In this document: positions 1-64,000 of the stretch, in pieces
Layout of the letters: the number at the start of each line of letters is the position of its first letter
How positions within the stretch are numbered: position 1 is the stretch's first letter
IMG/VR virus record: IMGVR_UViG_3300042889_001272
Span: 62,001 to 126,000 of that record
DNA: 64,000 nt
Strand: one strand, 5' to 3'
Translations under genes and position numbers: made by a program
The notes under the pieces: model-generated
The model's input: only the letters and a program-made list of their open reading frames with translations
Databases searched by the model: none
What the model was told of the DNA's origin: nothing

Positions 1-1111
1 GGGCATTCCTTTACACGAACGTGCCAAACTTGCAGGCGTAGCAGTTGATGCTGTGTTTGACAGTGTCAGTATTGGCACAACATACAAAGCTAAACTAGCA
101 GAAGAAGGAATTATCTTTTGCAGTTTTACAGAAGCAGTACAAGATCATCCGGAACTAGTTAAAGAATATCTAGGATCAGTTGTGCCTCAAGGTGACAACT
201 GGTTTGCCTGCATCAATTCAGCAGTGTTCAGTGATGGTAGTTTTGTATATATTCCTGAAGGTAAACGATGCCCTTTGGAGTTAAGCACTTACTTTAGAAT
301 TAACAGTGCCGGTAGCGGTCAATTTGAACGCACCTTAATTATAGCAGACAAGGATAGTTATGTATCTTACTTGGAGGGATGTACAGCACCCCAACGTGAC
401 GAGAATCAGTTACATGCCGCAGTGGTCGAACTTATTGCCCTTGATAGGGCAGAGATTAAATATTCAACTGTACAAAATTGGTACCCCGGCAACGAACACG
501 GGATTGGCGGAGTCTACAACTTTGTCACAAAACGTGCCCATTGTCGAGGAATTAAAAGTAGAGTTAGTTGGACTCAAGTGGAAACAGGATCAGCCATTAC
601 CTGGAAGTATCCAAGTTGCATATTGCAAGGTGACGGGAGTACCGGAGAGTTTTACTCAGTGGCGGTTACCAAAGGCCATCAACAAGCTGACACTGGTACA
701 AAAATGATTCACATTGGTGCTAATACTCGCAGTAAAATTATCAGCAAGGGTATTAGCATAGGTAACAGCACGATGACTTATCGTGGACTTGTGCGAATGA
801 ATCCCGGTGCTAAAAATGCTCGTAACTATACGCAATGCGATAGTTTGATGATTGGCAATAACAGTCGTAGTAACACTGTGCCTTACACAGATTGCAGAAA
901 TGATTCAGCGCAGATTGAACACGAAGCGACAACTGGCAGAGTAAGTGATGAAGAATTATATTATCTAGCCACTAGAGGATTAGATCCTGAACAGGCAGCA
1001 AGTGCCATTGTAAACGGCTTTTGCCGTAGTGTATTAAACACATTACCTTTAGAATTTGCGGCGGAAGCGAATAAATTACTAGCAGTAACCATGGAAGGAA
1101 GCATAGGATGA
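1..1111 (+). CDS. sufB: Fe-S cluster assembly scaffold SufB (5'-truncated by window edge)
   Basis: Frame open from base 2 ([23 protein letters not shown]...); SufB motifs [61 protein letters not shown]. Confidence 0.96.
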
Positions 1112-1413
1112 ACTTAGAAGAGATTAAACAATTGGTAGAAACAAACAAGGTAGTACTGTTTATGAAAGGTACACCACAATTTCCAGAATGCGGATTTAGT
1201 CAGCAGGCCACAAAAATTTTACGGGCTTGTAATGTTGAACAATTTGAAAGTCGCAATGTTTTAGCCGACGAGGCTTTGAGATCAAACATCAAACAATTCA
1301 GCAATTGGCCCACTGTTCCACAATTATATATCAAGGGCGAATTTATTGGCGGCAGTGATATTATGATGGAAATGTACCAAGCTGGCGAACTGGAAGTTTT
1401 ATTAAATGATTAA
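1108..1413 (+). CDS. grxD: Monothiol glutaredoxin (Grx4/GrxD)
   Basis: [17 protein letters not shown] (CGFS motif), [21 protein letters not shown]. Confidence 0.93.
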
Positions 1414-2059
1414 AGTAAGCAATCTATCAGCAAGTATCGGCAATAAACAAATTTTAAACAAGATTAGTTTTACAGTAGAACCCGGAGAATGTTTGTTGAT
1501 CACAGGACCAAACGGCAGCGGCAAATCAACCTTGCTACATACTATTATGGGTAGACCAGATATTAATGCCACAGGTAGTATTAAAATTCGCAGTGGAGAA
1601 ATAATTGACATGCTTTGTCATGATCGTAGTCAAGCAGGAGTATTCATGGCGCATCAAAGTCCTCCTGCCATCGATGGTATCAACACTATGACATTGTTTA
1701 AAGAAATACAAAAAGTTCAAAACGTTGCAGGCAGTACCGGTGAATTAATTAAACTTACCAAGTCATTATTTAAATGGATTGGCTTGCCCGAAGGCTGGGA
1801 GAAAAGACAGTTCAATAATGGTGCCAGCGGCGGTGAGCGTAAAAAAAATGAACTCACACAGGCCGTATATCTACAAGGCAAAACACAAGTCTTACTATTG
1901 GACGAACCCGACAGCGGATTAGAACAAAGCAGCCGTCAAAAAATAATTGATTTAATTCAAGAAACTAAAAATCGACGCGGATGTGTATTATTAGTCACAC
2001 ATGATAAAGAACTACAAGAATTATATAGTGCTAACAAATTGGATTTAAGTAATGCGTAA
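1406..2059 (+). CDS. sufC: Fe-S assembly ABC ATPase SufC
   Basis: Walker A GPNGSGKST, signature GASGGERKKNE, Walker B LLLDEPDSG; operon position. Confidence 0.87.
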   Translation: MIKVSNLSASIGNKQILNKISFTVEPGECLLITGPNGSGKSTLLHTIMGRPDINATGSIKIRSGEIIDMLCHDRSQAGVFMAHQSPPAIDGINTMTLFKEIQKVQNVAGSTGELIKLTKSLFKWIGLPEGWEKRQFNNGASGGERKKNELTQAVYLQGKTQVLLLDEPDSGLEQSSRQKIIDLIQETKNRRGCVLLVTHDKELQELYSANKLDLSNA

Positions 2060-2483
2060 AGTATATTTAGATGCTGACAGTTTGGATTTAGTATTGGTTC
2101 CTACACGACCCGAGTATGAATTTGTATTCATTCAGACTGAAGGTAAATGTATTGCTAACATCAAACTAAAACCTTTTCCCGATACAAAATTCAAAGTTAA
2201 GATTTATATCTACGCAGAAGGCACCAGCGAAGTAGATTGTGTTTGTACATTAGATGTACCTAAAGATGTCAGCGGAGTTGAAACAGATATTCAAATTCGC
2301 AGTTGGCCTTTTGATAAGAGTAAAATTAAAGCTCGTCCTGAAATGTTTATTGCTAATAGTAATATTATTGCTAATCATGGCAATGCTCTGGGAACATTAA
2401 AACCTGAGGATAATTATTATCTTGCCAGTAGAGGTATCACTGATTACAAAGAATTAGTTAAACAAAGTTTATTAAATGCGTGA
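2052..2483 (+). CDS. sufD: Short SufD-like protein (143 aa)
   Basis: KARPEMFIANSNIIANHGNALGTLKPEDNYYLASRGI resembles the SufD C-terminus (PxLeI..ddV.asHgat.G...lfYL.SRGi); lies between sufC and sufS. Confidence 0.65.
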   Translation: MRKVYLDADSLDLVLVPTRPEYEFVFIQTEGKCIANIKLKPFPDTKFKVKIYIYAEGTSEVDCVCTLDVPKDVSGVETDIQIRSWPFDKSKIKARPEMFIANSNIIANHGNALGTLKPEDNYYLASRGITDYKELVKQSLLNA

Positions 2484-3660
2484 ATATTTTCCTTTCTTCA
2501 AACGTAGACAAGATATAATTTATCTCGACAGTGCAGCCACAAGTCAAACTTTGTACACCGTTGTCGAAGATATGCAAGATTTTATGTTGAGTAATAAAAG
2601 CAATGCACATCGAAGCGGCAATAGCATGGGCACTTATGTTGACCAACAATATCAATCTAGCAAAGAACTCATAGGCAAATGGTTAAACATTAACAAACCC
2701 GAACAGCGTATTGTGTTTAACAGTGGCACGACACAGGGATTGAATGATGCCGCGTCAATGATTATGTGTGCAATGTCATCCGGTGTAGTATTTATTGGCA
2801 TCGATAGTCATCACAGTTTAATCTTGCCCTGGACACAGTCTGGTAATTCTAAATGGCGAGTTGTTTTCATTGAGTTAGACAAAGATGGCCGTTTAGATCT
2901 AAATGATTTAAAAACAAAAATTAAAGAAGAACCAATGGCTTTGGCAAAAGTCATTGCTGTAAATGCCGTTAGCAATGTACTTGGCCTAGTCAACGATTTA
3001 GATGGCATTAAAAAGATTGCTTTAGAATATGCCGCAGTAAGTTTAATCGATGCCAGTCAAGTCGTTAGTAAGCGTCGAATAGACATCAGTGGCTTTGATT
3101 TTGTTGCTTGGAGTTGGCACAAAGTTTACGGACCCATGGGTCTAGGATGCTTGCTCATAGACCCAGTGTGGCTAAACTTCAATCCAGTTCGCCCCGGAGG
3201 AGGAACAGTCACCAGTGTAAGCATGGATTCAGTGACTTGGCAAACCAATGCCGGCAAGTTTGAAAGTGGTACACAGAATCTTGCGGCTATTTGCACATTG
3301 CCTAAACTCGTTAATTGGTTAATCGAACATCAAGATGAAATAGAATCTCATGATATTGGACTTGCTAGAATCACTAATGACCACATATCCTTGGCACAAT
3401 TTACTCCGGTTAGTCGAACAGACTCCGGACTGATCTGCTTAGATCCGGTTGTTGGCGCAGTAGAAGATTATACAATGATGTTGGATGCCAAGAACATTAT
3501 GATTCGTAGTGGAAAATTGTGTGCCGAACCACTGATAGCACAAATTAGTAATAATGGCCTGTTAAGACTAAGCTGGGCTTGTTATACCACCAGACAAGAA
3601 ATAGAACAAGCATTTGACAGCTTGGGAGACATACATGCAAGACTTTCAAAACATGTTTAA
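2476..3660 (+). CDS. sufS: Cysteine desulfurase SufS (class V PLP enzyme)
   Basis: IYLDSAATSQ, SNAHRSG, LIDASQ, SWHKVYGPMGLG (PLP lysine), FESGTQN, RSGKLCAEP (catalytic Cys). Confidence 0.88.
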   Translation: MREYFPFFKRRQDIIYLDSAATSQTLYTVVEDMQDFMLSNKSNAHRSGNSMGTYVDQQYQSSKELIGKWLNINKPEQRIVFNSGTTQGLNDAASMIMCAMSSGVVFIGIDSHHSLILPWTQSGNSKWRVVFIELDKDGRLDLNDLKTKIKEEPMALAKVIAVNAVSNVLGLVNDLDGIKKIALEYAAVSLIDASQVVSKRRIDISGFDFVAWSWHKVYGPMGLGCLLIDPVWLNFNPVRPGGGTVTSVSMDSVTWQTNAGKFESGTQNLAAICTLPKLVNWLIEHQDEIESHDIGLARITNDHISLAQFTPVSRTDSGLICLDPVVGAVEDYTMMLDAKNIMIRSGKLCAEPLIAQISNNGLLRLSWACYTTRQEIEQAFDSLGDIHARLSKHV

Positions 3661-4009
3661 AGATTTATTTGAACTAGATGATGCCATGGACAAGTACGAA
3701 TGGATCATGGAATATGATGCCATTACCAAACCTGTGTTTACTGTTGTTAAGTCAGATGCAAATTTAGTTCAAGGTTGCACTAGTAATTTATGGGTTGAAA
3801 AGATTGATGAATGTATCTATTGCTATGGCGAAAGTTTAATTGTGCAGGGCATTGCATCAATGATCTGCGATTGGTTCAATCAAGCAAATAAAAAACAACA
3901 AATGGACTTTAGCTTAAATACACTTACTAATATAGGATTAGCACCATTGCTAAGTATGGGTAGACAAAACGGTGTTGCTAATTTAATAGCAAAGATTAAA
4001 ACATTATGA
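3653..4009 (+). CDS. sufE: Sulfur acceptor SufE
   Basis: NLVQGCTSNLW, GESLIVQGIA, LSMGRQNG; start moved to ATG 3653, which overlaps the sufS stop. Confidence 0.82.
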   Translation: MFKDLFELDDAMDKYEWIMEYDAITKPVFTVVKSDANLVQGCTSNLWVEKIDECIYCYGESLIVQGIASMICDWFNQANKKQQMDFSLNTLTNIGLAPLLSMGRQNGVANLIAKIKTL

Positions 4010-4185
4010 ACGAACTCGAAACTTTGTTGAAAATGCATGACTGGGGTCATGCGGGATACATTACTCGGCCAGCAGTGGATCAAGCCATGCGAGCTAATGC
4101 AGGTGCAGAAGCCACTGCACTATGGGAAAAATACTGTCCTTGGAGTGAGACTAACGGCGGATACATTGCCTGGAGCAAACAATGA
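4006..4185 (+). CDS. Small hypothetical protein (59 aa), not in ORF track
   Basis: ATG 4006 to TGA 4185 (MNELETLLKMHDWGHAGY...IAWSKQ); ATGA overlaps with both neighbours indicate translational coupling. Confidence 0.6.
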   Translation: MNELETLLKMHDWGHAGYITRPAVDQAMRANAGAEATALWEKYCPWSETNGGYIAWSKQ

Positions 4186-4541
4186 ACGAACAAATTGAAC
4201 AAGGTATTGTTGCTGGTTTAAAAACAGTATACGATCCGGAGATCCCAGTAAATATCTATGACTTGGGATTGATATACAAAATTGACGTTGATGATGTCGA
4301 TGTTAAAATTTTAATGACACTGACATCAGCATTTTGTCCCAGTGCGGAAGAGATTCCAGCAGAGGTGCGGGTTGTGGTAGAAAACGCTTTAAAAGAGTTA
4401 AATACTACGAGAACTATTTCAGTAGAAGTAGTGTTTGATCCTCCGTGGACTCCTGAAAGAGTATCCGAAGAGGCAAGATTAGAAATGGGAATGTACGATT
4501 ATGATCAAGAAAATTCTAGCCTGGATCACTGGCAAGAGTGA
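4182..4541 (+). CDS. sufT: DUF59/SufT-type Fe-S maturation protein
   Basis: LKTVYDPEIPVNIYDLGLIY, MTLTSAFCP, VFDPPWTPERVSEEARLEMG. Confidence 0.88.
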   Translation: MNEQIEQGIVAGLKTVYDPEIPVNIYDLGLIYKIDVDDVDVKILMTLTSAFCPSAEEIPAEVRVVVENALKELNTTRTISVEVVFDPPWTPERVSEEARLEMGMYDYDQENSSLDHWQE

Positions 4542-4866
4542 TACAGCAGTGGCAGAAGCCGCTCCTTATAAAGTTGAAGTAGTTACACCAAAAGCAGAAG
4601 AAATTCCACTTGGTACAGAAGCAACAATTATTGCAGTTTCGCATTCAGACATGCCGATTAATGCTTTAACAGTTGAAGTTGTTCCAAACGCAGTGGTACC
4701 AGCCGCAATTGAAACTTCTACAGTTACAGTTAAAGCAAAATATAAAAAAGCTGACTTGACTGCAATGACTAAAGCACAGTTAATGGAACTTGTTACAAAA
4801 CATGGTGTAGAAGTTAAAGCTCGCAGTACCAAAGAAGAACTAGTAAAAGTATTAGTAAAAGTATGA
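4501..4866 (+). CDS. Hypothetical protein with C-terminal HeH/LEM- or Rho-N-like helical domain
   Basis: C-terminal DLTAMTKAQLMELVTKHGVEVKARSTKEELVKVL. Confidence 0.55.
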   Translation: MIKKILAWITGKSDTAVAEAAPYKVEVVTPKAEEIPLGTEATIIAVSHSDMPINALTVEVVPNAVVPAAIETSTVTVKAKYKKADLTAMTKAQLMELVTKHGVEVKARSTKEELVKVLVKV

Positions 4867-5192
4867 TAGTTCTCACTGTCACCGACGAAGCCAAGAAGCA
4901 TATTATTGACATGTTGGATCGGTCCAATATGCCAGCAGTTCAGCTTGGTTTAGAAGCTCAGGGTTGTAATGGATACATGTATACCTGGACACCCATTTCT
5001 GATGCCTACGGTGAAGTAATAGAGCTTGACGACACACATAGTATAGTGTATAATAAATCTATTGTGCCACATATCATAGACAGCGTGGTAGAGATTGAAA
5101 AAACTGGATTTAATTCTAGATTAGTTTTGAACAATCCCAACGTTGCTTATGCGTGTGGTTGTGGCGAAAGTGTAAACTTTAAAAATGACTGA
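4863..5192 (+). CDS. sufA: A-type Fe-S carrier (IscA/SufA/HesB family)
   Basis: LTVTDEAKKHI, QGCNGYMY, NNPNVAYACGCGESV (three conserved Cys). Confidence 0.88.
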   Translation: MIVLTVTDEAKKHIIDMLDRSNMPAVQLGLEAQGCNGYMYTWTPISDAYGEVIELDDTHSIVYNKSIVPHIIDSVVEIEKTGFNSRLVLNNPNVAYACGCGESVNFKND

Positions 5193-5412
5193 ACCTGATT
5201 TAAACAAACAATTAAATGAGTTGATTGAACGTGAACGTGAGATTCTTAAAAAGATGAATGTTGCACGCCGCGCAGGCGTCAGCGAGGGTATTATCAGTCA
5301 GCTGACATATATGTTAGACGAAGTGCAATTTGCACAACAAGACATTAGAGCCAAGCAGGCTGCTGGCACAGGCAAAGACAATGATTTTGGTAGTTTTATC
5401 AGTATCGGATAA
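5185..5412 (+). CDS. Hypothetical protein
   Basis: ORF coupled to its neighbours; coiled-coil-like. Confidence 0.6.
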   Translation: MTEPDLNKQLNELIEREREILKKMNVARRAGVSEGIISQLTYMLDEVQFAQQDIRAKQAAGTGKDNDFGSFISIG

Positions 5413-5891
5413 TGTTAGACAACAAAGGCAATATGTACGTTGAAGAAGATGACATCATTGAATTAATGCTGTTGAATAGGCAAGCAAAAATTCTTCCTCG
5501 CAATATTCAAAGTTTTAAAATATTTGAATCAACTTGTAAATCGTATGGAATTAAAAATCCATTCGAGTTAGACAGTTCCACAGAAGATATAACTTGGAAT
5601 ATGCCCGAAGAGTATCGCAGACTCGATATTAGACAACATATAGAATCTAACTATACGTTGAGTAATATGCAGTTGGCAAGAGTTAATTTAGAATTAGATG
5701 AATTTGAAAAAAGAAACTTAACTGATCTATTAAGATTTTTAGTTTATTTTATCGACACAGTAAGAAAAAACAATATTGTCTATGGTGTTGGCCGAGGTAG
5801 TAGTATCGCAAGTTATGTATTATATTTGCTTAAAGTGCATCGTATAGATAGCATTAAATATAATTTAGATATCAAGGAATTTTTAAAATGA
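5412..5891 (+). CDS. DNA polymerase III alpha (DnaE)-like fragment
   Basis: RVNLELDEF...FLVYFIDTVRKNNIVYGVGRGSSIASYVLYLLKVHRIDSIKYNL matches the DnaE GxGRGS..GSlvaY.LgIt.iDP.ky.L segment; stops before the PDID catalytic motif. Confidence 0.7.
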   Translation: MLDNKGNMYVEEDDIIELMLLNRQAKILPRNIQSFKIFESTCKSYGIKNPFELDSSTEDITWNMPEEYRRLDIRQHIESNYTLSNMQLARVNLELDEFEKRNLTDLLRFLVYFIDTVRKNNIVYGVGRGSSIASYVLYLLKVHRIDSIKYNLDIKEFLK

Positions 5892-6268
5892 GTAATCATA
5901 GAACAGCCAGAGGTAGAGAATTTAATATGCAGGGTTTTGTCTCAGATAAAGGACAGACAACTGCTGTTGGAAACTCTAATAGAAATGCTCAGGGAGATTT
6001 ACTAGGCCGAGGAGGTAAAATTGTTGCCAACTCGAAAGAAATAACAAACGCTGTCTATAATAATAACAAAAGACCGGCCAGTAAAACAGTGAAGATTAAT
6101 CCCATGGAGCAGGAAATCAGCCGCAAGGATATCATAGGCGCTGACGGTGTTGGCCGTGTTGAAATAACATATGCAGACGGCAGCGTAGAGATTCAAACTA
6201 AAGAAGATGCTGTTGCGCCTTCTAAGCCATTAGATTTTGATTTTAACAATATTAGCAAGGAACTATAA
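5888..6268 (+). CDS. Hypothetical protein
   Basis: Coupled ORF; no recognised motif. Confidence 0.65.
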   Translation: MSNHRTARGREFNMQGFVSDKGQTTAVGNSNRNAQGDLLGRGGKIVANSKEITNAVYNNNKRPASKTVKINPMEQEISRKDIIGADGVGRVEITYADGSVEIQTKEDAVAPSKPLDFDFNNISKEL

Positions 6269-6639
6269 TGAAGGTTAGACCATTACCAGGTAATATTTTT
6301 GCCGTACTAGAACAGGGCGAACGTGTGACTAAAGGCGGTATCGTACTCAAAGACGATAACGGTAAAATGGAAGGTATTCGCCCACGTTGGGGCCGAGTAT
6401 GGCAGGTCTCTGAAGATATCACAGATGTTAAAATTGGTGACTGGATTCTCTGCGAACACGGACGTTGGACCATGACCATTGAAATTAAAGATGATGCTGG
6501 TGAAACATTTAAATTTCAAAAGATTGATCCCAACGGTATTCTTATGGTGTCGGATCATAAACCCAATGATTCAATGTTTGGCGAAGGTTTCGACGCCAGT
6601 GCTCCTGCTCATCGAGCCGAAGACTTCGGCGCTAGATAA
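6268..6639 (+). CDS. groES: Co-chaperonin GroES (Cpn10)-like
   Basis: MKVRPLPGNI, TKGGIVL, GRVWQV, DVKIGDWIL. Confidence 0.8.
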   Translation: MKVRPLPGNIFAVLEQGERVTKGGIVLKDDNGKMEGIRPRWGRVWQVSEDITDVKIGDWILCEHGRWTMTIEIKDDAGETFKFQKIDPNGILMVSDHKPNDSMFGEGFDASAPAHRAEDFGAR

Positions 6640-6642
6640 GTC

Positions 6643-6671
6643 TTGACATTCGTCAGGGCTTAGTATATAAT
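6643..6671 (+). promoter_or_regulatory. sigma70-type promoter
   Basis: TTGACA (6643) - 17 nt - TATAAT (6666). Confidence 0.85.
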
Positions 6672-6677
6672 AATACT

Positions 6678-7619
6678 ATGACTACACAAAATTATCTCTG
6701 GGTTGAGAAGTATAGACCCGCCACTATTAAAGACTATGTTTGGATTAATCCTAGTCAAAAACTTATGGTCGAGGGCTGGGTTAAAGATAAAAATATTCCG
6801 CACTTGCTATTAAGCGGACCGCCTGGCACAGGAAAAACTACTTTAGCCAAAGTTCTATGCAATGAACTAGAAGTTCAAAAGGCGGACATCATGTTTATTA
6901 ATGCCAGTCACGAAACTGGTGTTGATAACCTGCGTGAGAAAGTCGGTAACTTCTGTCGCAGTATGAGCTTTGGTGACTTTCGTGTTATTATACTTGACGA
7001 GGCAGATTATCTAAGTCCTAATGCACAGGGTGTACTGCGTGGTATGTTAGAGCAGTACAGTAATGTAGCAAAGTTTATTCTAACTTGCAATATGCCACAT
7101 AAGGTCATGCCAGCGTTGCATAGTCGTTGTCAGGGGTTTAGTTTCAACAACTTAGATGAAACAGATTTTACAGTTAGATTAGGACAAATCCTAGCCGATG
7201 AAGGCTGTGACTTTGATGTAGACACGTTAACTAATTTTGTTAAAGCAACATATCCGGATCTGCGTAAAGCAATTAACACAGCGCAACAATACAGCCGCAG
7301 TGGTAAGTTAGAAATGCCAGGTGCTGGTCAAAGTACAGACAGCAGTGAGTGGAAGTTAGAAGCCATTGCGTTATTTCAAAATGGCAAAGTTAGACAAGCA
7401 CGTGAAATGATCTGTAAGAAAATTACATTAGAGGAATACGAAGAAGTTTATAAGTTCTTGTATCGTAATTTAGCGTTTTGGGGTGACGATGAAGACACAC
7501 AAGATGCAGCCATTATCATCATTAAAGAAGGAATGGTGAATCACAGTTTGTGTGCTGACCCTGAAATCAATTTAAGTGCTACTATTGTCAAACTAGACCG
7601 TATGCGCCGCGGATTATAA
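6678..7619 (+). CDS. Clamp loader AAA+ subunit (RFC small / T4 gp44-like)
   Basis: LWVEKYRP, GPPGTGKTT, IILDEAD, SRC motif, DLRKAIN. Confidence 0.9.
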   Translation: MTTQNYLWVEKYRPATIKDYVWINPSQKLMVEGWVKDKNIPHLLLSGPPGTGKTTLAKVLCNELEVQKADIMFINASHETGVDNLREKVGNFCRSMSFGDFRVIILDEADYLSPNAQGVLRGMLEQYSNVAKFILTCNMPHKVMPALHSRCQGFSFNNLDETDFTVRLGQILADEGCDFDVDTLTNFVKATYPDLRKAINTAQQYSRSGKLEMPGAGQSTDSSEWKLEAIALFQNGKVRQAREMICKKITLEEYEEVYKFLYRNLAFWGDDEDTQDAAIIIIKEGMVNHSLCADPEINLSATIVKLDRMRRGL

Positions 7620-7659
7620 AGTAAAGTGGACTAACCCCAAGTTAACTATTACTTACAAT

Positions 7660-8385
7660 TTACTCTTCACCGTAAATCTTTAATACCTCAGCTACAGCGG
7701 CGTGGCGTTCTACGTCACATCGCTCGAACTCTACTACACCTATCATCTTTGACGATGATTTCTTTAGTCGTGCAGTAAAATCTCTTAATCCGTTTTCTTC
7801 AAAACCGCGATCATGCTGGGCCAAGTCGCCAGTTGCAAAGATTCTACTTGCATCACCAATACGAGTCAAAAGCATTTTCATTTGACTTGGCGTAGCGTTC
7901 TGCATTTCGTCTGCTAGAATGATTGATTTTTTAAATGTTCTTCCCCTCATGTAGGCTAAAGGAGCTACCTCGATTACATTCTCCTCGATCATATTCTCTA
8001 TGTATTTCGGAGCCCAATATTCTTCGAATACGTCGAATATAGGTCGAGTCCACGGAGCCATCTTTTCGATTAATGTGCCAGGCAAAAAGCCGTGTTGTTC
8101 GTCGACACTGACTGCTGGTCTTGTAATAATAATCTTTTCAATTCTGCCAGCTTTTAGTTCGCGAATAGCCATCATACAAGCTAATAGAGTCTTGCCCGTT
8201 CCGGCAGGACCCACTGCAAATACAATACTTTTTCTTTGATCTTCTAAAAGCGCAAGATAGTCTTCTTGTCTAATATTCTTAGGCAAGATTTCTACATGTC
8301 GACTGCGGTCCTTACGGAACTTTTCAATGTGCAGAACAGATGCGTGTTCTTGTGGTTGAACACGTTTTTGTTGTCGTTTCGTCAT
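7660..8385 (-). CDS. phoH: PhoH family ATPase
   Basis: GPAGTGKT, ITRPAV, GFLPG, APLAYMRGRT, DEMQN, TGDLAQHD; start at ATG 8385 with a GGAGG SD. Confidence 0.92.
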   Translation of the reverse strand: MTKRQQKRVQPQEHASVLHIEKFRKDRSRHVEILPKNIRQEDYLALLEDQRKSIVFAVGPAGTGKTLLACMMAIRELKAGRIEKIIITRPAVSVDEQHGFLPGTLIEKMAPWTRPIFDVFEEYWAPKYIENMIEENVIEVAPLAYMRGRTFKKSIILADEMQNATPSQMKMLLTRIGDASRIFATGDLAQHDRGFEENGLRDFTARLKKSSSKMIGVVEFERCDVERHAAVAEVLKIYGEE

Positions 8386-8517
8386 TCTAATACCTCCAAT
8401 TTGGATTTGATTAGTTAGACTTGGGGTTTGTTTGTCCACAAAAGTATTTAACCAACTTGTCATTTTGAGCAAAGATATATGCACAAAAACGGTAAATACT
8501 AGAAACAGGAATATTCT

Positions 8518-9198
8518 ATGTCATTGATTACAAAAAGCACGTATTTAAGAGGCCCAAAGGGCGATATTGGACTACAAGGACCACGCGGTGACCGCGGTCT
8601 ATCCGGTGCCCTAGGTCCACAAGGCCCACAAGGGGAAACATCCGTTCCCGCTAGCACTGACGATATATTAGAAGGCTTTAATAATCTATTTTTTACCAAC
8701 GAAAGAGCTGATGCAAGAGTTACCATTGGTATTAATAATTTAATCAACAGTGCTCCTAATTCATTAGACACATTAAATGAATTAGCCACTGCTTTAAACA
8801 ATGATTCAAATTTTGGCAGCACAGTTGTTACTAGTTTGGCAGGCAAATTGGCTATTGCAGGCGGCACGATGACTGGTGCATTAATATTAAATGCTGATCC
8901 TATTACAGAATTGGGTGCAGCCACAAAGCAATATGTAGATAATTTATCTACATCAGATATAGCAGAATCAACTAATTTATATTTTACAACGGTACGAGCA
9001 CGTAATAGTATTAATGTCACAGGAAGTTTAAGCTATAACAGCGAAACCGGAATTATTAGCTATGTAACTCCACTTACTGTAGCAAGCATTGGTAATCATA
9101 GCACTTCTGATCTAGCAGAAGGTTCGAATCTGTATTTTACAGAGCAACGAGTACTAAACGTTATAGAACAAGCTAATATGGACGGCGGCGAATATTAA
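8518..9198 (+). CDS. Collagen-like virion fibre/decoration protein
   Basis: GXY run (GPKGDIGLQGPRGDRG...), APNSLDTLNELATAL and GGTMTGAL motifs, three DxxEGxNLYFT-type repeats; TAAATA at 8493. Confidence 0.7.
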   Translation: MSLITKSTYLRGPKGDIGLQGPRGDRGLSGALGPQGPQGETSVPASTDDILEGFNNLFFTNERADARVTIGINNLINSAPNSLDTLNELATALNNDSNFGSTVVTSLAGKLAIAGGTMTGALILNADPITELGAATKQYVDNLSTSDIAESTNLYFTTVRARNSINVTGSLSYNSETGIISYVTPLTVASIGNHSTSDLAEGSNLYFTEQRVLNVIEQANMDGGEY

Positions 9199-9219
9199 TC
9201 TATAAGCATAAATATTACT

Positions 9220-9774
9220 ATGATTGATATCGACACAATATACACAACACTAGACGATGTTTACGGCAGCGAAAACATTCTAGACATTCTCGTTGAATTT
9301 GAACGTATCTTTGATCAACTTGACATCTATGTATTCAAGAATTGGATCAAGGGTGAAATCGTTGAAGGTCCGAAGATCGACCGCTACTGGATTACAGTTA
9401 CATTAATGTATCCTTACAAAATGATGCCAGATCCAGCAGGTGCAGAACGTCTAATGGATCGAGGCTGTAAAGTTTGGTATGGACAGGATACGCTACAGCA
9501 CGTTGCTAACATCCGAGGTCCAGAAAGCTACGAAACAGATGAAGAAGGACACTTAGAGCCAAAGTTAATTAAAAGTCCAGTATGGACAGTTAAAGTAACT
9601 ATGCCACGTCACTTTGTCGATGAAATTCAAACAAACAAAGTTGAAGCAGGTAATCAAACCATTGACATGGATGAAGTAACCAGTGCTTATGACGAAAACT
9701 TAAATGATGCCGAAGTAGCAAAAGGTAATGCCGCAGATGAAACCCAAGAACCAGCACCACAACAACCTCAGTGA
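9220..9774 (+). CDS. Conserved phage hypothetical protein
   Basis: Clean ORF; late-promoter-like TAAATA at 9209. Confidence 0.7.
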   Translation: MIDIDTIYTTLDDVYGSENILDILVEFERIFDQLDIYVFKNWIKGEIVEGPKIDRYWITVTLMYPYKMMPDPAGAERLMDRGCKVWYGQDTLQHVANIRGPESYETDEEGHLEPKLIKSPVWTVKVTMPRHFVDEIQTNKVEAGNQTIDMDEVTSAYDENLNDAEVAKGNAADETQEPAPQQPQ

Positions 9775-10312
9775 AAGCCTATTCGAAGACGACCTTAAAT
9801 GGTTAGTCGACGATGGTGTTCTCATTGACATGCACAAAACTAAATTAGGTGCCAACAAAGATTATATCGTATTGGCTATCATTGTCAATGACAGAACTCC
9901 TGCACATGATCTAGCAAGTTTTATTGAAAACTCTGTGTATGATTTTGAAGATGTAGAAGTCAGCAGTGCCACTGATACAAAAGGTCGATATTTGATTTAT
10001 GTTGAATTAAATCGTGATCCTGGTGCATTTAAAACTATTAACGGTATTTTAAATGACAGTAAAAAATTAACAGGCATTGAAGAATGGAAATTCAAAGGCA
10101 TGGGAATGTCTAACATGGTTCCCTTTGACGAAGAAACATTTAATTCTTCTATTATAGTTGACCCCATTGAATATGATCGACTTCATCCCGAAGTTGAAGA
10201 AACTACAAAAGAAGAACCAAGCACAGAAGCCGAACCCAGCGAAGAAGAAATGCAACAAGAAGCAGTAAGAGAATCTATCAAAAATAGATTAAAATTTTTA
10301 ATGAGTTATTAA
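9728..10312 (+). CDS. Hypothetical protein
   Basis: ORF; start uncertain (9728 or 9737). Confidence 0.65.
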   Translation: MPQMKPKNQHHNNLSESLFEDDLKWLVDDGVLIDMHKTKLGANKDYIVLAIIVNDRTPAHDLASFIENSVYDFEDVEVSSATDTKGRYLIYVELNRDPGAFKTINGILNDSKKLTGIEEWKFKGMGMSNMVPFDEETFNSSIIVDPIEYDRLHPEVEETTKEEPSTEAEPSEEEMQQEAVRESIKNRLKFLMSY

Positions 10313-10315
10313 TTA

Positions 10316-10540
10316 ATGAGCAAAGAAGAAACAATTAAACTTGAAGGACAAGTTATAGAATGTTTGCCAAACGCAACATTTAGAGTTAAGTTAAACAGCA
10401 CACAGACAGTTATCACAGCAGTGATCAGTGGCAAGATTAGAAAACATAATATCAATATTTTAAATCTTGATAGAGTGGAAGTAGAAATGAGCCCTTACGA
10501 TTTAACTAAAGGCAGAATTACCTTTAGATTCAAAGGATAA
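10316..10540 (+). CDS. infA: Translation initiation factor IF-1
   Basis: [56 protein letters not shown]. Confidence 0.95.
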
Positions 10541-10544
10541 ATTT

Positions 10545-11003
10545 ATGTGGATATTTGAATGGTTGCCAGATGCAGTAATTCATACTATATTTCTAGTAGG
10601 AGCAGTTGGCGTATTTGCTGGCTTTATTTTAACATTCATTCCGTTTGTTAAGCAATACAAAATAGCAATACAAATTGCCAGTATCTTTATATTTGCCTTG
10701 GGTGTTTACTTGGAAGGCGGATTAGCAGACAACAAAGAATGGACTGCAAAAGTCAAAGAATTAGAATTAAAAATTGCAGTTGCTGAAGAGAAAAGCAAAA
10801 CTGCCAATGTCATTGTCGAAGAAAAGATTGTTACGAAAACTCAAATCGTCAAACAAAAGGGCAAGGACATTATTCAATATATTGACAGAGAAGTTGTTAA
10901 GAACAACGAAATCATTAAGTATGTTGAGAATTGCCCAGTTCCAAAATCAATTATTGACGCTCACAATCAAGCCGCTACAATGAATCAAGGAGATAAAAAA
11001 TGA
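10545..11003 (+). CDS. Putative inner-membrane spanin (Rz-like)
   Basis: N-terminal hydrophobic helices followed by coiled-coil; directly upstream of a lipoprotein gene. Confidence 0.6.
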   Translation: MWIFEWLPDAVIHTIFLVGAVGVFAGFILTFIPFVKQYKIAIQIASIFIFALGVYLEGGLADNKEWTAKVKELELKIAVAEEKSKTANVIVEEKIVTKTQIVKQKGKDIIQYIDREVVKNNEIIKYVENCPVPKSIIDAHNQAATMNQGDKK

Positions 11004-11269
11004 AATACCTAATATTAAGTTTAGCTATTTTATTATCTGCTTGTTCAACGGTGGTTCCAGTCAAGCAAAAGTTTCCAGAAGCACCGGCGAAACTAATGAC
11101 CAAATGCCCGAATCTAAAAACAGTCGAAGGCGATAAAGTGTCAATCACCGACATGCTCAAAGTAGTAGTCGAAAACTATTCTACATATTACCAATGTGCA
11201 GTTGTCACAGACGGTTGGCAGGAATGGTATCAAATACAAAAGATTATTTCCGATCAAGCTGCCAAATAA
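11000..11269 (+). CDS. Putative outer-membrane spanin lipoprotein (Rz1-like)
   Basis: Signal peptide with lipobox LLSA-C; Pro-rich P..P..LMTKCP.L segment. Confidence 0.65.
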   Translation: MKYLILSLAILLSACSTVVPVKQKFPEAPAKLMTKCPNLKTVEGDKVSITDMLKVVVENYSTYYQCAVVTDGWQEWYQIQKIISDQAAK

Positions 11270-11308
11270 TATAATAGCACTGAATTAACGTTTCGATATA
11301 TTAAATAG

Positions 11309-11337
11309 TTGACAATAAACTAACTATTTGTTATACT
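11309..11337 (+). promoter_or_regulatory. sigma70-type promoter
   Basis: TTGACA (11309) - 17 nt - TATACT (11332). Confidence 0.8.
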
Positions 11338-11376
11338 AGTCGTAACACTACGTTTCTGTGCTATTTAAGGATTATT

Positions 11377-13578
11377 ATGGAAGACAATCAACATCACTCA
11401 ATCAATGAGATTTTAGAACAAGCATTTAAACTTGCTCTACATCGCGAACACGAATATGTTACACTGGAACATTTAACTATTGTACTTCTGGAAAATGAAG
11501 AAATTCGAGAATACTGTAAATTGATGACAGCTATTCCAGATGCAATTATAGACGATTTAACAGTGTTTTTAACCGGGCAAGATTATCTAGTAGTTGCCGG
11601 TTTAACTCGTCCACGTAAAACACAAACATTAGAGCGAGCATTTAATCGTGCATTTACACAAGCCATCTTTAATGGTCGTGCAGGTATTGCTCCACAAGAC
11701 ATGTTACTGAGTATTCTCAGTGAACGTAATAGTCATGCCTGCTATTACCTAGCACAGCATAATGTTAGTAAAGAAACATTCTTAGAAGTACTAGGGAAAA
11801 ATGCAAAGCAAGAAACTAAAGTTAAAAATAGTGCTGAAAAGATTTTAAATGAGTTTTGTATTAATTTAAACGAGGAAGCAAAAAATCTAAAAATCGATCC
11901 ATTAATTGGACGTAATCGAGAAGTTGAAAAACTTACACAGATTCTTGCTCGACGTAAAAAAAGAAATGCTATTCTGGTAGGCGAACCTGGTGTGGGTAAG
12001 ACCGCTATTGTAGAAGGTCTTGCTCGCAAGATTCATGAGAAAACTGTGCCGCACACACTCAAGGATTGTATAATTTATAGCTTAGACATGGGCGCATTAA
12101 TGGCAGGCACAAAATATCGAGGTGACTTCGAGGAACGTGTTAAACAAGTTATTGATGCATTAGAATCCCGCACAGATGTAATCTTATTCATTGATGAAAT
12201 TCACACAATGGTAGGCGCTGGTGCCGCTGGAAATAGCAACACGGACATGGCTAACTTGCTTAAACCTGCGCTGACCCGGGGCAAAGTACAGATAGTTGGC
12301 GCCACTACCTACGAAGAATATCGTGAAACAATTGAGCCAGAACGTGCTCTTGCTCGCCGTTTTACCAAACTTGATGTGGAAGAAATGTCACCCGAAGATT
12401 GCAAGAACATGCTTCACTGCATCATGCCCGAATATGAAAAATATCACGACATTGATGTCGACAGTGATGCCATTGACGCAGTAGTTGATTTAACTGTTGA
12501 ACACATGCACGACAAGTATCTGCCTGACAAAGCCATTGATATTTTAGACAGTGCCATGGCTAAAATAAAAGTCGACAGTAGAGAAACTTTAGTAACATTA
12601 TTTCATGTTAAACAAGAAATCAGTGCTCAAGCTAAAGTTCCTATGGAACAACTTAATACTCAAATTGAACCAATGAACTTGGACTATGAATCACAGATCA
12701 AACGGTTTGTTTTTGGACAAGATCAAGCTGTGGAAAAATTATTAGACAGTGTATATATTGCCAAAGCGGGGTTAAAGGATTTAACTAAACCGATGGGTAG
12801 TTATTTGTTTGTGGGACCAACCGGTGTTGGTAAAACAGAACTTGCAAATCAACTTGCATCCAGCTTGGGTATGCATCTTCTTCGCTATGACATGAGCGAG
12901 TACATGGAAAGTCATAAAGTTGCTAGTTTAATTGGTGCGCCGCCGGGCTATGTTGGCTATGGCGAAGGCGGCACAGGTGCAGGTAAACTCATCAATGATT
13001 TAGAAGAACATCCCAGTTCGGTGCTGTTATTAGACGAAGTTGAAAAGGCTCATCCAGATGTTCTTAATATTTTGTTAGGCGTCATGGATAATGGCATGCT
13101 TACCAGTAGTGGTGGCAAGACTGTGAGTTGCCGTAATTTGATTCTTATCATGACCAGTAACTTGGGTGCCCGTGATGGAGAACGAAATAAAATTGGTTTC
13201 AATAACAGCATCAATGGCACAGCCAGCCTTGAAGCAGTTAATAAACACTTTACTCCGGAGTTCCGCAATCGTTTAGATGCTATTATAGAATTTAACAGAC
13301 TTACAACTGAACAAATTACACCAATTGCCATCAAGTTTGTCAATGAGCTCAACGATCTATTGGCTGCTAAAAATATTACTCTTACATTGAATAATTCAGC
13401 GTTAGATCGTTTAGTAGCAGAAGGCTTTGACGAAAAAATGGGGGCCCGTCCAATGAAGCGTTTAATTGCGGATAAAATTAAAAAGCCTTTAAGTAAGCGT
13501 ATTGTCTTTGAAAATCTCAGCAACTGTAGCTTGGTAGTTTCGCACAACGGTGTTGATTATGAACTTAATAATACCTAA
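11377..13578 (+). CDS. clpA: ATP-dependent Clp protease ATPase subunit ClpA-like
   Basis: HEYVTLEHL N-domain; two AAA modules GEPGVGKT / FIDEIH and GPTGVGKT / LLDEVEKAHPDV; GARPMKR. Confidence 0.92.
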   Translation: MEDNQHHSINEILEQAFKLALHREHEYVTLEHLTIVLLENEEIREYCKLMTAIPDAIIDDLTVFLTGQDYLVVAGLTRPRKTQTLERAFNRAFTQAIFNGRAGIAPQDMLLSILSERNSHACYYLAQHNVSKETFLEVLGKNAKQETKVKNSAEKILNEFCINLNEEAKNLKIDPLIGRNREVEKLTQILARRKKRNAILVGEPGVGKTAIVEGLARKIHEKTVPHTLKDCIIYSLDMGALMAGTKYRGDFEERVKQVIDALESRTDVILFIDEIHTMVGAGAAGNSNTDMANLLKPALTRGKVQIVGATTYEEYRETIEPERALARRFTKLDVEEMSPEDCKNMLHCIMPEYEKYHDIDVDSDAIDAVVDLTVEHMHDKYLPDKAIDILDSAMAKIKVDSRETLVTLFHVKQEISAQAKVPMEQLNTQIEPMNLDYESQIKRFVFGQDQAVEKLLDSVYIAKAGLKDLTKPMGSYLFVGPTGVGKTELANQLASSLGMHLLRYDMSEYMESHKVASLIGAPPGYVGYGEGGTGAGKLINDLEEHPSSVLLLDEVEKAHPDVLNILLGVMDNGMLTSSGGKTVSCRNLILIMTSNLGARDGERNKIGFNNSINGTASLEAVNKHFTPEFRNRLDAIIEFNRLTTEQITPIAIKFVNELNDLLAAKNITLTLNNSALDRLVAEGFDEKMGARPMKRLIADKIKKPLSKRIVFENLSNCSLVVSHNGVDYELNNT

Positions 13579-14224
13579 ATTTGTCAAGCAATTTTCCATT
13601 GAAAGAAAATACTATAAAAAGTACTTCTATAAAATAGTTCTCAAAGTTGACGAAAGTAAACCCGGAGTTCCTAGGATAAGTCGTCCTTACGGATTTACTG
13701 CATTGTATGGCGCACGTCTGGATCTTTTAAAAGAAATCACTGCCTTGCCAATTCAAGATGCTGATTGTAAAATTCGCAGTGAAAATAAGTGGGTCAGCGT
13801 GTTTACCAATGACACTGAATTCATTGAATTATTATTTAGAGACTTGGGACATCGTATCGCTGAATACCACAGACCTGTCAGCGACGAACACAAAGATGTC
13901 ATAGATCAAAATCGACGGATTCGAGTTAGAAAACGGCTATTCGAAAATGACTTCAAATATAAAGTTTATTTTACTCAAGACTGGAAGTACAGAACAGATC
14001 AGTATGTTGATGTTAAAAATTGGTTGTATGGATTGGATAATACCAATGGTGTTCGCTGGGAAGTCAACAAAACACTAAGACAATATTTTGATAGTATTCC
14101 GGGATATAAGGGTTATACGGCAGCGGTTTATTTAAATGAACCAGAAGACTTGATGATATGTCAAATGCGCTTTCACAGCGAGATTCAATACATCGAGGAA
14201 GCCGTGCTTATTGACAGTTTGTAA
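13559..14224 (+). CDS. Hypothetical protein
   Basis: ORF; ATG at 13559. Confidence 0.7.
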   Translation: MNLIIPKFVKQFSIERKYYKKYFYKIVLKVDESKPGVPRISRPYGFTALYGARLDLLKEITALPIQDADCKIRSENKWVSVFTNDTEFIELLFRDLGHRIAEYHRPVSDEHKDVIDQNRRIRVRKRLFENDFKYKVYFTQDWKYRTDQYVDVKNWLYGLDNTNGVRWEVNKTLRQYFDSIPGYKGYTAAVYLNEPEDLMICQMRFHSEIQYIEEAVLIDSL

Positions 14225-14245
14225 GCTGATTTTCGTAGAAATACC

Positions 14246-14278
14246 AAAAGGTGTAATTTCGGTTACACCTTTTCTTTT
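14246..14278 (+). terminator. Intrinsic terminator
   Basis: AAAAGGTGTAA-TTTCGG-TTACACCTTTT stem followed by a T-rich tail. Confidence 0.85.
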
Positions 14279-14304
14279 GACTAAATACTGTAACGGAGAA
14301 TAAA

Positions 14305-14478
14305 ATGGCAAAGATCCAAGAAGAACTAATTGTTATTAAACTTAGCAAACTACACAAGGATAGTCAAACACAAACTTCTAACCTAGCCGGCGACGATGTT
14401 GTTATCGGATTAGAAGCGGTTGTACAGGAATTGGTGGGCGCTGATGTAATTGTAGAGGTCATACAAGACAATGAATAA
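14305..14478 (+). CDS. Small hypothetical protein (57 aa), not in ORF track
   Basis: TAAATA at 14282, GGAG SD, ATG 14305: MAKIQEELIVIKLSKLHKD...VIQDNE*. Confidence 0.7.
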   Translation: MAKIQEELIVIKLSKLHKDSQTQTSNLAGDDVVIGLEAVVQELVGADVIVEVIQDNE

Positions 14479-14839
14479 TACCACTGTAGCAACATTAATG
14501 TTGGGCGATGACGAAGTCGATCAACTCAGCGATCCACTGCGCGGCGACGGTTATTATGGCTATAGAGATGGCAGTCAAACAATAGCAGTTACTTTTAATA
14601 ATTTTATAGGTAGAATTCAAATCGAAGCAACATTAGAGATTAATCCAACTGAACAAGATTGGTTCCCAGTTTGGATGAATCGTGCGACTCCGTACAAACA
14701 ATATGCAGCCGCTACCAACGGAACCGAAAGCTTCAGTGTTCGCGGTAATTTTGTTTTGATACGATTTAGAAAAATGCGTAGTTATTTGAGCGGCACATCA
14801 TCAGTAGGTGATATTACTAAAGTAATGTTGAGTATTTAA
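14471..14839 (+). CDS. Hypothetical (probably virion) protein
   Basis: Coupled ORF in a late operon; beta-rich. Confidence 0.65.
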   Translation: MNNTTVATLMLGDDEVDQLSDPLRGDGYYGYRDGSQTIAVTFNNFIGRIQIEATLEINPTEQDWFPVWMNRATPYKQYAAATNGTESFSVRGNFVLIRFRKMRSYLSGTSSVGDITKVMLSI

Positions 14840-14842
14840 AAT

Positions 14843-18241
<3,399 letters not shown>

Positions 18242-18250
18242 GGGTAAAAA

Positions 18251-20251
18251 ATGACAATTAATGCTTGGAAAACTAATTTTATAGGATTAAACAAGCCAGC
18301 TAAAGTACTTTCGGGTACTGCGAATTCTGTGGTATCACTGAGTTCGTGGCCATATGCTAACAGCAGTGATGATCCGTATTGGAGTGGTGGTGCTAACCCA
18401 CAATACTATCGCTGGCAAGTTTCTTTTACTGTTGCGGAAAGAACACATGGTAGTAATTTAACTCGTACACCTTTTAGATTTGATGCTCAAGATATTGAAG
18501 TAGGTGACTTTGTTGGAGGAGCCGCGGACGGTAAAGTTCTGCAAATTATGAGTGTTATATCTAAAACAAACAGCGAAGTAGTTGCTGTTGTCGAGGATAG
18601 ACTTCGTTATAATACATTCAGGGATCCAAACGGTTTAGGTATTTTTAACGCACCAGGTCCTGTTATCTTCTTCCAGATCAATGAACTGGGATTCCCAATG
18701 TTGGATCCTATTCCGGGAGATGCTGCCGCAGACTTCTTTACCAACGTAATGAGTAGATTCCAGTACATGAATCCGCTGACAAATTATTTGTTGGAACAGG
18801 CTAATCATAATTTTGAACAAGGTGATGCAATCTGTATCGAAGATGGTGTATTTGCATTAAGCAATGAAGACAATATTGGCAGATTCATTGGTACCGTGAT
18901 ATTTCCAGGCCCTGGACCAGATCAATTTATTCTACGACCAGCCAATGGTATCATTGACTTTGTTCCAGGACTCCCTGGCAACATTGGAGATTATATATAT
19001 CCTAGTTTGAATGGCACAGGAGATTTAACAACCAACGATAACAGTCGTCGTCCAATTTACATGAAGATTGCCGATGCTATTACAACATCAACTACCGGCA
19101 CGGGCATAGATCCCGCTGGTACAGACGGAGATATAGTTGAAATTAACAGAGTTCAAGTTACATTGGCTAGTGGCAATGGTACATATGATGTGGAAGATGC
19201 TGTTACATTAATTAATGCACAAACTACCGAACACAAAGTAACCGCAGTTAAAGTTGGTGCTGCCACCGAAGTATTCAGCGACATAGCCGGACAAGGTAGT
19301 GCATATGGTATTATTGCTGGCTATACTCCTTTCAGCGCAAGTATTAACGGAGTAACAATCAACTTTACAACAACTACCAATGGTAGTGCAGCCTATGGCG
19401 ATCCAATCGTAGCCGATGCCAACGATATGGTCTTTGATATTAATGCTGCCAAGATCACAGACATTGTTGCCAGTGTAGTCAATGGCAGCGATATTAAACT
19501 ACGTCATAATGCAGGCGGCGCAATTACTATTGTAAATATTACACCAGATGTAAGTGGTAATAACTTTGCCGGCGCAGTCTCTTTATCTAGTTTGCCGGAA
19601 AGCACACCTGCAAACACAACAACATCTGCACTGCGATTAATGCGCTTAGATGGTGGCCCTTTAACTATACGAGACTTTGCTGGTTCATTCTTAGACACGG
19701 CAGGAGTGTTAAGTGGACAAAACGGTCGCTATGCACTGGGCCTAAACATTGAACAAGGTCTACGTTCTAGTGGCACTGCGGTTGTTGCAAATATCATGGC
19801 ACGTAATGCATTAAATGCATTGGTCGGAGATAATTGCTATGTCATAGATGATGGCAATGGTGACTGGGCTACATTTACCTATGATGGACAACAATGGATT
19901 AAAGTCGGTGGCGAGCGAAGTGTTGCAACAGATGCAAGAACATTAGTATTAGATGTAGATTTAAGTACAACAACAGGCACACAGAGTATTGGGTTTATCA
20001 CAGCAGACAGAACCGTTATTGGTGTTAGAGTATTAGTGACTACTACTTCACCTTCAGATGCAGAAGTTACTGTAGGAACTAGAGCAAATACTTCGGAATT
20101 TGCACAGCCAAGAGATAGTATATTATCAGAAATTGGACAATATACTACTAACCCAAATTATAGAACAACAGCCTACACAGAAGTCGTAGCAGAAATTACT
20201 AATCCAACACCGGGTGCTGGACAGTTTACAATTATATTAACATACGTATAA
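18251..20251 (+). CDS. Putative virion structural protein
   Basis: Long beta-rich, Gly/Thr-rich ORF downstream of the fibre gene. Confidence 0.6.
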   Translation: MTINAWKTNFIGLNKPAKVLSGTANSVVSLSSWPYANSSDDPYWSGGANPQYYRWQVSFTVAERTHGSNLTRTPFRFDAQDIEVGDFVGGAADGKVLQIMSVISKTNSEVVAVVEDRLRYNTFRDPNGLGIFNAPGPVIFFQINELGFPMLDPIPGDAAADFFTNVMSRFQYMNPLTNYLLEQANHNFEQGDAICIEDGVFALSNEDNIGRFIGTVIFPGPGPDQFILRPANGIIDFVPGLPGNIGDYIYPSLNGTGDLTTNDNSRRPIYMKIADAITTSTTGTGIDPAGTDGDIVEINRVQVTLASGNGTYDVEDAVTLINAQTTEHKVTAVKVGAATEVFSDIAGQGSAYGIIAGYTPFSASINGVTINFTTTTNGSAAYGDPIVADANDMVFDINAAKITDIVASVVNGSDIKLRHNAGGAITIVNITPDVSGNNFAGAVSLSSLPESTPANTTTSALRLMRLDGGPLTIRDFAGSFLDTAGVLSGQNGRYALGLNIEQGLRSSGTAVVANIMARNALNALVGDNCYVIDDGNGDWATFTYDGQQWIKVGGERSVATDARTLVLDVDLSTTTGTQSIGFITADRTVIGVRVLVTTTSPSDAEVTVGTRANTSEFAQPRDSILSEIGQYTTNPNYRTTAYTEVVAEITNPTPGAGQFTIILTYV

Positions 20252-20261
20252 GGATTTAATT

Positions 20262-20822
20262 ATGCCAAAAATGGAAGAAGACGATATTATTGACACGGGC
20301 AGATTGCCGCAGATTGCCGCAACTAGAGGACCGCCTGGACCAGAGAGTTCATTCAGTGGAGGATTTGGAGGATCATCAAATGGCTTTGGAAACACATCAT
20401 CGAGCGGGTCTTCAGCATATGGCTCACCTGCGGCAGGAGGATTCGGCTCATCCAGTTCGTATGGTTCATCAGCACCAAGCAACTTTGCATCAGCACCAGT
20501 TAACAATACCAGCGGACAAGCCGCAGGAGCAATGCATGCCGGTGGTGAATCAACTGTTGCCCTAGACAAAGATGCACAAGATTGGATCAACAAAAAATGG
20601 CGACCAGTTATGGGTTGGATCTATATGCTGACTTGTACTATGGACTTTGTTATATTCCCAATCTTATGGAGTTTATTACAAGCTCTAAGTAAAGGTGCAG
20701 TAACAAGTCAATGGCAACCACTGACACTACAAGGTGCTGGACTGTATCACATTGCCATGGGTGCTGTTCTTGGTATTGCCGCTTATGGTCGAACAAAAGA
20801 AAAAGTTGAAGGCAAAGCGTAA
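20262..20822 (+). CDS. Putative holin (3TM/GTA-holin-like) with Gly/Ser-rich N-terminus
   Basis: WINKKWRPVMGWIY...FVIFPILW...WQPLTL...YHIAMGAVLGIAAYGRTKEK. Confidence 0.6.
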   Translation: MPKMEEDDIIDTGRLPQIAATRGPPGPESSFSGGFGGSSNGFGNTSSSGSSAYGSPAAGGFGSSSSYGSSAPSNFASAPVNNTSGQAAGAMHAGGESTVALDKDAQDWINKKWRPVMGWIYMLTCTMDFVIFPILWSLLQALSKGAVTSQWQPLTLQGAGLYHIAMGAVLGIAAYGRTKEKVEGKA

Positions 20823-20830
20823 GTAACACT

Positions 20831-21187
20831 ATGATAATAGATGAATTTGACCACTACTTTAGATTATGCTTAAATCGAACACTTAGCAGTGAAGAAGCTC
20901 GAGCATATCTAATGGTGGTCAATGAACTTGCGGATGTTGAACCAGAAGATGACGATACTGTAATGGTTTATCATTTAGACGACAAAGAAGAAGATGGCAA
21001 TCCACATTGTTATGATGTTCGATTAGCCGAGAGCATAGACGCAGAGCAAGGAGACCAAATCCTTGCCAGTCTAGAAGAAATGTTCCCTGATGATGATTTC
21101 GACTGTGAAAGCAGTATGGAAACAGTCGAAGAACAAAGTTACTTACACAATGCTGTAATGGAACAATTAAGTAAAAAATTATTCTAA
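20831..21187 (+). CDS. Acidic hypothetical protein
   Basis: ORF. Confidence 0.65.
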   Translation: MIIDEFDHYFRLCLNRTLSSEEARAYLMVVNELADVEPEDDDTVMVYHLDDKEEDGNPHCYDVRLAESIDAEQGDQILASLEEMFPDDDFDCESSMETVEEQSYLHNAVMEQLSKKLF

Positions 21188-21214
21188 ATAACGATTCTGC
21201 ATTTTAAATAGTAG

Positions 21215-21577
21215 ATGGAACGCATCTACGAACTACCTATTTCATTTACATTTGAGCAAGTTATTGCATTTGGAAATCTAACTGGAGATAATAGCCCTGT
21301 TCATAGTATAGATGGAGTTGTACAAGGCGGATTTATTTTAAGTATGTTACCACAATGGTTAAAAATGACCAATGATGGACAGGAATTCATTAAAGATTCA
21401 AAACAAGCTGTAAGCATAATGCTAGATGTTAAATTTAGAAACAAATTAATTTCAAACCAAAATATTTTTGTTAAATTTACATACACTCCAAATACAAGAT
21501 TCACTAAAATACTTTGGAAAATATATGACAACGAAAAAGAGTATTGTAGCGGTAATTGGATAATTCATAAAATTTGA
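21215..21577 (+). CDS. MaoC-like hot-dog fold dehydratase/hydratase
   Basis: FTFEQVIAFGNLTGDNSPVH (D-x4-H hydratase motif), VVQGGF, VKFRNKL. Confidence 0.65.
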   Translation: MERIYELPISFTFEQVIAFGNLTGDNSPVHSIDGVVQGGFILSMLPQWLKMTNDGQEFIKDSKQAVSIMLDVKFRNKLISNQNIFVKFTYTPNTRFTKILWKIYDNEKEYCSGNWIIHKI

Positions 21578-21602
21578 CATAAATTGAATTATAGTGTATA
21601 AT
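21574..21602 (+). promoter_or_regulatory. sigma70-type promoter
   Basis: TTGACA (21574) - 17 nt - TATAAT (21597). Confidence 0.85.
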
Positions 21603-21609
21603 ATATACT

Positions 21610-22629
21610 ATGACTAAACGAATTGGTTTTGCTTGCAAATGGATTGACCACCCAGAACAAGTCGATGGAATTAAACCCAAAGACAATGCTAAAAAATATA
21701 ACACTGGCAGTACTACTATCACTTGGCTTAACCGTCAAACTCGTGAAGTAGCTGAACAAAAGTTATGGGACCTAATGGTTCAAAATCTCGAAGCTACACG
21801 TAAACTCGTAGAAAGAGTAGGACAACTTGAAGAAAATCTTAGGATGGTGCGCCTTGGCAGTGATCAGCTACCTGCTTATACCGAACCCAGCTGGAGTTAT
21901 TTCTGGCGCAGGCCAGATGTTATGGACTACTGTAGTAGAGTTTTTTCGAGTATTGGTGACATTGCTAGGACTACTGCTGTTCGCCTTAGCTTTCATCCTG
22001 GACAGTTTTGTGTTCTTGCTAGCGAAACTCCTGGAATTGTTGACCGGAGCATAGAAGAATTTGAATATCACACAGACATGGCTCGCTACATGGGCTATGG
22101 CCGTACGTTTCAAGACTTTAAGATTAATGTGCATATCGCAGGCCGTCGTGGTCCTCAAGGTATTAAAGATGTTATGCAACGTTTAACACCAGAAGCACGA
22201 AACATGATTACCATCGAGAACGATGAGATTTCTTGGGGCATTGACTCGAGCATAGAATTAGTGGATACTTGTGCATTAGTACTTGACATCCACCACCATT
22301 GGATTAAAACAGGAGAATATATTGAAAACAATGACGACCGTATTAAAAGGATTAGTGATAGCTGGCGCGGTGTGCGCCCTGTTATTCACTATAGTCTCAG
22401 CAGGGAAGATTATCTTGTCGAACACACCCGACACGAACGTCCCGCCTATGATGCGCTGATGGCTAGTGGCTACAAGCGCGGCAAGCTCAGAGCGCACAGT
22501 GATTTCTATTGGAATGACGCAGTAAATAACTGGGCCATAACACACAGCTCATGGGCAGATATTATGTGCGAAGCCAAGGGTAAAAACCTTGCCAGCTTTA
22601 AATTAAAGGAATTATTAAATGGAGTTTAG
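21610..22629 (+). CDS. uvsE: UV damage endonuclease UvsE/UVDE
   Basis: RIGFACK, RLSFHPGQFCVLAS, INVHIAG, ITIENDE, LVLDIHHH, HYSLSR, AHSDF, DIMCEAKGKNLA. Confidence 0.9.
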   Translation: MTKRIGFACKWIDHPEQVDGIKPKDNAKKYNTGSTTITWLNRQTREVAEQKLWDLMVQNLEATRKLVERVGQLEENLRMVRLGSDQLPAYTEPSWSYFWRRPDVMDYCSRVFSSIGDIARTTAVRLSFHPGQFCVLASETPGIVDRSIEEFEYHTDMARYMGYGRTFQDFKINVHIAGRRGPQGIKDVMQRLTPEARNMITIENDEISWGIDSSIELVDTCALVLDIHHHWIKTGEYIENNDDRIKRISDSWRGVRPVIHYSLSREDYLVEHTRHERPAYDALMASGYKRGKLRAHSDFYWNDAVNNWAITHSSWADIMCEAKGKNLASFKLKELLNGV

Positions 22630-23932
22630 ATTTGTTATTAGGGACGATATCAATGTTCGAGCAAGATCATTGATTGATTTGAAATATAAAGATTATTCTA
22701 AAGAAGATATAGGTCGTGCTGTGGCATTTTATTTGGACTTGATATTAGATTCCAAATATGAAAAAATAGCAGTTGGATTTGGAAATTTATCTTTACTGTC
22801 AGTGGCATTCATGTTGGCATTGCACAAAAGCGGTAAAGAATATACCATGGTCTATCATGACGGCACATTTAACTTTAATGACTACAGTCATTTATATTCT
22901 CATTTATTTTTTACTGGTGTACCTGATATTAACGGTGTTAAAAAATTAGATGAAATTGTCAAAGATGAAATTATCAAAATTGATCCAAGTAGTATTACAT
23001 TAACTGATTTTTTAGAAAGTTCTGCATTTTCATATTACAAACAAGATGATTTAGTATTTGATTATAACAAGAATAAAAAAGTTAATATTGTCAATCATAT
23101 TAAAGCCAACGATGTTGCATTACTGTATACCACAGAAAAGATAGAAGGCAGTAGCATTTCCGCCGCCATGCAAAATTACTTTATTGAAGACGATTATGTA
23201 GTTATGTTTCGGCCATTTAGTCATTTAGGTGTTGGTACACTGTCTATCTATCCAGCATTTTTTAAAGTTAAAAATATTTCAATATGTACATTTCCTCTTG
23301 ATTGGGCCGAAGAATATCATAAGGCTACTCACATTCATATTGCAAAACAAATGATGGATTATAAATGTGATTTGCCAAAAAAATTAAGAATGCTGACTTC
23401 GGGCGGTTATAATTTTAATTCCGAATGTGTTAACTATGTGACCAGCAGATCAGAAATTGAAAACATTATAGATTGTTTTGGTACTGCTAAATGCCCTCCT
23501 CCGATGGCAATTAGACACACATTAAAAGATACAAACTTTGAATGGATCAATGAATTTATCAGGCTTGGTATTGACGAAGGCACTAATCAATTGATGTTTT
23601 CTGCTGATCAGGACATGGTATTCAATGAAATGCCTGGTTCATTGGGAAATAGTATAACAACTGATGATACCATTGAATTATTGGATAATGGCCGTAGATT
23701 TTCTTTAACTGGAAAGGTAATTCTTACAATAAGAATGGCACATGTATTATATGAGCTTAAAGATTTTGAACGCTTGTTCTCAGAACGCAGTGGCATTGAT
23801 GATTTCAATATAAAATTTGAAGTAATTGACGGATTAAAAAATCCAGTTCTTTATGTAAATGAAAAAGATTTTGATCACGCAAACGCTGTTTTTAATAAAT
23901 TTTTCATCGAATCTAAATTAAAAATTAAATGA
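22619..23932 (+). CDS. Divergent adenylate-forming (AMP-binding/acyl-CoA synthetase-like) protein
   Basis: PFSHLGVGTL, LRMLTSGG, IIDCFGTAKCPP, TDDTIE, LTGK resemble degenerate ANL motifs; AT-rich. Confidence 0.45.
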   Translation: MEFRFVIRDDINVRARSLIDLKYKDYSKEDIGRAVAFYLDLILDSKYEKIAVGFGNLSLLSVAFMLALHKSGKEYTMVYHDGTFNFNDYSHLYSHLFFTGVPDINGVKKLDEIVKDEIIKIDPSSITLTDFLESSAFSYYKQDDLVFDYNKNKKVNIVNHIKANDVALLYTTEKIEGSSISAAMQNYFIEDDYVVMFRPFSHLGVGTLSIYPAFFKVKNISICTFPLDWAEEYHKATHIHIAKQMMDYKCDLPKKLRMLTSGGYNFNSECVNYVTSRSEIENIIDCFGTAKCPPPMAIRHTLKDTNFEWINEFIRLGIDEGTNQLMFSADQDMVFNEMPGSLGNSITTDDTIELLDNGRRFSLTGKVILTIRMAHVLYELKDFERLFSERSGIDDFNIKFEVIDGLKNPVLYVNEKDFDHANAVFNKFFIESKLKIK

Positions 23933-24078
23933 CCAACGAACAAGTATTAGAATTGTATTCAGCAATGGAAGCAGAATTTGGTGAGTTGCCAAACTTTGAA
24001 CACTATCCTCGACAATTCATTTATTATTATAAACTTTTTAGATTGATTCAGAATGTTCAAAAACCTAATCCTAAGTAA
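23929..24078 (+). CDS. Small hypothetical protein (49 aa), not in ORF track
   Basis: ATGA overlap with the upstream stop; MTNEQVLELYSAMEAEFGELPNFEHYPRQFIYYYKLF... Confidence 0.6.
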   Translation: MTNEQVLELYSAMEAEFGELPNFEHYPRQFIYYYKLFRLIQNVQKPNPK

Positions 24079-24673
24079 TATATTTGACGATTTCGCAGAT
24101 ACACTGCCATCAAAGCGTGGCAAAGAACCTTCATTAAAAAACATTGTAGATACTATTTACAAAGATAGTACACAAGAACAAGGTCCGTGGATTGCCGGCG
24201 GCATGGGACGTCAACTTGCAGTCGATCCCACTTGTCAAGAGTTCGCTGATATTGATGTATGGTTCTCAGGGCCCACTATCTACGAACAATGTATGATTAG
24301 ATTGAACAATACATTTGGTAATTATATGTATGAAACATTTAGCAGTGACAACGCTAAAACATATACAATCGGTGATTATAAAGTTCAGTTAATTCGTAGA
24401 GCATACTATGATAGCCTAGACGATGTGTTTGATAGTTTCGACTTTACCTGCTGTCAAGTTGCTGTGGATCAAAACTTTAAATTGTCTGGGCCTGGATTAG
24501 ATGATGCTAGAAACAATGTTCTTAAACTAAACAAATTGGATCACCGCGGGTTCTTGGCACGTTATGCCAAGTATGTGGGCTATGGCTATGTTATGCCCAA
24601 CGAAGAATTTTTAGACATTATCAACAATGAAGAAATCAATTATGAATTTGACGCAACAACTCTTGGATACTGA
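24053..24673 (+). CDS. Nucleotidyltransferase (CCA/poly(A) polymerase head-like)
   Basis: PWIAGG, DIDVWF, FDSFDFTCCQVA. Confidence 0.6.
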   Translation: MFKNLILSNIFDDFADTLPSKRGKEPSLKNIVDTIYKDSTQEQGPWIAGGMGRQLAVDPTCQEFADIDVWFSGPTIYEQCMIRLNNTFGNYMYETFSSDNAKTYTIGDYKVQLIRRAYYDSLDDVFDSFDFTCCQVAVDQNFKLSGPGLDDARNNVLKLNKLDHRGFLARYAKYVGYGYVMPNEEFLDIINNEEINYEFDATTLGY

Positions 24674-25034
24674 GCTAGGGCAAGCGGCTTTAATTAGCAA
24701 ACTTAGCGGCAGGCCTGCCCATGTCTTCGATGATATATTTGCTTGGAACGGTAAAGTTGTAGATCGTGCCACTGCCGTTATTGCTTTATTAAAAGTGTAT
24801 AATCAAGTGCCGGTCAGCGACGGCGTTAAAATAAGTGTATTTGAAAAATACGCAAATAGATTTGATGCTATCAAGGAAAGTGATTTCTTCATTGATGTTT
24901 ATTTTGACGACACTCGCGACCCTACTAGAGAAGCAAAAATCTGGTTTAATAAAGTCTGTACAGCAATCAAAGGAGATGTTACAGAATTATCTTCTGACAA
25001 AATTAAAGATATTTTGGTTACATTACATAGTTAA
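24627..25034 (+). CDS. Hypothetical protein
   Basis: ORF; start uncertain. Confidence 0.55.
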   Translation: MKKSIMNLTQQLLDTELGQAALISKLSGRPAHVFDDIFAWNGKVVDRATAVIALLKVYNQVPVSDGVKISVFEKYANRFDAIKESDFFIDVYFDDTRDPTREAKIWFNKVCTAIKGDVTELSSDKIKDILVTLHS

Positions 25035-25071
25035 ATTAGTGATCAATCACTAATAAAGTATGATAAAAATG

Positions 25072-25100
25072 TTGCACTGCCGCATAAATAATGTTATAAT
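25072..25100 (+). promoter_or_regulatory. sigma70-type promoter with nested TAAATA late element
   Basis: TTGCAC (25072) - 17 nt - TATAAT (25095); TAAATA at 25085. Confidence 0.65.
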
Positions 25101-25159
25101 AAACACATAGCGTCTAAGATAGAGCTATTTTATTACTTGCTTACATTAAGGAGAAAATT

Positions 25160-25435
25160 ATGTTTACAGTAGATCAATCAGTAGATACCATTCAAAATGG
25201 TAAAAAACAATTCGTTAAGACATTTGTTCAGAACGAGACAGCGGCAACAGCGATGAATGAGTTCATTGATGCACAAGCTGATTACACAAAGAAAGCTGCC
25301 AAAGTTGGCATGGATACATTCACAGTATTGGCCAGCGAAACAACTAAAGCCATGCAGAATGCCATGAAATTTGACTACACCAAGTTCGGTGAAGGCATTA
25401 TGAAGGCTTACACAGCTAACACAAATAAGAAATAA
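25160..25435 (+). CDS. Small amphipathic helical protein, possibly phasin-like
   Basis: AGGAG SD; Ala/Thr/Lys-rich all-helical pattern (AMNEFIDAQADYTKKAAK). Confidence 0.5.
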   Translation: MFTVDQSVDTIQNGKKQFVKTFVQNETAATAMNEFIDAQADYTKKAAKVGMDTFTVLASETTKAMQNAMKFDYTKFGEGIMKAYTANTNKK

Positions 25436-25455
25436 TTAAATTTCACTTTGTGACC

Positions 25456-25493
25456 AATCCTTGCTAAATAACATATTAGCAAGGATTTTTTTT
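25456..25493 (+). terminator. Intrinsic terminator overlapping a late promoter
   Basis: 12-bp stem AATCCTTGCTAA / TTAGCAAGGATT followed by a T run; TAAATA at 25465. Confidence 0.7.
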
Positions 25494-27320
25494 ATGCGTT
25501 TTAACGAATTAACAGAACAATCACAATTAGATGAATTTCAATTGAATCCGACTGGTGCATTAGCCAGCATTATTAGATGGGGTGCTGAAAATCCAGCCGT
25601 GCTGGCGGCATTGGGTATTGCAGCCGGCGGCGGCGCATTCGCATTAACAAGTGGTGCAGCCGCACTAGGTCCATTGATGGCTGCTGTTACTTCTATTAAT
25701 GCGGGACAAGGCGCATTAGGTTTACTTAGTCTAGATAAACTCAAAGATTTAATTCAACAAAATCCCAGTCAGGCAGAAGGTTACATTAAAAAGTTAATTT
25801 ACAAATATGTAGGTGATCAATCAGACGTTGAAGAATTTGAAAAACTACACGCACAAACTGCTTATAAAGGTGAAACAGAATTCCGATGGAGAGCAGAAAA
25901 TTGGCCAGTAACAATGGACAAGAATGCCGCCGAAAGTTATTTAGAAAAGAATGACAAATATTGGTTGGATACTTACAATCAACCGCAAGGTGTGGCGGAA
26001 GGCGGCAGCGATTACGAAGAGTTACAGGACAAAATAGAGTGGTTAATGGGTGCGCCAAATTATCTAAAATCTGACGAGGCCAGAGAAACAGCAGCCTATA
26101 CACCAGATACTGATTCTGTCTGGGCCGGTTATCGTGATGACCAATTGACTAAGAAAAATGAATCAGTAACCGAAGCAAAGAGCTTACATAAGCGTGTTAA
26201 AATCGTCAAAGGACCGTATGCCGGAAAGTACGGCTGGATCCGCGAAATCAAACATGGCGCCTACAAAGGTGCGCCAAAAACATATTATGTCGATGTTGAA
26301 GGCGGTGGACAAGCTAACAACTTATCATCAAGTGAGTTGCGTTTGGCAAAAGAGCAAAATGTAACTGAATCCCAAGAAGATATGACTCCGAATTGGGCCA
26401 AGTATGTACTGGATCAAATTTACAACAGTGATGGCGCAGTCACACTGACTGACCTGTTTGACGAAGGTATCCCGGGCTTGCACGACATGTTCATGGCAAC
26501 TGCTAAAGCACATGGCCTTGATCCAGAAGAAGAATTTGAAGATGTTCAACATGAACTAACTGTAGAATTAGAAGATATCATCAAAGGTGGCCATGGATTG
26601 GACGAAGGCTATTACGATCTTAACAGTGATCTTCCAGGAATGGAACCAATTGACTTTTCATCTAATCCAAGTTTTAAAGATCTTATTACTCGTTATACAC
26701 AACTTGTATATCAAGGTCATGCCAGTGAAACAAGCCCAGAAGAAGATCAAGAACACGACGAGATCGAACAGTATGTTGCCAAACGTTTCGGTGAAAAAGG
26801 TTCTGCACATTTACAAAAAGCAGGCGAAGTTAGTTATTGGGGTCGAGATGACGGTAAAGGTAGCGGACACATTCGTTCCAGCAACTTAGGTCGTCCAAAT
26901 CAACCAGGTGGTAATTTCCGCACAACAAAATCAGGCAAGATGCACGGTCAAGATGTTAAAATGATGAAGAACAAAGTTGCAGATAGATTAGGTCGTCATC
27001 CTGAACCATCATTACCAGAAGGTAGATATGATAACCGCGATGCTTATCAACGTGATTATGACAACAGTGTAGCAGGTATGGGCAAGCGCCAATCTTATGC
27101 TTATAGTCAAGACGGCGGTGCCAACGATGAAGGATGGAACAATTATAAAGAACCAGAACCTAAGCGTAAAATTTACTCTTTGCAAATCAACGGAAAAACA
27201 TGGACACAGGATGGCAATACTGTTACGTTCTTTACACGAGAACGTGCAGAATCTGCAAAAAATTCTATACTGAACAAGCGTCCAGAAACAAAAATTGTAG
27301 TAATGGTACAAGAAGTTTAA
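25494..27320 (+). CDS. Modular putative internal head polyprotein
   Basis: Starts MRFNELTE (ATG 25494); modules joined by QGVAEG, ESVTEA, QNVTES, LDEG, LPEG. Confidence 0.7.
   Translation: MRFNELTEQSQLDEFQLNPTGALASIIRWGAENPAVLAALGIAAGGGAFALTSGAAALGPLMAAVTSINAGQGALGLLSLDKLKDLIQQNPSQAEGYIKKLIYKYVGDQSDVEEFEKLHAQTAYKGETEFRWRAENWPVTMDKNAAESYLEKNDKYWLDTYNQPQGVAEGGSDYEELQDKIEWLMGAPNYLKSDEARETAAYTPDTDSVWAGYRDDQLTKKNESVTEAKSLHKRVKIVKGPYAGKYGWIREIKHGAYKGAPKTYYVDVEGGGQANNLSSSELRLAKEQNVTESQEDMTPNWAKYVLDQIYNSDGAVTLTDLFDEGIPGLHDMFMATAKAHGLDPEEEFEDVQHELTVELEDIIKGGHGLDEGYYDLNSDLPGMEPIDFSSNPSFKDLITRYTQLVYQGHASETSPEEDQEHDEIEQYVAKRFGEKGSAHLQKAGEVSYWGRDDGKGSGHIRSSNLGRPNQPGGNFRTTKSGKMHGQDVKMMKNKVADRLGRHPEPSLPEGRYDNRDAYQRDYDNSVAGMGKRQSYAYSQDGGANDEGWNNYKEPEPKRKIYSLQINGKTWTQDGNTVTFFTRERAESAKNSILNKRPETKIVVMVQEV
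25986..26003 (+). repeat. GVAEG junction repeat, copy 1
   Basis: CAAGGTGTGGCGGAAGGC. Confidence 0.9.
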
Positions 27321-27321
27321 T

Positions 27322-27720
27322 ATGAGACTAAATGAATTCTTAGACAACGATGTTCCTGAAATAGGCGACATTTTAGAAGTAGAGATAGGCGACGAAGTTG
27401 TTGAAACTGTGATCACTGCCATAGACAATGGTGACTACATCTGTGAAACAGACAACAACACTAGTATGTCATTGCTTGAAGCAGAATATCACGGACGCAA
27501 AGTAAAATTGGGCAAACCCATGCCAGGCGATGTTAAAAAATCAAAAGTCTATGTTAGAAATCCTAAAACAGGTAAAGTAATCAAAGTAAACTTTGGTGAT
27601 CCTAATATGCGTATTAAAAAATCTAACCCTGCACGTCGTAAGAGTTTTAGAGCAAGACACAACTGTGCCAATCCCGGGCCGCGAACTAAAGCCCGTTACT
27701 GGAGTTGCAGTAAGTGGTAA
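27322..27720 (+). CDS. Putative internal head protein with basic C-terminal module
   Basis: MRLNEF start; LLEAEYHGRKVKL...KVNFGDPNM...RRKSFRARHNC...ARYWSC. Confidence 0.7.
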   Translation: MRLNEFLDNDVPEIGDILEVEIGDEVVETVITAIDNGDYICETDNNTSMSLLEAEYHGRKVKLGKPMPGDVKKSKVYVRNPKTGKVIKVNFGDPNMRIKKSNPARRKSFRARHNCANPGPRTKARYWSCSKW

Positions 27721-27737
27721 ACATTATAAATAATACT

Positions 27738-28187
27738 ATGAAAAAACTATTAATCTTAACCCTGCTAGCTATTAGCTCATTTGCATTTGCACAAACTGCA
27801 CCTAAAGAAAAACCCATGGTCATATATGACTGGAAAATAAACCGTGTTGTAGATGGTGACACAGTAGAAGTGGCCACACCTTGGGTACCAGATCCATTAC
27901 CTAAAAAGATCAGCATTCGTGTATTTGGGGTAGACACTCCGGAAAAAGGACACAGAGCGTTATGTCCCAGCGAAGCACAGCGTGGCGAAGCCGCCAGTGC
28001 ATTTACTAAAAAAGTTATCACAGAAAGCAAGACTGCCCGAGTGGCAGTCTTGAGCTGGGACAAATACGGTGGCCGTATGCTGGGCGATATCATTTTAGAT
28101 AATAATGTTAGCCTACGTGCGCTATTAATCAAGAATGGTTTTGCTCGAGAATACTATGGCGAAGCCAAGCAAAGTTGGTGTAATTAA
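27738..28187 (+). CDS. Thermonuclease (SNase-like) with signal peptide
   Basis: MKKLLILTLLAISSFAFA; RVVDGDT, IRVFGVDTPE, DKYGGRMLG, LIKNGFAR; TATAAATA at 27725. Confidence 0.88.
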   Translation: MKKLLILTLLAISSFAFAQTAPKEKPMVIYDWKINRVVDGDTVEVATPWVPDPLPKKISIRVFGVDTPEKGHRALCPSEAQRGEAASAFTKKVITESKTARVAVLSWDKYGGRMLGDIILDNNVSLRALLIKNGFAREYYGEAKQSWCN

Positions 28188-28199
28188 TTAAAATTTAAC

Positions 28200-28228
28200 T
28201 TGATATTTCATATGCTTTATGTTATAAT
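28200..28228 (+). promoter_or_regulatory. sigma70-type promoter
   Basis: TTGATA (28200) - 17 nt - TATAAT (28223). Confidence 0.75.
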
Positions 28229-28239
28229 AGTTGCACGAA

Positions 28240-28318
28240 ACACTCTACCTTAGGACCTTTGCGTTATAAGAGTGTAGGCGGCTGCTGCCTAGAATGTAAG
28301 TTACGCCAGACTTCATTC
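28240..28318 (+). promoter_or_regulatory. Structured 5' leader (candidate cis-regulatory RNA)
   Basis: Three consecutive stems: ACACTCT/AGAGTGT, TAGGC/GCCTA, GAATG-AAGT/ACTT-CATTC. Confidence 0.55.
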
Positions 28319-28343
28319 AAAGTGAGCATTAATTTTGGATATT

Positions 28344-29087
28344 ATGTTTACAGAAAAAGTCACTTGGGTTCATCACTGGAGTGATCGTACATTTAGTTTT
28401 AAATGCACTCGCAGTACAGCATTTAGATTTGTTGCCGGCGAATTTGCCATGATTGGCTTAATGATTGATGGCAAACGTGTGATCCGTGCATACAGTATAG
28501 TAAGTCCTCCCTGGAGTGAGGAACTGGAATTTCTCAGTATTAAAATACAAGACGGTGAATTAACCAGCAAACTTCAACACATAGAAGTTGGCAGTGAAGT
28601 CGTAGTCATGCCCAAATGCACAGGCACATTAGTAAATTCTGCATTAACACCTGGCGGAGAATTATGGATGCTGGCCACTGGTACAGGGCTTGCGCCATTC
28701 ATGAGTTTGATTCGTGATTTAGAAACACTGGAAACTTGGACGAAGATTCATATTGTACATAGTGTTAGACATAGTTCAGATTTAGCGTATAATGTAGACT
28801 TATCAACAGCGTTCAAACTTCATCCGGTAGATGGAGAGTTGCACGACTTGGTTGATGCTGTATTGGAATATCATCCTATACTTACTGGGCAAGGTGAACC
28901 CAGAATCGGCTATCAATTAACCACAGGCATGCTAAAGATTAACACTGACATAGATAAAATAATGCTATGCGGCAATTTAGAATTTAATCATCAAGTCTCC
29001 GATTGGTGCGAAGCTCGGGGTATGATGGAAGGAAGTATCCGTGAACCAGGAACATTTGTAGTAGAAAGAGCATTCGTAGAAAAATAA
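28344..29087 (+). CDS. fpr: Ferredoxin(flavodoxin)-NADP+ reductase
   Basis: FVAGEFAMIG, RAYSIVS, GELTSKL, LWMLATGTGLAPFMS, MLCGN, FVVERAF. Confidence 0.92.
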   Translation: MFTEKVTWVHHWSDRTFSFKCTRSTAFRFVAGEFAMIGLMIDGKRVIRAYSIVSPPWSEELEFLSIKIQDGELTSKLQHIEVGSEVVVMPKCTGTLVNSALTPGGELWMLATGTGLAPFMSLIRDLETLETWTKIHIVHSVRHSSDLAYNVDLSTAFKLHPVDGELHDLVDAVLEYHPILTGQGEPRIGYQLTTGMLKINTDIDKIMLCGNLEFNHQVSDWCEARGMMEGSIREPGTFVVERAFVEK

Positions 29088-29102
29088 GCAATAAATACTA
29101 CT

Positions 29103-29954
29103 ATGAAGACAGCAATCATAGTTAATGGAATGTGTCGACAAACATTAGTATCGTCAATGTCTTGGGACATATTTCCTTTTGAAGCTGATTGGTATCTTAG
29201 TACTTGGGATTACACACAAGAAACATATTTTCCAGACTCATTCACAAGCAAGAAAGAAATCGACAATATTAGGCATTTTTTTAAGCACATAGAAATAAAC
29301 AATTACGAAGAATATTTTACAAATTTTATAATTAAAGGTCGCGTCAACCCAATGTTTCGAAGTTTTAAATTATTAGATTCTATTAGAGATATAATTTTAT
29401 CACAGAAGTATGAAAGAATTATTATATTTCGACCAGATTTATACTTTAAAAAATTAGAACATCTTAATAATAATGACTTTGAAATTAATAATAACACAGT
29501 TAGAATTTTAGGAAGACATGAACCAGATAGTTTCTATGATAGAAAAAGAAGCACAGCAGATGATGTATTTTTTGTAATGCCCACTAATATATTTAAGATG
29601 TATTCAGATTTAAATTATATGTCTGAATTAAATGACAAATTTAATATTAGATCCGATGTACATAAATTAACATTTCATTTTTTCGACTCTTTGGGTTGTA
29701 ATGTAAAACTCATAGAAAAAATTAGATCGACTATTGTACGTAAGGACGCCGGCGACTATTATACAGAACATAACAATATCGATTTTACAATAATTGCAAG
29801 AATATTCGACAAAATGTATGATGAAAAAGATATGACAGGTGTTGGAAAGTTTTGGTGGCAATTTAATAAAATTATTATACATGAGCCAGCAGATCCAGAA
29901 AAGATTAGAATATCACAAGAGACTGGTGGAATTTTGAAATTAAGGAAACAATGA
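29103..29954 (+). CDS. AT-rich hypothetical protein, possibly glycosyltransferase-like
   Basis: ADWYLSTWD, IIFRPDLYF, DDVFF; TAAATA at 29092. Confidence 0.45.
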   Translation: MKTAIIVNGMCRQTLVSSMSWDIFPFEADWYLSTWDYTQETYFPDSFTSKKEIDNIRHFFKHIEINNYEEYFTNFIIKGRVNPMFRSFKLLDSIRDIILSQKYERIIIFRPDLYFKKLEHLNNNDFEINNNTVRILGRHEPDSFYDRKRSTADDVFFVMPTNIFKMYSDLNYMSELNDKFNIRSDVHKLTFHFFDSLGCNVKLIEKIRSTIVRKDAGDYYTEHNNIDFTIIARIFDKMYDEKDMTGVGKFWWQFNKIIIHEPADPEKIRISQETGGILKLRKQ

Positions 29955-30484
29955 AAACATTGATATTAGTAGCGTTACCGGAAGAGTTAGATAAGAATTT
30001 AGTAGATTGCCCTGTTGTTTATACAGGTGTAGGTGTGGCAAATGCCGCGATGCATACAACGTTGGCTTTACTTAAACATCGCCCTGACTTAGTTATTAAC
30101 TATGGCAGTGCTGGCAGTTTAAAAGGTATCACAGGATTAAACAGCGTAGCCAGTGTTTGTCAACGGGATGCTGATTGCAGTCCACTTCGCCAAAGAGGTT
30201 ACATGTTAGGCGAAAATGTGTTATACTATCACAGTGAAGAAGTAGGCGTTAGAGTAGGAAGTGGTAATAACTTTGTCACAGATCCTGATGCTTGGACACT
30301 TGAGCATTGTGATTTAGTGGACATGGAACTTTGGAGTATTGCTAAAGTCTGCGATCATGTTAAGATACCGTGGATAAGCCGTAAGTGGGTCAGCGACAAT
30401 GCTGACGGAGATGCTGGTGCAACATGGGAAGATGCACTACTAGCTGGACAAACAGAATTTGTTAATTGGTTTAATAACCGTTAA
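29951..30484 (+). CDS. MTA/SAH nucleosidase-like (PNP_UDP_1 family)
   Basis: LILVALPEE, YTGVGVANAA, VINYGSAG, GSGNNF, VDMELWSIAKVC, KWVSDNADG. Confidence 0.8.
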   Translation: MKTLILVALPEELDKNLVDCPVVYTGVGVANAAMHTTLALLKHRPDLVINYGSAGSLKGITGLNSVASVCQRDADCSPLRQRGYMLGENVLYYHSEEVGVRVGSGNNFVTDPDAWTLEHCDLVDMELWSIAKVCDHVKIPWISRKWVSDNADGDAGATWEDALLAGQTEFVNWFNNR

Positions 30485-30499
30485 TAATTACTTTTAATT

Positions 30500-30960
30500 T
30501 ACACATATGTTTGATTAGCGATGGCTAATCCCTATTGAGGTTGTACAGATTGTGCTGTGCCGTCGGAGTCTTAGGTTGTGTACGTCAGGAACTAACGAAA
30601 GGTTCTAAAAGATTGCGGCTCTGTGAAAAAGATACAACCGCAGATATTCACAGTTTCGCTGTATGGGATTGTGGAGTCACCGCTGACAGTCAAGTCTTGA
30701 GTAAGGGGTACCGGTCAACCGCCTCTGTTTTAATTAAATCTCATCAATACAGTATGAAAACGAACTCACGAAATGTTTTTATTTTTTGCCGGTTAACGGC
30801 AAATTATGACTTGAATCTACGAAATATTAAACCAGTGTTAAATCAAAATTCAAAACAATAAAGAGAATAGAAAATTGTTTCGAATACGAAGTATGAAGAA
30901 ACAATGTGCAGAGCACATACTAAGATGCGTGTAATATATGGATAGTTACGACTATCAGAT
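30500..30960 (+). ncRNA. Candidate large structured non-coding RNA (or origin-like element)
   Basis: ~500-nt gap in dense coding sequence with many hairpins (GATTAGC-GATG-GCTAATC, TGCGG/CCGCA, TTTGCCG-GTTAA-CGGCAAA, ATGTGC-AGA-GCACAT, GATAGT-TACG-ACTATC); strand not established. Confidence 0.5.
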
Positions 30961-30986
30961 AAATATTCATAATTACAGGAGCTTTT

Positions 30987-32396
30987 ATGTCAACAGATAA
31001 CTTTGGCGCATTAGGCGCAGACTTTTTTATAAGAACATTTGACAAGAGCTCGTTGATGAGTCAGTCAGATCTAGATCAACTCATTCAATATGTACAATTA
31101 ACCACAACGATTATAGCCGTAGGAGAATTTACTCCCGGTGTACAACAAAGTGTTTGGATGATACTTGAACGTGTAGATGTGCCATCAGCGCCAGGATACA
31201 CAGTAACTAACAACACAGAAGTTACAATGACTTCCGGCGGCTTGGTGACAATTGACTCGATACCGTGGACAAAGATAACAGGCAAGCCAAGTATCCCAAC
31301 AGATATTAACGATCTAACAGACACAGGTGGTCTGTTAGCAAATACAGGTGACTTTACATTCACTGGCGGTACTGCTAGTTTGCCGGCAGACAGTACTATG
31401 ATTCTTGATACTTTTCAAGTTGGTGGAAACAAGCAATCTACTTTAACTCTAAGTACTGCTACAATATCCAGTTTAGATGCTGGAAATAATCTAAGACTTA
31501 GAACTGGTTATGGAACTGGATTTGAAAAAGATTGGATACTTGGCGCTGATGGTTCTATTAGATTCCCCGATGCCAGTGTACAGACAACTGCTTATACTGG
31601 CAGTGATCATGCAGCCTATGAAATAACAAACACAAGTCCAGAAGGCTCTATATATTCTGTTAGCGTAGGCACTGATGGCGTTGTTAGTATGGTTACAAGT
31701 CGTGGTGGCATTGAGTTTGGCGCCATGCCAGAAGTTGGCGGACCAACACACTTCCACATTATGCGACCTGCTGGTGATAATGGTACAGACTTGTACTTCG
31801 GTGACGACTACAACTATGTTCTTCAACGCCCATCCGCATACGGCGGCGCCCCAGCATACGGTGTAGAGATTGGTGCCAACGATAATAATGGTGGTGCTCA
31901 ACAGGTATGGCGTTTTGGCACAGACGGCCACTTAACATTGCCAGCAGGTGGCGATATTAAAGACAGTACAGGTGCTAGTGTATTAGGTGGTGGTTTCAGT
32001 GGTGACTATGATGACTTAACCAACAAGCCAACATACAGAATAGCTGTGCCAACTGGCACAGGCCCTGGTGGCAACTTGCAAGCAGATTCACTGGCACTGG
32101 CTGGTCTTAATCCTGTTACAGATATACCATCAACTTGGGGTGGCGACTTGATACTTCAAGGTGGTGTAGGTGGCGCCAACAGCGACTTATATGGTGAAGT
32201 TAGAATCAAAAGCGGCCAGATTGGTGCAAATTATGAATGGCACTTTACCACTGATAAAAAGATTAAACTACCAGCAGGTGGTAGCATTGTTGACAGCACT
32301 GGTGCAAATGTATTTGTTTCTTTGACTACTCTCAAACAAGTTGTTGCAGACAGTACAGACTTTGCTGATTTTCAAACTAGAATTGCAGGTATGTAA
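30987..32396 (+). CDS. Putative tail fibre/virion protein
   Basis: WTKITGKP, repeated W.FG.DG.L.LPAGG.I.DSTGA motifs, DYDDLTNKP; TAAATA at 30960. Confidence 0.65.
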   Translation: MSTDNFGALGADFFIRTFDKSSLMSQSDLDQLIQYVQLTTTIIAVGEFTPGVQQSVWMILERVDVPSAPGYTVTNNTEVTMTSGGLVTIDSIPWTKITGKPSIPTDINDLTDTGGLLANTGDFTFTGGTASLPADSTMILDTFQVGGNKQSTLTLSTATISSLDAGNNLRLRTGYGTGFEKDWILGADGSIRFPDASVQTTAYTGSDHAAYEITNTSPEGSIYSVSVGTDGVVSMVTSRGGIEFGAMPEVGGPTHFHIMRPAGDNGTDLYFGDDYNYVLQRPSAYGGAPAYGVEIGANDNNGGAQQVWRFGTDGHLTLPAGGDIKDSTGASVLGGGFSGDYDDLTNKPTYRIAVPTGTGPGGNLQADSLALAGLNPVTDIPSTWGGDLILQGGVGGANSDLYGEVRIKSGQIGANYEWHFTTDKKIKLPAGGSIVDSTGANVFVSLTTLKQVVADSTDFADFQTRIAGM

Positions 32397-32412
32397 TAGA
32401 CCCTAGCATAAT

Positions 32413-32436
32413 AAAAGCCCCTTGCGGGGCTTTTTT
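32413..32436 (+). terminator. Intrinsic terminator
   Basis: AAAAGCCCC-TTGC-GGGGCTTTTTT. Confidence 0.9.
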
Positions 32437-32503
32437 ACGACTATAATTTATATCAATTAAATGTTTTATTTCTAATAAATACTAGTTATATATTGGAGTT
32501 AGT

Positions 32504-33286
32504 ATGATATTAAATGAGGGCGGTGATGTATTTGCAGACACCGAAGAATATGACCAAAAAGAAGCAACCGCTTTACAGGCTGTTGTAGATAAGGAATTAT
32601 CTTCTATTGGTCTATCATCCGTTATGATTGGCAGCGGTTTTCATCCTACTCCTGGACAAATGAGCGGGGATTTGGATCTACAAATAGAATTACAAGATAT
32701 CATTGATCGCTTCGATGTACAACCTGACCCTGCTGTTAAAAAAGATACTATAGAAAATGCTGCCCGCAGAACGCTGGCAGCACATCTACAAAGTAAAGGA
32801 TATCAAACAAAACGAGCAGGTATAAATGTTTTTATTCGTGTTCCTTATCAAGGTAAGTTTTATCAAGTAGACTTGGAATGTATATATAAGGTAGCAAAAG
32901 TAAGCAAATATCATCAGCATAAAATTCCTCAAGGTAGTACATACAAAGGCGTGGGCAAACAAATAATGATATCTATGTTGGCCAAAGAAAAAAATATGAT
33001 GTGGAGTGGTTGGGAAGGTTTATTTCAACGTACTCCTGATAATAAAAAAGGCGACATGGTCGCCGATGACTTTGATGATATAGCAAAAGTATTACTCGGG
33101 CCGCAATATGGTGAAGAAGATTTAGGCAGTGTAGAATCTATATTGGCTGCGCTGCCAAGTGCAAAAGCACAAGATTTATTGGCCAGGGCCAAGGCCGACA
33201 AAGCATGGAAAGAACGTGTGCCACGTGTAGAAAGTCTGCGTGTTGGCACCAATGAATGGTTCCGTAATATGATGAACAAGTTATGA
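32504..33286 (+). CDS. Pol-beta-superfamily nucleotidyltransferase-like protein
   Basis: MILNEGG start; GS...SGDLDL and FYQVDL motifs; TAAATA at 32476. Confidence 0.55.
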   Translation: MILNEGGDVFADTEEYDQKEATALQAVVDKELSSIGLSSVMIGSGFHPTPGQMSGDLDLQIELQDIIDRFDVQPDPAVKKDTIENAARRTLAAHLQSKGYQTKRAGINVFIRVPYQGKFYQVDLECIYKVAKVSKYHQHKIPQGSTYKGVGKQIMISMLAKEKNMMWSGWEGLFQRTPDNKKGDMVADDFDDIAKVLLGPQYGEEDLGSVESILAALPSAKAQDLLARAKADKAWKERVPRVESLRVGTNEWFRNMMNKL

Positions 33287-33942
33287 AAATAAACGACATT
33301 TTACGCGAGTACGACCAAGACTCTGCCAATAGTAAACAAATCATAGCAAAGCTGAAACAACTTGGATACAAGAGTGTTGGCAGCGGATATGATGCAACTG
33401 TATGGACCAAAGAAGAAGGCAGTGTTATTAAAATCATTATGCCGCAGGAGTTGTCTCGAGCAGAAGGAGACGCATCGTTTTTAGGGTTTTATGAGTTTTA
33501 TACTACACATAAGAAGTCACCATTCCTGCCAAGATTTATCAGCATTGGTGGCGCCGATCATACTGTGTTTACACTCAATGGAGTAGACTATAGACAAATA
33601 TCAATGGAGAATCTTGAACCCATTGCTAATAACAGCTTTATGGAACAGATGGTGTGGGCACTCAGTGACTTGTCCATTATACCTTTTATGAAATGGAGAG
33701 ACGCTAAAGAGCAACTGCTTAACTCTGAGTTTTGGACAAATTTTGAAGGACCAGGTAGAGAAAGCGACATCGTAAAAGGACTAAGTAATTCGGCAGTAGA
33801 GAAGATGTATGCAAGTTTATTTGCAGTGATGCAAGAGCTTTTTCAATTTGGAAAAAGTCAAGGACTGGGTTGGGATTTACACACTGAAAATGTTATGCGT
33901 CGAGGTGATACACCAGTTATCACTGACCCGTTTACCGGATAA
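33283..33942 (+). CDS. Kinase-like protein (protein kinase/APH fold)
   Basis: MKINDILRE start; GSGYDATVW, VIKII, WDLHTENVM, VITDP. Confidence 0.65.
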   Translation: MKINDILREYDQDSANSKQIIAKLKQLGYKSVGSGYDATVWTKEEGSVIKIIMPQELSRAEGDASFLGFYEFYTTHKKSPFLPRFISIGGADHTVFTLNGVDYRQISMENLEPIANNSFMEQMVWALSDLSIIPFMKWRDAKEQLLNSEFWTNFEGPGRESDIVKGLSNSAVEKMYASLFAVMQELFQFGKSQGLGWDLHTENVMRRGDTPVITDPFTG

Positions 33943-33946
33943 TAGT

Positions 33947-34375
33947 ATGCTAATTAAAGAACTAACAGAAAACGAAGAGCCAACAAGAATCAAACTAGCT
34001 GACAATTCAGCCGCCAAGTCTTGGATTCAAAAAGTCTATAATTTATATCCGCAACAGTTTCAAAACAACCACGTCATGCCCATGGGTGGTCAAGGCGATG
34101 ATCAACAGTTTGCCATGTTTGAACTTGTTCCAAGTTTTAGCAAACGTGGTGCAGTGGAAGTAAAATGGTTTCAAGCATATCCGCTACGTGCAGGAGTAGG
34201 CAGTCGTGCCATGAAAGAATTACAGAGCTTGGCCAGTGAAGATGGTATTTCACTTACATTATTCCCGTGGGATAAAGGACAAGTCAGTCAAAGTAAGCTA
34301 ACCAAGTTCTACCAAGGTCGGGGATTTAAGCCCGCTGTCAAAGGCAGCAAAAGTATGCAATGGAGTCCTGAATGA
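33947..34375 (+). CDS. GNAT acetyltransferase-like protein
   Basis: Starts MLIKELTE (ATG 33947); RAGVGSRAM acetyl-CoA motif A, LTKFYQGRGF. Confidence 0.6.
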   Translation: MLIKELTENEEPTRIKLADNSAAKSWIQKVYNLYPQQFQNNHVMPMGGQGDDQQFAMFELVPSFSKRGAVEVKWFQAYPLRAGVGSRAMKELQSLASEDGISLTLFPWDKGQVSQSKLTKFYQGRGFKPAVKGSKSMQWSPE

Positions 34376-35520
34376 GATTATTGGAACTAAAAGAATTAAT
34401 GGAAGCAGTGGATCCCAAGCTGGGTCGTGCTTTTAATCACTTAGAGGATCTTGTATTCTTCTATGGTAGTGCTGGTACTATTGAAGCATTGGAACATTTA
34501 AAAGATATGAACACAGAACAAGGTAGTTCGAGTGTTCGTATGAAGTGGGACGGCAATCCTCAAATTTACTGGGGTCGTGAGCGTGGTGTATTTGTTCCTC
34601 CGCATGGTCATAATCAGTGGAGTCGAAAAGCAATGCCTGCTAATCCAACGGATGTATCAGACTTTATTATGTCTAGTGGTAAAGCGGTTACTCCGGAAGA
34701 AGTCAGTGCGAGACAACAGTTTGCAGATAAGTTTGCCAGTTTAGCACCATTATTTGAACCAGGCACTCCTGCAGACTTGGATGGCAACAGCACATTCTAT
34801 GTCTATGCTGATGCACTATTCTTATCACCACCCGAGTTAAAGGACGGAGTTTATAGTTTCAATCCTAATCCAAAAAGTCAAACAACATATCATGTGCGAG
34901 CAGACAGTGATCTAGGACGTAGAATTGCAGGTGCAGAAGTTATGGTTGTTGGCCATGCTTACTTTACTGAACACGGCGCACCTGATTCAGCACAAATTCC
35001 TATCAAAGACTTTACAATGTTTAATGCTAATCCAAAACTAATTGTCCTGGGTCCAATATATAATGTAGCACCAGTTAAAGTTGATAATACAATGATTCAA
35101 CAAGTAGAGAATCATATCAAGCAACATGCAAATCAAGTTGATACATTCCTACAAAGTGTTGCAGGTTTAAGTGACTTAAAACAAATCATTTATAACTATG
35201 TAAATCAAAGTGCTAAGGCAAAACAATTAGATAGTTTAAGTGCTAATCACTTCTTCCAATGGATGACTTCAAAAGTCAGTGCTCCGAAACAAGCAAAGAT
35301 CAAAGAATTAAATTCTGCACAGGGCAATGTATTAGAAGAGATATTTAAAATTGTTCGTGCTATACAAATATTAAAAGACAATGTCATTGACCAAATTGAG
35401 TCAGGACCTCGAGCAGATATCTGGGACACCAACGGCGAAGGTCGTGTGCGTTATGCAGATGGAAATAAACAATTCGGCAACGTGAAGTTTGTACCGAGAA
35501 AGCGTTGGACACCACAATGA
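34372..35520 (+). CDS. Ligase-like nucleotidyltransferase (KxDG motif)
   Basis: MRLLELKE start; NHLEDL, VRMKWDGNP, GEGRV, VKFVPR. Confidence 0.55.
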   Translation: MRLLELKELMEAVDPKLGRAFNHLEDLVFFYGSAGTIEALEHLKDMNTEQGSSSVRMKWDGNPQIYWGRERGVFVPPHGHNQWSRKAMPANPTDVSDFIMSSGKAVTPEEVSARQQFADKFASLAPLFEPGTPADLDGNSTFYVYADALFLSPPELKDGVYSFNPNPKSQTTYHVRADSDLGRRIAGAEVMVVGHAYFTEHGAPDSAQIPIKDFTMFNANPKLIVLGPIYNVAPVKVDNTMIQQVENHIKQHANQVDTFLQSVAGLSDLKQIIYNYVNQSAKAKQLDSLSANHFFQWMTSKVSAPKQAKIKELNSAQGNVLEEIFKIVRAIQILKDNVIDQIESGPRADIWDTNGEGRVRYADGNKQFGNVKFVPRKRWTPQ

Positions 35521-35915
35521 GAATAAACGAATTAGATACAGCAAAACCAAAGACCAATGCAAAACAATTGCCTGGTTATGATAGTTCCAATCCCTTACAC
35601 TCTACTTGGAGTCGCGTGTACAGTAGGCAAACATATGAAGCTAAAAGAAAAGGTTTTGCAGTGAATATAACAGCAGCCGATGCATGGGAAGTTATTAATA
35701 AACAAGGATGGCGATGTGCTTTAACTGGAGTGGCGTTTGTTCCAGCCGGTGCTGCCAGTCCAAATCAAGCTAGTTTAGATAGAATAAATTCCAACCAAGG
35801 TTACATACATGGTAATATTCGCTATGTAACATATCGTGTAAATATGTTTAAGAAAGATTGGCCGGATGATGTATTTTTTGCTCTTTGCAAACAAATTGCG
35901 GCACACGTAGGATAA
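35517..35915 (+). CDS. HNH-like endonuclease
   Basis: MRINEL start; WRCALTG, SLDRINSNQGYIHGNIRYVTYRVN. Confidence 0.6.
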   Translation: MRINELDTAKPKTNAKQLPGYDSSNPLHSTWSRVYSRQTYEAKRKGFAVNITAADAWEVINKQGWRCALTGVAFVPAGAASPNQASLDRINSNQGYIHGNIRYVTYRVNMFKKDWPDDVFFALCKQIAAHVG

Positions 35916-35923
35916 AAGAAATT

Positions 35924-38482
35924 ATGAAAATAAATCAAGTATTAGTAGAATCAGCAAGCGCAACAGTGGCGTTTGCTTTTGGCAGATTTAATCCTGCACA
36001 TCAAGGACATATTGAAGTATGGCGCACAGTGGAACAAGCTGGCGCAAATTGGTTCATTGGAACCAATGCCACTACCATTGGTCCTAATGATCCACTTACA
36101 TTCCAACAAAAATCTGCTTGGATGGAAGAAATTTATCCTCCTATCTCTGGACATATTGTTCCTGAACAAAGCGTATTGACATTGGCAGCTTACATCTTTA
36201 AGAAGACACGTAAGAATGAACGTGCCACGGTAGCTTATATTACTGATGAAACCGATTGGGCTTGGAGTGGTAAGTTATTAAATCAATACAATGGTGTCGA
36301 AGGTGTTCACGGTTATTACAAGTTTGCACAGATTATTCATGAGCCAAGCCCACGTGTAAGTAGTGCCACAGCATTACGTGATGCGGCTCGTGCCGATGAC
36401 AAGGTTGCGTTCTATCATGCCAGTGGAACTGATCCTAAATCAAAGGTCGCTGGACTAACATACTTTGACACAGTTAAACAAGCAGTTGAGAAATATCCAT
36501 TGCCAGTTAAACGTGGACAAAAAGTTAAAGAGCCTATTGTGGCGGAAGGCTCGGACGATGTTGCTAGTGCTACACCAGCAAAAAACGAACGCGGAAGATT
36601 CACGGCGTGGGATGATGATGAACCGATGCGTTTGAAATGTGAAGATGGTGAGTTTAGAACCATACAAGAAATCAATATGCTTAGACAGAAAATAGGAATG
36701 AAACCTTTTTCTATCAAAAGTCAGCAAGGTGTGGCGGAAGGTAACTTAAACGAATTTGCACCTGGTGCTGGCGATGAAGGTGGCGGCGAAGATCCATACA
36801 AGTACCCCAAGCCAGAGCGGTATCGTCGTAGTGTAGATTTCTTTGGTCAGTTTGAAGCAGATCATTTTGATCGTGAAGACATGGATGACGCCAAGGGCGA
36901 GTTCAAAGGCTATTGGGGCAAAGATCAAATTGCCTATTTTAAATTTGATAACCCCAAGCGCACAGGCAGCGATGACCCGGGCATGGGCTGGTACTATGAA
37001 CCCCAGTTGAGCGGTCATGGTGATAATACCAGTGTGACACCTGCTGTTGATAATACCGAACAACGCAAGCAACAAGAATTAAGCATGATTCGTGCGTTTT
37101 TAAAATCTGGCAATCGACCAAATCCAGACAGTCAAATTTATAATTTAATGAAACGACATGGTATAGCGGAAAGCGACGAAGATCGTATAGCATACAAATT
37201 ACAATGGCCCGAACTTGTCAACAAAGTTAACAGTGCAATGAGGGCCATGGGTTGGAAAGGCCAACGTAAAGACGATGGTTCTTTTATGTTCATCACTAAA
37301 GGCCAACTCGACGATGAGTTTTACATTGTTATTATAGACAACAAAGGCAATGACATGTTTACCTATGCATTAGGCACAGTCGAAGAAGGTTCCCCACATA
37401 TCGGCGAACAAGATACATTGCCCAATACAGAAGCTAGCATAAGTGAATTGATGAATTCTATTAGGGAAGGATTTGGATTAAATGAAAATGCTGAACAACC
37501 TAATAATCCATATGGTTACAAAGTAGGTCAAACAGTCAAACTACATAACAAGCTACAGGGTCGTGTAATTGATATTTTCGATGACAGTATCGAAGTATTA
37601 TTAACTGACGGGCGCACTGTTACGGTGAACTTCCGTGACGCTGAAGTTCTAGGAGAGCACAGTGTAGCCGAAGCAGAACAACAAACTGTGGCCAAGACCT
37701 GGGATCAAATGACAAGTCAAGAGAAACTAAGTGGTGTTAAAGGTCGCACAGTATGGAATGAAAAAACACAGAGATATTACACAGTGTTTGATGTTCCAAT
37801 AAAACAGCCCACAGACGAAGCAAGTTTAGCAACTATGCGTGATTACTTTGCTGGTGATCAAAATGCTCAAGATCCTACTACGCTGGCAAAACAACGTACT
37901 TGGTTTGATAAAACTAAAGATAAAAACGGGCGTGCCATTGTAGATAAAAGATTTAGAAGTCCAGAAGAATTTCGACTATGGTTAAAACAAAACAAATTAA
38001 AACAAATTTCCGGCGTTAAAGAAGATGAAGAGCAGGGAGAAGTTGAACAACAAGGACAACTTATTCCATGGCCGGCAGGTACTGCTAAAGTTCATGTCAG
38101 CGATGTATACGATTGGTATAAGCTAGGACAAGTTATCAGTGATTTAGATGATGCTAATCCTGAAGCATTTGGACAAGGTGCTCCGCAGACAGTTATTGCT
38201 TTTGGCAGCGAAGAAGAAGAAAGCAAACTAATGCCAATGTTAAAGCGTTTAGGTCTGCGTATAGATGATATAGATCCTGCGGGCGCCGAATTAGATGAAG
38301 CATATCACGCAGGAGAACTTTATGAATACTTAAAGAAAGTTCATGGCAAGTGGGCATTAGTAAGTAAAAGCAATCCAAAGAAAGTATTACAATACTATCG
38401 TGGCGGAGATGAAAAACCCAGTGATGAATGGGTTAATAAAGTAGAACGTCGTGTACATAGCTTTGAAAGTAAAAAGAAATGA
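35924..38482 (+). CDS. Cytidylyltransferase-like (HxGH) enzyme fused to multiple small modules
   Basis: Starts MKINQVLVE (ATG 35924); FGRFNPAHQGH, RVSSATALR; C-terminal modules joined by IVAEG, QGVAEG, HGIAES, HSVAEA, LDEA. Confidence 0.7.
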   Translation: MKINQVLVESASATVAFAFGRFNPAHQGHIEVWRTVEQAGANWFIGTNATTIGPNDPLTFQQKSAWMEEIYPPISGHIVPEQSVLTLAAYIFKKTRKNERATVAYITDETDWAWSGKLLNQYNGVEGVHGYYKFAQIIHEPSPRVSSATALRDAARADDKVAFYHASGTDPKSKVAGLTYFDTVKQAVEKYPLPVKRGQKVKEPIVAEGSDDVASATPAKNERGRFTAWDDDEPMRLKCEDGEFRTIQEINMLRQKIGMKPFSIKSQQGVAEGNLNEFAPGAGDEGGGEDPYKYPKPERYRRSVDFFGQFEADHFDREDMDDAKGEFKGYWGKDQIAYFKFDNPKRTGSDDPGMGWYYEPQLSGHGDNTSVTPAVDNTEQRKQQELSMIRAFLKSGNRPNPDSQIYNLMKRHGIAESDEDRIAYKLQWPELVNKVNSAMRAMGWKGQRKDDGSFMFITKGQLDDEFYIVIIDNKGNDMFTYALGTVEEGSPHIGEQDTLPNTEASISELMNSIREGFGLNENAEQPNNPYGYKVGQTVKLHNKLQGRVIDIFDDSIEVLLTDGRTVTVNFRDAEVLGEHSVAEAEQQTVAKTWDQMTSQEKLSGVKGRTVWNEKTQRYYTVFDVPIKQPTDEASLATMRDYFAGDQNAQDPTTLAKQRTWFDKTKDKNGRAIVDKRFRSPEEFRLWLKQNKLKQISGVKEDEEQGEVEQQGQLIPWPAGTAKVHVSDVYDWYKLGQVISDLDDANPEAFGQGAPQTVIAFGSEEEESKLMPMLKRLGLRIDDIDPAGAELDEAYHAGELYEYLKKVHGKWALVSKSNPKKVLQYYRGGDEKPSDEWVNKVERRVHSFESKKK
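36538..36550 (+). repeat. GVAEG junction repeat, copy 2
   Basis: TGTGGCGGAAGGC. Confidence 0.85.
36719..36742 (+). repeat. GVAEG junction repeat, copy 3
   Basis: AGTCAGCAAGGTGTGGCGGAAGG; 23 nt identical to 44407-44429. Confidence 0.9.
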
Positions 38483-38736
38483 GATCCGTAAATCAAAGTT
38501 ATACAACTATTGATATCATTGTCGATGAATTTGACGAACAAATTATTGATATGTTAAAACAACGGTATCCTGCTTTATCTATTGCAAGAGTAAATGCTAC
38601 TAGATTTAACAAAGATTCTACTAACTTGTTAAAGTTTTATCTATATCATTGGATATTTGATAACTATGAATCTGCTATCGTTGACATTAATAATTATTAC
38701 AATAAATATACTATTAGCACGAAAGTCGTAGCATGA
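38479..38736 (+). CDS. AT-rich hypothetical protein
   Basis: Coupled ORF lacking the shared N-terminal tag. Confidence 0.45.
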   Translation: MRSVNQSYTTIDIIVDEFDEQIIDMLKQRYPALSIARVNATRFNKDSTNLLKFYLYHWIFDNYESAIVDINNYYNKYTISTKVVA

Positions 38737-40949
38737 AATATCTAGAACTAAAAGAACAACTACTCAACGAAATTAATATGAGCCCCAGTGCTTTACGCCG
38801 TGCTGCCAAAGACATTGGTGCTAAGGCAGGCATGGAATTTGAAATGATTGTTCCCGGTGCTGCCGAAAGCGAAGAAGGTGATGACTATCAAGAACCAGAC
38901 TACGACAGTGATGAAAGCATTCGCAGTATTCAAGATGCCTATGATTTCTTCTACGATGGTGATTTTAATAGCCGTAGAGATGCAGAGCGCCTACGTGATC
39001 AAATGACAGACAACTACACTGATTGGCTGGGCACTCAATCTGGGGATCGCTGGGAATCTGATAAAGAAGAAATGATATATGATTGGCTGCGCTACAATGC
39101 CGCGCCCAGCGATGTATTTGGTATACTAGAAGTAGCTGCCAGCGCCAGCGGAGATTATCCTGATCCCTCTAAAGAAGATTACAGAAATGCTGCCGCCAAA
39201 GTAGCTGAAGATAGAATAGATCCATGGTATGACGATGCTTATCAAGATTTTACTGACAATTTCTACAGAGATGCAGACATGGAAAGTGAATGGCTCGAAC
39301 ATGAAGCTATAGAAAGTATGGTCGACGTTGAACAGAATTATAACATTGTTTGGCCACATTATCATAATCCGGATAACTCAGGCGGTGATGTTAGTATACA
39401 AGATGCCGCAGACAGTTTCAGTAATGCCATTGGTAAAGAAGTACAGGCCAGCGACAATTATCACAGTCGTAGTATAACAAGACCCAGTGCCACAGAATTA
39501 CACTATGTTGTGGAACCTGACGGTAGCTTAGAAGCAGATGAACCCGGAGATGGCGGTTTAGAATTTGTCAGTCCAGCATTGCCCATAGATGAATTATTAG
39601 ATGACTTGAAAAAAGTTAAAGCATGGGCAGATAAGTTTGGCTGTTATACAAATGACAGCACAGGTTTGCACATCAACGTCAGTGTTCCAAAATGGCAAGG
39701 TGATTTGCAAAATCTAGACTATGTTAAACTTGCTATTTTAATGGGCGACGAATATGTTTTAGAAAACTTTGGACGCAGTGGTAATACCTATGCCAAAAGC
39801 GCACTAAAGATTGTTAAAGATAATATCACACAGCGTCCAGAAGATGTCAAACGTTTGTTAGACACTATGAAAGAGCACTTAAACACCAGCGCCGCAAAAT
39901 TAATACACAGTGGCGCCACTAGTAAATACACCAGCGTTAATACCAAAGATGGTTACATTGAATTCCGTAGTCCAGGTGGTGATTGGTTAAACAGTAACTT
40001 TGATAAGATTGAATCTACATTATTACGTTTTGTTGTAGCCATGGATGCTGCCGCAGACGAAACAAAATACAAAGAAGAATACGCCAAGAAACTTTATAAG
40101 TTATTAGCAGGCAATGACAAAGATACTACAAATACCATGGTTTACTTTGCCAAATATGCCGCAGGTGAATTGCCTCAGAGCGCATTAAAGAGTTTTATTA
40201 AACAAGCACAGTTTGAACGTAAGGCAGGCAAAGAACCCAATGGTAAAAAAATGTGGTATCGTGTTGACAAAGAAGGACGTGGTAAGAGTGGTGCAAGCAT
40301 TGAAGTTGTTGCTAGATCAAAAGAAGAGGCATTAGAAAAAGCAGCCAGTAATTGGAGTTTAAAGCTAAGTGCATTAACTGCGGCCGCTGTTTATCCAGTT
40401 CGCCCCTATGAAGAGCAACGCTACGAAATATTTAATTTAAACACAAACAATAGCGTAGAAGATGCTGAAGGTATTACTAATGATAGAGATGCATTAGTGC
40501 GTTTGCAGGATTACATTGAACATGGTCCTCACGGATTACAACGTGGACAAGCAACAGATATGTTTGGCATAAGACGAGTTGGCGGAGATGGCGAACCTAT
40601 ACAACCAAATCCAATTCGTGCTACTGTAGGCGCTCCACAACCTGCTGGTAGTGTTGGACAATCAACTCCTAGACCTATTCCCGGTGTTATTGATATTGAG
40701 CCTGATATAGAACAGAACTTTACACCTGTACCAGGTAGCACAACAAACTTACAGCAACAACGTGCAACACCCGGCACGTTTACAGGTGCTTGGAAAGTAA
40801 TGAATGTCGACACTGGACAAGAATTATATAGATTCAGCGGCATTGGTAATTCGCAGTCAGATGCTAATGGTGTCGCTTTACAATGGATAAGACAACATGC
40901 CCCGAACACAGACTTGGTACAAATTGAAGTTGTGCCCATAATGAGCTAA
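38733..40949 (+). CDS. Putative amidoligase (COOH-NH2 ligase type 2) with C-terminal modules
   Basis: MKYLELKE start; GMEFE, VEPDGSL, GLEFVSP, STGLHINVS, IEFRSPGG. Confidence 0.7.
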   Translation: MKYLELKEQLLNEINMSPSALRRAAKDIGAKAGMEFEMIVPGAAESEEGDDYQEPDYDSDESIRSIQDAYDFFYDGDFNSRRDAERLRDQMTDNYTDWLGTQSGDRWESDKEEMIYDWLRYNAAPSDVFGILEVAASASGDYPDPSKEDYRNAAAKVAEDRIDPWYDDAYQDFTDNFYRDADMESEWLEHEAIESMVDVEQNYNIVWPHYHNPDNSGGDVSIQDAADSFSNAIGKEVQASDNYHSRSITRPSATELHYVVEPDGSLEADEPGDGGLEFVSPALPIDELLDDLKKVKAWADKFGCYTNDSTGLHINVSVPKWQGDLQNLDYVKLAILMGDEYVLENFGRSGNTYAKSALKIVKDNITQRPEDVKRLLDTMKEHLNTSAAKLIHSGATSKYTSVNTKDGYIEFRSPGGDWLNSNFDKIESTLLRFVVAMDAAADETKYKEEYAKKLYKLLAGNDKDTTNTMVYFAKYAAGELPQSALKSFIKQAQFERKAGKEPNGKKMWYRVDKEGRGKSGASIEVVARSKEEALEKAASNWSLKLSALTAAAVYPVRPYEEQRYEIFNLNTNNSVEDAEGITNDRDALVRLQDYIEHGPHGLQRGQATDMFGIRRVGGDGEPIQPNPIRATVGAPQPAGSVGQSTPRPIPGVIDIEPDIEQNFTPVPGSTTNLQQQRATPGTFTGAWKVMNVDTGQELYRFSGIGNSQSDANGVALQWIRQHAPNTDLVQIEVVPIMS

Positions 40950-40950
40950 T

Positions 40951-42030
40951 ATGAGACTACTAGAATTAAAAGAAGATAAATCATACCAACCTACTAGCAT
41001 TGATGTAGGTGACGAAGTACTTGTGGGTAAGTTTAAAAATCGCAGAGCAGAAGTTAAAGGGTTTACCACTGATGATAATAATCAGCCTGTGCTAAAAACT
41101 TCCAAAGGTGATCAACATTTATTCAAGCCACGCATTGCTAAACTTATGCCCAACGAGGTTAATGAAGATTCCGGTAACAGCCTTCAAACTATTATTCAAT
41201 CCTTTGTCAATAGTCCTTTAGGACAAAAATATAAACAATACGATTGTAAAACTGTAACCAGAGCATTTGTACAATGGACAGAACAAAATAAGATTTCAAC
41301 GCAGGTAGTTTCATTGGCTCCTCCCAGTGCTGATTTTATTGCAAAGAATCCAAGATATAAAGGCAAGAGTGGACAGGGCGATGGACACATTATGCCTATA
41401 GTAAATGGCAATGCCATTGACTTCACTGTTAGACAATTTGGTGTTAGTAGACCTTTTAACAATCCACTAGTAACGCCAACCAATAGTCTGCCAGCAGTAT
41501 ACGGCAAATTCGGATATTTTACAGACAAGCCTGAATGGTTTTTAGGAGGCAAGTCCCATTGGATTGGTGCATTGAACGCAATACCAAAAGAAATCTTTAA
41601 TCAAAATTTTGGCGATGAAATGTTAGAGCATACTATGACAGAAAACTTTGCCGATGGTCGAGTAAAAGGTAAGAGTAGTCCTGGACGTGTTAAGCGTAGT
41701 GGCGCAAGCTGTGACGGAAGTGTCTCTGATCTAAGATCAAAAGCAAAAGATGCCAGTAGTGAACGTGCTAAAATGTATCACTGGTGTGCTAACATGAAAA
41801 ACGGCCGTGCTAAAAACGAATCAGAAATGTTAGAAGATTTAAACGTTATATGGAAAGATGTATTAGAAGCAGGTGTATATAAAGGTTATCCTTGTACCAA
41901 AGACTGTAGCGGACATGCCGCAGGCGATCGTTGGGCAGATGCTAGAGATATAACAGATCCCAACGAGTGCCCTTACAGTAACAACAGTTTCTGGGAAGGC
42001 TGTCTAGCGCATACCGATGAACAAGAATAA
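40951..42030 (+). CDS. Modular putative internal head polyprotein
   Basis: MRLLELKE start; modules separated by VNED, MTENF, MLED, VLEA. Confidence 0.65.
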   Translation: MRLLELKEDKSYQPTSIDVGDEVLVGKFKNRRAEVKGFTTDDNNQPVLKTSKGDQHLFKPRIAKLMPNEVNEDSGNSLQTIIQSFVNSPLGQKYKQYDCKTVTRAFVQWTEQNKISTQVVSLAPPSADFIAKNPRYKGKSGQGDGHIMPIVNGNAIDFTVRQFGVSRPFNNPLVTPTNSLPAVYGKFGYFTDKPEWFLGGKSHWIGALNAIPKEIFNQNFGDEMLEHTMTENFADGRVKGKSSPGRVKRSGASCDGSVSDLRSKAKDASSERAKMYHWCANMKNGRAKNESEMLEDLNVIWKDVLEAGVYKGYPCTKDCSGHAAGDRWADARDITDPNECPYSNNSFWEGCLAHTDEQE

Positions 42031-42047
42031 CGAATAAATATACTATT

Positions 42048-43403
42048 ATGCGATTACTAGACCTTAAACTAACAGAAGCGGCACTTAGTGCAGGCGAACT
42101 AACAAAATACTTTGACTCTGAAACAGAGCCGACAAAGTGGAAACGTCTTAACGTTTTCTTAAACAAAGTCCTACAAAAAGAACCATTCGAATTAGTAGAT
42201 GGCAGCACAGCATTAGTTAATACATCTGAATACAAACGTATAGCAGATATTTTTAATTTAGGAACTGTGCCAAGTAATTTTAAAGTTGACACAGATAAAG
42301 GCCCAATGGGTTTAAGTAAGTTTTTTAAATCAGCAGAACTGGGAGGCAAGGGTGCTGGCGGCGCCGGTTTGTCTAACAAAGGTGAAGTCAGTGAGGGTAT
42401 TCTAGGTGCTAGTTTATTTGCTAAACTTATAGCAAGGACTCGTGGTAAGATTGATATTATCAGTGGTAATGACATTTGGAACGTCATTGACATGTTAAAT
42501 CAAACACAGGAAGATCATTACGGTGTTAAAGTTAAAGATGCTAGTAAATCTGCTGTTAATGATAGTATTCAATATACATTAAAGTTAAAGCCAGGACCAT
42601 ATGCAGACTTAATGGACGAAGCAAAACGAGCATTGTTAAGTGATGTAACTAACAGCGCAGTAGCATATGCTAATAGTGCAGATGCTCAAGCATACTGTGA
42701 ATATTTTTACTTAAATGGTAAGCCGGATATTATTCATGTTATTACAGACGGTATCAGCGGAAGCACTACTAAGAAATCTGACATTGAAGTTGTTGTCACA
42801 GATCCAAAAACTGGTAAAACTACACATCAACAACTTAACATTAGTCTTAAAGCAGGCAGTGACCAAATGGGTCAAGTCGGTCAAGGTGATGTTGGCGAAG
42901 AATTTGATGCTCAGAAGAAACTATGGAACTCTTTTGGCATTGACATCGAATCAAGCAGAGCTGAATTTAATAAAGTATTAGAGAAAAAAGGTTTAATAGC
43001 AGCCATAGAATCTATCTATCGTGATGCTGCCACATTCCTTCAAGACTTGTTAGCAGGCAGTTTTGATGATGCCGAATACTTGTTTTTAAAAGACTTGGTA
43101 AAAGGCATTGACTATTTTGCTACATTAAACGATCCCTCAGTTATTTTAGTTAGTTTAGAGCGCGGAACTTATGAAGTTATGAGCTTTGCTAACTTAGAAA
43201 AACAATTAAATAACATTGATTTAGACGCTAGTTATAACGAAAACTCTGCTACTCCTCAGATAGAAATATTTGATAAAAATAGTGGCAGTCAGTTATTTAG
43301 AATAAGAACAAAACGTGAAACTAAAAAGGGCGGTGGCATTTATGTCCGTAATTACATTGAAAAAGGTCCTTTGTTAAAACAGTTGACCAGCATCAAGAAG
43401 TAA
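42048..43403 (+). CDS. Possible PD-(D/E)xK nuclease-fold protein
   Basis: MRLLDLKLTE start; SEGILG...KSDIEV...NISLKAG spacing; TAAATA at 42035. Confidence 0.45.
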   Translation: MRLLDLKLTEAALSAGELTKYFDSETEPTKWKRLNVFLNKVLQKEPFELVDGSTALVNTSEYKRIADIFNLGTVPSNFKVDTDKGPMGLSKFFKSAELGGKGAGGAGLSNKGEVSEGILGASLFAKLIARTRGKIDIISGNDIWNVIDMLNQTQEDHYGVKVKDASKSAVNDSIQYTLKLKPGPYADLMDEAKRALLSDVTNSAVAYANSADAQAYCEYFYLNGKPDIIHVITDGISGSTTKKSDIEVVVTDPKTGKTTHQQLNISLKAGSDQMGQVGQGDVGEEFDAQKKLWNSFGIDIESSRAEFNKVLEKKGLIAAIESIYRDAATFLQDLLAGSFDDAEYLFLKDLVKGIDYFATLNDPSVILVSLERGTYEVMSFANLEKQLNNIDLDASYNENSATPQIEIFDKNSGSQLFRIRTKRETKKGGGIYVRNYIEKGPLLKQLTSIKK

Positions 43404-43439
43404 TACGTTATATTGACATAAATTGGCATAAATAAACAT

Positions 43440-43649
43440 ATGAAAATAAAAGAACTTATCAGCGAAGACGGCAGCGCAGGCGGTATTAGCAGTGGCGCTA
43501 TAGCTTCTGCTCCAGCCAGCAATTTGTTTGCTGTACCTATGAAACGCAATATGGCAATGACTCGCAAGCGACCTAAAAAGGAAGCTGAAGAATTTAAAAC
43601 TAAAAAAGATAAGTCTAATGTTTTAGAAAATGGAACTAACAATGGATAA
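43440..43649 (+). CDS. Small putative internal head protein
   Basis: MKIKELISE start; TAAATA at 43429. Confidence 0.65.
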   Translation: MKIKELISEDGSAGGISSGAIASAPASNLFAVPMKRNMAMTRKRPKKEAEEFKTKKDKSNVLENGTNNG

Positions 43650-45024
43650 GCAAAGAGCCAGACAGCTTTATGAACTAGCAGATCGTTTAAGCAAGCTAGA
43701 CATTAATTCGCTGTCAGAACAACAATTAGAACAACGTAATACAATGATTTCTAAGTTGCAAGAAGAAGTTAAAACAATTAAAGAGTTTGCTCCTGACGAT
43801 GGCGACGATGGCGCAGGTGGCGAAGAAGATACATTACACAAATATGCCCGTATGTGGTATAATGGCAATGAAACTACACAACAACAAGTTGAAAAAATAT
43901 TAGACCGTATGGGTTGGGAAATTGGCGAATTAGAATCAGAAGAAGGTGGCGCTTTTGTTGTACAATCAGGTGACGAAAATGGTAATAGTTATATTGGCTT
44001 TGCAGTCGCTGACTTGTTAGAAGGTATTACTGATAATAAAGACGCTGGCGAATATGATCAAGAAGGCGATATGGCTCGTCAAGATCTTGCCACTGCCGCT
44101 AATGCCGCAGAAGAATTACGCAGTATTTTAGACAGCGATGAGAACTTGCCAGAATGGGTTCAATCAAAGATTACTAAAGCAGTTGACTATTTAGATACTG
44201 TTCGTGATTATATGAAAAGTAAAGATCAAGATGTAACAGAAGCTTCACAGCGAGTTGATTCACTGGTCACTGACGCATTAAAAATAATGCGTGGTTCATC
44301 AATGAATGATGCTGTTCAAGCATTAAAGACTGTGCTTGGTGATAGAGAATACAATGGCCGACGCAATCATTACAATTTCTATGTTAGACAAATCATGGAT
44401 ATGTATAGTCAGCAAGGTGTGGCGGAAGGCGTTGAGGAATCCAATGTAAAGATTTTACAAAAGTTGCTTGCAGACGAAGGTTACACTTATCCAATTGGAA
44501 TACTAAGTCGAAGATTAAAACTTCTTTCCACAAATCAATCAAAAGTGCTTGCGAGATTGTTTGTGAATGCTCAAAGGGCACAAGATGAAGAATTAAAACT
44601 TGAATTGATTGATAAAATTGATGGTGTAATTTCCAGGGAAGCAGAGAGAAGAAGCGATCCATGGAAAGGTGTGGCGGAAGGCGTTGCAGAAACTTTGTCA
44701 ATGGACGAAGCCAAAAAAGTGCTACGTCATTATGGTGCTGATAATTTCAAAACAACCAGCAACGAATTGCATTTTTATAAAAACGGCCGCCCATTCAGTG
44801 TTGACTTGATCATGAACGATGATGCAACTCGCAGTGTAAGTCTAAGCCAGTTAAATTCAGCTACTCGTAGATTAAAAGGCCAAGGTGTGACTGAAACTAA
44901 AAAGACAAGCCCAAAACTCACGCCAGTTAATATCAAAAAAACTGACCCAGTCAGTGAAGAAATAAATACAGAAGCATACGAAAGACTACAAAAGGTTTTC
45001 GCATTTAAGAATTATGAAAGTTAA
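43630..45024 (+). CDS. Modular polyprotein with GVAEG junctions
   Basis: Junctions IKEFAP, LLEG, QDVTEA, QGVAEG, KGVAEG, QGVTET; start 43630 or 43642. Confidence 0.7.
   Translation: MELTMDKQRARQLYELADRLSKLDINSLSEQQLEQRNTMISKLQEEVKTIKEFAPDDGDDGAGGEEDTLHKYARMWYNGNETTQQQVEKILDRMGWEIGELESEEGGAFVVQSGDENGNSYIGFAVADLLEGITDNKDAGEYDQEGDMARQDLATAANAAEELRSILDSDENLPEWVQSKITKAVDYLDTVRDYMKSKDQDVTEASQRVDSLVTDALKIMRGSSMNDAVQALKTVLGDREYNGRRNHYNFYVRQIMDMYSQQGVAEGVEESNVKILQKLLADEGYTYPIGILSRRLKLLSTNQSKVLARLFVNAQRAQDEELKLELIDKIDGVISREAERRSDPWKGVAEGVAETLSMDEAKKVLRHYGADNFKTTSNELHFYKNGRPFSVDLIMNDDATRSVSLSQLNSATRRLKGQGVTETKKTSPKLTPVNIKKTDPVSEEINTEAYERLQKVFAFKNYES
44407..44434 (+). repeat. GVAEG junction repeat, copy 4
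   Basis: AGTCAGCAAGGTGTGGCGGAAGGCGTTG. Confidence 0.9.
44666..44686 (+). repeat. GVAEG junction repeat, copy 5
   Basis: AAGGTGTGGCGGAAGGCGTTG; 21 nt identical to 44414-44434, 252 nt apart. Confidence 0.9.
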
Positions 45025-45026
45025 TT

Positions 45027-46433
45027 ATGAAACTATTTGAACTATATCAACAAAATACCCTACAAGGTACTAATAACTTAAAACAGATCTCAGAAGCTGT
45101 GGCCAATAAGACTGGTGCAGTTATTACTGTAGGTAACACTCAAGTTAGACTTGGCATTAACAGTGCTAAGTACGTTCTTGGTTTATATGAAACCGCAGTT
45201 GCCAATGGCACCAGCGAACAATTCTTAGAAGGCCTGGCCAATCTAAATCCAACAATGGTCATGGAAAACGATAACACAATGCGTCACATTGTCAGCAAGT
45301 TCAAGCATGAAGTTAAAAACTTCTTAGCTGGTGATGATATGAGCGATGACTTATATCATGCATTGTATGACTACTACAGCGACCACGGTGAAATGCCATA
45401 TGGTATTGCTAAAGCTCGCGACGGTGATCCTTATGAATGGGTTCACATGAGATTCGATCGTGATGTACATGATTACGTTGGCGGCAACAATCCAGATGTT
45501 CCAGCATTACCACAAGCAAATATGTCAATGATGCCGCGTCAAGAAAGCATGTACGAAGCATCTACTATCAATGGTAAAGTACAAGACCCTAAAAGCCTAA
45601 CTTGGAAACAAACTAGTATGAGCTATGAAAAAGCTGTAGAAAAATACGGTAAAGACAAAGTCAGAAAAGAAGGTAAAAATCGTATAGGCAACGAAGTAAT
45701 TGCAGTACATGTTCCGCTAGAGGAAAGCAATATGTATGAATCTAAGAAAACAAAGATGAAAGAAGGATGGGATGAGATGATGGCCGCCGTTCGAGCCAGT
45801 GCTCAAGATGAAAAAAGTGCTACTGGTAAGTTTTCCAGATCAAAGAATCCTGACTCAGGCGGAACAGTTTATAGCCGCAAATATAATGCAGACACGGGTC
45901 AATCCATTGAGCCAACTAAAGATCCAGAAGGTAAATCTCCTATCAAGCGTAGTGTAGGTCGTCCTAATGCTGGAGTTACAGGCTCAGATGAAGCAGGAAC
46001 TAAATTTGGCGATTATTCAAGCTGGTATCATAAATCCAAACGCACACACGGCGATCGTAAAATTGTTGGCGGTAGAACTGGTGCTATGGCAGTTATTGAA
46101 AAAGGTAAAAAATATCTAGTAGTCGGTAAGTGGGAAAACGACGAAGGTGTTATGTTTGATAAACCCAGTGAATTGGTTACATTAGATGCATTGAAATCTT
46201 ACAAAAGCGGTAAAGGTCGTCCGAAGAAAGTTCGTGAATGGATTGAAACTCTGCGTTTTGTATCTGAGGGTGAAACAACTAAAACAGCAACTGGTATTAA
46301 ACATAGTGCTAAAGGCAAATATGGCGCCAGTGAGGAAGAAGAAAAAGAACCGGAAAGTCTAAACAAAAGTTTGACCAGCAAGTTAGATAAGAGTATGGGC
46401 ATTAAACACGATCACGGAAATAAAAAGAAATGA
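45027..46433 (+). CDS. Modular putative internal head polyprotein
   Basis: MKLFEL start; ISEA, VMEN, MYEA, LEES, MKEG, VSEG junction-like sites. Confidence 0.65.
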   Translation: MKLFELYQQNTLQGTNNLKQISEAVANKTGAVITVGNTQVRLGINSAKYVLGLYETAVANGTSEQFLEGLANLNPTMVMENDNTMRHIVSKFKHEVKNFLAGDDMSDDLYHALYDYYSDHGEMPYGIAKARDGDPYEWVHMRFDRDVHDYVGGNNPDVPALPQANMSMMPRQESMYEASTINGKVQDPKSLTWKQTSMSYEKAVEKYGKDKVRKEGKNRIGNEVIAVHVPLEESNMYESKKTKMKEGWDEMMAAVRASAQDEKSATGKFSRSKNPDSGGTVYSRKYNADTGQSIEPTKDPEGKSPIKRSVGRPNAGVTGSDEAGTKFGDYSSWYHKSKRTHGDRKIVGGRTGAMAVIEKGKKYLVVGKWENDEGVMFDKPSELVTLDALKSYKSGKGRPKKVREWIETLRFVSEGETTKTATGIKHSAKGKYGASEEEEKEPESLNKSLTSKLDKSMGIKHDHGNKKK

Positions 46434-46810
46434 AAATTGCTGAAATTCTTAGTGAGATGAAATGTTGGCCTGGACATCGAAAAGTCGGCACACAACCTGG
46501 CACAGGTAAGAATAAAGGCAAGCGTGTCAACGACTGCGAAAAGATCAAAGAAGAATTAGATGACGATCAAAAGCGTGTAGGACAAGTCGGTGCAAAAGAA
46601 AAAGCAAAAAAGATTGGAACAGTATTAGGCACAGCTCCTAAGCAACATTCATTTAAAGGTCGATTAGTAGGTGAGTCTGAAATAAAAGAAGTTGCTCCTC
46701 CTGGTATGGAAGACTGGATCAAAGATCGTAAAGCAGACTTCAAAAAGCGTTATGGCGATAAGTGGGAAGAACGTTTATACGCCACTGCTTGGAAACAGCA
46801 TAATAAGTAA
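46430..46810 (+). CDS. Small modular putative internal head protein
   Basis: MKIAEILSE start; IKEE, IKEVAPPG junctions. Confidence 0.65.
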   Translation: MKIAEILSEMKCWPGHRKVGTQPGTGKNKGKRVNDCEKIKEELDDDQKRVGQVGAKEKAKKIGTVLGTAPKQHSFKGRLVGESEIKEVAPPGMEDWIKDRKADFKKRYGDKWEERLYATAWKQHNK

Positions 46811-47221
46811 ATGACACATTGGCAAGAATACATTCGCAGTAGTTATGAATTGATTCTTGACGCAGAGGGTAAGACTGCTACTTACTTAAACGAACCGTTA
46901 GAATACTATCTAGTTAACTTAATGGCCAAGTGGTTTGACAAACCTAATATTCCTCCCGATACTCCTGTGGCAATACTAATGCTCACTGCCATGCAAAATC
47001 CTAGAAAAGAAAACTTATCGGAAGTGGCAGATATTTGTTTATTCTACGACAGCTTTAAAATAAAACAACGCAAATGGCCTACGCTTAAATACTACAAAGA
47101 CATGGGTACTACGGCATACGGAATGGCTTATGTTGCTAGCAATGATAATGTATACAGTCAACTAGAAAACAGCTTTGATATGTGTAGTAGGATTTTATCT
47201 AATACTATTAAACAAGTCTAA
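46811..47221 (+). CDS. Hypothetical protein
   Basis: ORF. Confidence 0.65.
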   Translation: MTHWQEYIRSSYELILDAEGKTATYLNEPLEYYLVNLMAKWFDKPNIPPDTPVAILMLTAMQNPRKENLSEVADICLFYDSFKIKQRKWPTLKYYKDMGTTAYGMAYVASNDNVYSQLENSFDMCSRILSNTIKQV

Positions 47222-47308
47222 CTATAGTATGAGTCAATTTTATATAAAAAACTTTAAGTATTTAAGTATTAGTCAATAGAACTAAATATACTTATAGGAT
47301 AACATATC

Positions 47309-47749
47309 ATGGATGAATTAGTACAATCAATGAAAAAGGCACTGGCAGATACATTTGCCTTTTATTTAAAAGCACACGGCTTTCACTGGAACGTAGAAGG
47401 TCGCACATTCTGTCAAGACCACCAAATGTTTAGTAACATCTACGAAGAAGTATACGGCAGCATCGATCAATTCGCAGAAGAAATTCGTGCTATGGATGCT
47501 TATGCTCCGGCAAGTTTTGTTCGCTTCAGTGAACTAACTAGTATCGAAGACGAAGTTAAAATTCTTAATGCCCAGGGTATGTTCGAGAAATTACTAGCAG
47601 ATAACTCCGTTGTATTAGCCAGTGTTGAACAAGCATACGCATTAGCTGAAGCAGCCGGTAATCATGGATTGAGCAACTTCTTAGCAGAGCGCCAAGATGC
47701 ACATGCCAAACATGGTTGGATGTTGAGATCTACACTAAAACAAAGATAA
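47309..47749 (+). CDS. dps: Dps / DNA-binding ferritin-like protein
   Basis: YLKAHGFHWNVEG, DHQMF..IYEE, DQFAEEIRA, KHGWMLRS; TAAATA at 47283. Confidence 0.92.
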   Translation: MDELVQSMKKALADTFAFYLKAHGFHWNVEGRTFCQDHQMFSNIYEEVYGSIDQFAEEIRAMDAYAPASFVRFSELTSIEDEVKILNAQGMFEKLLADNSVVLASVEQAYALAEAAGNHGLSNFLAERQDAHAKHGWMLRSTLKQR

Positions 47750-47995
47750 ATGAATCCTACAATCAAAGAGTTAGTTCGGACTGAGCTAACTAAAAATCAA
47801 ATCCTTGCCCTTGAGTCTTTTATTTCAGATCGGGGCGAGGAAATTTTCAAAAACAGCAATCTACTCAAAGTCATTAACCGCAGTGACTTTGATGCTGTGC
47901 CCAACGAATTGGCAAAATGGGTCGTAGACAATGGAAAACGTTGTCCCGAACTTGCCGAACTTCGTGAAAAAGAAATATCCTTGTTTACCAAATAA
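47750..47995 (+). CDS. Truncated GH24 lysozyme-like protein (C-terminal lobe only)
   Basis: LTKNQILALESF..DRG...FKNSNLLKVIN..DFDAVPNELAKWV..NGKRCPEL..LREKE..LF parallels the lysozyme C-lobe; catalytic N-lobe absent. Confidence 0.55.
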   Translation: MNPTIKELVRTELTKNQILALESFISDRGEEIFKNSNLLKVINRSDFDAVPNELAKWVVDNGKRCPELAELREKEISLFTK

Positions 47996-47998
47996 CAC

Positions 47999-48027
47999 TT
48001 GACTGATGATGCGTGATACTATATAAT
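47999..48027 (+). promoter_or_regulatory. sigma70-type promoter
   Basis: TTGACT (47999) - 17 nt - TATAAT (48022). Confidence 0.8.
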
Positions 48028-48056
48028 AGTATAACACATTTTATTAAGGAGTGTTT

Positions 48057-48314
48057 ATGGAACCGCGTATGTTTTCTGGCGATGAGAAAGCCAAAATTAA
48101 AAAACTATTTGCTGAAGGCATTCAAGTCTTGAGTGAAGTTAATGCACTCAACGAAGGACTAACTGAAACTATCAAAGCCATTGCTGAAGAACTTGATATG
48201 AAACCCAGTGTACTTAAAAAAGCATTGCGTATCGCTTACAAAAATGAGTTTGCAAAAGAACAAGATGCATTCACTGAAGTAGAAGAAGTATTGCAAGTAG
48301 CAGGCCATCTTTGA
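48057..48314 (+). CDS. dsDNA-binding protein (T4 DsbA/GapR-like)
   Basis: AAGGAG SD; LNEGLTETIKAIAEELDMKPSVLKKALRIAYK helical pattern. Confidence 0.55.
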   Translation: MEPRMFSGDEKAKIKKLFAEGIQVLSEVNALNEGLTETIKAIAEELDMKPSVLKKALRIAYKNEFAKEQDAFTEVEEVLQVAGHL

Positions 48315-48598
48315 TCAAATTCCTAAAAGAACAAACGTGGCAGTTCTGGTTTGAATGGATTGCCACAGCTATATTAATAATTGGTGTTTACCAATCTTCT
48401 TTTAATATATTTCCATCTTACTTATGGTTTTCTTTTGTAGGAAACTTGTGTTGGATGGTGCTAGGAATTGTTTGGAAAAAATGGAGTTTGTTTGTTGTTG
48501 AATTGATCATTGTTGGTATATACTTTGTAGGATTAGTAAATGAATACTTAAAGGACGAAGTAGAAATGATTATGGCATTGATTAGGACTGTAATATGA
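48311..48598 (+). CDS. Small membrane protein (PnuC-like half?)
   Basis: TTG start; three hydrophobic helices, GNLCWMVLG..WKKWSL. Confidence 0.45.
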   Translation: MIKFLKEQTWQFWFEWIATAILIIGVYQSSFNIFPSYLWFSFVGNLCWMVLGIVWKKWSLFVVELIIVGIYFVGLVNEYLKDEVEMIMALIRTVI

Positions 48599-51240
48599 GT
48601 TATGTTGACGCAGTTTATGTAAAAGATAAAGACCTTATCAATGTCGTAGAGCGAGTTGACGGTGTGAGAAAGTTTAAAAGTTTCCCGGCACATTACTTGT
48701 TTTACTATCAAGACAACAAAGGTCAATACATGGGTATTGATGGCAAGAGACTGACTAAAGTTGCTGTAAATAGCAACAAGGCCTTTGAAAAAGAAAAGCG
48801 TATTTACGGACATAAACAACTTTATGAAAGTGATATCAAACCTGTTAACCGTTGTTTGGAAACAAATTATCTAAACAGTGATGCGCCAAAAGTCAACAAG
48901 GCATTCTTCGACATTGAAGTTGCTTATAATAAGATCAAGGGCTTTGCTGATCCCAGCGATCCTTTTAATCCCATCACTGCTATCTCTGTACACTGCGGCT
49001 GGCTAGACAAACTAATCACTTTAGTTATTAAGCCAGACAAAATGGCACAAGATCAAGCAGAAGCTATTGTAGCTCGCTTTGATAACACTATTCTTTGTAG
49101 CACTGAAGAAGAAATGTTGGACATGTTTCTAAGTCTAATTGAAGACGCCGATATTGTCAGTGGTTGGAACAGTGGCGGATATGACATTCCTTACACAGTG
49201 AATCGTGTTATCAAACTAATGGGCTCTGATCATAGTCGTAGATTTTGTTTGTGGAATGCCAAACCTAAAAAGCGTGAATATGAACGCTATGGCAAAATCA
49301 GTGCTACATACGATCTCATTGGTCGTGTGCATTTAGACTATCTTGATTTATATCGCAAGTTTACATATCACGAACTTCATACATATCGTCTTGACTATGT
49401 AGGTGAGATTGAATTAGGTGAAAATAAAATTCAGTATGAAGGCACATTGGATCAACTGTATAACAATGACTTTGAAAAGTTCATTGCTTATAATAGACAA
49501 GATACTATGTTACTGTACAAGATGGATGCCAAGCTACAATATATTGACTTGGTTAATGTATTGGCACATGCGAATACCGTTACGTTCCTTACCACAATGG
49601 GTGCGGTTGCTATGACCGACCAAGCTATTATCAATGAAGCTCACGGAAGAGGAGTAATGGTAATGGATCGTAAGCGTGGTGATGGCATTGAAACACAAGC
49701 GGCAGGTGCGTATGTTGCTTACCCAGAAAAAGGTGTTCATGACTGGATCGGTAGCATGGACTTGAACAGTCTGTATCCAAGTTTGATTCGTGCTCTTAAT
49801 ATGAGTCCAGAAACAATTATTGGACAAGTGCGCCAACAACAAACTAAACCAGAAATTAAAGCATGGTTAGACAGTGGTAAAGGCTTTGCTGACTATTGGG
49901 ATGGTAAGTTTGCTGTTCACGAGTACAATGAGATTGTTGCCAAGAACAAAGGCTACAACATTGTCATCGACTGGGAGAATGGTACTAGCACAGAACTCAG
50001 TGCGGCAGAAGCATATGACTTGATTTACTTGCAAGGCAATCCTTGGATGCTAACTGCCAATGGTACAATCTTTACCTACGAGAACCAAGGAGTTATTCCC
50101 GGATTGCTGACTCGTTGGTATGCCGAACGTAAAGAACTACAAGCAAAAGCCAAAGAAGCATATGGCACTGATATGTTCGAGTATTGGGACAAGCGACAGT
50201 TAGTTAAGAAAATTAATTTGAACTCGTTGTATGGCGCTTTGCTTAATGCAGGAAGTAGGTTTTTCGATCTTCGTCTTGGACAAAGTACAACGTTGCTAGG
50301 TCGTAGTGTTGCTCGACACATGGCGGCCCAAGTTAATGCCGTATTTGATGGTGACTACAATCATAAAGGTCGAACTATTATCTATGGTGACACTGACAGT
50401 TGTTACTTTAGTGCTTATCCTGTGTTCAAAGGTCAAATTGACAGAGGTGAAATTGATTGGACTCGTGATAAGATCATTGAGCTATATGACATGGTTGCCG
50501 ACGAAGTCAATGCCACCTTTCCACAGTTTATGAACACAGCATTTAACTGTCCCACTAACTTGGGCGAGATTATCAAAGCTGGTCGAGAAGTTGTTGCTAG
50601 TAAAGGCTTGTTCATTACTAAAAAGCGTTATGCTGTTCTTATCTATGATAAAGAAGGTAAACGCAAAGACAAAGATGGAAGCCTTGGCGAGATCAAAGCC
50701 ATGGGTCTTGACTTAAAGAGAGCAGATACTCCTGAATTTATGCAACGGTTCTTGGAAACAATTCTTCTAATGGTTCTTAACGGACAGGACAAGCAAGACG
50801 TTATTGATGCTATCAATGAATTCAGAACGGCATTTAAAAGTCGTCCGGGCTGGGAGAAAGGTACACCCAAGCGTGTTAACAACTTAACTAAACATACTGA
50901 AGTCTTTGAAAAGACTGGCAAGTGCGGAGTTGGACATGCTATGGCAGCTATCAATTGGAATAGATTTAAGAAGGCACATGGTGACCAAGCAAGTTTGGAT
51001 ATTACAGATGGTATGAAAGTTATTGTCTGCAAGTTAAAATCTAACCCCATGGGCATCACAAGTATTGCTCATCCAATTGACGAAATGAGATTGCCAGAAT
51101 GGTTTAAGGACATGCCTTTCGACCATGGCGCAATGGAAGAAACAATCATCAACAATAAAGTGGAAAACTTAATTGGTGTTCTTGATTGGGATATTCGAGC
51201 AAGTGATCAAACAAACACCTTCGAAAGTTTGTTTGCGTAA
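48595..51240 (+). CDS. Family B DNA polymerase
   Basis: Exonuclease FFDIE, GWNSGGYD, YNRQD; polymerase DLNSLYPS, KINLNSLYG, YGDTDS. Confidence 0.95.
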   Translation: MSYVDAVYVKDKDLINVVERVDGVRKFKSFPAHYLFYYQDNKGQYMGIDGKRLTKVAVNSNKAFEKEKRIYGHKQLYESDIKPVNRCLETNYLNSDAPKVNKAFFDIEVAYNKIKGFADPSDPFNPITAISVHCGWLDKLITLVIKPDKMAQDQAEAIVARFDNTILCSTEEEMLDMFLSLIEDADIVSGWNSGGYDIPYTVNRVIKLMGSDHSRRFCLWNAKPKKREYERYGKISATYDLIGRVHLDYLDLYRKFTYHELHTYRLDYVGEIELGENKIQYEGTLDQLYNNDFEKFIAYNRQDTMLLYKMDAKLQYIDLVNVLAHANTVTFLTTMGAVAMTDQAIINEAHGRGVMVMDRKRGDGIETQAAGAYVAYPEKGVHDWIGSMDLNSLYPSLIRALNMSPETIIGQVRQQQTKPEIKAWLDSGKGFADYWDGKFAVHEYNEIVAKNKGYNIVIDWENGTSTELSAAEAYDLIYLQGNPWMLTANGTIFTYENQGVIPGLLTRWYAERKELQAKAKEAYGTDMFEYWDKRQLVKKINLNSLYGALLNAGSRFFDLRLGQSTTLLGRSVARHMAAQVNAVFDGDYNHKGRTIIYGDTDSCYFSAYPVFKGQIDRGEIDWTRDKIIELYDMVADEVNATFPQFMNTAFNCPTNLGEIIKAGREVVASKGLFITKKRYAVLIYDKEGKRKDKDGSLGEIKAMGLDLKRADTPEFMQRFLETILLMVLNGQDKQDVIDAINEFRTAFKSRPGWEKGTPKRVNNLTKHTEVFEKTGKCGVGHAMAAINWNRFKKAHGDQASLDITDGMKVIVCKLKSNPMGITSIAHPIDEMRLPEWFKDMPFDHGAMEETIINNKVENLIGVLDWDIRASDQTNTFESLFA

Positions 51241-51325
51241 CTAAATAGAATACGCGACATGCTTGGCGCATGTCGTATCAAAGGTCAACTTAATCGTGTT
51301 TTGGTAACATGGATAGTTATAATAG

Positions 51326-51354
51326 TTGACACTACAACCTAAATACGCTATACT
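51326..51354 (+). promoter_or_regulatory. sigma70-type promoter with nested TAAATA
   Basis: TTGACA (51326) - 17 nt - TATACT (51349); TAAATA at 51340. Confidence 0.8.
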
Positions 51355-51373
51355 AGCGTATAGGAGAGAAATA

Positions 51374-52111
51374 ATGAAAGACGCAATTTTTGATATCGTG
51401 CGACACACAGCCAGCCTCGGCTTCTTTGACTTGGCAAAGATCACAGGCACTGATGCTAGCACAGAAATATGGACCTGTGACGAAAAACGTAACGTAGTCC
51501 TTGAAGCCGAATTAAAGAATCCAGTGGCATCCTTGATTGGTGAAGTTGGTTTAGGTAATTTAAGTTTCTTAAATGGTTTAACTGGTCTTTATAATAAAGA
51601 TGGCGTTGAAGTCGAAGTATCTACAGTAAGTAAAAATGGTGCAGAGATTCCAGATTACTTTATCTTTAAAGATGCTGATGGCAACAACGACAAGTATCGT
51701 TTGATGAGTAAAGAAATCATCGACACACAACTGCAACAAAGCAAGTTTAAAGGTGTTAAGTGGGATATTAGCTTTGAACCAAAGAAAAGTAAAGTAAGTG
51801 AAATGAGTCAGAAGGCAGGTATCTATTCTGCATTAGAGCCTACATTTACTGTTAAGACAGAAAACAATGATCTTGTTTTCATCTTCGGTAGTGACACAGG
51901 TGGCAGTCACTTTGGACGTATGACCTTTGCAAGTAATGTAACAGGCTCTATGAAAGAAGGTTATTCTTGGCCCATTGACAAGTTTTTGAGTATTCTTAAA
52001 CTTGGTATGAGTGGCGAATGTAAAGTACAATTCTGTCAAGTGGCTTGTATGATTACCATTGACAGCGGCACTGGTGTTTATAACTACATCTTGCCGGGAC
52101 ATACTCGTTAA
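51374..52111 (+). CDS. Putative sliding clamp (T4 gp45-like)
   Basis: AGGAG SD and ATG 51374; ~245 aa alternating alpha/beta; follows PolB; C-terminal GVYNYIL. Confidence 0.55.
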   Translation: MKDAIFDIVRHTASLGFFDLAKITGTDASTEIWTCDEKRNVVLEAELKNPVASLIGEVGLGNLSFLNGLTGLYNKDGVEVEVSTVSKNGAEIPDYFIFKDADGNNDKYRLMSKEIIDTQLQQSKFKGVKWDISFEPKKSKVSEMSQKAGIYSALEPTFTVKTENNDLVFIFGSDTGGSHFGRMTFASNVTGSMKEGYSWPIDKFLSILKLGMSGECKVQFCQVACMITIDSGTGVYNYILPGHTR

Positions 52112-52120
52112 GGAATTATT

Positions 52121-52348
52121 ATGGTTACTAAAAAACTTACCCCAGTTAAACCAGAAGCATCAGAACCTGATTCGATTCAGGCGGCAATGTTATTAGAACT
52201 GCAAAAGCACACCGAATACATGCATCGCATGGATTGGAAACTATGGATGATTATGAATATGTTTCGTACTATCGGTGAAGAAAATGGTTATACATTCAGT
52301 GTTGTACACAGGGACGAAGACGACATAGATCCACGTCGAGAGGTATAA
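52121..52348 (+). CDS. Hypothetical protein
   Basis: ORF; DWKLW motif similar to DWKFW in the next gene. Confidence 0.6.
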   Translation: MVTKKLTPVKPEASEPDSIQAAMLLELQKHTEYMHRMDWKLWMIMNMFRTIGEENGYTFSVVHRDEDDIDPRREV

Positions 52349-52349
52349 T

Positions 52350-52631
52350 ATGACAGATAATCAAACAGAAAAAATTATATCCCTTCTTGAAAATATAGAA
52401 AAGCATCTTCAAGCAATCGATTGGAAATTTTGGAATTTGCATCAACAGTTTGATAAAGAGAAAACAAATCTCGATGTGGAAAATACTGAAAAACCAATCG
52501 AAGAAATAATTGTCAACGATGAACTAGAAAGTCTTGCAGAAATAGTCAGTGCTCCGGCCACTGTTCCTGAGCCTGAAAGACCTGTAGTAAAGCACACGCT
52601 GAAATATCCAAGTATCGAGGTTTTGAAATGA
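52350..52631 (+). CDS. Hypothetical protein
   Basis: ORF; HLQAIDWKFW. Confidence 0.6.
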   Translation: MTDNQTEKIISLLENIEKHLQAIDWKFWNLHQQFDKEKTNLDVENTEKPIEEIIVNDELESLAEIVSAPATVPEPERPVVKHTLKYPSIEVLK

Positions 52632-53002
52632 AAAAAATGATTTGGGTTACCTTTCAAAAAGAAGGCATACACAAGTATCCAGCAGCTCTAACTGATCCTA
52701 ACTTGGCTACTGGCGATGAATATGATGTCAGCTTTCTTGGCTATCCCCACAGACATACATTTCATTTCAAAGTATCCATTGAAGTATTTCATGATGATCG
52801 TGACATTGAATTTATTCAATTCAAACGCTGGTTGGAAAATCTTTATAAAGGTGCTATACTAGCATTAGACTTTAAAAGTTGCGAGATGATCGCAGAAGAT
52901 TTGTACACACAAATTAATGCTCGCCATCCCGGTAGAGCAGTGACAATAGAAGTAAGTGAGGACGGTGAAAATGGATGCTACATTCAATTTGAACAGAAGT
53001 AA
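52628..53002 (+). CDS. queD: QueD-like (6-carboxytetrahydropterin synthase, T-fold) protein
   Basis: GYPHRHTFHF, IEFIQFKR, KSCEMIAEDL, VSEDGEN; context with folE, queE and a TGT-fold gene. Confidence 0.65.
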   Translation: MKKMIWVTFQKEGIHKYPAALTDPNLATGDEYDVSFLGYPHRHTFHFKVSIEVFHDDRDIEFIQFKRWLENLYKGAILALDFKSCEMIAEDLYTQINARHPGRAVTIEVSEDGENGCYIQFEQK

Positions 53003-53048
53003 GGTGAGAACAGTGCATAACAATAATAATTCTTATGTTAGTCGTGCT

Positions 53049-53372
53049 ATGATCAATATCAACGATATCAAATATGATTTGTTGAAGATCAGTGAAATGT
53101 ACGATGGAGTGTTACAAGATGGTCTTGGACACATTGCCGCAGACATGTTCTGGAAATATCTACAAGATATGTGTGACCAACGTTGGATGCACAGTTTCGA
53201 AATTACAGAGATTGTGTTGAAAGAACACAGTTACACATACGACATTAATATCCAAATTACTAATGATCGTACTCCAAAGAAATTAAAGATCCATGTGGGT
53301 CTTTATAAGAGTGCATGGTTTGACTTGTCTAAGTCAATGAAAAATACAGCAAACGGTTACGTAAATGCTTAA
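53049..53372 (+). CDS. Hypothetical protein
   Basis: ORF; start uncertain (53004 GTG or 53049 ATG). Confidence 0.55.
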   Translation: MININDIKYDLLKISEMYDGVLQDGLGHIAADMFWKYLQDMCDQRWMHSFEITEIVLKEHSYTYDINIQITNDRTPKKLKIHVGLYKSAWFDLSKSMKNTANGYVNA

Positions 53373-54927
53373 TCATAAAACCCGTGTAGATTTAAAAACT
53401 CGCAATAAAGACTATGCAGTCTTTTTGCCAAGTATCAGCGGGTTCTATCAAACCTTTATTAGTAAACAACAAAAAGAAGAATTCGTTCCTTTGAATAGAA
53501 TTCCAAAAGAGTTTGAAAACGGTATTGAAGGTATGAACTTCCTTAACAAGGAACAGGCATATTTTTACTACCCCGATGCGCTATATTCTGCAGGTCACGC
53601 ACAGTTAGATGTGACCAAAAGCTATGTTGAAGAATCCATGGTTCAACAACGTGATAAAACTAACCCCGATAGTTTTATCCTTGGCGACAGTGGCGGGTTC
53701 CAGATTGGTAAAGGTGTTATTAACTTTGACTGGCAGCACTTCTGGGAGAAGCAGGGCGATGCAGGTTATGTAGGTGCCGCGGATAAAACCCGTATGGCAA
53801 TTCTTAACTGGCTAGAGTTCACTGCTGATTATAGCATGGTACTTGACTTGCCAACTTGGAGTGCCGCGCCTATTAACCAAGCACGTACAGGACTTAAAGA
53901 CTTTGGCGATTGCCTACGTGGAACATTGTTTAACAACGATTTCTTCTTAAAACATCGTCAGGGTAAGACTAAGTTCCTAAACGTGCTACAAGGTGGTACT
54001 AATGAGGATGCTGACACTTGGTATGAAGCTGTCAAGCATTATCCATTTGAAGGCTGGGCCATGGGTGGTAATAACATGAAGGACGCAGACTTGATGTTAC
54101 GTAGACTTGTCAAACTACGTGATGAAAAATTACTGGAACCAGGACGCGATGTTATTCACTTCTTGGGTACTAGTAAACTTGAATTGGCTTGTTTGTTAAC
54201 TGCGGTTCAACGCAATTTACGTGAGCACGTTAATCCTAATATGAAGATTACGTTTGACTGTGCTAGTCCATTTTTAGCCACTGCTTATGGTCAGGCTTAC
54301 ACACAGCACGTTCATCGTAATAATCGTTTTAGTTACATTATGGATAAGGCCATTGATGACAGACGTCTTGCTGGTAGTGATACGCCATGGCCTTGGAATA
54401 GTCCTGTGGGCGAGCGTATGACCATGGGCGATGCTTGTTACTATAAGCCAGGTGATTTGAATAAGTTGGGTAAAGAAAGTAGAACATCTTGGGATAGTTT
54501 TGCTTACTTCTTAATGATGGGACATAACGTGTATCAACACATTGAATCAGTGCAACGTGCCAATGCGTTAAATGATACTGCCTGTGTTTTACATAAACCT
54601 GACCCTGGACATTGGCATCCTACTAAAGGCACCAACGGTGAACTTAGTAACTGGGTTCCACGCAATGTTATCTACATCACAGAATTAGTTAATCGTGTGT
54701 TTACCAGTGAAACACCTTTTACTGAACTTGATAGAGCTTCTAAGTTACTTGCCGACTTTAACAATAAGAAAACTCTTAAGACCAATGCCAAAGCCAACAA
54801 CATGCTTTTCGAAATTAAAGATTCGAAAACAGGCGAAAAGATCATTGACAAAGGCAGCGACAACGATTCTGCCATCGTTGATGACTGGGATCTAACCGAA
54901 GCCGAAAATATTTTAAAAGCCGCATAA
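53365..54927 (+). CDS. TGT-fold transglycosylase (DpdA-like, probably inserts 7-deazaguanine into DNA)
   Basis: LGDSGGFQ catalytic motif, MVLDLP, LNVLQG, GWAMGG, IHFLGTS, TFDCAS. Confidence 0.75.
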   Translation: MLNHKTRVDLKTRNKDYAVFLPSISGFYQTFISKQQKEEFVPLNRIPKEFENGIEGMNFLNKEQAYFYYPDALYSAGHAQLDVTKSYVEESMVQQRDKTNPDSFILGDSGGFQIGKGVINFDWQHFWEKQGDAGYVGAADKTRMAILNWLEFTADYSMVLDLPTWSAAPINQARTGLKDFGDCLRGTLFNNDFFLKHRQGKTKFLNVLQGGTNEDADTWYEAVKHYPFEGWAMGGNNMKDADLMLRRLVKLRDEKLLEPGRDVIHFLGTSKLELACLLTAVQRNLREHVNPNMKITFDCASPFLATAYGQAYTQHVHRNNRFSYIMDKAIDDRRLAGSDTPWPWNSPVGERMTMGDACYYKPGDLNKLGKESRTSWDSFAYFLMMGHNVYQHIESVQRANALNDTACVLHKPDPGHWHPTKGTNGELSNWVPRNVIYITELVNRVFTSETPFTELDRASKLLADFNNKKTLKTNAKANNMLFEIKDSKTGEKIIDKGSDNDSAIVDDWDLTEAENILKAA

Positions 54928-55811
54928 TGAAAGCACTTATAATTGGTCTAGGTTTCGGCCAGGCTGTTTATCTGCCTGTGCTAACTCAACTTGGTTATGA
55001 AGTAATTACTGTTGACATGGATACATCTAAAGGTGCTGATTTTTCAGACATTGAAGATGCTATTCGTGTTCACAGTAAATTTGATACTGTGAACATATGT
55101 ACTCCAAACTTTACGCATATCAAATTAGCAAGAGCTGTGGCTCCTCACGCGAATATTGTATTTGTTGAAAAGCCAGGTGTTGTTAACAGCGAAGCATGGC
55201 GATGGCTTTGTGCTGATTATCCCGGGACTCGTTTTATGATGGTAAAGAATAATCAATATCGTGATACTATTACACAGTTTAAAACACTTGCAGATCAAAG
55301 TCATACTGTTAGGGTTGTTTGGAATAATAAAAATCGTATTCCAAATCCAGGTAGTTGGTTTACTACAAAGGAACTGGCCTTTGGTGGTGTTAGTCGAGAT
55401 TTGATACCTCATATGTTAAGTTACTATGTAGCATTGACAGACTACACAAAAGGTAATAAACTATATGGTAACGCAACACAAAGACATGAACTCAAAGATC
55501 TTATTGATACTGATTATGGTAGCGTCAATCATGATGGCACTTACAATGTCGACGACTTCTGTGAATTTGAATTCAAAAACGGAGATACTACTTGGATATT
55601 AACTGCCAATTGGAAAGATGACAAAGCAGATGATGTTTATATTAGTTTTGACATGAAGAATTCTGCTGTTAGACATAAGTTAGGATTATGTCCAGAATCT
55701 GCATACAAAGCAATGATAGAAAACGCTGTTACAAACCTAAATAATGATATGTTCTGGAAAGAACAATTACAACAGGATCTTTGGATTCACCGACAAATAG
55801 AAAACTTATGA
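54927..55811 (+). CDS. Gfo/Idh/MocA family oxidoreductase
   Basis: IIGLGFG, ICTPNFTH, VFVEKP, GGVSRDLIPH. Confidence 0.8.
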   Translation: MKALIIGLGFGQAVYLPVLTQLGYEVITVDMDTSKGADFSDIEDAIRVHSKFDTVNICTPNFTHIKLARAVAPHANIVFVEKPGVVNSEAWRWLCADYPGTRFMMVKNNQYRDTITQFKTLADQSHTVRVVWNNKNRIPNPGSWFTTKELAFGGVSRDLIPHMLSYYVALTDYTKGNKLYGNATQRHELKDLIDTDYGSVNHDGTYNVDDFCEFEFKNGDTTWILTANWKDDKADDVYISFDMKNSAVRHKLGLCPESAYKAMIENAVTNLNNDMFWKEQLQQDLWIHRQIENL

Positions 55812-56956
55812 ACGCACGATCAATAACACGTAATACTCTAGCTGGTATTACTACTAGTCTTGCTATGGTGCCGGAAGTTGTTGCCTTTGCGCTGTTAGCA
55901 CACGTCAATCCTTTAGTGGGATTATATGCCGCAGTAATACTGGGATTAGTCACTGCTATATTTGGCGGACGTCCCGGACTTATCAGTGGAGGCGCCGGTA
56001 GCCTTGCAGTTGTCAGCGTGGCATTAGTAATCACACACGGAGTTGAATATCTATTTGCTTGTATTGTACTCATGGGCATTATACAATTCGCATTTGGTGC
56101 ATTTAAGTTAGGCAAGTTAATTAAATTAGTTAGTCCTAGTGTAATGACTGGTTTTGTCAACGGCTTGGCACTAGTAATTTTTACAGCACAGTTTCATCAA
56201 ATTCCTACACAAGGATTTGAATTGTATTATATGTTAGGTTTAATTGTAGTTACAATAGTTGGCGTAATTGTTGCTCCTATGATTACACGACATATTCCTG
56301 GTAGTTTGTTGGGCATTGTTCTTGTAACTGCTGTGGTATATATCTTTGGTATCAGTACAAAGACAGTGGGAGACATTGCACATATCAGCGGAGCATTACC
56401 TAGTTTCCATTTGCCCGATGTTCCTTTTACATTAGAAACACTACAGATAGTATTACCTTATAGTTTGATCCTTGCGGCAATTGGTTTGATTGAAACTTTA
56501 CTCACTGCTAACTTAGTAGATAAGACAATTGGCGGAGTTAATCAACCCAATAAAGAAAGCATAGCACAAGGTGCAGGTAATGTGTTGACAGGCCTGTTTG
56601 GTGGTATGGGAGGTTGTGCTATGATTGGACAAACAGTTATTAATTTAGAAGCCGGTGGACATCAGCGTTTGGCAGGGGTGGTTGAAGCATTAGCTATTCT
56701 TGCTTACATTGTATTTGCTAGTTTTATAATTGAATCGATTCCTATTGCGGCTTTAATTGGTGTAATGTGTGTGGTATGTTATCATACATTTGATTGGAAC
56801 AGTTTGAACTTTAAGGACAAACCTAAAGAAGATATTGCTGTCATGCTAACTGTCACTGTAACTACATTTATATTCAATTTGGCTTTTGCCGTTTTGTTAG
56901 GCATTTTGCTAACAAGTATGTTATACTACTGGAAACACGTTAAAGAAGCAACATGA
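55808..56956 (+). CDS. SulP/SLC26 family anion transporter lacking a STAS domain
   Basis: LAGITTSLAMVPEVVAFA, GLYAA, GGRPGLISG, NKESIAQGAGN, GGCAMIGQT. Confidence 0.88.
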   Translation: MNARSITRNTLAGITTSLAMVPEVVAFALLAHVNPLVGLYAAVILGLVTAIFGGRPGLISGGAGSLAVVSVALVITHGVEYLFACIVLMGIIQFAFGAFKLGKLIKLVSPSVMTGFVNGLALVIFTAQFHQIPTQGFELYYMLGLIVVTIVGVIVAPMITRHIPGSLLGIVLVTAVVYIFGISTKTVGDIAHISGALPSFHLPDVPFTLETLQIVLPYSLILAAIGLIETLLTANLVDKTIGGVNQPNKESIAQGAGNVLTGLFGGMGGCAMIGQTVINLEAGGHQRLAGVVEALAILAYIVFASFIIESIPIAALIGVMCVVCYHTFDWNSLNFKDKPKEDIAVMLTVTVTTFIFNLAFAVLLGILLTSMLYYWKHVKEAT

Positions 56957-57858
56957 CAAGAATATTACAAACAACAGGCACTGGCAATTTTACAGAAACA
57001 ACTTGGATTAATCCAAAATGCAGTGACGATGAAATTACTGTACAAAGTATTATGACCGGTGTATGTCGCAGTGACATTGATATGATGGAAGGCAACTTCG
57101 GTCCTTTGCCAATTAATATGCAAGGGCACGAAGGCTTGGGTCGAGTAATTAAAGTAGGTAAAAACATTGAAGATGTAGTTGTAGGGGATATCGTAGCTAC
57201 TAGAGGTGAACCTGCGTATGCAGACAAATACAATGTTCGTAATAGAGAATATGTTGTTGTGCCAGAAGCACATCCAAAATATATATTAGAACCAGTTGCC
57301 TGCGGGATTAATATTATCCAGCAGCCTATTAGAGAAATTGCAGAACGTGCTGGATCAACTAAACGTTTACTGATACTGGGCAGTGGTTTCCTTGCGTGGG
57401 TTGCTTTCAACACTATTCTAATACATCACTTGGATTTTGAAATCACAGTAGTAGGTAACAGCAATAAAGAACTATGGGGAGAAATCCTGCATCAAAACTA
57501 TCAAGGTACTTTTGATGTCATTATTGACTTGAGCAGTAAGATGGATGTTTTTGAGAAACCTATTCTAAATAATGAAGCATTAGTGGTGTTTGGAAGTCAA
57601 AAACAAGTTAGCACAGACTTCAGTAATTTACTTTGGAAGGCTTGTACAATGATATTCCCAAGTCCGAGAACCGAAAACTTTTATCATCGCATGAAAGATG
57701 CGGCTTACTGGATTGAGCAAGGTGATATTGTAGTTGACAGCTTCTGGACTCGAGCGTATAATAGAGACACTGAATGGCAACAAGCATTTGCTGATGGCCT
57801 TGACCGCCCTGCTGGTTATAGCAGGGGATACATTTATTGGAACGAAAATGGCAATTGA
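56953..57858 (+). CDS. MDR-family (alcohol/sugar) dehydrogenase
   Basis: TGVCRSD, GHEGLG, VVVGDIV, LEPVAC, ILGSGFLA. Confidence 0.8.
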   Translation: MTRILQTTGTGNFTETTWINPKCSDDEITVQSIMTGVCRSDIDMMEGNFGPLPINMQGHEGLGRVIKVGKNIEDVVVGDIVATRGEPAYADKYNVRNREYVVVPEAHPKYILEPVACGINIIQQPIREIAERAGSTKRLLILGSGFLAWVAFNTILIHHLDFEITVVGNSNKELWGEILHQNYQGTFDVIIDLSSKMDVFEKPILNNEALVVFGSQKQVSTDFSNLLWKACTMIFPSPRTENFYHRMKDAAYWIEQGDIVVDSFWTRAYNRDTEWQQAFADGLDRPAGYSRGYIYWNENGN

Positions 57859-58357
57859 CACAATGGGCCGTAAGGCAACAACTTATTTTATTGGCACGGA
57901 AGTAGAACGTACTGCTATGTATGGCGAACGTACATTGTTCGTAGTGGGCGTTCAGCCTGTGGATAAAATTGTTAGTCTACTCAATGAACATAAGTTACGT
58001 CATGTTTATCTTGGTACAAGTCAAAGTTTTACTCCCACAGACTACGATGACTGGAAAGCCTGGGATAAGATGATCATCGAATTGTTAGATGCAGGTTACT
58101 GGGTAACTCTTGACTTTGGAGTAGAATATGCTGATACTTTTAACGAAGAAGGTTGGAGTGAGTACAATACGTTTATTCCTATGATCAGTGTTAAACTTCC
58201 GTATATTAAATTATATAACTATAACGCTACACTAAAGATTGATGACACTACTTGGGGTCATAGCAATCCAGGTGTATGGTGTCATAGTCTGCACGACTTA
58301 ATGGACAGAAAAGTTTACACAGACTGGAAGGATTATGTCGGAGACGAAAATGTCTAA
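57848..58357 (+). CDS. Conserved phage hypothetical protein
   Basis: ATG 57848; FIGTEVERT...TLFVVG, KIDD..WGHSNPGVW. Confidence 0.65.
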   Translation: MAIDTMGRKATTYFIGTEVERTAMYGERTLFVVGVQPVDKIVSLLNEHKLRHVYLGTSQSFTPTDYDDWKAWDKMIIELLDAGYWVTLDFGVEYADTFNEEGWSEYNTFIPMISVKLPYIKLYNYNATLKIDDTTWGHSNPGVWCHSLHDLMDRKVYTDWKDYVGDENV

Positions 58358-59423
58358 AGTATTTTTAGTTGATTTAGAAGCAGTTAGCACTCGCTATACT
58401 GGACAGTGGAAAGATCACGTTCCACAATTACTTAAAGAGGCAGGACACGATGTCAACATTATATCAGGTCCTACGGACATTCCTAGTGCTACCACTCCTG
58501 GGGCATTTCTCAACTTTGGCGGAACTAATATCTACAAGGCTAGTCAAGTTGAACAATTGGGTCGTTTATTTTGTAACGGAACCATTCGCTCAGGTGATCA
58601 CTTTATCTTTACTGATGCTTGGCATCCGGGCATTATAAATCTAAAGTACATGAGTGAGTTGTTGGGTATTCCAGTAACCACACATGGACTGTGGCATGCT
58701 GGCAGTTATGATCCTCAAGACTTTCTCGGACGCTTAGTTGGAGATAAACCTTGGGTAAGGCATGCAGAGAAAAGTTTTTACCATGCGTTTGATCACAACT
58801 ACTTTGCCACAGACTTTCACATTGATATGTTCTGCTTAAATCTATTACGAACCTCATCGGGTTTTTATAAAGACTGGATCAATAGTGGAAAGATTGTTCG
58901 TACCGGTTGGCCCATGGAGTATATGGAAGATACGTTAACAATGTATAAGAACATGACCAAACGTGATCTTATTTTGTTTCCACATCGCATTGCTCCAGAA
59001 AAACAAGTTGAGATATTCCGAGACTTAGCTACACACTTACCACAATATGAATTTGTAGTGTGTCAAGATCAGCAACTTACCAAGCACCAGTACCATACAT
59101 TATTGAGTCAAGCTAAGATGGTGTTTAGTTGTAGTCTACAAGAGACATTAGGCATTGGATGTTACGAAGGTGCTGTAGTAGATGCTATCCCAATGGTACC
59201 AGATAGACTTAGTTATACAGAAATGTATTTTGATACATTTAAATATAAGAGTGAATGGACAGAGTCTTGGGATGCTTACAATGTCTATCGTCCAGACTTA
59301 TGTCGTGCTATTATTACCCACATGGATTATTACAATACTAGATTACAGCAACTTAAAGAACAAGCAAGTTATTTGACTATGAATTTCTTTAGCGCGAAAG
59401 ATTTATTAAATAATTTAAAATGA
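58350..59423 (+). CDS. GT-B glycosyltransferase
   Basis: FTDAWHP, GLWHAGSYD, FPHRIAPEKQ, LQETLGIGCYEG, PMVPDRLSYTE (GT4-like ExFG..xE signature). Confidence 0.75.
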   Translation: MSKVFLVDLEAVSTRYTGQWKDHVPQLLKEAGHDVNIISGPTDIPSATTPGAFLNFGGTNIYKASQVEQLGRLFCNGTIRSGDHFIFTDAWHPGIINLKYMSELLGIPVTTHGLWHAGSYDPQDFLGRLVGDKPWVRHAEKSFYHAFDHNYFATDFHIDMFCLNLLRTSSGFYKDWINSGKIVRTGWPMEYMEDTLTMYKNMTKRDLILFPHRIAPEKQVEIFRDLATHLPQYEFVVCQDQQLTKHQYHTLLSQAKMVFSCSLQETLGIGCYEGAVVDAIPMVPDRLSYTEMYFDTFKYKSEWTESWDAYNVYRPDLCRAIITHMDYYNTRLQQLKEQASYLTMNFFSAKDLLNNLK

Positions 59424-60328
59424 TTTATACTAGCCAAGATAATTGGTATAAATGGAGTTATGGCGACACTCTTTGGGGCAGGCAAGTCGGCAACTTAAAA
59501 TGGAATACCAGTTACAAATGTACAAATGTACAGCATGTTGGTTCGTTTAAAGAAGAAATGTTGGCGGCTGCTCGCAGTACAATGGACCACTTTAGTGGAT
59601 TAAAGCCATGTGTACATTTTAGTGGAGGCTTGGATAGTGAGTTGGTGTTACGTTCATATATCAATATAGGTGCTGATCCTATTGTAAACATCTTTAGGTT
59701 TGAAGATCACATCAATGAATATGACGTAAGTTATGCTATTGTTATATGCGAAATACTTGACGTAAAGTATAATATTATTGATTTTAATATTAAAAAGTTT
59801 TTTGAAAATGATGCTGAATCTATTAGTGATATATCGCAAATAGACAGGCCACGGGGACTTCCTCAATTAAAGTTTTTAGATTATACTGAAGGATTTTCTG
59901 TTTTAGGTATTGGCGATCCGAGATGGACTCGTAGTGTAAAAGATAATACTCCTTGGATATTACTCGATCAAGAGCATGATACTGGATGGGACAAATATAT
60001 TTTATACAAAGACATTCCTGCTATTGCACAATGGTTTAAATGGACTCCTGAATTGGTACTAGCATATACTGAACTAGATTGGTTTAAGAATCTTGTGATA
60101 AACAACAAGTGGACAGGCAGAGAAGGTGTGACATCTACTAAGATCACAGGATACCGAGAAGCATATCCTGACTTATTACAACGAGATAAAAAAACTGGTA
60201 TGGAACCCGTTGACATTTTAATAAATGAGTTTGAGAAATTTCTAGAAAAGAAAAATAATGGACTGATTTATAGGCAAGTAGTACCCAGGACATTAGAAGA
60301 ACTTAGGAAAGAAATATTAAATGATTAA
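59420..60328 (+). CDS. PP-loop (SGGxDS) ATP pyrophosphatase-like protein
   Basis: VHFSGGLDSELV; otherwise divergent; AT-rich. Confidence 0.5.
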   Translation: MIYTSQDNWYKWSYGDTLWGRQVGNLKWNTSYKCTNVQHVGSFKEEMLAAARSTMDHFSGLKPCVHFSGGLDSELVLRSYINIGADPIVNIFRFEDHINEYDVSYAIVICEILDVKYNIIDFNIKKFFENDAESISDISQIDRPRGLPQLKFLDYTEGFSVLGIGDPRWTRSVKDNTPWILLDQEHDTGWDKYILYKDIPAIAQWFKWTPELVLAYTELDWFKNLVINNKWTGREGVTSTKITGYREAYPDLLQRDKKTGMEPVDILINEFEKFLEKKNNGLIYRQVVPRTLEELRKEILND

Positions 60329-60641
60329 AATACAAAGTTATGGACCAGTGCCGAGCTGGTATCAAGTTGATCAAAGTTATAACCTTCCTAGCATTACCGG
60401 AGTAGTTCAATGGAATGGTGCTAGCAAATGTTTTGAAGTTAGCAACGGTGTTAGTTGGCAACGAATAGATAATACTGTACAAATTAGCAATACTTATGAT
60501 ATGAGTATGATTGCTCAATGGGCAATGAAGAAGATGCAAGAGGAAGAAGAAACTAAGAAACTGCGTAGTAAATACCCAGCACTAGATGAAGCATACAATC
60601 ACTTAGATTTGATTAAAGCATTAGTTACAGAACAAAAATGA
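60321..60641 (+). CDS. Hypothetical protein
   Basis: ORF. Confidence 0.6.
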   Translation: MIKIQSYGPVPSWYQVDQSYNLPSITGVVQWNGASKCFEVSNGVSWQRIDNTVQISNTYDMSMIAQWAMKKMQEEEETKKLRSKYPALDEAYNHLDLIKALVTEQK

Positions 60642-61108
60642 TATTCAATAAAGTTAAAGACTTAAAAGCCAAGGGACTAAAGATAGGAATTACCTTTAGT
60701 ACCTTTGACTTGCTTCACGCTGGACATATTGCTATGTTAGCTGAAGCAAAGAATCACTGCGATTATTTAATCTGCGGCATTCAAACTGACCCTACTATTG
60801 ATAGACCCGACAGCAAGAATCCTCCTGTTCAGAGTATTGTCGAAAGACAAATACAGTTGTCGGCAGTTCGCTATGTTGATGAAACTGTAGTATATCAAAC
60901 TGAAAAAGATTTAGAAGATATTTTACTTACATTGCCTATCGATGTTCGTATCCTAGGCATCGAATACGAACAAAAAGACTTTACTGGTAGAGATATTTGT
61001 TATGATAGAGGCATCGAGTTAATATTCAACAAACGAGATCATAGCTTCAGTTCGAGTAATTTGCGGAAACGTGTAGCACAGGCAGAACTAATCAAGGAAA
61101 TAAAATGA
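60638..61108 (+). CDS. Cytidylyltransferase (TagD/RfaE-like)
   Basis: STFDLLHAGH, YLICGIQTD, PVQSIVER, YVDE, RDHSFSSS. Confidence 0.88.
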   Translation: MIFNKVKDLKAKGLKIGITFSTFDLLHAGHIAMLAEAKNHCDYLICGIQTDPTIDRPDSKNPPVQSIVERQIQLSAVRYVDETVVYQTEKDLEDILLTLPIDVRILGIEYEQKDFTGRDICYDRGIELIFNKRDHSFSSSNLRKRVAQAELIKEIK

Positions 61109-61905
61109 AAATTGGTATTATAGGACATGGATTTGTAGGCAGAGCTATTGCCAATGCACATGATCGGGACAACTTGTTGATCAATGATCCAAAACTATTT
61201 GACAGTGCCAGTATTGAAGAAATCAAAGATAACACAGACTGGATATACATTGCGGTGCCTACACCTATGTCAGACGCAGGTGAATTGGACACTAGTATAT
61301 TAGAAACAGTGCTAGACAGTTTAATTGATTATAAAGGTCTGGTTATTTCTAAATGCACTGCATTGCCTGACTATTACATTTCAGCTAAAAAGCATTATAA
61401 TTTTAGACTCGTGCATGTGCCTGAATTTTTAACTGCTGCCAATGCCAACATAGACTATATGACTCCAGAGATGATTGTCATGGGCGGCGGCATCGACGAC
61501 TGTCATTATTATAAAGACGTTGTGGTACAAGCAGATAAAACAAATACCATGGCAACTAAATTCATTGCCACTGACATTGGAACAGCAAGCGCCATGAAAT
61601 ATTATGCCAATAGTTTCCTAGCAACTAAAGTTGTATTCAACAATCAATTTGCGGCATGGTGTACTAGTCAAGGTATCGATTGGAACAACTTATCTGCTAT
61701 TAGCAAATTAGATAAAAGATTGGGTAATACACATTGGGCGGTGCCGGGCCCTGACGGCATGTTTGGTTATGGCGGATATTGTTTCCCAAAAGATGTCAGT
61801 GCGCTAACACACAGTGAACACGGCGAATCATTGTCTTTATTAAAACATCAATTCGAAGTAAACGAAAAAATTAGGTCTATTAAATCGTTGACAGAACCTA
61901 AATAA
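61105..61905 (+). CDS. UDP-glucose/GDP-mannose dehydrogenase-like (no C-terminal domain)
   Basis: GIIGHGFVG, IAVPTP, VPEFL, MKYYANSFLATKV, GYGGYCFPKD. Confidence 0.82.
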   Translation: MKIGIIGHGFVGRAIANAHDRDNLLINDPKLFDSASIEEIKDNTDWIYIAVPTPMSDAGELDTSILETVLDSLIDYKGLVISKCTALPDYYISAKKHYNFRLVHVPEFLTAANANIDYMTPEMIVMGGGIDDCHYYKDVVVQADKTNTMATKFIATDIGTASAMKYYANSFLATKVVFNNQFAAWCTSQGIDWNNLSAISKLDKRLGNTHWAVPGPDGMFGYGGYCFPKDVSALTHSEHGESLSLLKHQFEVNEKIRSIKSLTEPK

Positions 61906-61916
61906 TACTGTATAAT
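61888..61916 (+). promoter_or_regulatory. sigma70-type promoter with nested TAAATA
   Basis: TTGACA (61888) - 17 nt - TATAAT (61911); TAAATA at 61899. Confidence 0.85.
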
Positions 61917-61963
61917 AATACAATATGGCAACTACCTCTGCCTTAACATAGGAGAAAATTATA

Positions 61964-62794
61964 ATGACAGCAACATTCAAAAAAAACGAATCCATTCATG
62001 GAACTTCCTTTGCGTTTAAAAAAGACAATATTGTCGACTCTACGGAAATCACAACCGTGAATGAAACAGGTCTGGACGCAATGGCAGGCGATGGTGGATA
62101 CCAAGAAGCGTATCTCGGTGATCATCTTCGATTTAAGATGAAACGTGAGGGCAAACGTTTTTGGGCAGGCGATAACATCAGCGATTACCTGCACGAAGGC
62201 GATATAGAAAAACTAATCGACGAAGCAACTCCAGCATTTGAACAAGTGCTAGATAGTTTGCTAATTGATCGTGAGAATGATCCTAACAGTAAAGGTACTG
62301 CAAGACGACTTGCTAAAATGTACTTTAATGAAATTATGGCAGGAAGATATGAACAAGCTCCAGACGCAACAGCATTTCCAAATGATTCGGCAGACCGTTA
62401 TGAAGGCATGCTCGTGGTTCGCAGTGAACTTCGTAGTATGTGTAGTCATCATCACCAACCCGTTACTGGGGTTGCTTATATTGGCATTATCGCGGCAGAG
62501 AAACTGATCGGTCTTAGCAAGTACACTCGTATCGCACAATGGTGTGCTAGGCGTGGTACTTTACAAGAAGAACTTTGCAATGACATTGCCCGTGAGATTA
62601 GCAAAGCTACTGATTCGGAAAACGTAGCTGTGTATATCCAGGCTGTTCATGGATGCTGTGAGAATAGGGGTATTATGGCACATAGCAGTTTGACTCAAAC
62701 TACTGTACTTAAAGGATTCTTTAAAGAAGATCCGGGTGCAAAGAAAGAATTCTTTGATAATATTAAACTACAACAGGAGTTTGCACCAAGATGA
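61964..62794 (+). CDS. folE: GTP cyclohydrolase I
   Basis: TARRLAKMY, SMCSHHHQP, IGLSKYTR, LQEEL, HGCCENRG. Confidence 0.92.
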   Translation: MTATFKKNESIHGTSFAFKKDNIVDSTEITTVNETGLDAMAGDGGYQEAYLGDHLRFKMKREGKRFWAGDNISDYLHEGDIEKLIDEATPAFEQVLDSLLIDRENDPNSKGTARRLAKMYFNEIMAGRYEQAPDATAFPNDSADRYEGMLVVRSELRSMCSHHHQPVTGVAYIGIIAAEKLIGLSKYTRIAQWCARRGTLQEELCNDIAREISKATDSENVAVYIQAVHGCCENRGIMAHSSLTQTTVLKGFFKEDPGAKKEFFDNIKLQQEFAPR

Positions 62795-62994
62795 AAGATC
62801 CAGTAATAGAATCCAAAGCCAATGAATTAAAGTCGTTGGTTGATCAAGTTAATCAAATTATGAGTGATCTACAAGACATGAATGTAGAAGTTAGAATTGC
62901 ATATATTGATAAAAATGAACATAATCCTACTAATGAAAAATTAAGACAGGGCATCAAACTTTGGCGAGTAGAAGAGCACAATGGCTACCTCTAA
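62791..62994 (+). CDS. Hypothetical protein
   Basis: Coupled ORF. Confidence 0.55.
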   Translation: MKDPVIESKANELKSLVDQVNQIMSDLQDMNVEVRIAYIDKNEHNPTNEKLRQGIKLWRVEEHNGYL

Positions 62995-63346
62995 TCCAGG
63001 TTACGGTGCTATTCCACCTGGGCCACCTGGGCCACCTGGGCCACCTGGGCCGCAAGGATTAAGCGGACAGATTCTAACTGCTAATGGTATGAATGGTAGT
63101 AATTGGTCGCCGCAACATACTAATGCTGTTCAAATTGGTAGTCCTGATCCTGTTATTACATTTAAATTAGACGGTGACATCGTAACCAAAGCAGGAACTA
63201 TTACAGCAGATGATTGGATTTCTGTTATCAAAGTTATGAAACAGTTGATCATGGATATGAGCCAAGATGAGGAATTAGTATCTAAATATCCATATATACG
63301 AGATGCGGCACATATATGGATGATTAACAAACTTAAAGGAGAATAA
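62981..63346 (+). CDS. Hypothetical protein with short (PPG)n tract
   Basis: IPPGPPGPPGPPGPQG. Confidence 0.6.
   Translation: MATSNPGYGAIPPGPPGPPGPPGPQGLSGQILTANGMNGSNWSPQHTNAVQIGSPDPVITFKLDGDIVTKAGTITADDWISVIKVMKQLIMDMSQDEELVSKYPYIRDAAHIWMINKLKGE
63014..63051 (+). repeat. Perfect 9-nt tandem repeat
   Basis: (CCACCTGGG)x4 plus CC. Confidence 0.95.
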
Positions 63347-63347
63347 T

Positions 63348-63608
63348 ATGGCAACACGCAAAAAGAAATCAGACAGTATTACTTTAGAAATGCCCGGCAC
63401 TATTGGGGGTGCAAAAATAGTATTTGCAGAACCCACAGTGGTCAAAGGTAGTCATTTAACTGTTACTACTCACTCAGATGGCAAAACTACACTGGCGTGG
63501 GATGACGAAGCATTGCTTAATGATGTACGTGCGGCATTACTAAAAGCAGAGAGTACCATTCCTGCAACCACAGAAACTACACCAAAGCGATCTAAAAAAT
63601 CAAAATAA
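63348..63608 (+). CDS. Hypothetical protein
   Basis: AAGGAG SD; ORF. Confidence 0.65.
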   Translation: MATRKKKSDSITLEMPGTIGGAKIVFAEPTVVKGSHLTVTTHSDGKTTLAWDDEALLNDVRAALLKAESTIPATTETTPKRSKKSK

Positions 63609-63609
63609 A

Positions 63610-63879
63610 ATGCCAGCGGTAAAACATCAGCAGATGAAAACACAACAACTGATTTCTCTTAATTTTTGGGAATCTAAACAATTAGAATATTGGCTGGCTG
63701 ACAATTTTCCAGATTGTCGAGTTCGTTGCCTTTATGATACTTGGTCCGGACATCCAGAAGTAGTCGAATGGTATGCCATAGAAGGTGATATAACAGTTGA
63801 CATGGAGTGCCTTCTGAAGTTAAAATACGGTAACAAATTAAAAAGCTCAAACGCAGGAATAAGACATGGACAAAATTAA
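63610..63879 (+). CDS. Hypothetical protein
   Basis: ORF. Confidence 0.45.
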
Positions 63880-64000
63880 AGTAAGCGAAATATTTTACAG
63901 CGCACAAGGCGAAGGTCGCTTTATTGGCGTACCCAGTGTGTTCTTTAGAACATTCGGCTGTAACTTTAAATGTGGCGGCTTTGGCTTGCCCGTAGGTCAA
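63866..64000 (+). CDS. queE: 7-carboxy-7-deazaguanine synthase QueE (3'-truncated by window edge)
   Basis: [36 protein letters not shown]; not in ORF track. Confidence 0.85.

What the first reader, a model, noticed from the sequence alone, without database searches (positions are those of the whole stretch)
1..5192. Phage-encoded near-complete SUF Fe-S biogenesis operon including carriers
Seen: sufB, grxD, sufC, sufD, sufS, sufE, sufT and sufA with overlapping start/stop codons and phage-like composition. Established: SUF works under oxidative stress and iron limitation. Individual suf genes are known in large phages, but scaffold, desulfurase and three carrier types together is a rich set. 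Inference: it supplies clusters to phage enzymes such as the radical-SAM QueE.
Basis: partly seen in the sequence, partly recalled or inferred. Interest (0 to 1): 0.6.

Follow-up and report, generated by a model that had tools for sequence, protein, structure and literature searches.

The report
Phage-encoded SUF iron-sulfur assembly operon
A roughly 350-kb T4-like phage of lakes carries its own complete but slimmed-down SUF pathway for building iron-sulfur clusters, beside about 18 radical-SAM enzymes, a ferredoxin and a SAM synthetase, so it probably supplies cofactors for its own enzymes.

Summary
Window 1-5192 encodes SufB (which starts 304 nt upstream of the window), a Grx4-type monothiol glutaredoxin, SufC, SufD, SufS, SufE, a DUF59/SufT protein and an A-type carrier. 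Two unassigned ORFs lie among them, and start and stop codons overlap by 4-8 nt.

It is not a chimera:
- The contig is a 235.6-kb IMG/VR virus record with a T4-type capsid gene.
- GC content and codon usage of the suf genes match the rest of the genome.
- The same operon sits between the same phage genes in more than 10 diverged phage contigs from independent assemblies, one of them 360 kb.
- dN/dS is 0.03-0.22.

Every catalytic or ligand residue I checked is kept.

Two things are new. SufD is cut down to 143 aa, the last beta-helix turns plus two helices, and keeps the residue equivalent to E. coli His360. It is predicted to pair with SufB (ipSAE 0.79, best control 0.00). SufC also lacks about 40 C-terminal residues.

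The nearest cellular SufB proteins are at most 67% identical and fall outside the phage clades.

The genome also encodes 17 radical-SAM ORFs, a QueE-like enzyme, FdxA, MetK and a Dps-like protein. I rate it a new variant of a known kind of phage auxiliary gene.

The parts
1..1111 (+). sufB, the Fe-S scaffold. The gene starts 304 nt upstream of the window and encodes 471 aa in full.
   Evidence: TIGR01980 513 bits and PRK11814 691 bits. 626 bits to E. coli SufB 5AWF_A. Cys229, Cys381 and Glu408-His409-Glu410 correspond to E. coli C254, C405 and E432-H433-E434. It lacks the E. coli N-terminal Cys-rich insert.
1108..1413 (+). Grx4-family monothiol glutaredoxin (CGFS type)
   Evidence: TIGR00365 145.7 bits, above the 117.1 cut-off. 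CGFS motif at residue 28. Absent from relatives L005-L008.
1406..2059 (+). sufC ABC-type ATPase, short form (217 aa)
   Evidence: TIGR01978 E 1e-45. Aligned to E. coli SufC residues 1-208. Lys40, Gln84, the SGGERK signature, Asp166-Glu167 and His199 are kept; about 40 C-terminal residues are missing.
2052..2483 (+). mini-sufD (143 aa): the last beta-helix turns plus two helices, keeping the His ligand
   Evidence: SUFBD_core 31.7 bits over model positions 178-220. His109 aligns with E. coli SufD His360 and is invariant in 14 homologs. AlphaFold2 pLDDT 92.9. The top Foldseek hits are all SufB/SufD chains. Predicted to bind SufB: ipSAE 0.79, best control 0.00. 270 homolog clusters; the 120 listed are 137-145 aa. 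dN/dS 0.03-0.18.
2476..3660 (+). sufS, type II cysteine desulfurase
   Evidence: Aminotran_5 249 bits; TIGR01979 240 bits. 174 bits to B. subtilis SufS. PLP Lys216 and catalytic Cys349 are kept.
3653..4009 (+). sufE, sulfur acceptor (118 aa from the ATG at 3653)
   Evidence: Pfam SufE 67.8 bits. Cys42 sits in a GC-S-W context. The start was chosen by the 8-nt overlap and by the 118-aa gene call in L052.
4006..4185 (+). orf59, unassigned small ORF found in only some relatives
   Evidence: No Pfam, NCBIfam or PHROG match. Present only in L003 and L045 among the loci examined.
4182..4541 (+). DUF59 / SufT-type Fe-S maturation factor
   Evidence: FeS_assembly_P 64 bits; TIGR02945 121 bits, below its 143 cut-off. 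Conserved Cys52.
4501..4866 (+). orf121, unassigned. Its C-terminal 40 aa resemble a short helix motif common in phage proteins. Probably not part of the pathway.
   Evidence: No Pfam or NCBIfam match. Weak PHROG hits to C-terminal motifs only. Conserved in the clade, with dN/dS 0.29-0.39.
4863..5192 (+). A-type Fe-S carrier (SufA/IscA family)
   Evidence: Fe-S_biosyn 32.6 bits (cut-off 26.3); TIGR01997 60.7 bits. Cys35, Cys98 and Cys100 form a C-X62-C-G-C pattern.
47309..47749 (+). Dps/ferritin-family protein, a possible iron buffer or source. Its link to the operon is inferred.
   Evidence: PF00210 75.5 bits. Dps models 39-47 bits, below their cut-offs.
55781..56956 (+). SulP-family permease (391 aa, no STAS domain). 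A link to sulfur supply is possible, but the substrate is unknown.
   Evidence: PF00916 162 bits. TIGR00815 183 bits, below its cut-off; BicA and DauA models score similarly.
63866..64000 (+). 5' end of a QueE-like radical-SAM gene (286 aa, running to genome position 126726), a candidate client
   Evidence: phrog_2076 'QueE-like radical SAM domain' 172.8 bits. The N-terminal 33 aa align to E. coli QueE 6NHL. No Pfam hit. No QueC above cut-off in the contig.

Best explanation
This is a vertically inherited, functional SUF-type iron-sulfur assembly pathway in a lineage of roughly 350-kb T4-like freshwater phages.

Proposed mechanism, with each step inferred from conserved residues and from the E. 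coli system:
1. SufS (PLP Lys216, Cys349) takes sulfur from cysteine.
2. It passes the sulfur as a persulfide to SufE Cys42, and from there to SufB Cys229.
3. The cluster is built at the interface between SufB (Cys381, Glu408-His409-Glu410) and a miniature SufD that keeps only the dimerising beta-helix turns and the His109 ligand.
4. A shortened but motif-complete SufC ATPase drives the cycle.
5. Grx4, the DUF59/SufT protein and an A-type carrier deliver clusters to apo-proteins.

Expressed from the phage genome, the pathway would raise Fe-S supply in the infected cell independently of host regulation. The main beneficiaries are most likely the phage's own Fe-S enzymes. These are about 18 radical-SAM proteins, many carrying an extra twitch/SPASM cluster domain, plus a 7Fe ferredoxin. 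The phage also encodes MetK for SAM and a Dps-like protein.
For: Gene identities.

Catalytic and ligand residues kept in every component.

Purifying selection: dN/dS is 0.05-0.08 for sufB, 0.03-0.18 for mini-sufD, 0.05-0.19 for sufS and 0.07-0.22 for sufE.

Conserved operon and phage flanks: seen in L003-L012, L045 and L047, and in the more distant L018, L021 and L041. Also seen in ENA and Logan assemblies, including a 360,465-bp contig.

SufB phylogeny: the mini-SufD phage clade is monophyletic (99*). All 80 nearest cellular SufB proteins (61-67% identity) lie on the other side of a 96* branch.

Composition matches the phage genome.

Mini-SufD:
- It folds confidently as a SufB/D-type beta-helix.
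- It is predicted to bind SufB: ipSAE 0.79, best control 0.00. That mark was reached by 58 of 80 solved complexes and by 2 of 110 mismatched pairs. The three runs agree in at least 98% of contacts, and the partner's pLDDT is at least 87.
- The predicted interface is SufB 385-415 against mini-SufD 86-115. It includes His109 and lies next to Cys381.

Candidate clients and supplies:
- 17 PF04055 hits in the contig.
- N-terminal twitch radical-SAM paralogs (NF033640), 248-532 bits.
- B12-binding radical-SAM.
- QueE-like gene.
- FdxA, 168 bits, above its cut-off.
- MetK.
- Dps-like protein.
- The contig of relative L008 carries 15 radical-SAM hits.
- Another SufB-bearing large phage contig carries 9.

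Contigs from RNA libraries of lake metatranscriptomes cover sufB-grx-sufC and sufA of close relatives.
Against: - No biochemical data exist for any phage SUF protein.
- SufC, SufS, SufE and SufA score below the NCBIfam equivalog cut-offs. They are divergent, and specificity could have shifted.
- Whether the shortened SufC still docks on a SufD that lacks most of its C-terminal helical domain was not tested.
- The complex prediction can score high from memory of the solved E. coli SufBCD structure.
- The RNA-library contigs could be carried-over DNA.
- The host is unknown, so host SUF/ISC capacity, and therefore the need for a phage copy, is unknown.
- That phage rather than host enzymes are the main clients rests only on co-occurrence.
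- grx and orf59 are dispensable in some relatives.
Confidence: 0.72

Rival explanations
1. Classical host-directed auxiliary gene set. The operon mainly keeps host Fe-S enzymes working (respiration, central metabolism, nucleotide synthesis) under oxidative stress or iron limitation in oxic lake water. This would sustain energy supply during a long infection, rather than serve phage enzymes.
For: SUF is the stress-resistant pathway in bacteria (established knowledge). A Dps-like protein is co-encoded. Papers on viral Fe-S genes interpret them this way (PMC8940887). Some SufB-bearing viral contigs carry few or no radical-SAM genes in the part sequenced (G001 and G010: 0).
Against: The phage itself encodes an unusually large Fe-S client load together with FdxA and MetK. 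The same co-occurrence is seen in relatives whose contigs cover that region. The two roles are not exclusive.
Confidence: 0.2
2. Assembly chimera or host contamination: a bacterial suf operon wrongly joined to phage DNA.
For: SufB is 61-67% identical to proteobacterial SufB. One GenBank 'phage' record with suf genes (Microcystis phage MaAM05) has panB, panC and pxpA as neighbours, and its SufB sits among cellular sequences. Such artefacts therefore do exist.
Against: The same gene order and the same phage flanks occur in more than 10 diverged contigs from different samples and assemblers. Contigs at 100% identity cross the upstream junction in independent runs. GC, GC3 and codon usage are those of the phage. 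No cellular SufB among 185,579 species representatives exceeds 67% identity, and the phage clades are separate from them. The 143-aa SufD sits on contigs of 335-360 kb, and its Atlas cluster is labelled Viruses.
Confidence: 0.01
3. Decaying or repurposed system. SufD is a remnant, and the working scaffold is a SufB2C2 homodimer as in minimal archaeal systems. Alternatively, SufS and SufE act mainly as a sulfur relay for thio-modification of nucleic acids rather than for cluster assembly.
For: SufD has lost about 280 residues and SufC about 40. SufB2C2 scaffolds are functional in methanogens (PMC12584684, listed). SufS and SufE are very divergent.
Against: - Mini-SufD is under strong purifying selection, with dN/dS 0.03-0.18.
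- Its length is fixed across 270 clusters.
- His109 is invariant.
- It is predicted to bind the SufB face that carries Cys381.
- Three carrier types and an intact SufB argue for cluster assembly.
- SufB scores only 157 bits against the SmsB model, whose cut-off is 650.
Confidence: 0.07

Closest known systems
E. coli-type SUF system (sufABCDSE; SufBC2D scaffold, structure 5AWF)
   Same: All six functions are present in one co-directional operon. It uses a SufE-dependent type II desulfurase. SufB is 626 bits to E. coli SufB, with the sulfur-acceptor Cys, the cluster Cys and the Glu-His-Glu motif conserved. The SufD His360 equivalent is conserved. The SufC ATPase motifs are intact.
   Different: - SufD is 143 aa instead of 423: it lacks the N-terminal domain, most of the beta-helix, and most of the C-terminal helical domain.
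- SufC lacks about 40 C-terminal residues.
- SufB lacks the N-terminal Cys-rich insert.
- Grx4 and DUF59 genes are built into the operon.
- It is encoded by a phage.
- No regulator gene lies within or beside the cluster.
Fe-S auxiliary genes of T4-like marine phages (Nishimura et al. 2017, PMC5332604), and viral sufE, sufA, iscU and nifU (PMC8940887)
   Same: T4-like phages that carry an A-type carrier, grx and a DUF59 ('paaD') gene together with up to 12 radical-SAM genes. The authors proposed that the assembly genes serve virally encoded Fe-S proteins.
   Different: Those genomes carry only carriers or single accessory genes. One study notes sufE without sufS. Here the core machinery is also phage-encoded: SufB, SufC, SufD, SufS and SufE.
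SufB as a host-like auxiliary gene in amoC phages (bioRxiv 10.64898/2026.06.18.733297)
   Same: Large freshwater phages (155-338 kb) that encode SufB and a radical-SAM enzyme.
   Different: There SufB is highly similar to the predicted host's gene and groups with it. Here SufB is at most 67% identical to any cellular representative and forms phage-only clades.
Minimal SUF-like systems (SufB2C2 / SmsCB of archaea, e.g. 9H78)
   Same: A reduced scaffold. SmsB appears among the fold matches of mini-SufD.
   Different: The phage keeps a separate SufD-derived subunit as well as SufS and SufE. SufB scores far below the SmsB model cut-off (157 against 650 bits).
Short SUFBD_core proteins in other reduced genomes (ESM Atlas clusters of 149 aa, bacterial, and 199 aa, Nanobdellota)
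   Same: Similar length and the same Pfam family. Feature scores 0.92.
   Different: These are leads only: no alignment or genomic context was available. The query's own cluster is labelled 100% viral.

Membership tests
SUF Fe-S assembly system (E. coli type) | SufB scaffold with the sulfur-acceptor Cys (E. coli C254), the cluster-site Cys (C405) and the Glu-His-Glu motif (432-434) | tested here: met
   Alignment to 5AWF_A. C229, C381, E408, H409 and E410 are invariant in 21 sequences. TIGR01980 is above its cut-off.
SUF Fe-S assembly system (E. coli type) | SufC ABC ATPase with Walker A, Q-loop, signature, Walker B and H-loop | tested here: met
   All five motifs align to E. coli SufC. The protein stops 18 residues after the H-loop His199, and TIGR01978 is below its cut-off.
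SUF Fe-S assembly system (E. coli type) | Full-length SufD paralog (about 420 aa) with N-terminal, beta-helix and C-terminal domains | tested here: not met
   143 aa. Only E. coli SufD residues about 341-382 align. TIGR01981 scores 35.7 bits against a 222 cut-off.
SUF Fe-S assembly system (E. coli type) | SufD His360 ligand and heterodimerisation with SufB | tested here: met
   His109 aligns with His360 and is invariant. Binding to SufB is predicted only: ipSAE 0.79, best control 0.00.
SUF Fe-S assembly system (E. coli type) | Type II cysteine desulfurase with PLP Lys and catalytic Cys, plus a SufE partner with an acceptor Cys | tested here: met
   Lys216 and Cys349. SufE is above its Pfam cut-off, with Cys42. 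The equivalog models are below their cut-offs.
SUF Fe-S assembly system (E. coli type) | Cluster assembly and transfer activity | not testable with these tools
   Needs biochemistry or complementation.
A-type Fe-S carrier (SufA/IscA/ErpA) | Three conserved Cys in a C-X(about 63)-C-G-C pattern | tested here: met
   Cys35, Cys98 and Cys100. Pfam Fe-S_biosyn is above its cut-off. The subfamily (SufA, IscA or ErpA) is not resolved.
Grx4-family monothiol glutaredoxin | CGFS active site and the family model | tested here: met
   TIGR00365 145.7 bits against a 117.1 cut-off. CGFS at residue 28.
Phage auxiliary metabolic gene (not host contamination) | Lies inside a bona fide phage genome, is flanked by phage genes on both sides, and is conserved in related phages | tested here: met
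Minimal SUF-like SmsCB system | SmsB-type scaffold without SufD, SufS or SufE | tested here: not met
   NF052511 scores 157 bits against a 650 cut-off. sufD', sufS and sufE are all present.

The most novel reading that the evidence does not exclude
This phage lineage carries a self-sufficient radical-SAM platform. It has its own Fe-S assembly line (SUF with the smallest SufD seen here's searches), its own electron donor (FdxA), its own SAM supply (MetK), a Dps-like iron buffer, and an array of N-terminal-twitch radical-SAM paralogs that make an as yet unknown product.

On this reading, the 143-aa SufD defines the minimal functional SufD: the dimer-interface beta-turns plus the His ligand. It would have co-evolved with a shortened SufC. 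SufC length tracks SufD length across the phage clades:
- SufC 217-220 aa with SufD 143-156 aa
- SufC 236-237 aa with SufD 193-194 aa
- SufC 231-241 aa with SufD 392-438 aa
Probability: 0.35. Interest if true: 0.8.

Novelty: new variant of a known kind. Interest (0 to 1): 0.62.

Why it matters
Phage Fe-S genes have so far been reported as single carriers or accessory factors. Those must plug into the host machinery.

A complete phage-encoded core pathway (desulfurase, sulfur shuttle, scaffold, ATPase and three carrier types), conserved under purifying selection in a widespread lake phage lineage, would show that very large phages can take over cofactor biogenesis itself.

The miniature SufD and shortened SufC are a natural deletion experiment on a scaffold whose mechanism is still debated. 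They point to which parts of SufD are indispensable.

The co-encoded radical-SAM arsenal, ferredoxin and SAM synthetase make the link between cofactor supply and phage-specific chemistry directly testable. The compact operon could also be a useful tool for maturing radical-SAM enzymes heterologously.

Tried and rejected
- Megablast of the operon against GenBank phages found nothing.
- tblastn of SufB against GenBank phages gave only prophage-edge fragments and Microcystis phage MaAM05. That record's suf region has bacterial housekeeping neighbours, and its SufB nests among cellular sequences, so it is not a convincing precedent.
- No tRNA genes in the window.
- Promoter and terminator scans were uninformative: 28 sigma-70-like sites against 26 expected. 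The T4 late-promoter octamer occurs once in the window against 6.7 expected. The timing of expression therefore could not be inferred.
- Terminase_6N, PALP (CysK), PAPS reductase and QueC were not found in this 66%-complete contig. Absence from a fragment proves little.
- Literature searches for a complete phage suf operon found none in the held library. This is not proof that none is published.
- orf59 and orf121 got no assignment.
- The 1.84-billion-protein profile search was not used, because no claim here rests on absence of relatives and it returns no taxonomy.
- A SufC/mini-SufD complex could not be tested, because the single complex job went to SufB/mini-SufD.

Full report
**What is in the sequence**

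The window is bases 62001-126000 of a 235,561-bp IMG/VR virus record that CheckV rates 66% complete, which implies a genome of about 350 kb.

Between window 1 and 5192 there is one uninterrupted, co-directional run of genes. Family scans identify them as follows.

| Gene | Window coordinates | Size | Key evidence |
|---|---|---|---|
| sufB | -304..1111 | 471 aa | Cut by the window edge; full gene is L001:1196-2611 |
| Grx4-family monothiol glutaredoxin | 1108-1413 | 101 aa | Above the NCBIfam cut-off |
| sufC | 1406-2059 | 217 aa | TIGR01978 best hit, below cut-off |
| sufD | 2052-2483 | 143 aa | Partial SUFBD_core match |
| sufS | 2476-3660 | 394 aa | Aminotran_5, TIGR01979 |
| sufE | 3653-4009 | 118 aa | Pfam SufE |
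| DUF59/SufT | 4182-4541 | 119 aa | FeS_assembly_P |
| A-type carrier | 4863-5192 | 109 aa | Fe-S_biosyn |

Two ORFs without any family lie among them: orf59 (4006-4185) and orf121 (4501-4866). Adjacent genes overlap by 4 or 8 nt at every junction, except 41 nt at sufT/orf121. The qualifications are that sufB starts outside the window, that two extra ORFs are present, and that sufD is a miniature.

**Is it really phage DNA?**

The contig has these phage genes:
- a T4-type major capsid gene (gp23 family, 270 bits)
- a family-B DNA polymerase, a tail fibre and an ATP-dependent protease
- a gp44-like clamp loader, PhoH and a gp31/GroES-like head-morphogenesis gene immediately downstream of the operon

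GC content (0.33-0.41) and GC3 of the suf genes equal the genome means (0.378 and 0.311). The codon usage of the suf block is no further from the rest of the genome than a typical 10-gene block (0.092 against a mean of 0.101). By contrast, the nearest cellular sufB genes average 56% GC.

A search of IMG/VR with SufB returned 45 loci. In L003-L012, L045 and L047 the same operon lies between the same phage genes, with SufB identities of 75-100%. L018, L021 and L041 are a more distant set with the same order. An ENA SPAdes assembly gives a 360,465-bp contig at 46x coverage with the same arrangement, and a Logan assembly does too.

The stretch is held by lake or freshwater metagenomes from 21 studies. 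Contigs at 100% identity in two independent runs include one that crosses the junction between the upstream phage gene and sufB.

**Are the proteins intact?**

Residues were checked by alignment to solved structures.

| Protein | Residues kept (phage numbering) | E. coli equivalent or note |
|---|---|---|
| SufB | Cys229; Cys381; Glu408-His409-Glu410 | C254; C405; E432-H433-E434. Invariant in 21 phage and bacterial sequences. Lacks only the E. coli N-terminal Cys-rich insert |
| SufC | Lys40; Gln84; SGGERK signature; Asp166-Glu167; His199 | Ends 18 residues after His199; lacks about 40 C-terminal residues |
| SufS | PLP Lys216; Cys349 | |
| SufE | Cys42 | |
| Glutaredoxin | CGFS motif at residue 28 | |
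| DUF59/SufT | Cys52 | |
| A-type carrier | C-X62-C-G-C (Cys35, Cys98, Cys100) | |

Pairwise dN/dS against four relatives is 0.05-0.08 for sufB, 0.03-0.18 for sufD, 0.05-0.19 for sufS, 0.07-0.22 for sufE and 0.13-0.22 for sufT, wherever dS is not saturated. The genes are being maintained by selection in the phage lineage.

**The miniature SufD**

The 143-aa protein matches only the last part of the SufBD core. E. coli SufD residues 341-382 align to phage residues 90-131, which puts phage His109 on the essential His360.

His109 is invariant across 14 homologs, including the 193-194-aa forms of the distant clade. AlphaFold2 gives a confident model (pLDDT 92.9) of nine beta strands and two helices. 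All of the top Foldseek matches are SufB, SufD or SmsB chains.

There is no room for a lost N-terminal part, because sufC ends 8 nt after sufD starts. The word search found 270 homolog clusters. The 120 listed are 137-145 aa, and some lie on contigs of 335-360 kb.

A complex prediction of SufB with mini-SufD scored ipSAE 0.79 against 0.00 for the best of three controls. That mark was reached by 58 of 80 solved complexes and by 2 of 110 mismatched pairs. The runs agree in at least 98% of contacts, and the partner's pLDDT is at least 87. The interface pairs SufB 385-415 with mini-SufD 86-115 through antiparallel strands. This places His109 beside the SufB segment that carries Glu408-His409-Glu410 and next to Cys381.

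This is the arrangement known for E. coli SufB-SufD, so the pass may partly reflect the model's memory of that structure. It shows likeness, not binding.

Across phage clades, SufC length tracks SufD length:
- SufC 217-220 aa with SufD 143-156 aa
- SufC 236-237 aa with SufD 193-194 aa
- SufC 231-241 aa with SufD 392-438 aa

This suggests co-reduction. I could not test whether SufC docks on mini-SufD.

**Origin**

Among one genome per 185,579 prokaryotic species, the closest SufB proteins are 61-67% identical. They come from various Alpha-, Beta- and Gammaproteobacteria and a few Bacteroidota.

In a maximum-likelihood tree of 117 sequences:
- The mini-SufD phages form one clade (99*).
- They join the 193-aa-SufD phages and L037 (support 85).
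- All 80 cellular sequences, plus the doubtful MaAM05 record, lie on the other side of a 96* branch.
- Three further viral clades also stand apart.

This is a quick-method tree, the cellular sample is biased to sequences sharing 8-mers with the query, and the root is unknown. Even so, there is no sign of a recent host donor. This contrasts with the host-like SufB of the amoC phages.

SufB is far more conserved against bacteria than SufC, SufS, SufE and SufA are (about 25-40% in tblastn). Identities between phages also vary strongly gene by gene, which indicates recombination within the lineage.

**Why would a phage need it?**

The contig holds 17 matches to the radical-SAM family, 16 of them above the cut-off. 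Thirteen ORFs cluster at genome 143-166 kb.

Eight ORFs carry a radical-SAM core with extra cluster-related domains:
- Five carry an N-terminal SPASM/twitch domain before the radical-SAM core. One of these is an 850-aa protein with two such units, and four of them match NCBIfam NF033640 at 248-532 bits.
- Two are about 490-aa proteins at genome 22-25.7 kb, one with a B12-binding domain.
- A QueE-like gene (phrog_2076, 173 bits) starts at window 63866.

The contig also encodes:
- a proteobacterial-type 7Fe ferredoxin FdxA (168 bits, above cut-off)
- the SAM synthetase MetK directly after the QueE-like gene
- a Dps/ferritin-family protein at window 47309-47749
- a SulP-family permease at window 55781-56956

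A relative whose contig covers the equivalent region has 15 radical-SAM matches. Another SufB-bearing phage contig of about 370 kb (by CheckV completeness) has 9.

It is broader than QueE alone, but it still rests on co-occurrence.

RNA-library contigs from lake metatranscriptomes cover sufB-grx-sufC and sufA of relatives at about 92-99% identity. This is compatible with expression but does not prove it.

**Comparison with what is known**

Viral Fe-S genes are established auxiliary genes. sufA and iscU were found in viromes. One study reported sufE without sufS (PMC8940887).

Most relevant is a T4-like marine genome with an A-type carrier, grx, a DUF59 gene called paaD, and 12 radical-SAM genes. 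Its authors already proposed service to viral Fe-S proteins (PMC5332604).

Six full-text searches of the held library found no report of a phage with the whole core pathway.

Functionally the operon works like the E. coli sufABCDSE system. As to membership, every defining feature tested is met except a full-length SufD. It is not an SmsCB-type minimal system. Short SUFBD_core proteins may also exist in some reduced cellular genomes, but that is an ESM Atlas lead only.

**Verdict**

This is a real, conserved, phage-encoded and complete SUF pathway with a miniaturised scaffold partner, in a widespread lineage of very large T4-like lake phages that are exceptionally rich in radical-SAM enzymes. 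It is a new variant of a known kind of phage auxiliary function. The mechanism is inferred from conserved residues and a supported, but not proven, SufB/mini-SufD interface. Which proteins receive the clusters remains to be shown.

Noticed in passing
genome 143265-166190 (outside the window; L050 and L051): A tandem array of 13 radical-SAM ORFs. Several are paralogs with an N-terminal SPASM/twitch domain ahead of the radical-SAM core (NCBIfam NF033640, 248-532 bits), and one is an 850-aa protein with two such units. Their product is unknown. A relative (the contig of L008) has 15 radical-SAM matches.
   Followed up: partly
genome 22001-25664 (L049) and 1441-2391 (L048): Two radical-SAM proteins of about 490 aa, one of them with a B12-binding domain (weak matches to lipid and P-methyltransferase families), plus a further 316-aa radical-SAM ORF.
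   Followed up: partly
genome 42711-43034 (L135:711-1034): A proteobacterial-type 7Fe ferredoxin FdxA (NF045490, 168 bits, above its cut-off). It is a possible electron donor for the radical-SAM enzymes and a hint that the host is a proteobacterium.
   Followed up: partly
window 63866-64000, continuing to genome 126726; MetK at genome 127064-128164 (L136): A QueE-like radical-SAM gene with an unusual C-X3-C-X36-C spacing of its cluster cysteines, followed one gene later by an S-adenosylmethionine synthetase. No QueC was found in the contig.
   Followed up: partly
window 47309-47749: A Dps/ferritin-family protein (PF00210, 75.5 bits) in a phage. It may buffer or supply iron.
   Followed up: partly
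window 55781-56956: A SulP-family permease of 391 aa without a STAS domain. The sulfate, bicarbonate and dicarboxylate transporter models all score similarly, so the substrate is unknown.
   Followed up: partly
window 5412-5891: A 159-aa ORF matching only a short part of the DNA polymerase III alpha NTPase domain (PF07733, 42.6 bits). It is conserved next to the suf operon across the clade and in more distant phages.
   Followed up: no
window 6643-6671 (L001:8143-8171): A perfect sigma-70 consensus (TTGACA, 17 nt, TATAAT) lies a few bases upstream of the clamp-loader gene at 6678. No comparable site precedes sufB.
   Followed up: no
L004-L009 compared with the window: Identity to the window varies strongly from gene to gene within one relative. 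In L006, for example, SufB is 92%, SufD 83%, SufC 61% and SufS 58%. grx and orf59 are present in only some genomes. This points to recombination and gene turnover inside the operon.
   Followed up: partly
L002 (MW495066.1, 258786-273876): The GenBank record 'Microcystis phage MaAM05' carries sufBCDS-iscU next to panB, panC and pxpA. Its SufB groups with betaproteobacterial sequences. This end of the record looks like bacterial DNA.
   Followed up: partly
window 21610-22629 and 14843-18241: A UvdE-type UV damage endonuclease (PF03851, 120 bits), and a 1132-aa tail fibre whose PHROG matches include a collagen-like minor tail family.
   Followed up: no

What the first reader, a model, noticed from the sequence alone, without database searches (positions are those of the whole stretch)
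25986..44898. DNA-conserved GVAEG junction repeat: candidate in-frame cassette-shuffling system for virion cargo polyproteins
Seen: the 12-mer TGTGGCGGAAGG occurs exactly five times (25991, 36538, 36730, 44418, 44670) in three different genes, always in the same frame (V-A-E-G). Pairwise identity extends to 23 nt (36719 vs 44407) and 21 nt (44414 vs 44666). Degenerate copies lie at 37157 (HGIAES), 37658 (HSVAEA) and 44881 (QGVTET). Each copy sits between unrelated ~50-100 aa modules. The codons GTG-GCG are invariant, although Val and Ala elsewhere in this AT-rich genome mostly end in A/T by eye, so conservation appears to be at the DNA level. A rough estimate assuming ~37% GC gives about 1e-3 expected copies of this 12-mer per 64 kb strand. 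Established: the T4 prohead protease gp21 cuts after Glu in hydrophobic-X-E motifs. Inference: the repeat has a dual role, as a recombination site for inserting or excising modules in frame and as the protease site that releases them during head maturation. That would be an integron-like diversifier of injected proteins that I do not recognise as described.
Basis: partly seen in the sequence, partly recalled or inferred. Interest (0 to 1): 0.92.

Follow-up and report, generated by a model that had tools for sequence, protein, structure and literature searches.

The report
Shuffling joints in phage cargo polyproteins
A 15-21-base stretch encoding Gly-Val-Ala-Glu-Gly is kept almost letter-perfect between unrelated small protein modules in hundreds of uncultured giant T4-like phage contigs, and modules are gained, lost and swapped exactly at it, so it looks like an in-frame 'cut-and-paste' joint that probably doubles as a head-protease cutting site.

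Summary
TGTGGCGGAAGG occurs five times, always in frame as V-A-E-G, in three genes (0.01 expected). It uses rare codons: GTG is 13% of Val and GCG 8% of Ala. The window is part of a 235-kb contig of an uncultured T4-like jumbo phage.

The same 17-18-mers have more than 220 distinct loci in IMG/VR. Of the core copies, 440 of 443 are in frame and the flanks are unrelated. The carriers include phages whose DNA polymerase is only 54-63% identical in protein to the window's.

Modules move at the repeat:
- Close relatives lack two modules of gene 3, leaving a single joint.
- A 192-nt module of gene 2 is about 95% identical in other contigs, with homology starting and ending inside the flanking repeats.
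- 46% of high-identity match ends inside these ORFs lie within 6 nt of a repeat, against 3.9% for random positions.

The protease-site role is plausible but untested. The motif fits the gp21 rule (hydrophobic-X-Glu), and some motif-bearing loci carry gp21, scaffold and capsid homologues.

No recombinase or hairpin was found, so "integron-like" is not supported. General short-homology recombination suffices.

This is a new variant of known T4-type shuffling (internal-protein leaders, PeSL cassettes, adhesin motifs).

The parts
25494..27320 (+). Polyprotein gene 1 (608 aa from the ATG at 25494). The leader is MRFNELTE|Q. It has one canonical joint and two degenerate candidate joints.
   Evidence: the first module alone is conserved in L204, and the last module's parts are in L205/L206/L009
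25989..26003 (+). Canonical joint GGTGTGGCGGAAGGC (G-V-A-E|G)
26163..26372 (+). A 65-aa module bounded by two degenerate candidate joints (SVTE|A at 26163-26177, NVTE|S at 26358-26372)
   Evidence: PHROG/KOW-like hit on aa 231-298
35924..38482 (+). Polyprotein gene 2 (852 aa). The leader is MKINQVLVE|S. The first module is cytidylyltransferase/NMNAT-like, followed by four further modules.
36536..36550 (+). Canonical core with a different first codon (ATTGTGGCGGAAGGC, I-V-A-E|G)
36548..36739 (+). Mobile 64-aa cassette (gene 2, module 1). It is about 95% nt identical in L179/L180/L181. Homology starts in the left joint and ends in the right joint, and the flanks are unrelated.
   Evidence: alignment A2
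36728..36742 (+). Canonical joint GGTGTGGCGGAAGGT
37160..37174 (+). Degenerate joint GGTATAGCGGAAAGC (G-I-A-E|S), 3 mismatches from the consensus
37661..37675 (+). Degenerate joint AGTGTAGCCGAAGCA (S-V-A-E|A)
43630..45024 (+). Polyprotein gene 3 (464 aa, five modules)
44416..44430 (+). Canonical joint; left border of the module insertion
44428..44895 (+). Two modules (aa 267-422, 468 nt) present here but absent from the orthologous gene of six close relatives (DNA polymerase 97-98% identical), where a single joint remains
   Evidence: module 3 alone is 82-85% nt identical in L117/L098, bounded by the joints
44668..44694 (+). Canonical joint followed at once by a second GVAE|T written with ordinary codons (GGC GTT GCA GAA)
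44884..44898 (+). Degenerate joint GGTGTGACTGAAACT (G-V-T-E|T); right border of the insertion
25494..46810 (+). Cluster of 12 genes whose products begin M-[KR]-[ILFY]-x-[EDQ]-[ILF]. This is a leader-like signature resembling the T4 internal-protein targeting sequence. It is conserved as peptide only, not as DNA.

Best explanation
The repeat is the in-frame linker of 'beads-on-a-string' polyproteins in a large clade of uncultured T4-like jumbo phages.

Protein role (inferred). The linker ...(Q/K)-G-V-A-E|G is a site for the phage's gp21-type prohead protease, which cuts after Glu in hydrophobic-X-Glu. A polyprotein brought into the prohead by one N-terminal leader would then be cut into many small modules (median 77 aa). 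These would stay in the head and enter the host with the DNA, as T4 internal proteins do.

DNA role (shown by comparison). The GC-rich 15-21 nt that encode the linker are a patch of identity at which modules are inserted, deleted, duplicated and exchanged. This happens between polyprotein genes and between co-infecting relatives, and always in frame.

Enzymology (inferred). The ordinary, very active T4-type replication and recombination machinery is enough: short-homology recombination, annealing or template switching. No dedicated recombinase is needed.

Why the letters stay the same (inferred). Cassettes flanked by intact joints are the ones that keep moving and being copied. Joints that mutate stop taking part and decay. 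That gives the observed spectrum from exact to degenerate copies.
For: (1) Non-random and in frame. There are 5 copies against 0.01 expected. In the fetched loci 212/213 and 228/230 core copies read VAEG inside ORFs.

(2) DNA-level constraint.
- The window uses GTG for 13% of Val and GCG for 8% of Ala.
- In loci fetched by DNA polymerase rather than by the motif, 15/15 GVAEG use GTG-GCG with GGT before. Among 49 ordinary VAE sites, GTGGCGGAA is not among the 12 commonest codings listed.
- In loci not selected by the motif there are 98 in-frame sites within 3 mismatches of the 15-mer: 35 exact, 20 with one mismatch, 18 with two, 25 with three.
- The N-terminal leader peptide of the same gene cluster varies freely at synonymous sites.

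(3) Breadth. At least 120 loci carry the Q-form 17-mer and at least 120 carry the K-form 18-mer (107 of these new). Flanks are unrelated, about 0.1 bit per position. Carriers include phages whose polymerase is about 65% nt identical or 54-63% aa identical to the window's.

(4) Shuffling at the joint.
- Of 41 homologous module pairs, 36 have neither neighbour homologous.
- Gene 3 carries two extra modules relative to six close relatives, which keep one joint.
- Gene 2 module 1 is about 95% nt identical elsewhere, with borders in the joints.
- The L170 orthologue of gene 2 lacks modules 1-3.
- 46% of the ends of matches at 85% identity or more inside polyprotein ORFs lie within 6 nt of a joint, against 3.9% for random positions.
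- The same arrangements recur in independent metagenomes: L180/L181/L182, L122/L157, L124/L125/L147, and the window against L163/L168/L202.

(5) Protease and head link.
- gp21 cuts after L/I-X-E, and the 10-aa leader of T4 internal proteins targets them to the head (PMC9026906).
- T4 ipII and ipIII share MKTYQEFIAE|A, with the first 32 nt identical.
- L012/L028/L048 show portal, gp21-like protease, gp22-like scaffold with many [ILVM]-x-E sites, capsid protein, then a motif-bearing polyprotein. That polyprotein shares a module with window gene 2.
- The T4 gp23 site LTE|A aligns with LKE|N in this clade's capsid protein.
- In L371 the motif lies inside a scaffold-like protein.
- The residue after the cut is Gly in 234 of 309 modules.
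Against: - There is no proteomic or biochemical evidence for cleavage or packaging.
- The protease was not found in the window or in 28 kb fetched upstream of it.
- Gene 3 lacks the N-terminal leader signature.
- The first module of gene 2 is an NMNAT-like enzyme that could equally act in the cytoplasm.
- The motif is not universal. Homologues of gene 2 module 2 found by protein search mostly have other junctions (1 exact core in 15). Head-gene loci of the wider clade rarely carry it. The nearest cultured phage, Phosso, has none in its head region.
- 15-21 nt is shorter than the homology usually quoted for efficient T4 recombination (<50 bp patches; PMC2839356 citing Singer 1982).
- A translation- or RNA-level reason for the fixed codons is not excluded.
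- Contexts from closely related contigs are not independent, so some counts overstate n.
Confidence: 0.6

Rival explanations
1. The fixed codons serve translation or the mRNA. For example, a rare-codon or Shine-Dalgarno-like pause could let each module fold before the next is made, or an RNA processing signal could be involved. On this view, recombination at the repeat is only a by-product of its identity.
For: GTG and GCG are rare codons here. The motif is strictly in frame and on the coding strand. It sits exactly at domain boundaries.
Against: GAA, GGT and GGC are common codons, so only two of the five codons would be slow. There is no Rfam hit and no structure. The flanks are unrelated, so no larger RNA element exists. 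Degenerate joints with ordinary codons, such as GVAE|T at 44680, GVTE and SVAE, coexist in the same genes. The identical letters persist across phages with different GC content and codon usage (39-44% GC).
Confidence: 0.12
2. A dedicated sequence-specific enzyme (a recombinase, nickase or homing-type nuclease) recognises the 15-21-nt site and moves cassettes, perhaps as circles.
For: Conservation is sharper than simple homology use seems to require. The distribution is peaked at 0 mismatches. PeSL mini-circles are a precedent for circular intermediates in T4-type phages (PMC2839356). A GIY-YIG-like gene sits next to the polyprotein in L012/L028/L048.
Against: No integrase or recombinase family was found among the window ORFs scanned. 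The site has no dyad symmetry or hairpin. One indel joined a canonical copy to a degenerate copy sharing only about 11 nt. Many match ends inside these ORFs lie away from any canonical site. An enzyme cutting dozens of sites in its own genome would be costly.
Confidence: 0.1
3. The proteins are not head cargo. They are cytoplasmic multi-domain proteins whose linkers are uncut, or are cut by some other protease, and the resemblance to gp21 sites is coincidental.
For: There is no proteomics. Most polyprotein genes lie near replication and metabolic genes rather than head genes. One module is a nucleotidyltransferase.
Against: The peptide frame is strictly kept, with Glu followed by a small residue. 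Leader-like N-termini end in hydrophobic-X-E. Physical linkage to head genes is seen in three loci, and the motif lies inside a scaffold protein in a fourth. T4's own internal-protein genes are also far from its head genes.
Confidence: 0.15
4. There is nothing special here: chance, codon bias, recent tandem duplication of one linker, or chimeric metagenome assembly at a shared repeat.
For: The repeat is short, and metagenomic contigs can be chimeric.
Against: 0.01 copies are expected against 5 seen. There are 150 unique unrelated contexts. Ordinary VAE peptides use ordinary codons. 17-21 nt is shorter than the usual final assembly k-mers (my own knowledge). Identical arrangements recur in independent samples. 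The 21-mer has only 3 single, non-polyprotein hits in 596 Gb of bacterial genomes.
Confidence: 0.02

Closest known systems
T4 internal proteins (IPI-III) with their capsid targeting sequence, and the polymorphic IP loci of T-even phages (Repoila et al. 1994, cited in PMC12373910; Mullaney & Black 1996, cited in PMC9026906)
   Same: A short leader ending in hydrophobic-X-Glu is cut by the gp21 protease. The cargo behind it is highly variable and is injected with the DNA. The leader is conserved as DNA in T4: ipII and ipIII share their first 32 nt. The cargo is diverse anti-restriction proteins (PMC12373910).
   Different: In T4 each cargo is a separate gene with its own leader and promoter. Here many cargos are strung in one reading frame. 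The DNA-conserved element is the internal linker, while the N-terminal leader varies freely at the DNA level. The motif sequence is unrelated to the T4 leader.
PeSL (promoter-early stem-loop) mobile cassettes of T4-type phages (Arbiol et al. 2010, PMC2839356; PMC4122927)
   Same: Repeated conserved DNA motifs flank non-essential cassettes. Close relatives differ by insertion, deletion or replacement, leaving a single chimeric motif. General recombination is thought sufficient.
   Different: PeSLs are intergenic, about 50-70 bp, and carry a promoter and a terminator hairpin. This joint is coding, 15-21 nt, has no hairpin, and must keep the reading frame and a peptide. Mini-circles were shown for PeSLs but not here.
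[quoted passage not shown] 1998, cited there)
   Same: Short conserved in-frame segments separate hypervariable segments and allow them to be exchanged.
   Different: Those motifs are structural parts of one folded domain in a receptor-binding protein. Here the linkers separate independent, unrelated modules and look like cleavage sites.
Polyvalent proteins of phages and conjugative elements (Iyer et al. 2017, PMC5512222)
   Same: Many disparate effector domains sit in one polypeptide. They are predicted to be delivered with the DNA and then separated by proteolysis. A GNAT domain occurs in one polyprotein here, and the paper lists GNATs among the domains of polyvalent proteins.
   Different: Polyvalent proteins are predicted to be processed by embedded peptidase domains (mostly zincin-like). 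Their domains are large and recognisable. No conserved DNA linker is described. Here there is no embedded peptidase, most modules are small orphans without Pfam hits, and the cut would be made in trans by the prohead protease.
Integron gene cassettes
   Same: An array of promoter-less modules with a repeated site at each boundary, and presence/absence variation of single cassettes.
   Different: No integrase was found. The site is not a folded attC-type imperfect palindrome. The cassettes are parts of one ORF, not separate genes.
Inner-body and ejection proteins of phiKZ, 201phi2-1 and SPN3US, processed at S/A-X-E (PMC9026906, PMC5694885)
   Same: Giant phages package many proteins that a gp21-related protease cuts after Glu at a minimal motif.
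   Different: Those are separate genes with propeptides. No DNA-conserved linker or cassette exchange has been reported.

Membership tests
T4-type head internal (injected) proteins | N-terminal targeting leader of about 10 aa ending in hydrophobic-X-Glu | tested here: inconclusive
   Genes 1 and 2 start MRFNELTE|Q and MKINQVLVE|S. Twelve genes at 25.4-46.8 kb share M-[KR]-[ILFY]-x-[EDQ]-[ILF], with 0 internal matches in 17,098 aa. T4 ipII and ipIII read MKTYQEFIAE|A. Gene 3 lacks the signature. This is a resemblance of pattern only, and the regex was chosen after seeing the data.
T4-type head internal (injected) proteins | The phage encodes a gp21-type prohead serine protease | tested here: inconclusive
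   Met for the clade. gp21 homologues (36-37% identical to T4) lie in motif-bearing loci L012 and L028, next to scaffold and capsid genes, and there are more than 600 relatives in IMG/VR. Not found in the window or in 28 kb upstream of it. The rest of the contig was not seen.
T4-type head internal (injected) proteins | Cleaved at the motif, present in the mature head, and injected | not testable with these tools
   Needs virion proteomics of a cultured member.
PeSL-type mobile cassettes | Repeated conserved DNA motif flanking variable cassettes, with a single motif left at the empty site in close relatives | tested here: met
PeSL-type mobile cassettes | The motif is an intergenic early promoter plus a terminator stem-loop | tested here: not met
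   The motif is coding and in frame and has no stable structure (z-scores -0.9 to +1.3).
PeSL-type mobile cassettes | Circular excision products | not testable with these tools
   Needs inverse PCR or long reads from an infected culture.
Integron | A tyrosine recombinase (IntI) adjacent to the array | tested here: not met
   No recombinase family was found among the roughly 70 window ORFs scanned with Pfam or PHROGs. Only 92 kb of a genome of at least 235 kb were seen.
Integron | attC-type sites: imperfect inverted repeats that fold | tested here: not met
   the flanks carry no conserved sequence.
Polyvalent proteins (Iyer 2017) | Embedded peptidase domain(s) for self-processing, and large recognisable conflict domains | tested here: not met
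   No peptidase family hit in ten polyproteins. Most have no Pfam hit at all, one has a GNAT domain, and one has a weak cytidylyltransferase hit.

The most novel reading that the evidence does not exclude
The 15-21-nt joint is the recognition site of a dedicated, still unidentified phage enzyme that excises and integrates in-frame cassettes, possibly as small circles. That would be a true integron-like, frame-preserving diversifier of injected proteins, which would explain why the letters are kept more strictly than the peptide requires.
Probability: 0.1. Interest if true: 0.9.

Novelty: new variant of a known kind. Interest (0 to 1): 0.7.

Why it matters
If the reading is right, a large and abundant group of uncultured giant phages builds its injected protein arsenal the way exon shuffling builds eukaryotic proteins. 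Small modules sit in one reading frame, and a single short sequence is both the joint for swapping them and the mark for cutting them apart.

That gives a simple computational handle: split at the motif. Doing so would catalogue thousands of candidate injected effectors, most of them small orphan proteins. These are prime candidates for anti-defence functions, as T4 Ip1-3 turned out to be (PMC12373910).

It also gives a concrete case for asking whether selection or recombinational drive can hold synonymous sites fixed across deep divergence.

The linker and leader could also be useful for loading foreign proteins into phage heads, as the T4 targeting sequence already is.

Tried and rejected
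- Near-identity search of gene 2 against 50,697 GenBank phages found no match. The protein search found only an NMNAT-like domain in Methylophilales phages.
- Pfam and PHROGs on the three window polyproteins and seven others gave almost nothing, so module functions stay unknown.
- There were no Rfam families or tRNAs in the window, and no DNA hairpin at the five copies.
- Single-linkage module clustering with loose coverage collapsed into one giant family. I redid it with 75% mutual coverage.
- Intra-locus duplications are few (L061, L101), so tandem duplication is not the main process.
- Head-gene loci of the wider protease clade rarely carry the motif (3 GVAEG in 617 kb). Phosso's head region has none. 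The polyproteins are therefore not generally part of the head gene cluster.
- The 21-mer in 596 Gb of bacterial and archaeal genomes gave 3 single hits in GC-rich, non-polyprotein contexts. This is chance-like and gives no clue to the host.
- To find the protease on the window's own contig, one look-up failed on a wrong start codon. Three look-ups walked to contig position 33,705 without meeting head genes.
- The first T4 region fetched was the wrong one.
- Repoila 1994 is not held in the library and is cited only through papers that cite it.
- A tblastn of the leader-bearing gene 42048-43403 gave no virion annotation.

Full report
**1.

The 12-mer TGTGGCGGAAGG is present five times, all on the + strand, against 0.01 expected from dinucleotide shuffles. 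With the preceding GG(T) it forms a 14-15-mer. That form has four perfect copies, one copy with two mismatches, and a degenerate copy at 37160.

All five copies read V-A-E-G in three ORFs whose likely starts are 25494, 35924 and 43630.

Across the window's genes GTG is 13% of Val codons and GCG 8% of Ala codons. The coding of the five copies is therefore not what codon usage would give.

**2. What the window is**

All but two of the ~80 ORFs picked lie on the + strand.

The DNA polymerase is T4-family. It is 42-48% identical to those of jumbo myoviruses: Sinorhizobium phage Phosso, Agrobacterium Atu_ph07, Vibrio 2.275.O, and the GAP32/CBB group.

The window is identical to part of IMG/VR contig 3300042889_001272. 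This is JGI Ga0453676_0000004, 235,561 bp; window position 1 is contig position 62,001.

GenBank phages have nothing close at the DNA level.

**3. The motif is widespread and always a coding linker**

The K-variant AAAGGTGTGGCGGAAGGC hit the limit again, with 107 further loci.

In the first set there are 150 unique contexts. The flanks carry about 0.1 bit per position, so they are unrelated. Conservation extends to (c)AG CAA GGT GTG GCG GAA GGC.

Of 213 and 230 copies of the 11-nt core, 212 and 228 are in frame as VAEG inside ORFs.

The ORFs are polyproteins. One reaches 1,570 aa with ten or more joints. Inner modules have a median of 77 aa (5th-95th percentile 49-227) and are separated by (K/E/Q)-Q/K-G-V-A-E|G.

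Many loci also carry a DNA polymerase that is only about 65% nt identical or 54-63% aa identical to the window's. The exact letters therefore persist across deep divergence.

In 596 Gb of bacterial and archaeal genomes the 21-mer has three single, chance-like hits.

**4. The conservation is at the DNA level**

I used loci fetched through the DNA polymerase, not through the motif.
- All 15 GVAEG peptides use GTG-GCG, always preceded by GGT and followed by GGC in 14.
- The 49 ordinary VAE peptides use ordinary codons.

In all loci not selected by the motif, there are 98 in-frame sites within three mismatches of the 15-mer. Of these, 35 are exact, 20 have one mismatch, 18 have two and 25 have three. 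The distribution peaks at zero, with a tail of decaying copies.

There is an internal control. Twelve genes between 25.4 and 46.8 kb share an N-terminal peptide signature (M-[KR]-[ILFY]-x-[EDQ]-[ILF]), but their codons vary freely. A conserved peptide in this genome does not by itself freeze synonymous sites.

**5. Modules move exactly at the joint**

- (a) Polyproteins were cut at the joints and the modules clustered. Of 41 assessable pairs of homologous inner modules from different loci, 36 have neither neighbour homologous, 2 have one and 3 have both.
- (b) The orthologue of gene 3 in six contigs whose polymerase is 97-98% identical lacks modules 2 and 3 (aa 267-422, 468 nt). Module 1 is joined to module 4 through one joint, QQGVTE|TKK or QQGVAE|AKR. 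The crossover falls within the shared CAAGGTGT...GAA.
- (c) Module 1 of gene 2 (192 nt) is about 95% identical in L179, L180 and L181. The similarity begins inside the left joint and ends inside the right joint, and the flanks are unrelated. The L170 orthologue of gene 2 keeps the first and last modules but not modules 1-3.
- (d) Inside polyprotein ORFs, 46% of the ends of inter-locus matches at 85% identity or more lie within 6 nt of a joint. For random positions in the same ORFs the figure is 3.9%.

Assembly chimeras are an unlikely cause. The same arrangements recur in independent metagenomes, and the repeat is shorter than usual final k-mers.

**6. The protease and head-cargo half is indirect**

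From the literature: T4 gp21 cuts after Glu in L/I-X-E, and the first ten residues of T4 internal proteins target them to the prohead (PMC9026906, PMC3012670). Read from the T4 record, ipII and ipIII begin MKTYQEFIAE|A with 32 identical nucleotides. That is a DNA-conserved leader-plus-cleavage site in front of variable cargo.

In this clade:
- Three motif-bearing loci (L012, L028, L048) carry T4-like head genes; L028 shows the full order: portal, small acidic proteins, a gp21 homologue, a gp22-like scaffold with many [ILVM]-x-E sites, the capsid protein, a GIY-YIG-like gene, then a polyprotein with QGVAE|G joints.
- That polyprotein shares a module with window gene 2.
- The T4 gp23 maturation site LTE|A aligns with LKE|N in the clade's capsid protein.
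- In a more distant T4-like contig (L371) the joint lies inside the scaffold-like protein.
- After the predicted cut the next residue is Gly in 234 of 309 modules.
- 24 modules begin x-x-L-[NDK]-E-[FLAV], which resembles the free-standing leaders (0.4 expected). Modules and stand-alone leader-bearing genes may therefore interconvert.

Against this:
- I found no protease in the window or in 28 kb upstream of it.
- Gene 3 lacks the leader.
- No proteomics exists.

**7. Mechanism and rivals**

- *No dedicated recombinase is evident.* No recombinase family was found in the ORFs scanned. The site has no dyad symmetry or hairpin. One indel used a canonical and a degenerate copy sharing about 11 nt. 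This fits the general T4-type recombination and replication machinery acting on a short GC-rich patch in an AT-rich genome, as proposed for PeSL cassettes (PMC2839356). A dedicated enzyme remains possible (about 0.1).
- *A translational or RNA role is not excluded (about 0.12).* It explains less, because joints with ordinary codons coexist in the same genes and only two of the five codons are rare.
- *The motif is not universal.* Homologues of gene 2 module 2 found by protein search mostly have other junctions. Head-gene loci rarely carry it. Phosso lacks it. I read this as turnover: joints that stay canonical keep recombining, and the others decay.

**8. Comparison with what is known**

The closest systems are:
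- T4 internal proteins and their polymorphic loci;
- PeSL cassettes;
- the in-frame conserved motifs of T-even adhesins (PMC3157838);
- polyvalent proteins (PMC5512222), for the idea of one polypeptide delivering many effectors.

This case differs in four respects. The DNA-conserved element is an internal coding linker of 15-21 nt. Cassettes are parts of one reading frame. There is no embedded peptidase. There is no regulatory hairpin.

A full-text search for the peptide found no phage paper, and two further searches found no description of such polyproteins.

**Verdict**

This is a real and widespread feature. It is a new variant of a known kind. The recombination half is well supported by comparison. 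The proteolysis half is plausible and testable.

Noticed in passing
window 25494-46810: Twelve consecutive-ish genes start with M-[KR]-[ILFY]-x-[EDQ]-[ILF] (for example MRLLELKE, MRLNEFLD, MKINDILRE). There are no internal matches in 17,098 aa, and the signature is not conserved as DNA. It may be a capsid-targeting-like leader marking a large block of candidate packaged proteins, including an amidoligase-domain protein (38733-40949) and a DUF6267 protein (34372-35520).
   Followed up: partly
window 42048-43403: Homologues in Synechococcus phages align only from residue 114. The window protein has an extra 113-aa N-terminal part that starts with the leader signature and ends at VSE|G, which looks like a removable propeptide.
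   Followed up: no
modules in L050, L056, L069, L075, L088, L110, L116 and window 36740: 24 of 309 inner modules begin x-x-L-[NDK]-E-[FLAV] right after the predicted cut (0.4 expected). This echoes the N-terminal leader of stand-alone genes, so modules may once have been separate genes, or may carry their own targeting element.
   Followed up: partly
window 1-5200 and L293/L402 (contig 43-67 kb): A near-complete Suf iron-sulfur cluster assembly set is encoded by the phage: SufB, glutaredoxin, SufC, SufD, SufS-like aminotransferase, SufE and A-type carriers. Upstream lie fatty-acid desaturases, a peroxiredoxin, dCMP deaminase, an S8 peptidase and a chitinase-family hydrolase.
   Followed up: no
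window 35924-36547 and 60638-61108: There are two cytidylyltransferase-like (NMNAT-type) domains in one genome. One of them is the first module of a polyprotein. If it is packaged, it would be an injected NAD-related enzyme.
   Followed up: no
window 55781-56956, 61964-62794, 61105-61905, 47309-47749, 7660-8484 (-), 27714-28187, 28335-29087, 29951-30484: Auxiliary genes: sulfate permease, GTP cyclohydrolase I, UDP-glucose dehydrogenase, Dps/ferritin, PhoH (one of only two picked ORFs on the - strand), a staphylococcal-nuclease homologue with a signal-peptide-like N-terminus, a ferredoxin-reductase-like protein and a nucleoside phosphorylase.
   Followed up: no
window 11377-13578: A 733-aa ClpA/ClpB-type double AAA+ protein (PHROG 'ATP-dependent protease', E 4e-243). 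It is conserved at about 66% nt identity in several motif-bearing loci.
   Followed up: no
window 33977-34372: The stretch just upstream of gene 34372 is 76-78% nt identical in L103, L017, L090 and L084. That is higher than most of the region. It is covered only by a weak ORF (33848-34375).
   Followed up: no
L012 3241-3987, L028 7870-8592, L048 (- strand): A GIY-YIG-like gene sits between the capsid gene and the polyprotein, much as segD sits after gene 23 in T4.
   Followed up: no
L061 3312-3478 vs 4620-4786; L101 819-1236: The same 50-aa cassette is 99% identical in two different polyprotein genes of one contig, and another contig has a 99% tandem module duplication ending at a joint. These are intragenomic copying events.
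   Followed up: partly
L371 (- strand, ORF 6848-8156): In a more distant T4-like contig (protease 41% identical to L028's) the exact core lies inside a gp22-like scaffold protein, just before a module starting GSLEEISL.
   Followed up: partly
window 5412-5891: A 159-aa ORF matches only a fragment of the bacterial DNA polymerase III alpha NTPase domain (PF07733). This is odd in a phage that has its own family-B polymerase.
   Followed up: no

Follow-up and report, generated by a model that had tools for sequence, protein, structure and literature searches.

The window, a 64,000-nucleotide stretch of an IMG/VR virus contig, holds at 25.5-46.8 kb a block of 21 genes that adjoins the DNA polymerase gene, lies apart from any head module, and contains 13 genes opening with a common short leader (Table 1). 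The leader follows the consensus M-[KR]-[ILFY]-x-[ED]-[LIF]-x(1-3)-E, is 8-12 aa long, and stands at the extreme N-terminus ahead of conserved bodies. The initial annotation had listed fourteen such starts, and all 14 N-terminal strings were confirmed by translation from their ATGs, each of which overlaps or comes just after the preceding stop codon, a sign of tight gene packing. In leave-one-out scoring with a position matrix of residues 2-8, 12 of the 14 reached 3.9 to 13.7, whereas none of the window's 68 remaining gene starts exceeded 3.6. The count of fourteen is better given as 12 clear members, or 13 with the marginal gene at 35924 (MKINQVLVE), which scored 1.8, yet contains L-V-E and has clearly tagged orthologues, for example with MKLRELFE followed by APGETVGLIFGRFNP. 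The gene at 32504 (MILNEG) is doubtful, with a score of -3.3; its orthologues read MILNE followed by GGNVF or begin directly with MGGNVF, and it would at best carry a 5-residue mini-leader. The motif proved commoner in the block than at other starts (13 of 21 genes versus 0 of 60 elsewhere, Fisher p = 5e-10). An [LI]-x-E ending at residues 5-12 was found in 13/13 tagged genes and 11/68 others (p = 7e-9, in a test that is not independent of the motif definition), and [LI]-x-E is in itself of low information, being present at 16% of untagged gene starts. Scans of the minus strand, and of contig positions 53-62 kb and 126-145 kb beyond the window, returned 0 leader matches.

Table 1. Tagged genes, the doubtful member and the ATAAATA sites of the block, in window coordinates
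Coordinates	Strand	Length (aa)	N-terminus	Status and features
25494..27320	+	608	MRFNELTE, then Q	Tagged; weak KOW/SH3-like piece, phrog_26930
27322..27720	+	132	MRLNEFLD	Tagged; basic (pI 9.5); phrog_7595
32504..33286	+	260	MILNE, then GGDVF	Doubtful member; 5-residue L-N-E prefix only; ATAAATA at 32475
33283..33942	+	219	MKINDILRE, then Y	Tagged; protein-kinase-like fold
33947..34375	+	142	MLIKELTE, then N	Tagged; basic protein
34372..35520	+	382	MRLLELKE(LME), then A	Tagged; DUF6267, invariant KWDG motif
35517..35915	+	132	MRINELD	Tagged; basic; Endonuclease VII / HNH-like
35924..38482	+	852	MKINQVLVE, then S	Tagged (marginal score); cytidylyltransferase-like nucleotidyltransferase
38733..40949	+	738	MKYLELKE, then Q	Tagged; Amidoligase_2 domain; ATAAATA at 38702
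40951..42030	+	359	MRLLELKE, then D	Tagged
42048..43403	+	451	MRLLDLKLTE, then A	Tagged; phrog_3560; ATAAATAtactatt immediately 5' of ATG
43440..43649	+	69	MKIKELISE, then D	Tagged, small; ATAAATAaacat 5' of ATG
45027..46433	+	468	MKLFELY..ISE, then A	Tagged; basic (pI 9.0)
46430..46810	+	126	MKIAEILSE, then M	Tagged; basic
25084..44968	+			Span of 9 of the 10 plus-strand ATAAATA sites: 25084, 27726, 29091, 30959, 32475, 38702, 42034, 43428, 44962

All-against-all BLASTP shows no relationship among the tagged bodies (lowest cross-match E = 0.027), and the coding sequences of the two MRLLELKE leaders have 5 mismatches in 24 bases, every one synonymous. Across the set, Arg is encoded by AGA, CGT or CGA, Leu by TTA, CTA, CTT or TTG, and Glu by GAA or GAG. 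Because synonymous codons differ and the bodies are unrelated, the leader is a portable feature maintained at the protein level, riding on unrelated mature parts as a T4-type capsid-targeting sequence (CTS) does. The window proteins mostly have one recognisable domain each, with no MuF or portal domain. The 33283 protein is related to stand-alone 'Kinase-PolyVal' and T7 0.7-type kinases, its Kinase-PolyVal matches falling under the Pfam cut-off (24 versus 27 bits); a ligase-like nature of the DUF6267 protein is a lead only. In the 35924 protein, the N-terminal nucleotidyltransferase domain (GRFNP..HxGH) begins directly behind the leader, and in the 43440 protein a Gly/Ser/Ala stretch and then a basic tail (pI 10.2) follow. 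The 43440 gene was also considered as the frameshifted head of 43630-45024, which was rejected, as a separate ORF of 61-72 aa is kept in relatives.

We then consider the leader outside this genome, where 97 related metagenomic loci contained 321 tagged starts, all on the gene strand and none opposite, distributed over 38 body families. In 26 aligned DUF6267 orthologues, M-R-[FYL]-x-E-[FL] is retained while leader length and sequence vary, and the leaders end in hydrophobic-x-E directly ahead of the invariant body; the variable leader of the nucleotidyltransferase family likewise ends ..LFE before A. Down to 35% identity, 66 database proteins of the kinase family keep the leader, and multi-domain or fused variants have a single one, at the extreme N-terminus. 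Of 147 residues that directly follow a first [LIVFM]-x-E, 44 are Ala, the commonest choice. For the 27322 gene, close orthologues are tagged and distant ones begin MFEQGF, untagged. The homologues of DUF6267 and the cytidylyltransferase in cyanophage P-HM1 are untagged, and the cyanophage ACG-2014f homologue of the 42048 protein aligns only to residues 114-446, without leader and N-terminal region. By these alignments, selection maintains the leader among orthologues, and homologues from other phage lineages do not have it. AlphaFold models give pLDDT <50 at residues 5-18 of the DUF6267 protein and 1-8 of the kinase, against a mean of 87, placing the leader outside the predicted folded bodies. 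Could the common start be a functionless relic of shared ancestry or of recombination cassettes? Tagged bodies are indeed shuffled and fused among relatives, resembling cassette exchange at T-even IP loci: the 40951 body is fused with other tagged bodies (791 aa in locus L003), the 46430 body sits behind another tagged protein in the same locus, and GNAT-kinase fusions occur. We nevertheless regard this as the least credible account, as the bodies lack mutual similarity and distant orthologues keep the leader under clear constraint despite diverged DNA.

A point against capsid targeting, which is taken up below, comes from the enzymes themselves: three of them (DUF6267, the nucleotidyltransferase and the EndoVII-like nuclease) are core-like, strongly conserved and have homologues in cyanophages that are untagged. 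Such enzymes might work in the infected cell instead of being cargo for injection.

The block is also where a late-promoter-like element gathers. ATAAATA, a match to the T4 late promoter core, occurs at 11 sites in the window (10 on the gene strand), where 25.5 would be expected; those of the block lie 5-65 nt upstream of ATG starts. The initial annotation's remark that several tagged genes follow TAAATA elements holds for those at 25494 (TAAATAA at 25465, with AAGGA ahead of the ATG), 32504, 38733, 42048 and 43440. The RNA runs contain only 5% of sampled words. With ATAAATA 5-8 nt 5' of several ATGs, some late mRNAs may be almost leaderless, and the likeness among starts could be a by-product of initiation on such messages, for which A/T-rich, unstructured first codons would be favoured, the peptide having no targeting role. 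The first codons of the leaders are indeed A/T-rich, but this account is very improbable in our judgement: conservation is at the amino-acid level while the codons for Arg, Leu and Glu vary, the Glu/Leu pattern survives 35-99% divergence and variable leader lengths, and untagged genes share the same promoter motif (9220, 25160, 27738, 29103 and 30987).

The genome is that of an uncultured jumbo phage from lake water that falls in the T4 superfamily, distant from T4 itself; its gp43-type polymerase is 41-48% identical to those of Phosso, Atu_ph07, Vibrio 2.275.O and CBB. Homologues of gp21 occur in these cultured relatives and at more than 600 IMG/VR loci, four of which had Peptidase_S77 verified with Pfam. 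Neither a head gene nor a prohead protease was found at contig positions 53-164 kb (of 235.6 kb), and head genes and protease are likewise absent from the next ~10 kb, read on a related Logan contig only (121 kb covered in all); in samples holding the phage, the Peptidase_S77 head module occurs on short contigs separate from that of the present genome. In related phages, small proteins encoded between portal and protease, the position of T4 gp67, start MKLFEMFDE, MILNELYE, MRYLEILKE or MKLTELFNPLTE. The tagged amidoligase protein has a homologue in Atu_ph07 gp196 (E = 2e-16), a member of that phage's virion proteome whose N-terminus (MRWQDISSKKLTE) is not a clean copy of the tag; gp199 (MKLTELFNPLTE) is also in the virion mass spectrometry table. 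Given a T4-superfamily genome, clustered ATAAATA, look-alike leaders at the gp67 position and a homologue in Atu_ph07 virions, a T4-type capsid (prohead-core) targeting propeptide is the best explanation of the leader, and on this indirect evidence we think it, on balance, probable.

Two other functions of the leader need weighing against this. It might be a signal unrelated to the capsid, read by the phage ClpA/ClpB-like AAA+ unfoldase (11377-13578), a chaperone, or a shared enzyme complex or compartment, and controlling turnover or co-localisation of late enzymes. The 733-aa Clp-type ATPase gene lies 12 kb upstream, relatives such as Atu_ph07 have many Clp genes, nucleotide-handling enzymes are abundant among the tagged set, and the leader is a flexible, exposed helix in AlphaFold. 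No Clp degron is known to have the leader's pattern, however, and such a signal would leave unexplained the [LI]-x-E/Ala end, the gp67-position leaders, and the virion location of Atu_ph07 gp196 and gp199, which makes it quite unlikely. Alternatively, the leader may target proteins to the prohead core and be removed there, while the proteins act in the head or its assembly, or are degraded and expelled, instead of being injected as effectors. In T4, the core proteins gp67, gp68 and gp22 are broken down by proteolysis and for the most part leave the head, the nearest look-alike N-termini in relatives belong to gp67-position proteins, and in their small size and basic charge several of the tagged proteins resemble DNA-associated internal proteins. 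Most tagged proteins, however, are folded enzymes (kinase fold, amidoligase, nucleotidyltransferase) with no obvious role in a capsid, and Atu_ph07 gp196 is still in mature virions; we consider this outcome unlikely.

Comparison with T4 itself supports the packaging-tag proposal of the initial annotation in position, length, terminal L/I-x-E and portability, but not in alignment, which fails to run in register with the T4 CTS. The T4 record confirms MKTYQEFIAE as the N-terminus of IPIII (and IPII). The leaders of T4 IPI, IPII, IPIII and Alt resemble those described here in being short (T4-type propeptides cut by gp21 have about 7-19 aa), starting Met-Lys, showing an acidic/hydrophobic pattern, ending in hydrophobic-x-Glu and being common to otherwise unrelated proteins, and the T4 genes are expressed late. 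MKTYQEFIAE and M-[KR]-[IL]-x-E-[LIF]-x-x-E are nevertheless off by one residue in register, and with the window matrix the T4 leaders score -7.5 (IPI), -14.3 (IPII and IPIII) and -10.3 (Alt), a lack of sequence similarity that makes the window leader an analogue or diverged relative of the T4 CTS rather than the same sequence. The systems also differ in scale and cargo, with 12-13 tagged genes in one 21 kb block versus three IPs and Alt in T4, large enzymes of 40-96 kDa here versus mostly small basic proteins there, and a DNA polymerase in the present phage only ~45% identical to those of cultured relatives. T4 gp24 starts MAKINELLRE, near the MKINDILRE of the 33283 gene; gp24, gp67, gp68 and the gp67-position proteins are structural or core proteins encoded in the head module, whereas the window's tagged genes, in a block of their own, encode enzymes or uncharacterised proteins. 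The cleavage first demonstrated for T4 gp21 was at a Glu-Ala bond, and its motif is L/I-X-E (PMC9026906). In phiKZ and SPN3US, many packaged inner-body or ejection proteins have propeptides that are cut after Glu by the gp21-related gp175 and gp245 (PMC9026906); these are long and varied with an S/A-x-E motif, in contrast to the short common tag here with Leu, Ile or Phe at P3.

We infer for the tagged proteins a course of core binding, cleavage, packaging and injection. Late in infection, the short amphipathic leader would anchor them to the scaffolding core, the shell would close around them, and a prohead protease of the gp21 family (Peptidase_S77) would then cut the leader off after the Glu of [LI]-x-E. 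The mature enzymes and small basic proteins would remain beside the DNA in the head and would probably accompany it into the host. On this reading of the sequences, capsid loading is probable for the 13 tagged proteins, and injection is possible. Their domain types match effectors proposed to be delivered early with phage DNA, namely the polyvalent proteins and MuF-fused effectors (Iyer et al. 2017, PMC5512222), in having a PolyVal-type kinase, an amidoligase-type domain, a nuclease and, in fused relatives, GNAT, with domains shuffled among relatives. Polyvalent proteins carry 2 to 15 effector domains, often with MuF/portal or relaxase-type modules, whereas the window proteins have one or few domains in separate genes, and their putative delivery handle is a short cleavable leader instead of a structural domain.

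The proposal that T4-like phages load varied proteins through CTSs has been published before (PMC9026906, PMC3012670), and because T4 workers already proposed it, the gain here would lie in breadth and cargo, not in the concept. It is a real possibility, though one we hold only tentatively, that a freshwater and in part marine jumbo phage clade loads dozens of unrelated enzyme families by its own short cleavable label as a first-strike arsenal, in which a kinase, the possibly ligase-like DUF6267 protein and its partner nucleotidyltransferase, an amidoligase and a nuclease would take part. The candidate cargo is unusual in consisting of folded enzymes of 15-96 kDa, not small inhibitors, and suggests ready-made delivery of catalytic host-takeover or anti-defence activities; use of the tag for protein delivery, as raised in the initial annotation, is speculation for a phage not in culture. 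Should the leader prove to be an address label for the capsid, packaged and probably injected proteins of a large uncultured lake phage group could be listed from sequence, so that injected effectors of uncultured phages would be readable from metagenomes by their first ten residues, and DUF6267, phrog_3560, phrog_26930 and others would gain a location and a testable role.

The initial annotation had assigned a shared N-terminal tag to fourteen genes between 25.5 and 46.8 kb, and all fourteen starts translated exactly as proposed, each in keeping with the compact gene packing. To score this leader (M-[KR]-[ILFY]-x-[ED]-[LIF]-x(1-3)-E), we built a matrix of residues 2-8, applied it leave-one-out, and compared the results with 68 other gene starts in the window, every one of which was outscored by 12 of the 14 proposed members. 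Gene 35924 was marginal on its own score and is retained through its orthologues, which are clearly tagged, and 32504 is doubtful, with only MILNE preceding a body that in other phages begins MGGNVF. The initial annotation had not seen the pattern in replication or metabolic genes; tagged starts were present in 13/21 genes within the block and 0/60 outside it (P = 5e-10), and the other strand and the additional stretches of contig that were scanned had none. Because the leader codons vary at synonymous positions and the 13 protein bodies show no mutual similarity, the leader is a protein-level feature, neither a DNA repeat nor a product of paralogy. The observation of a shared leader is real and strong.

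Using two tagged proteins as queries, we fetched 97 related IMG/VR loci, in which 321 tagged starts were found on the gene strand and 0 on the other; they correspond to 209 distinct proteins falling into 38 body families. In an alignment of 26 DUF6267 orthologues (57-91% identity), the body was nearly invariant from GRAFNHLEDL on, whereas the leaders differed in both length and sequence (MRLLELKE, MRYQELIE, MRFNEFRRITE, MRLRELFVESTE) and always kept M-R-hydrophobic-x-E-hydrophobic and a hydrophobic-x-E end. The nucleotidyltransferase family behaved likewise, for example with MKLRELFE followed, after the predicted cut, by APGETVGLIFGRFNPPH. Searching the database with 33283 (219 aa) returned 66 relatives with identities as low as 35%, and the leader was kept in nearly all of them; longer ones carried an extra GNAT domain or the N-terminal part of 40951, with a single leader at the extreme N-terminus. 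A leader arising as a by-product of translation fits these data poorly and is highly improbable, and a functionless relic, equally a poor fit, is scarcely credible. The leader was absent from homologues in other phage lineages, namely DUF6267 and the cytidylyltransferase of P-HM1 and a relative of 42048 in ACG-2014f. Two tagged proteins modelled with AlphaFold gave confident structures (mean pLDDT 87), except in the leader, where values fell below 50.

Bodies that are separate in the window were fused in relatives; for example, 40951 was joined to the 46430 body, and the kinase to either GNAT or the 40951 N-domain. Since each fusion bears one front leader, domains are actively shuffled within the tagged set. 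We also considered 43440-43649 as the frameshifted head of 43630-45024 and rejected this, given that a 61-72 aa ORF is kept separately in relatives; orthologues of 43630 have their own conserved start.

Judged from indirect evidence, a capsid-targeting propeptide is the best available reading of the leader and a reasonably probable one. T4 gp21 cleaves after the Glu of L/I-X-E, N-terminal propeptides of 7-65 residues are removed from T4 virion proteins (PMC9026906), and leaders of 10-19 residues direct T4 internal proteins to the scaffolding core (PMC9026906, PMC3012670). In 13/13 leaders, [LI]-x-E, a short motif, ended at residues 5-12. After the first [LIVFM]-x-E, Ala was the most frequent next residue (44/147). 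Relatives encode gp21 homologues, confirmed as Peptidase_S77 by Pfam where checked, that have the GVSSRG and LGExDHP motifs in common with T4 gp21. In many of their head modules, a small protein between portal and protease, at the position of T4 gp67, opens with a similar leader, and the N-terminus of T4 gp24, MAKINELLRE, is like the window leaders. A core-only role for the tagged proteins is unlikely. The tagged amidoligase protein has a homologue (E = 2e-16) in Atu_ph07, gp196, whose gene is separated from the portal gene by a single gene, and the published virion proteome of that phage contains gp196 (14 peptides) as well as the 9 kDa gp199, with the N-terminus MKLTELFNPLTE. The RsoM2USA proteome comprises ten bands only and is uninformative on its homologue. 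It is distinctly unlikely that the leader is instead a signal for another recognition system, such as a phage Clp ATPase; a ClpA/ClpB-type protein is encoded in the window (Table).

The leader shares a hydrophobic-x-E end with the T4 capsid targeting sequence (CTS), to which it was likened initially, but the two do not align in register. Direct homology was dropped because the window matrix, run on the T4 genome, misses the known CTS proteins, and the leader is better described as an analogue, or a diverged relative, of the CTS. An intracellular role is also plausible for some of the tagged enzymes, since they are so conserved.

The putative cargo includes several enzyme-like proteins (Table), as well as basic proteins of pI 9.0-10.2, five of them small and one of 468 aa. 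Atlas searches with 25494 and 45027 gave no usable matches. Relatives of 33283 matched Kinase-PolyVal below threshold, and there was also a weak match to the T7 0.7 kinase family. In DUF6267, the invariant motifs KWDG, GEGRVRY and K-x-V-x-R-K are reminiscent of covalent nucleotidyltransferases (ligases); a Foldseek search with its model returned nothing significant, with DNA ligases among the weak matches only, so that just the KWDG motif would point to a ligase. The DUF6267 and cytidylyltransferase-like genes are adjacent in the window (34372-38482) and in cyanophage P-HM1 (locus L237, 4980-8073), and are fused in some database clusters. The tagged domain types overlap with those of effectors proposed to be delivered with phage DNA (PMC5512222).

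Coordinates of the features discussed (window positions unless a locus or contig is named)
Feature	Position	Strand	Remarks
PhoH-like gene	7660-8484	minus	Sole convincing minus-strand gene in window
Proteins with collagen-like Gly-X-Y runs near N-termini (three)	8518-9198, 20262-20822, 62981-63346		
Translation initiation factor 1-like protein, 74 aa	10316-10540		IF-1 / eIF-1a fold family, PF01176
ClpA/ClpB-type double AAA+ protein, 733 aa	11377-13578		Clp_N, two AAA domains, ClpB_D2-small; phrog_4871 E = 4e-243
Protein-kinase-like fold	33283-33942		Foldseek probability near 1 vs APH, PknB, VRK2
DUF6267	34372-35520		Invariant KWDG motif
Endonuclease VII / HNH-like protein	35517-35915		
Cytidylyltransferase-like domain at start of protein	35924-38482		
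Amidoligase_2 domain protein	38733-40949		
gp43-type DNA polymerase	48595-51240	plus	
Fusion, 791 aa	Related locus L003, 3747		
Fusion examples	Database proteins P0010, P0017, P0045, P0056		
ATAAATA 5-8 nt before ATG	9208-9222, 27726-27740, 29091-29105, 42034-42050, 43428-43442		
suf set and radical-SAM cluster	53-5192; contig 144-174 kb (loci L239 10874-20885, L240 1-19691, L241 1-9984)		
Sugar-nucleotide and 7-deazaguanine-type gene run	53365-63879; loci L145, L231		

ATAAATA is the T4 late promoter core. It was scarcer than expected in the window (11 sites vs 25.5), with 10/11 sites on the gene strand and 9/10 of these within 25.0-45.0 kb, just upstream of starts. Where it lies 5-8 nt before an ATG, the mRNAs would be nearly leaderless and without a Shine-Dalgarno sequence if they start in the manner of T4 late transcripts; coverage of the region in RNA runs was too low to map transcript starts. 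Two gaps interrupt the otherwise tightly packed block (28188-28334, ~150 nt, and 30485-30986, ~500 nt, the latter closed by an ATAAATA site), and neither contained a convincing ORF, tRNA or Rfam match.

The window (GC ~39%) spans positions 62,001-126,000 of the 235,561 bp JGI contig 3300042889 Ga0453676_0000004, and every convincing window gene except one is on the plus strand. That exception, PhoH-like, has a 65% identical copy adjoining a protease locus in a phage that resembles Atu_ph07 (L108). Small ORFs on the plus strand at 8000-8418 are unlikely to be genes. Near-identical sequence was present in lake-water metagenomes, and megablast of the block or window against GenBank phages gave no match. 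The gp43-type polymerase was 41-48% identical to those of T4-superfamily jumbo myophages (Sinorhizobium Phosso, Agrobacterium Atu_ph07, Vibrio 2.275.O, Xanthomonas XaC1, CBB and GAP32). Other genes encode a clamp loader of the gp44 type, a tail-fibre-like protein and a virion structural protein. The collagen-like proteins adjoin tail-fibre-like genes (14843-20251). No tRNA or Rfam family was found in the window.

Searches for a head module on this contig were negative: none of the tag loci was matched in tblastn by the portal or protease of Atu_ph07, gp21 homologues retrieved hundreds of IMG/VR loci, none on this contig, and exact look-up of a same-study protease reached short contigs only. 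No head genes were found in contig 53-164 kb or in a related contig covering the next ~10 kb, which instead hold genes of metabolism, among them a suf operon, as well as a radical-SAM cluster of very large size. The suf genes form a full Fe-S assembly set (SufB, C, D, S, E, FeS_assembly_P, IscA-like, glutaredoxin), and the minus-strand cluster, ~20 kb beyond the window end, has more than 12 radical-SAM/SPASM enzymes. Biosynthetic genes accompany them there, including those for an Asp/Arg hydroxylase-like protein, a nitroreductase and a carbamoyltransferase. Fe-S clusters for a radical-SAM set of this unusual size may come from the suf genes. The sugar-nucleotide and 7-deazaguanine-type run comprises a GFO/IDH/MocA oxidoreductase, ADH_N, a cytidylyltransferase, UDP-glucose dehydrogenase and GTP cyclohydrolase I, and is followed downstream by SAM synthetase, ThyX and more radical-SAM genes, which suggests DNA or surface modification pathways.

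The loading principle is already known from T4; what is new is a distinct leader consensus, the wide range of enzyme families that bear it, and its presence in a clade of uncultured jumbo phages from lakes.
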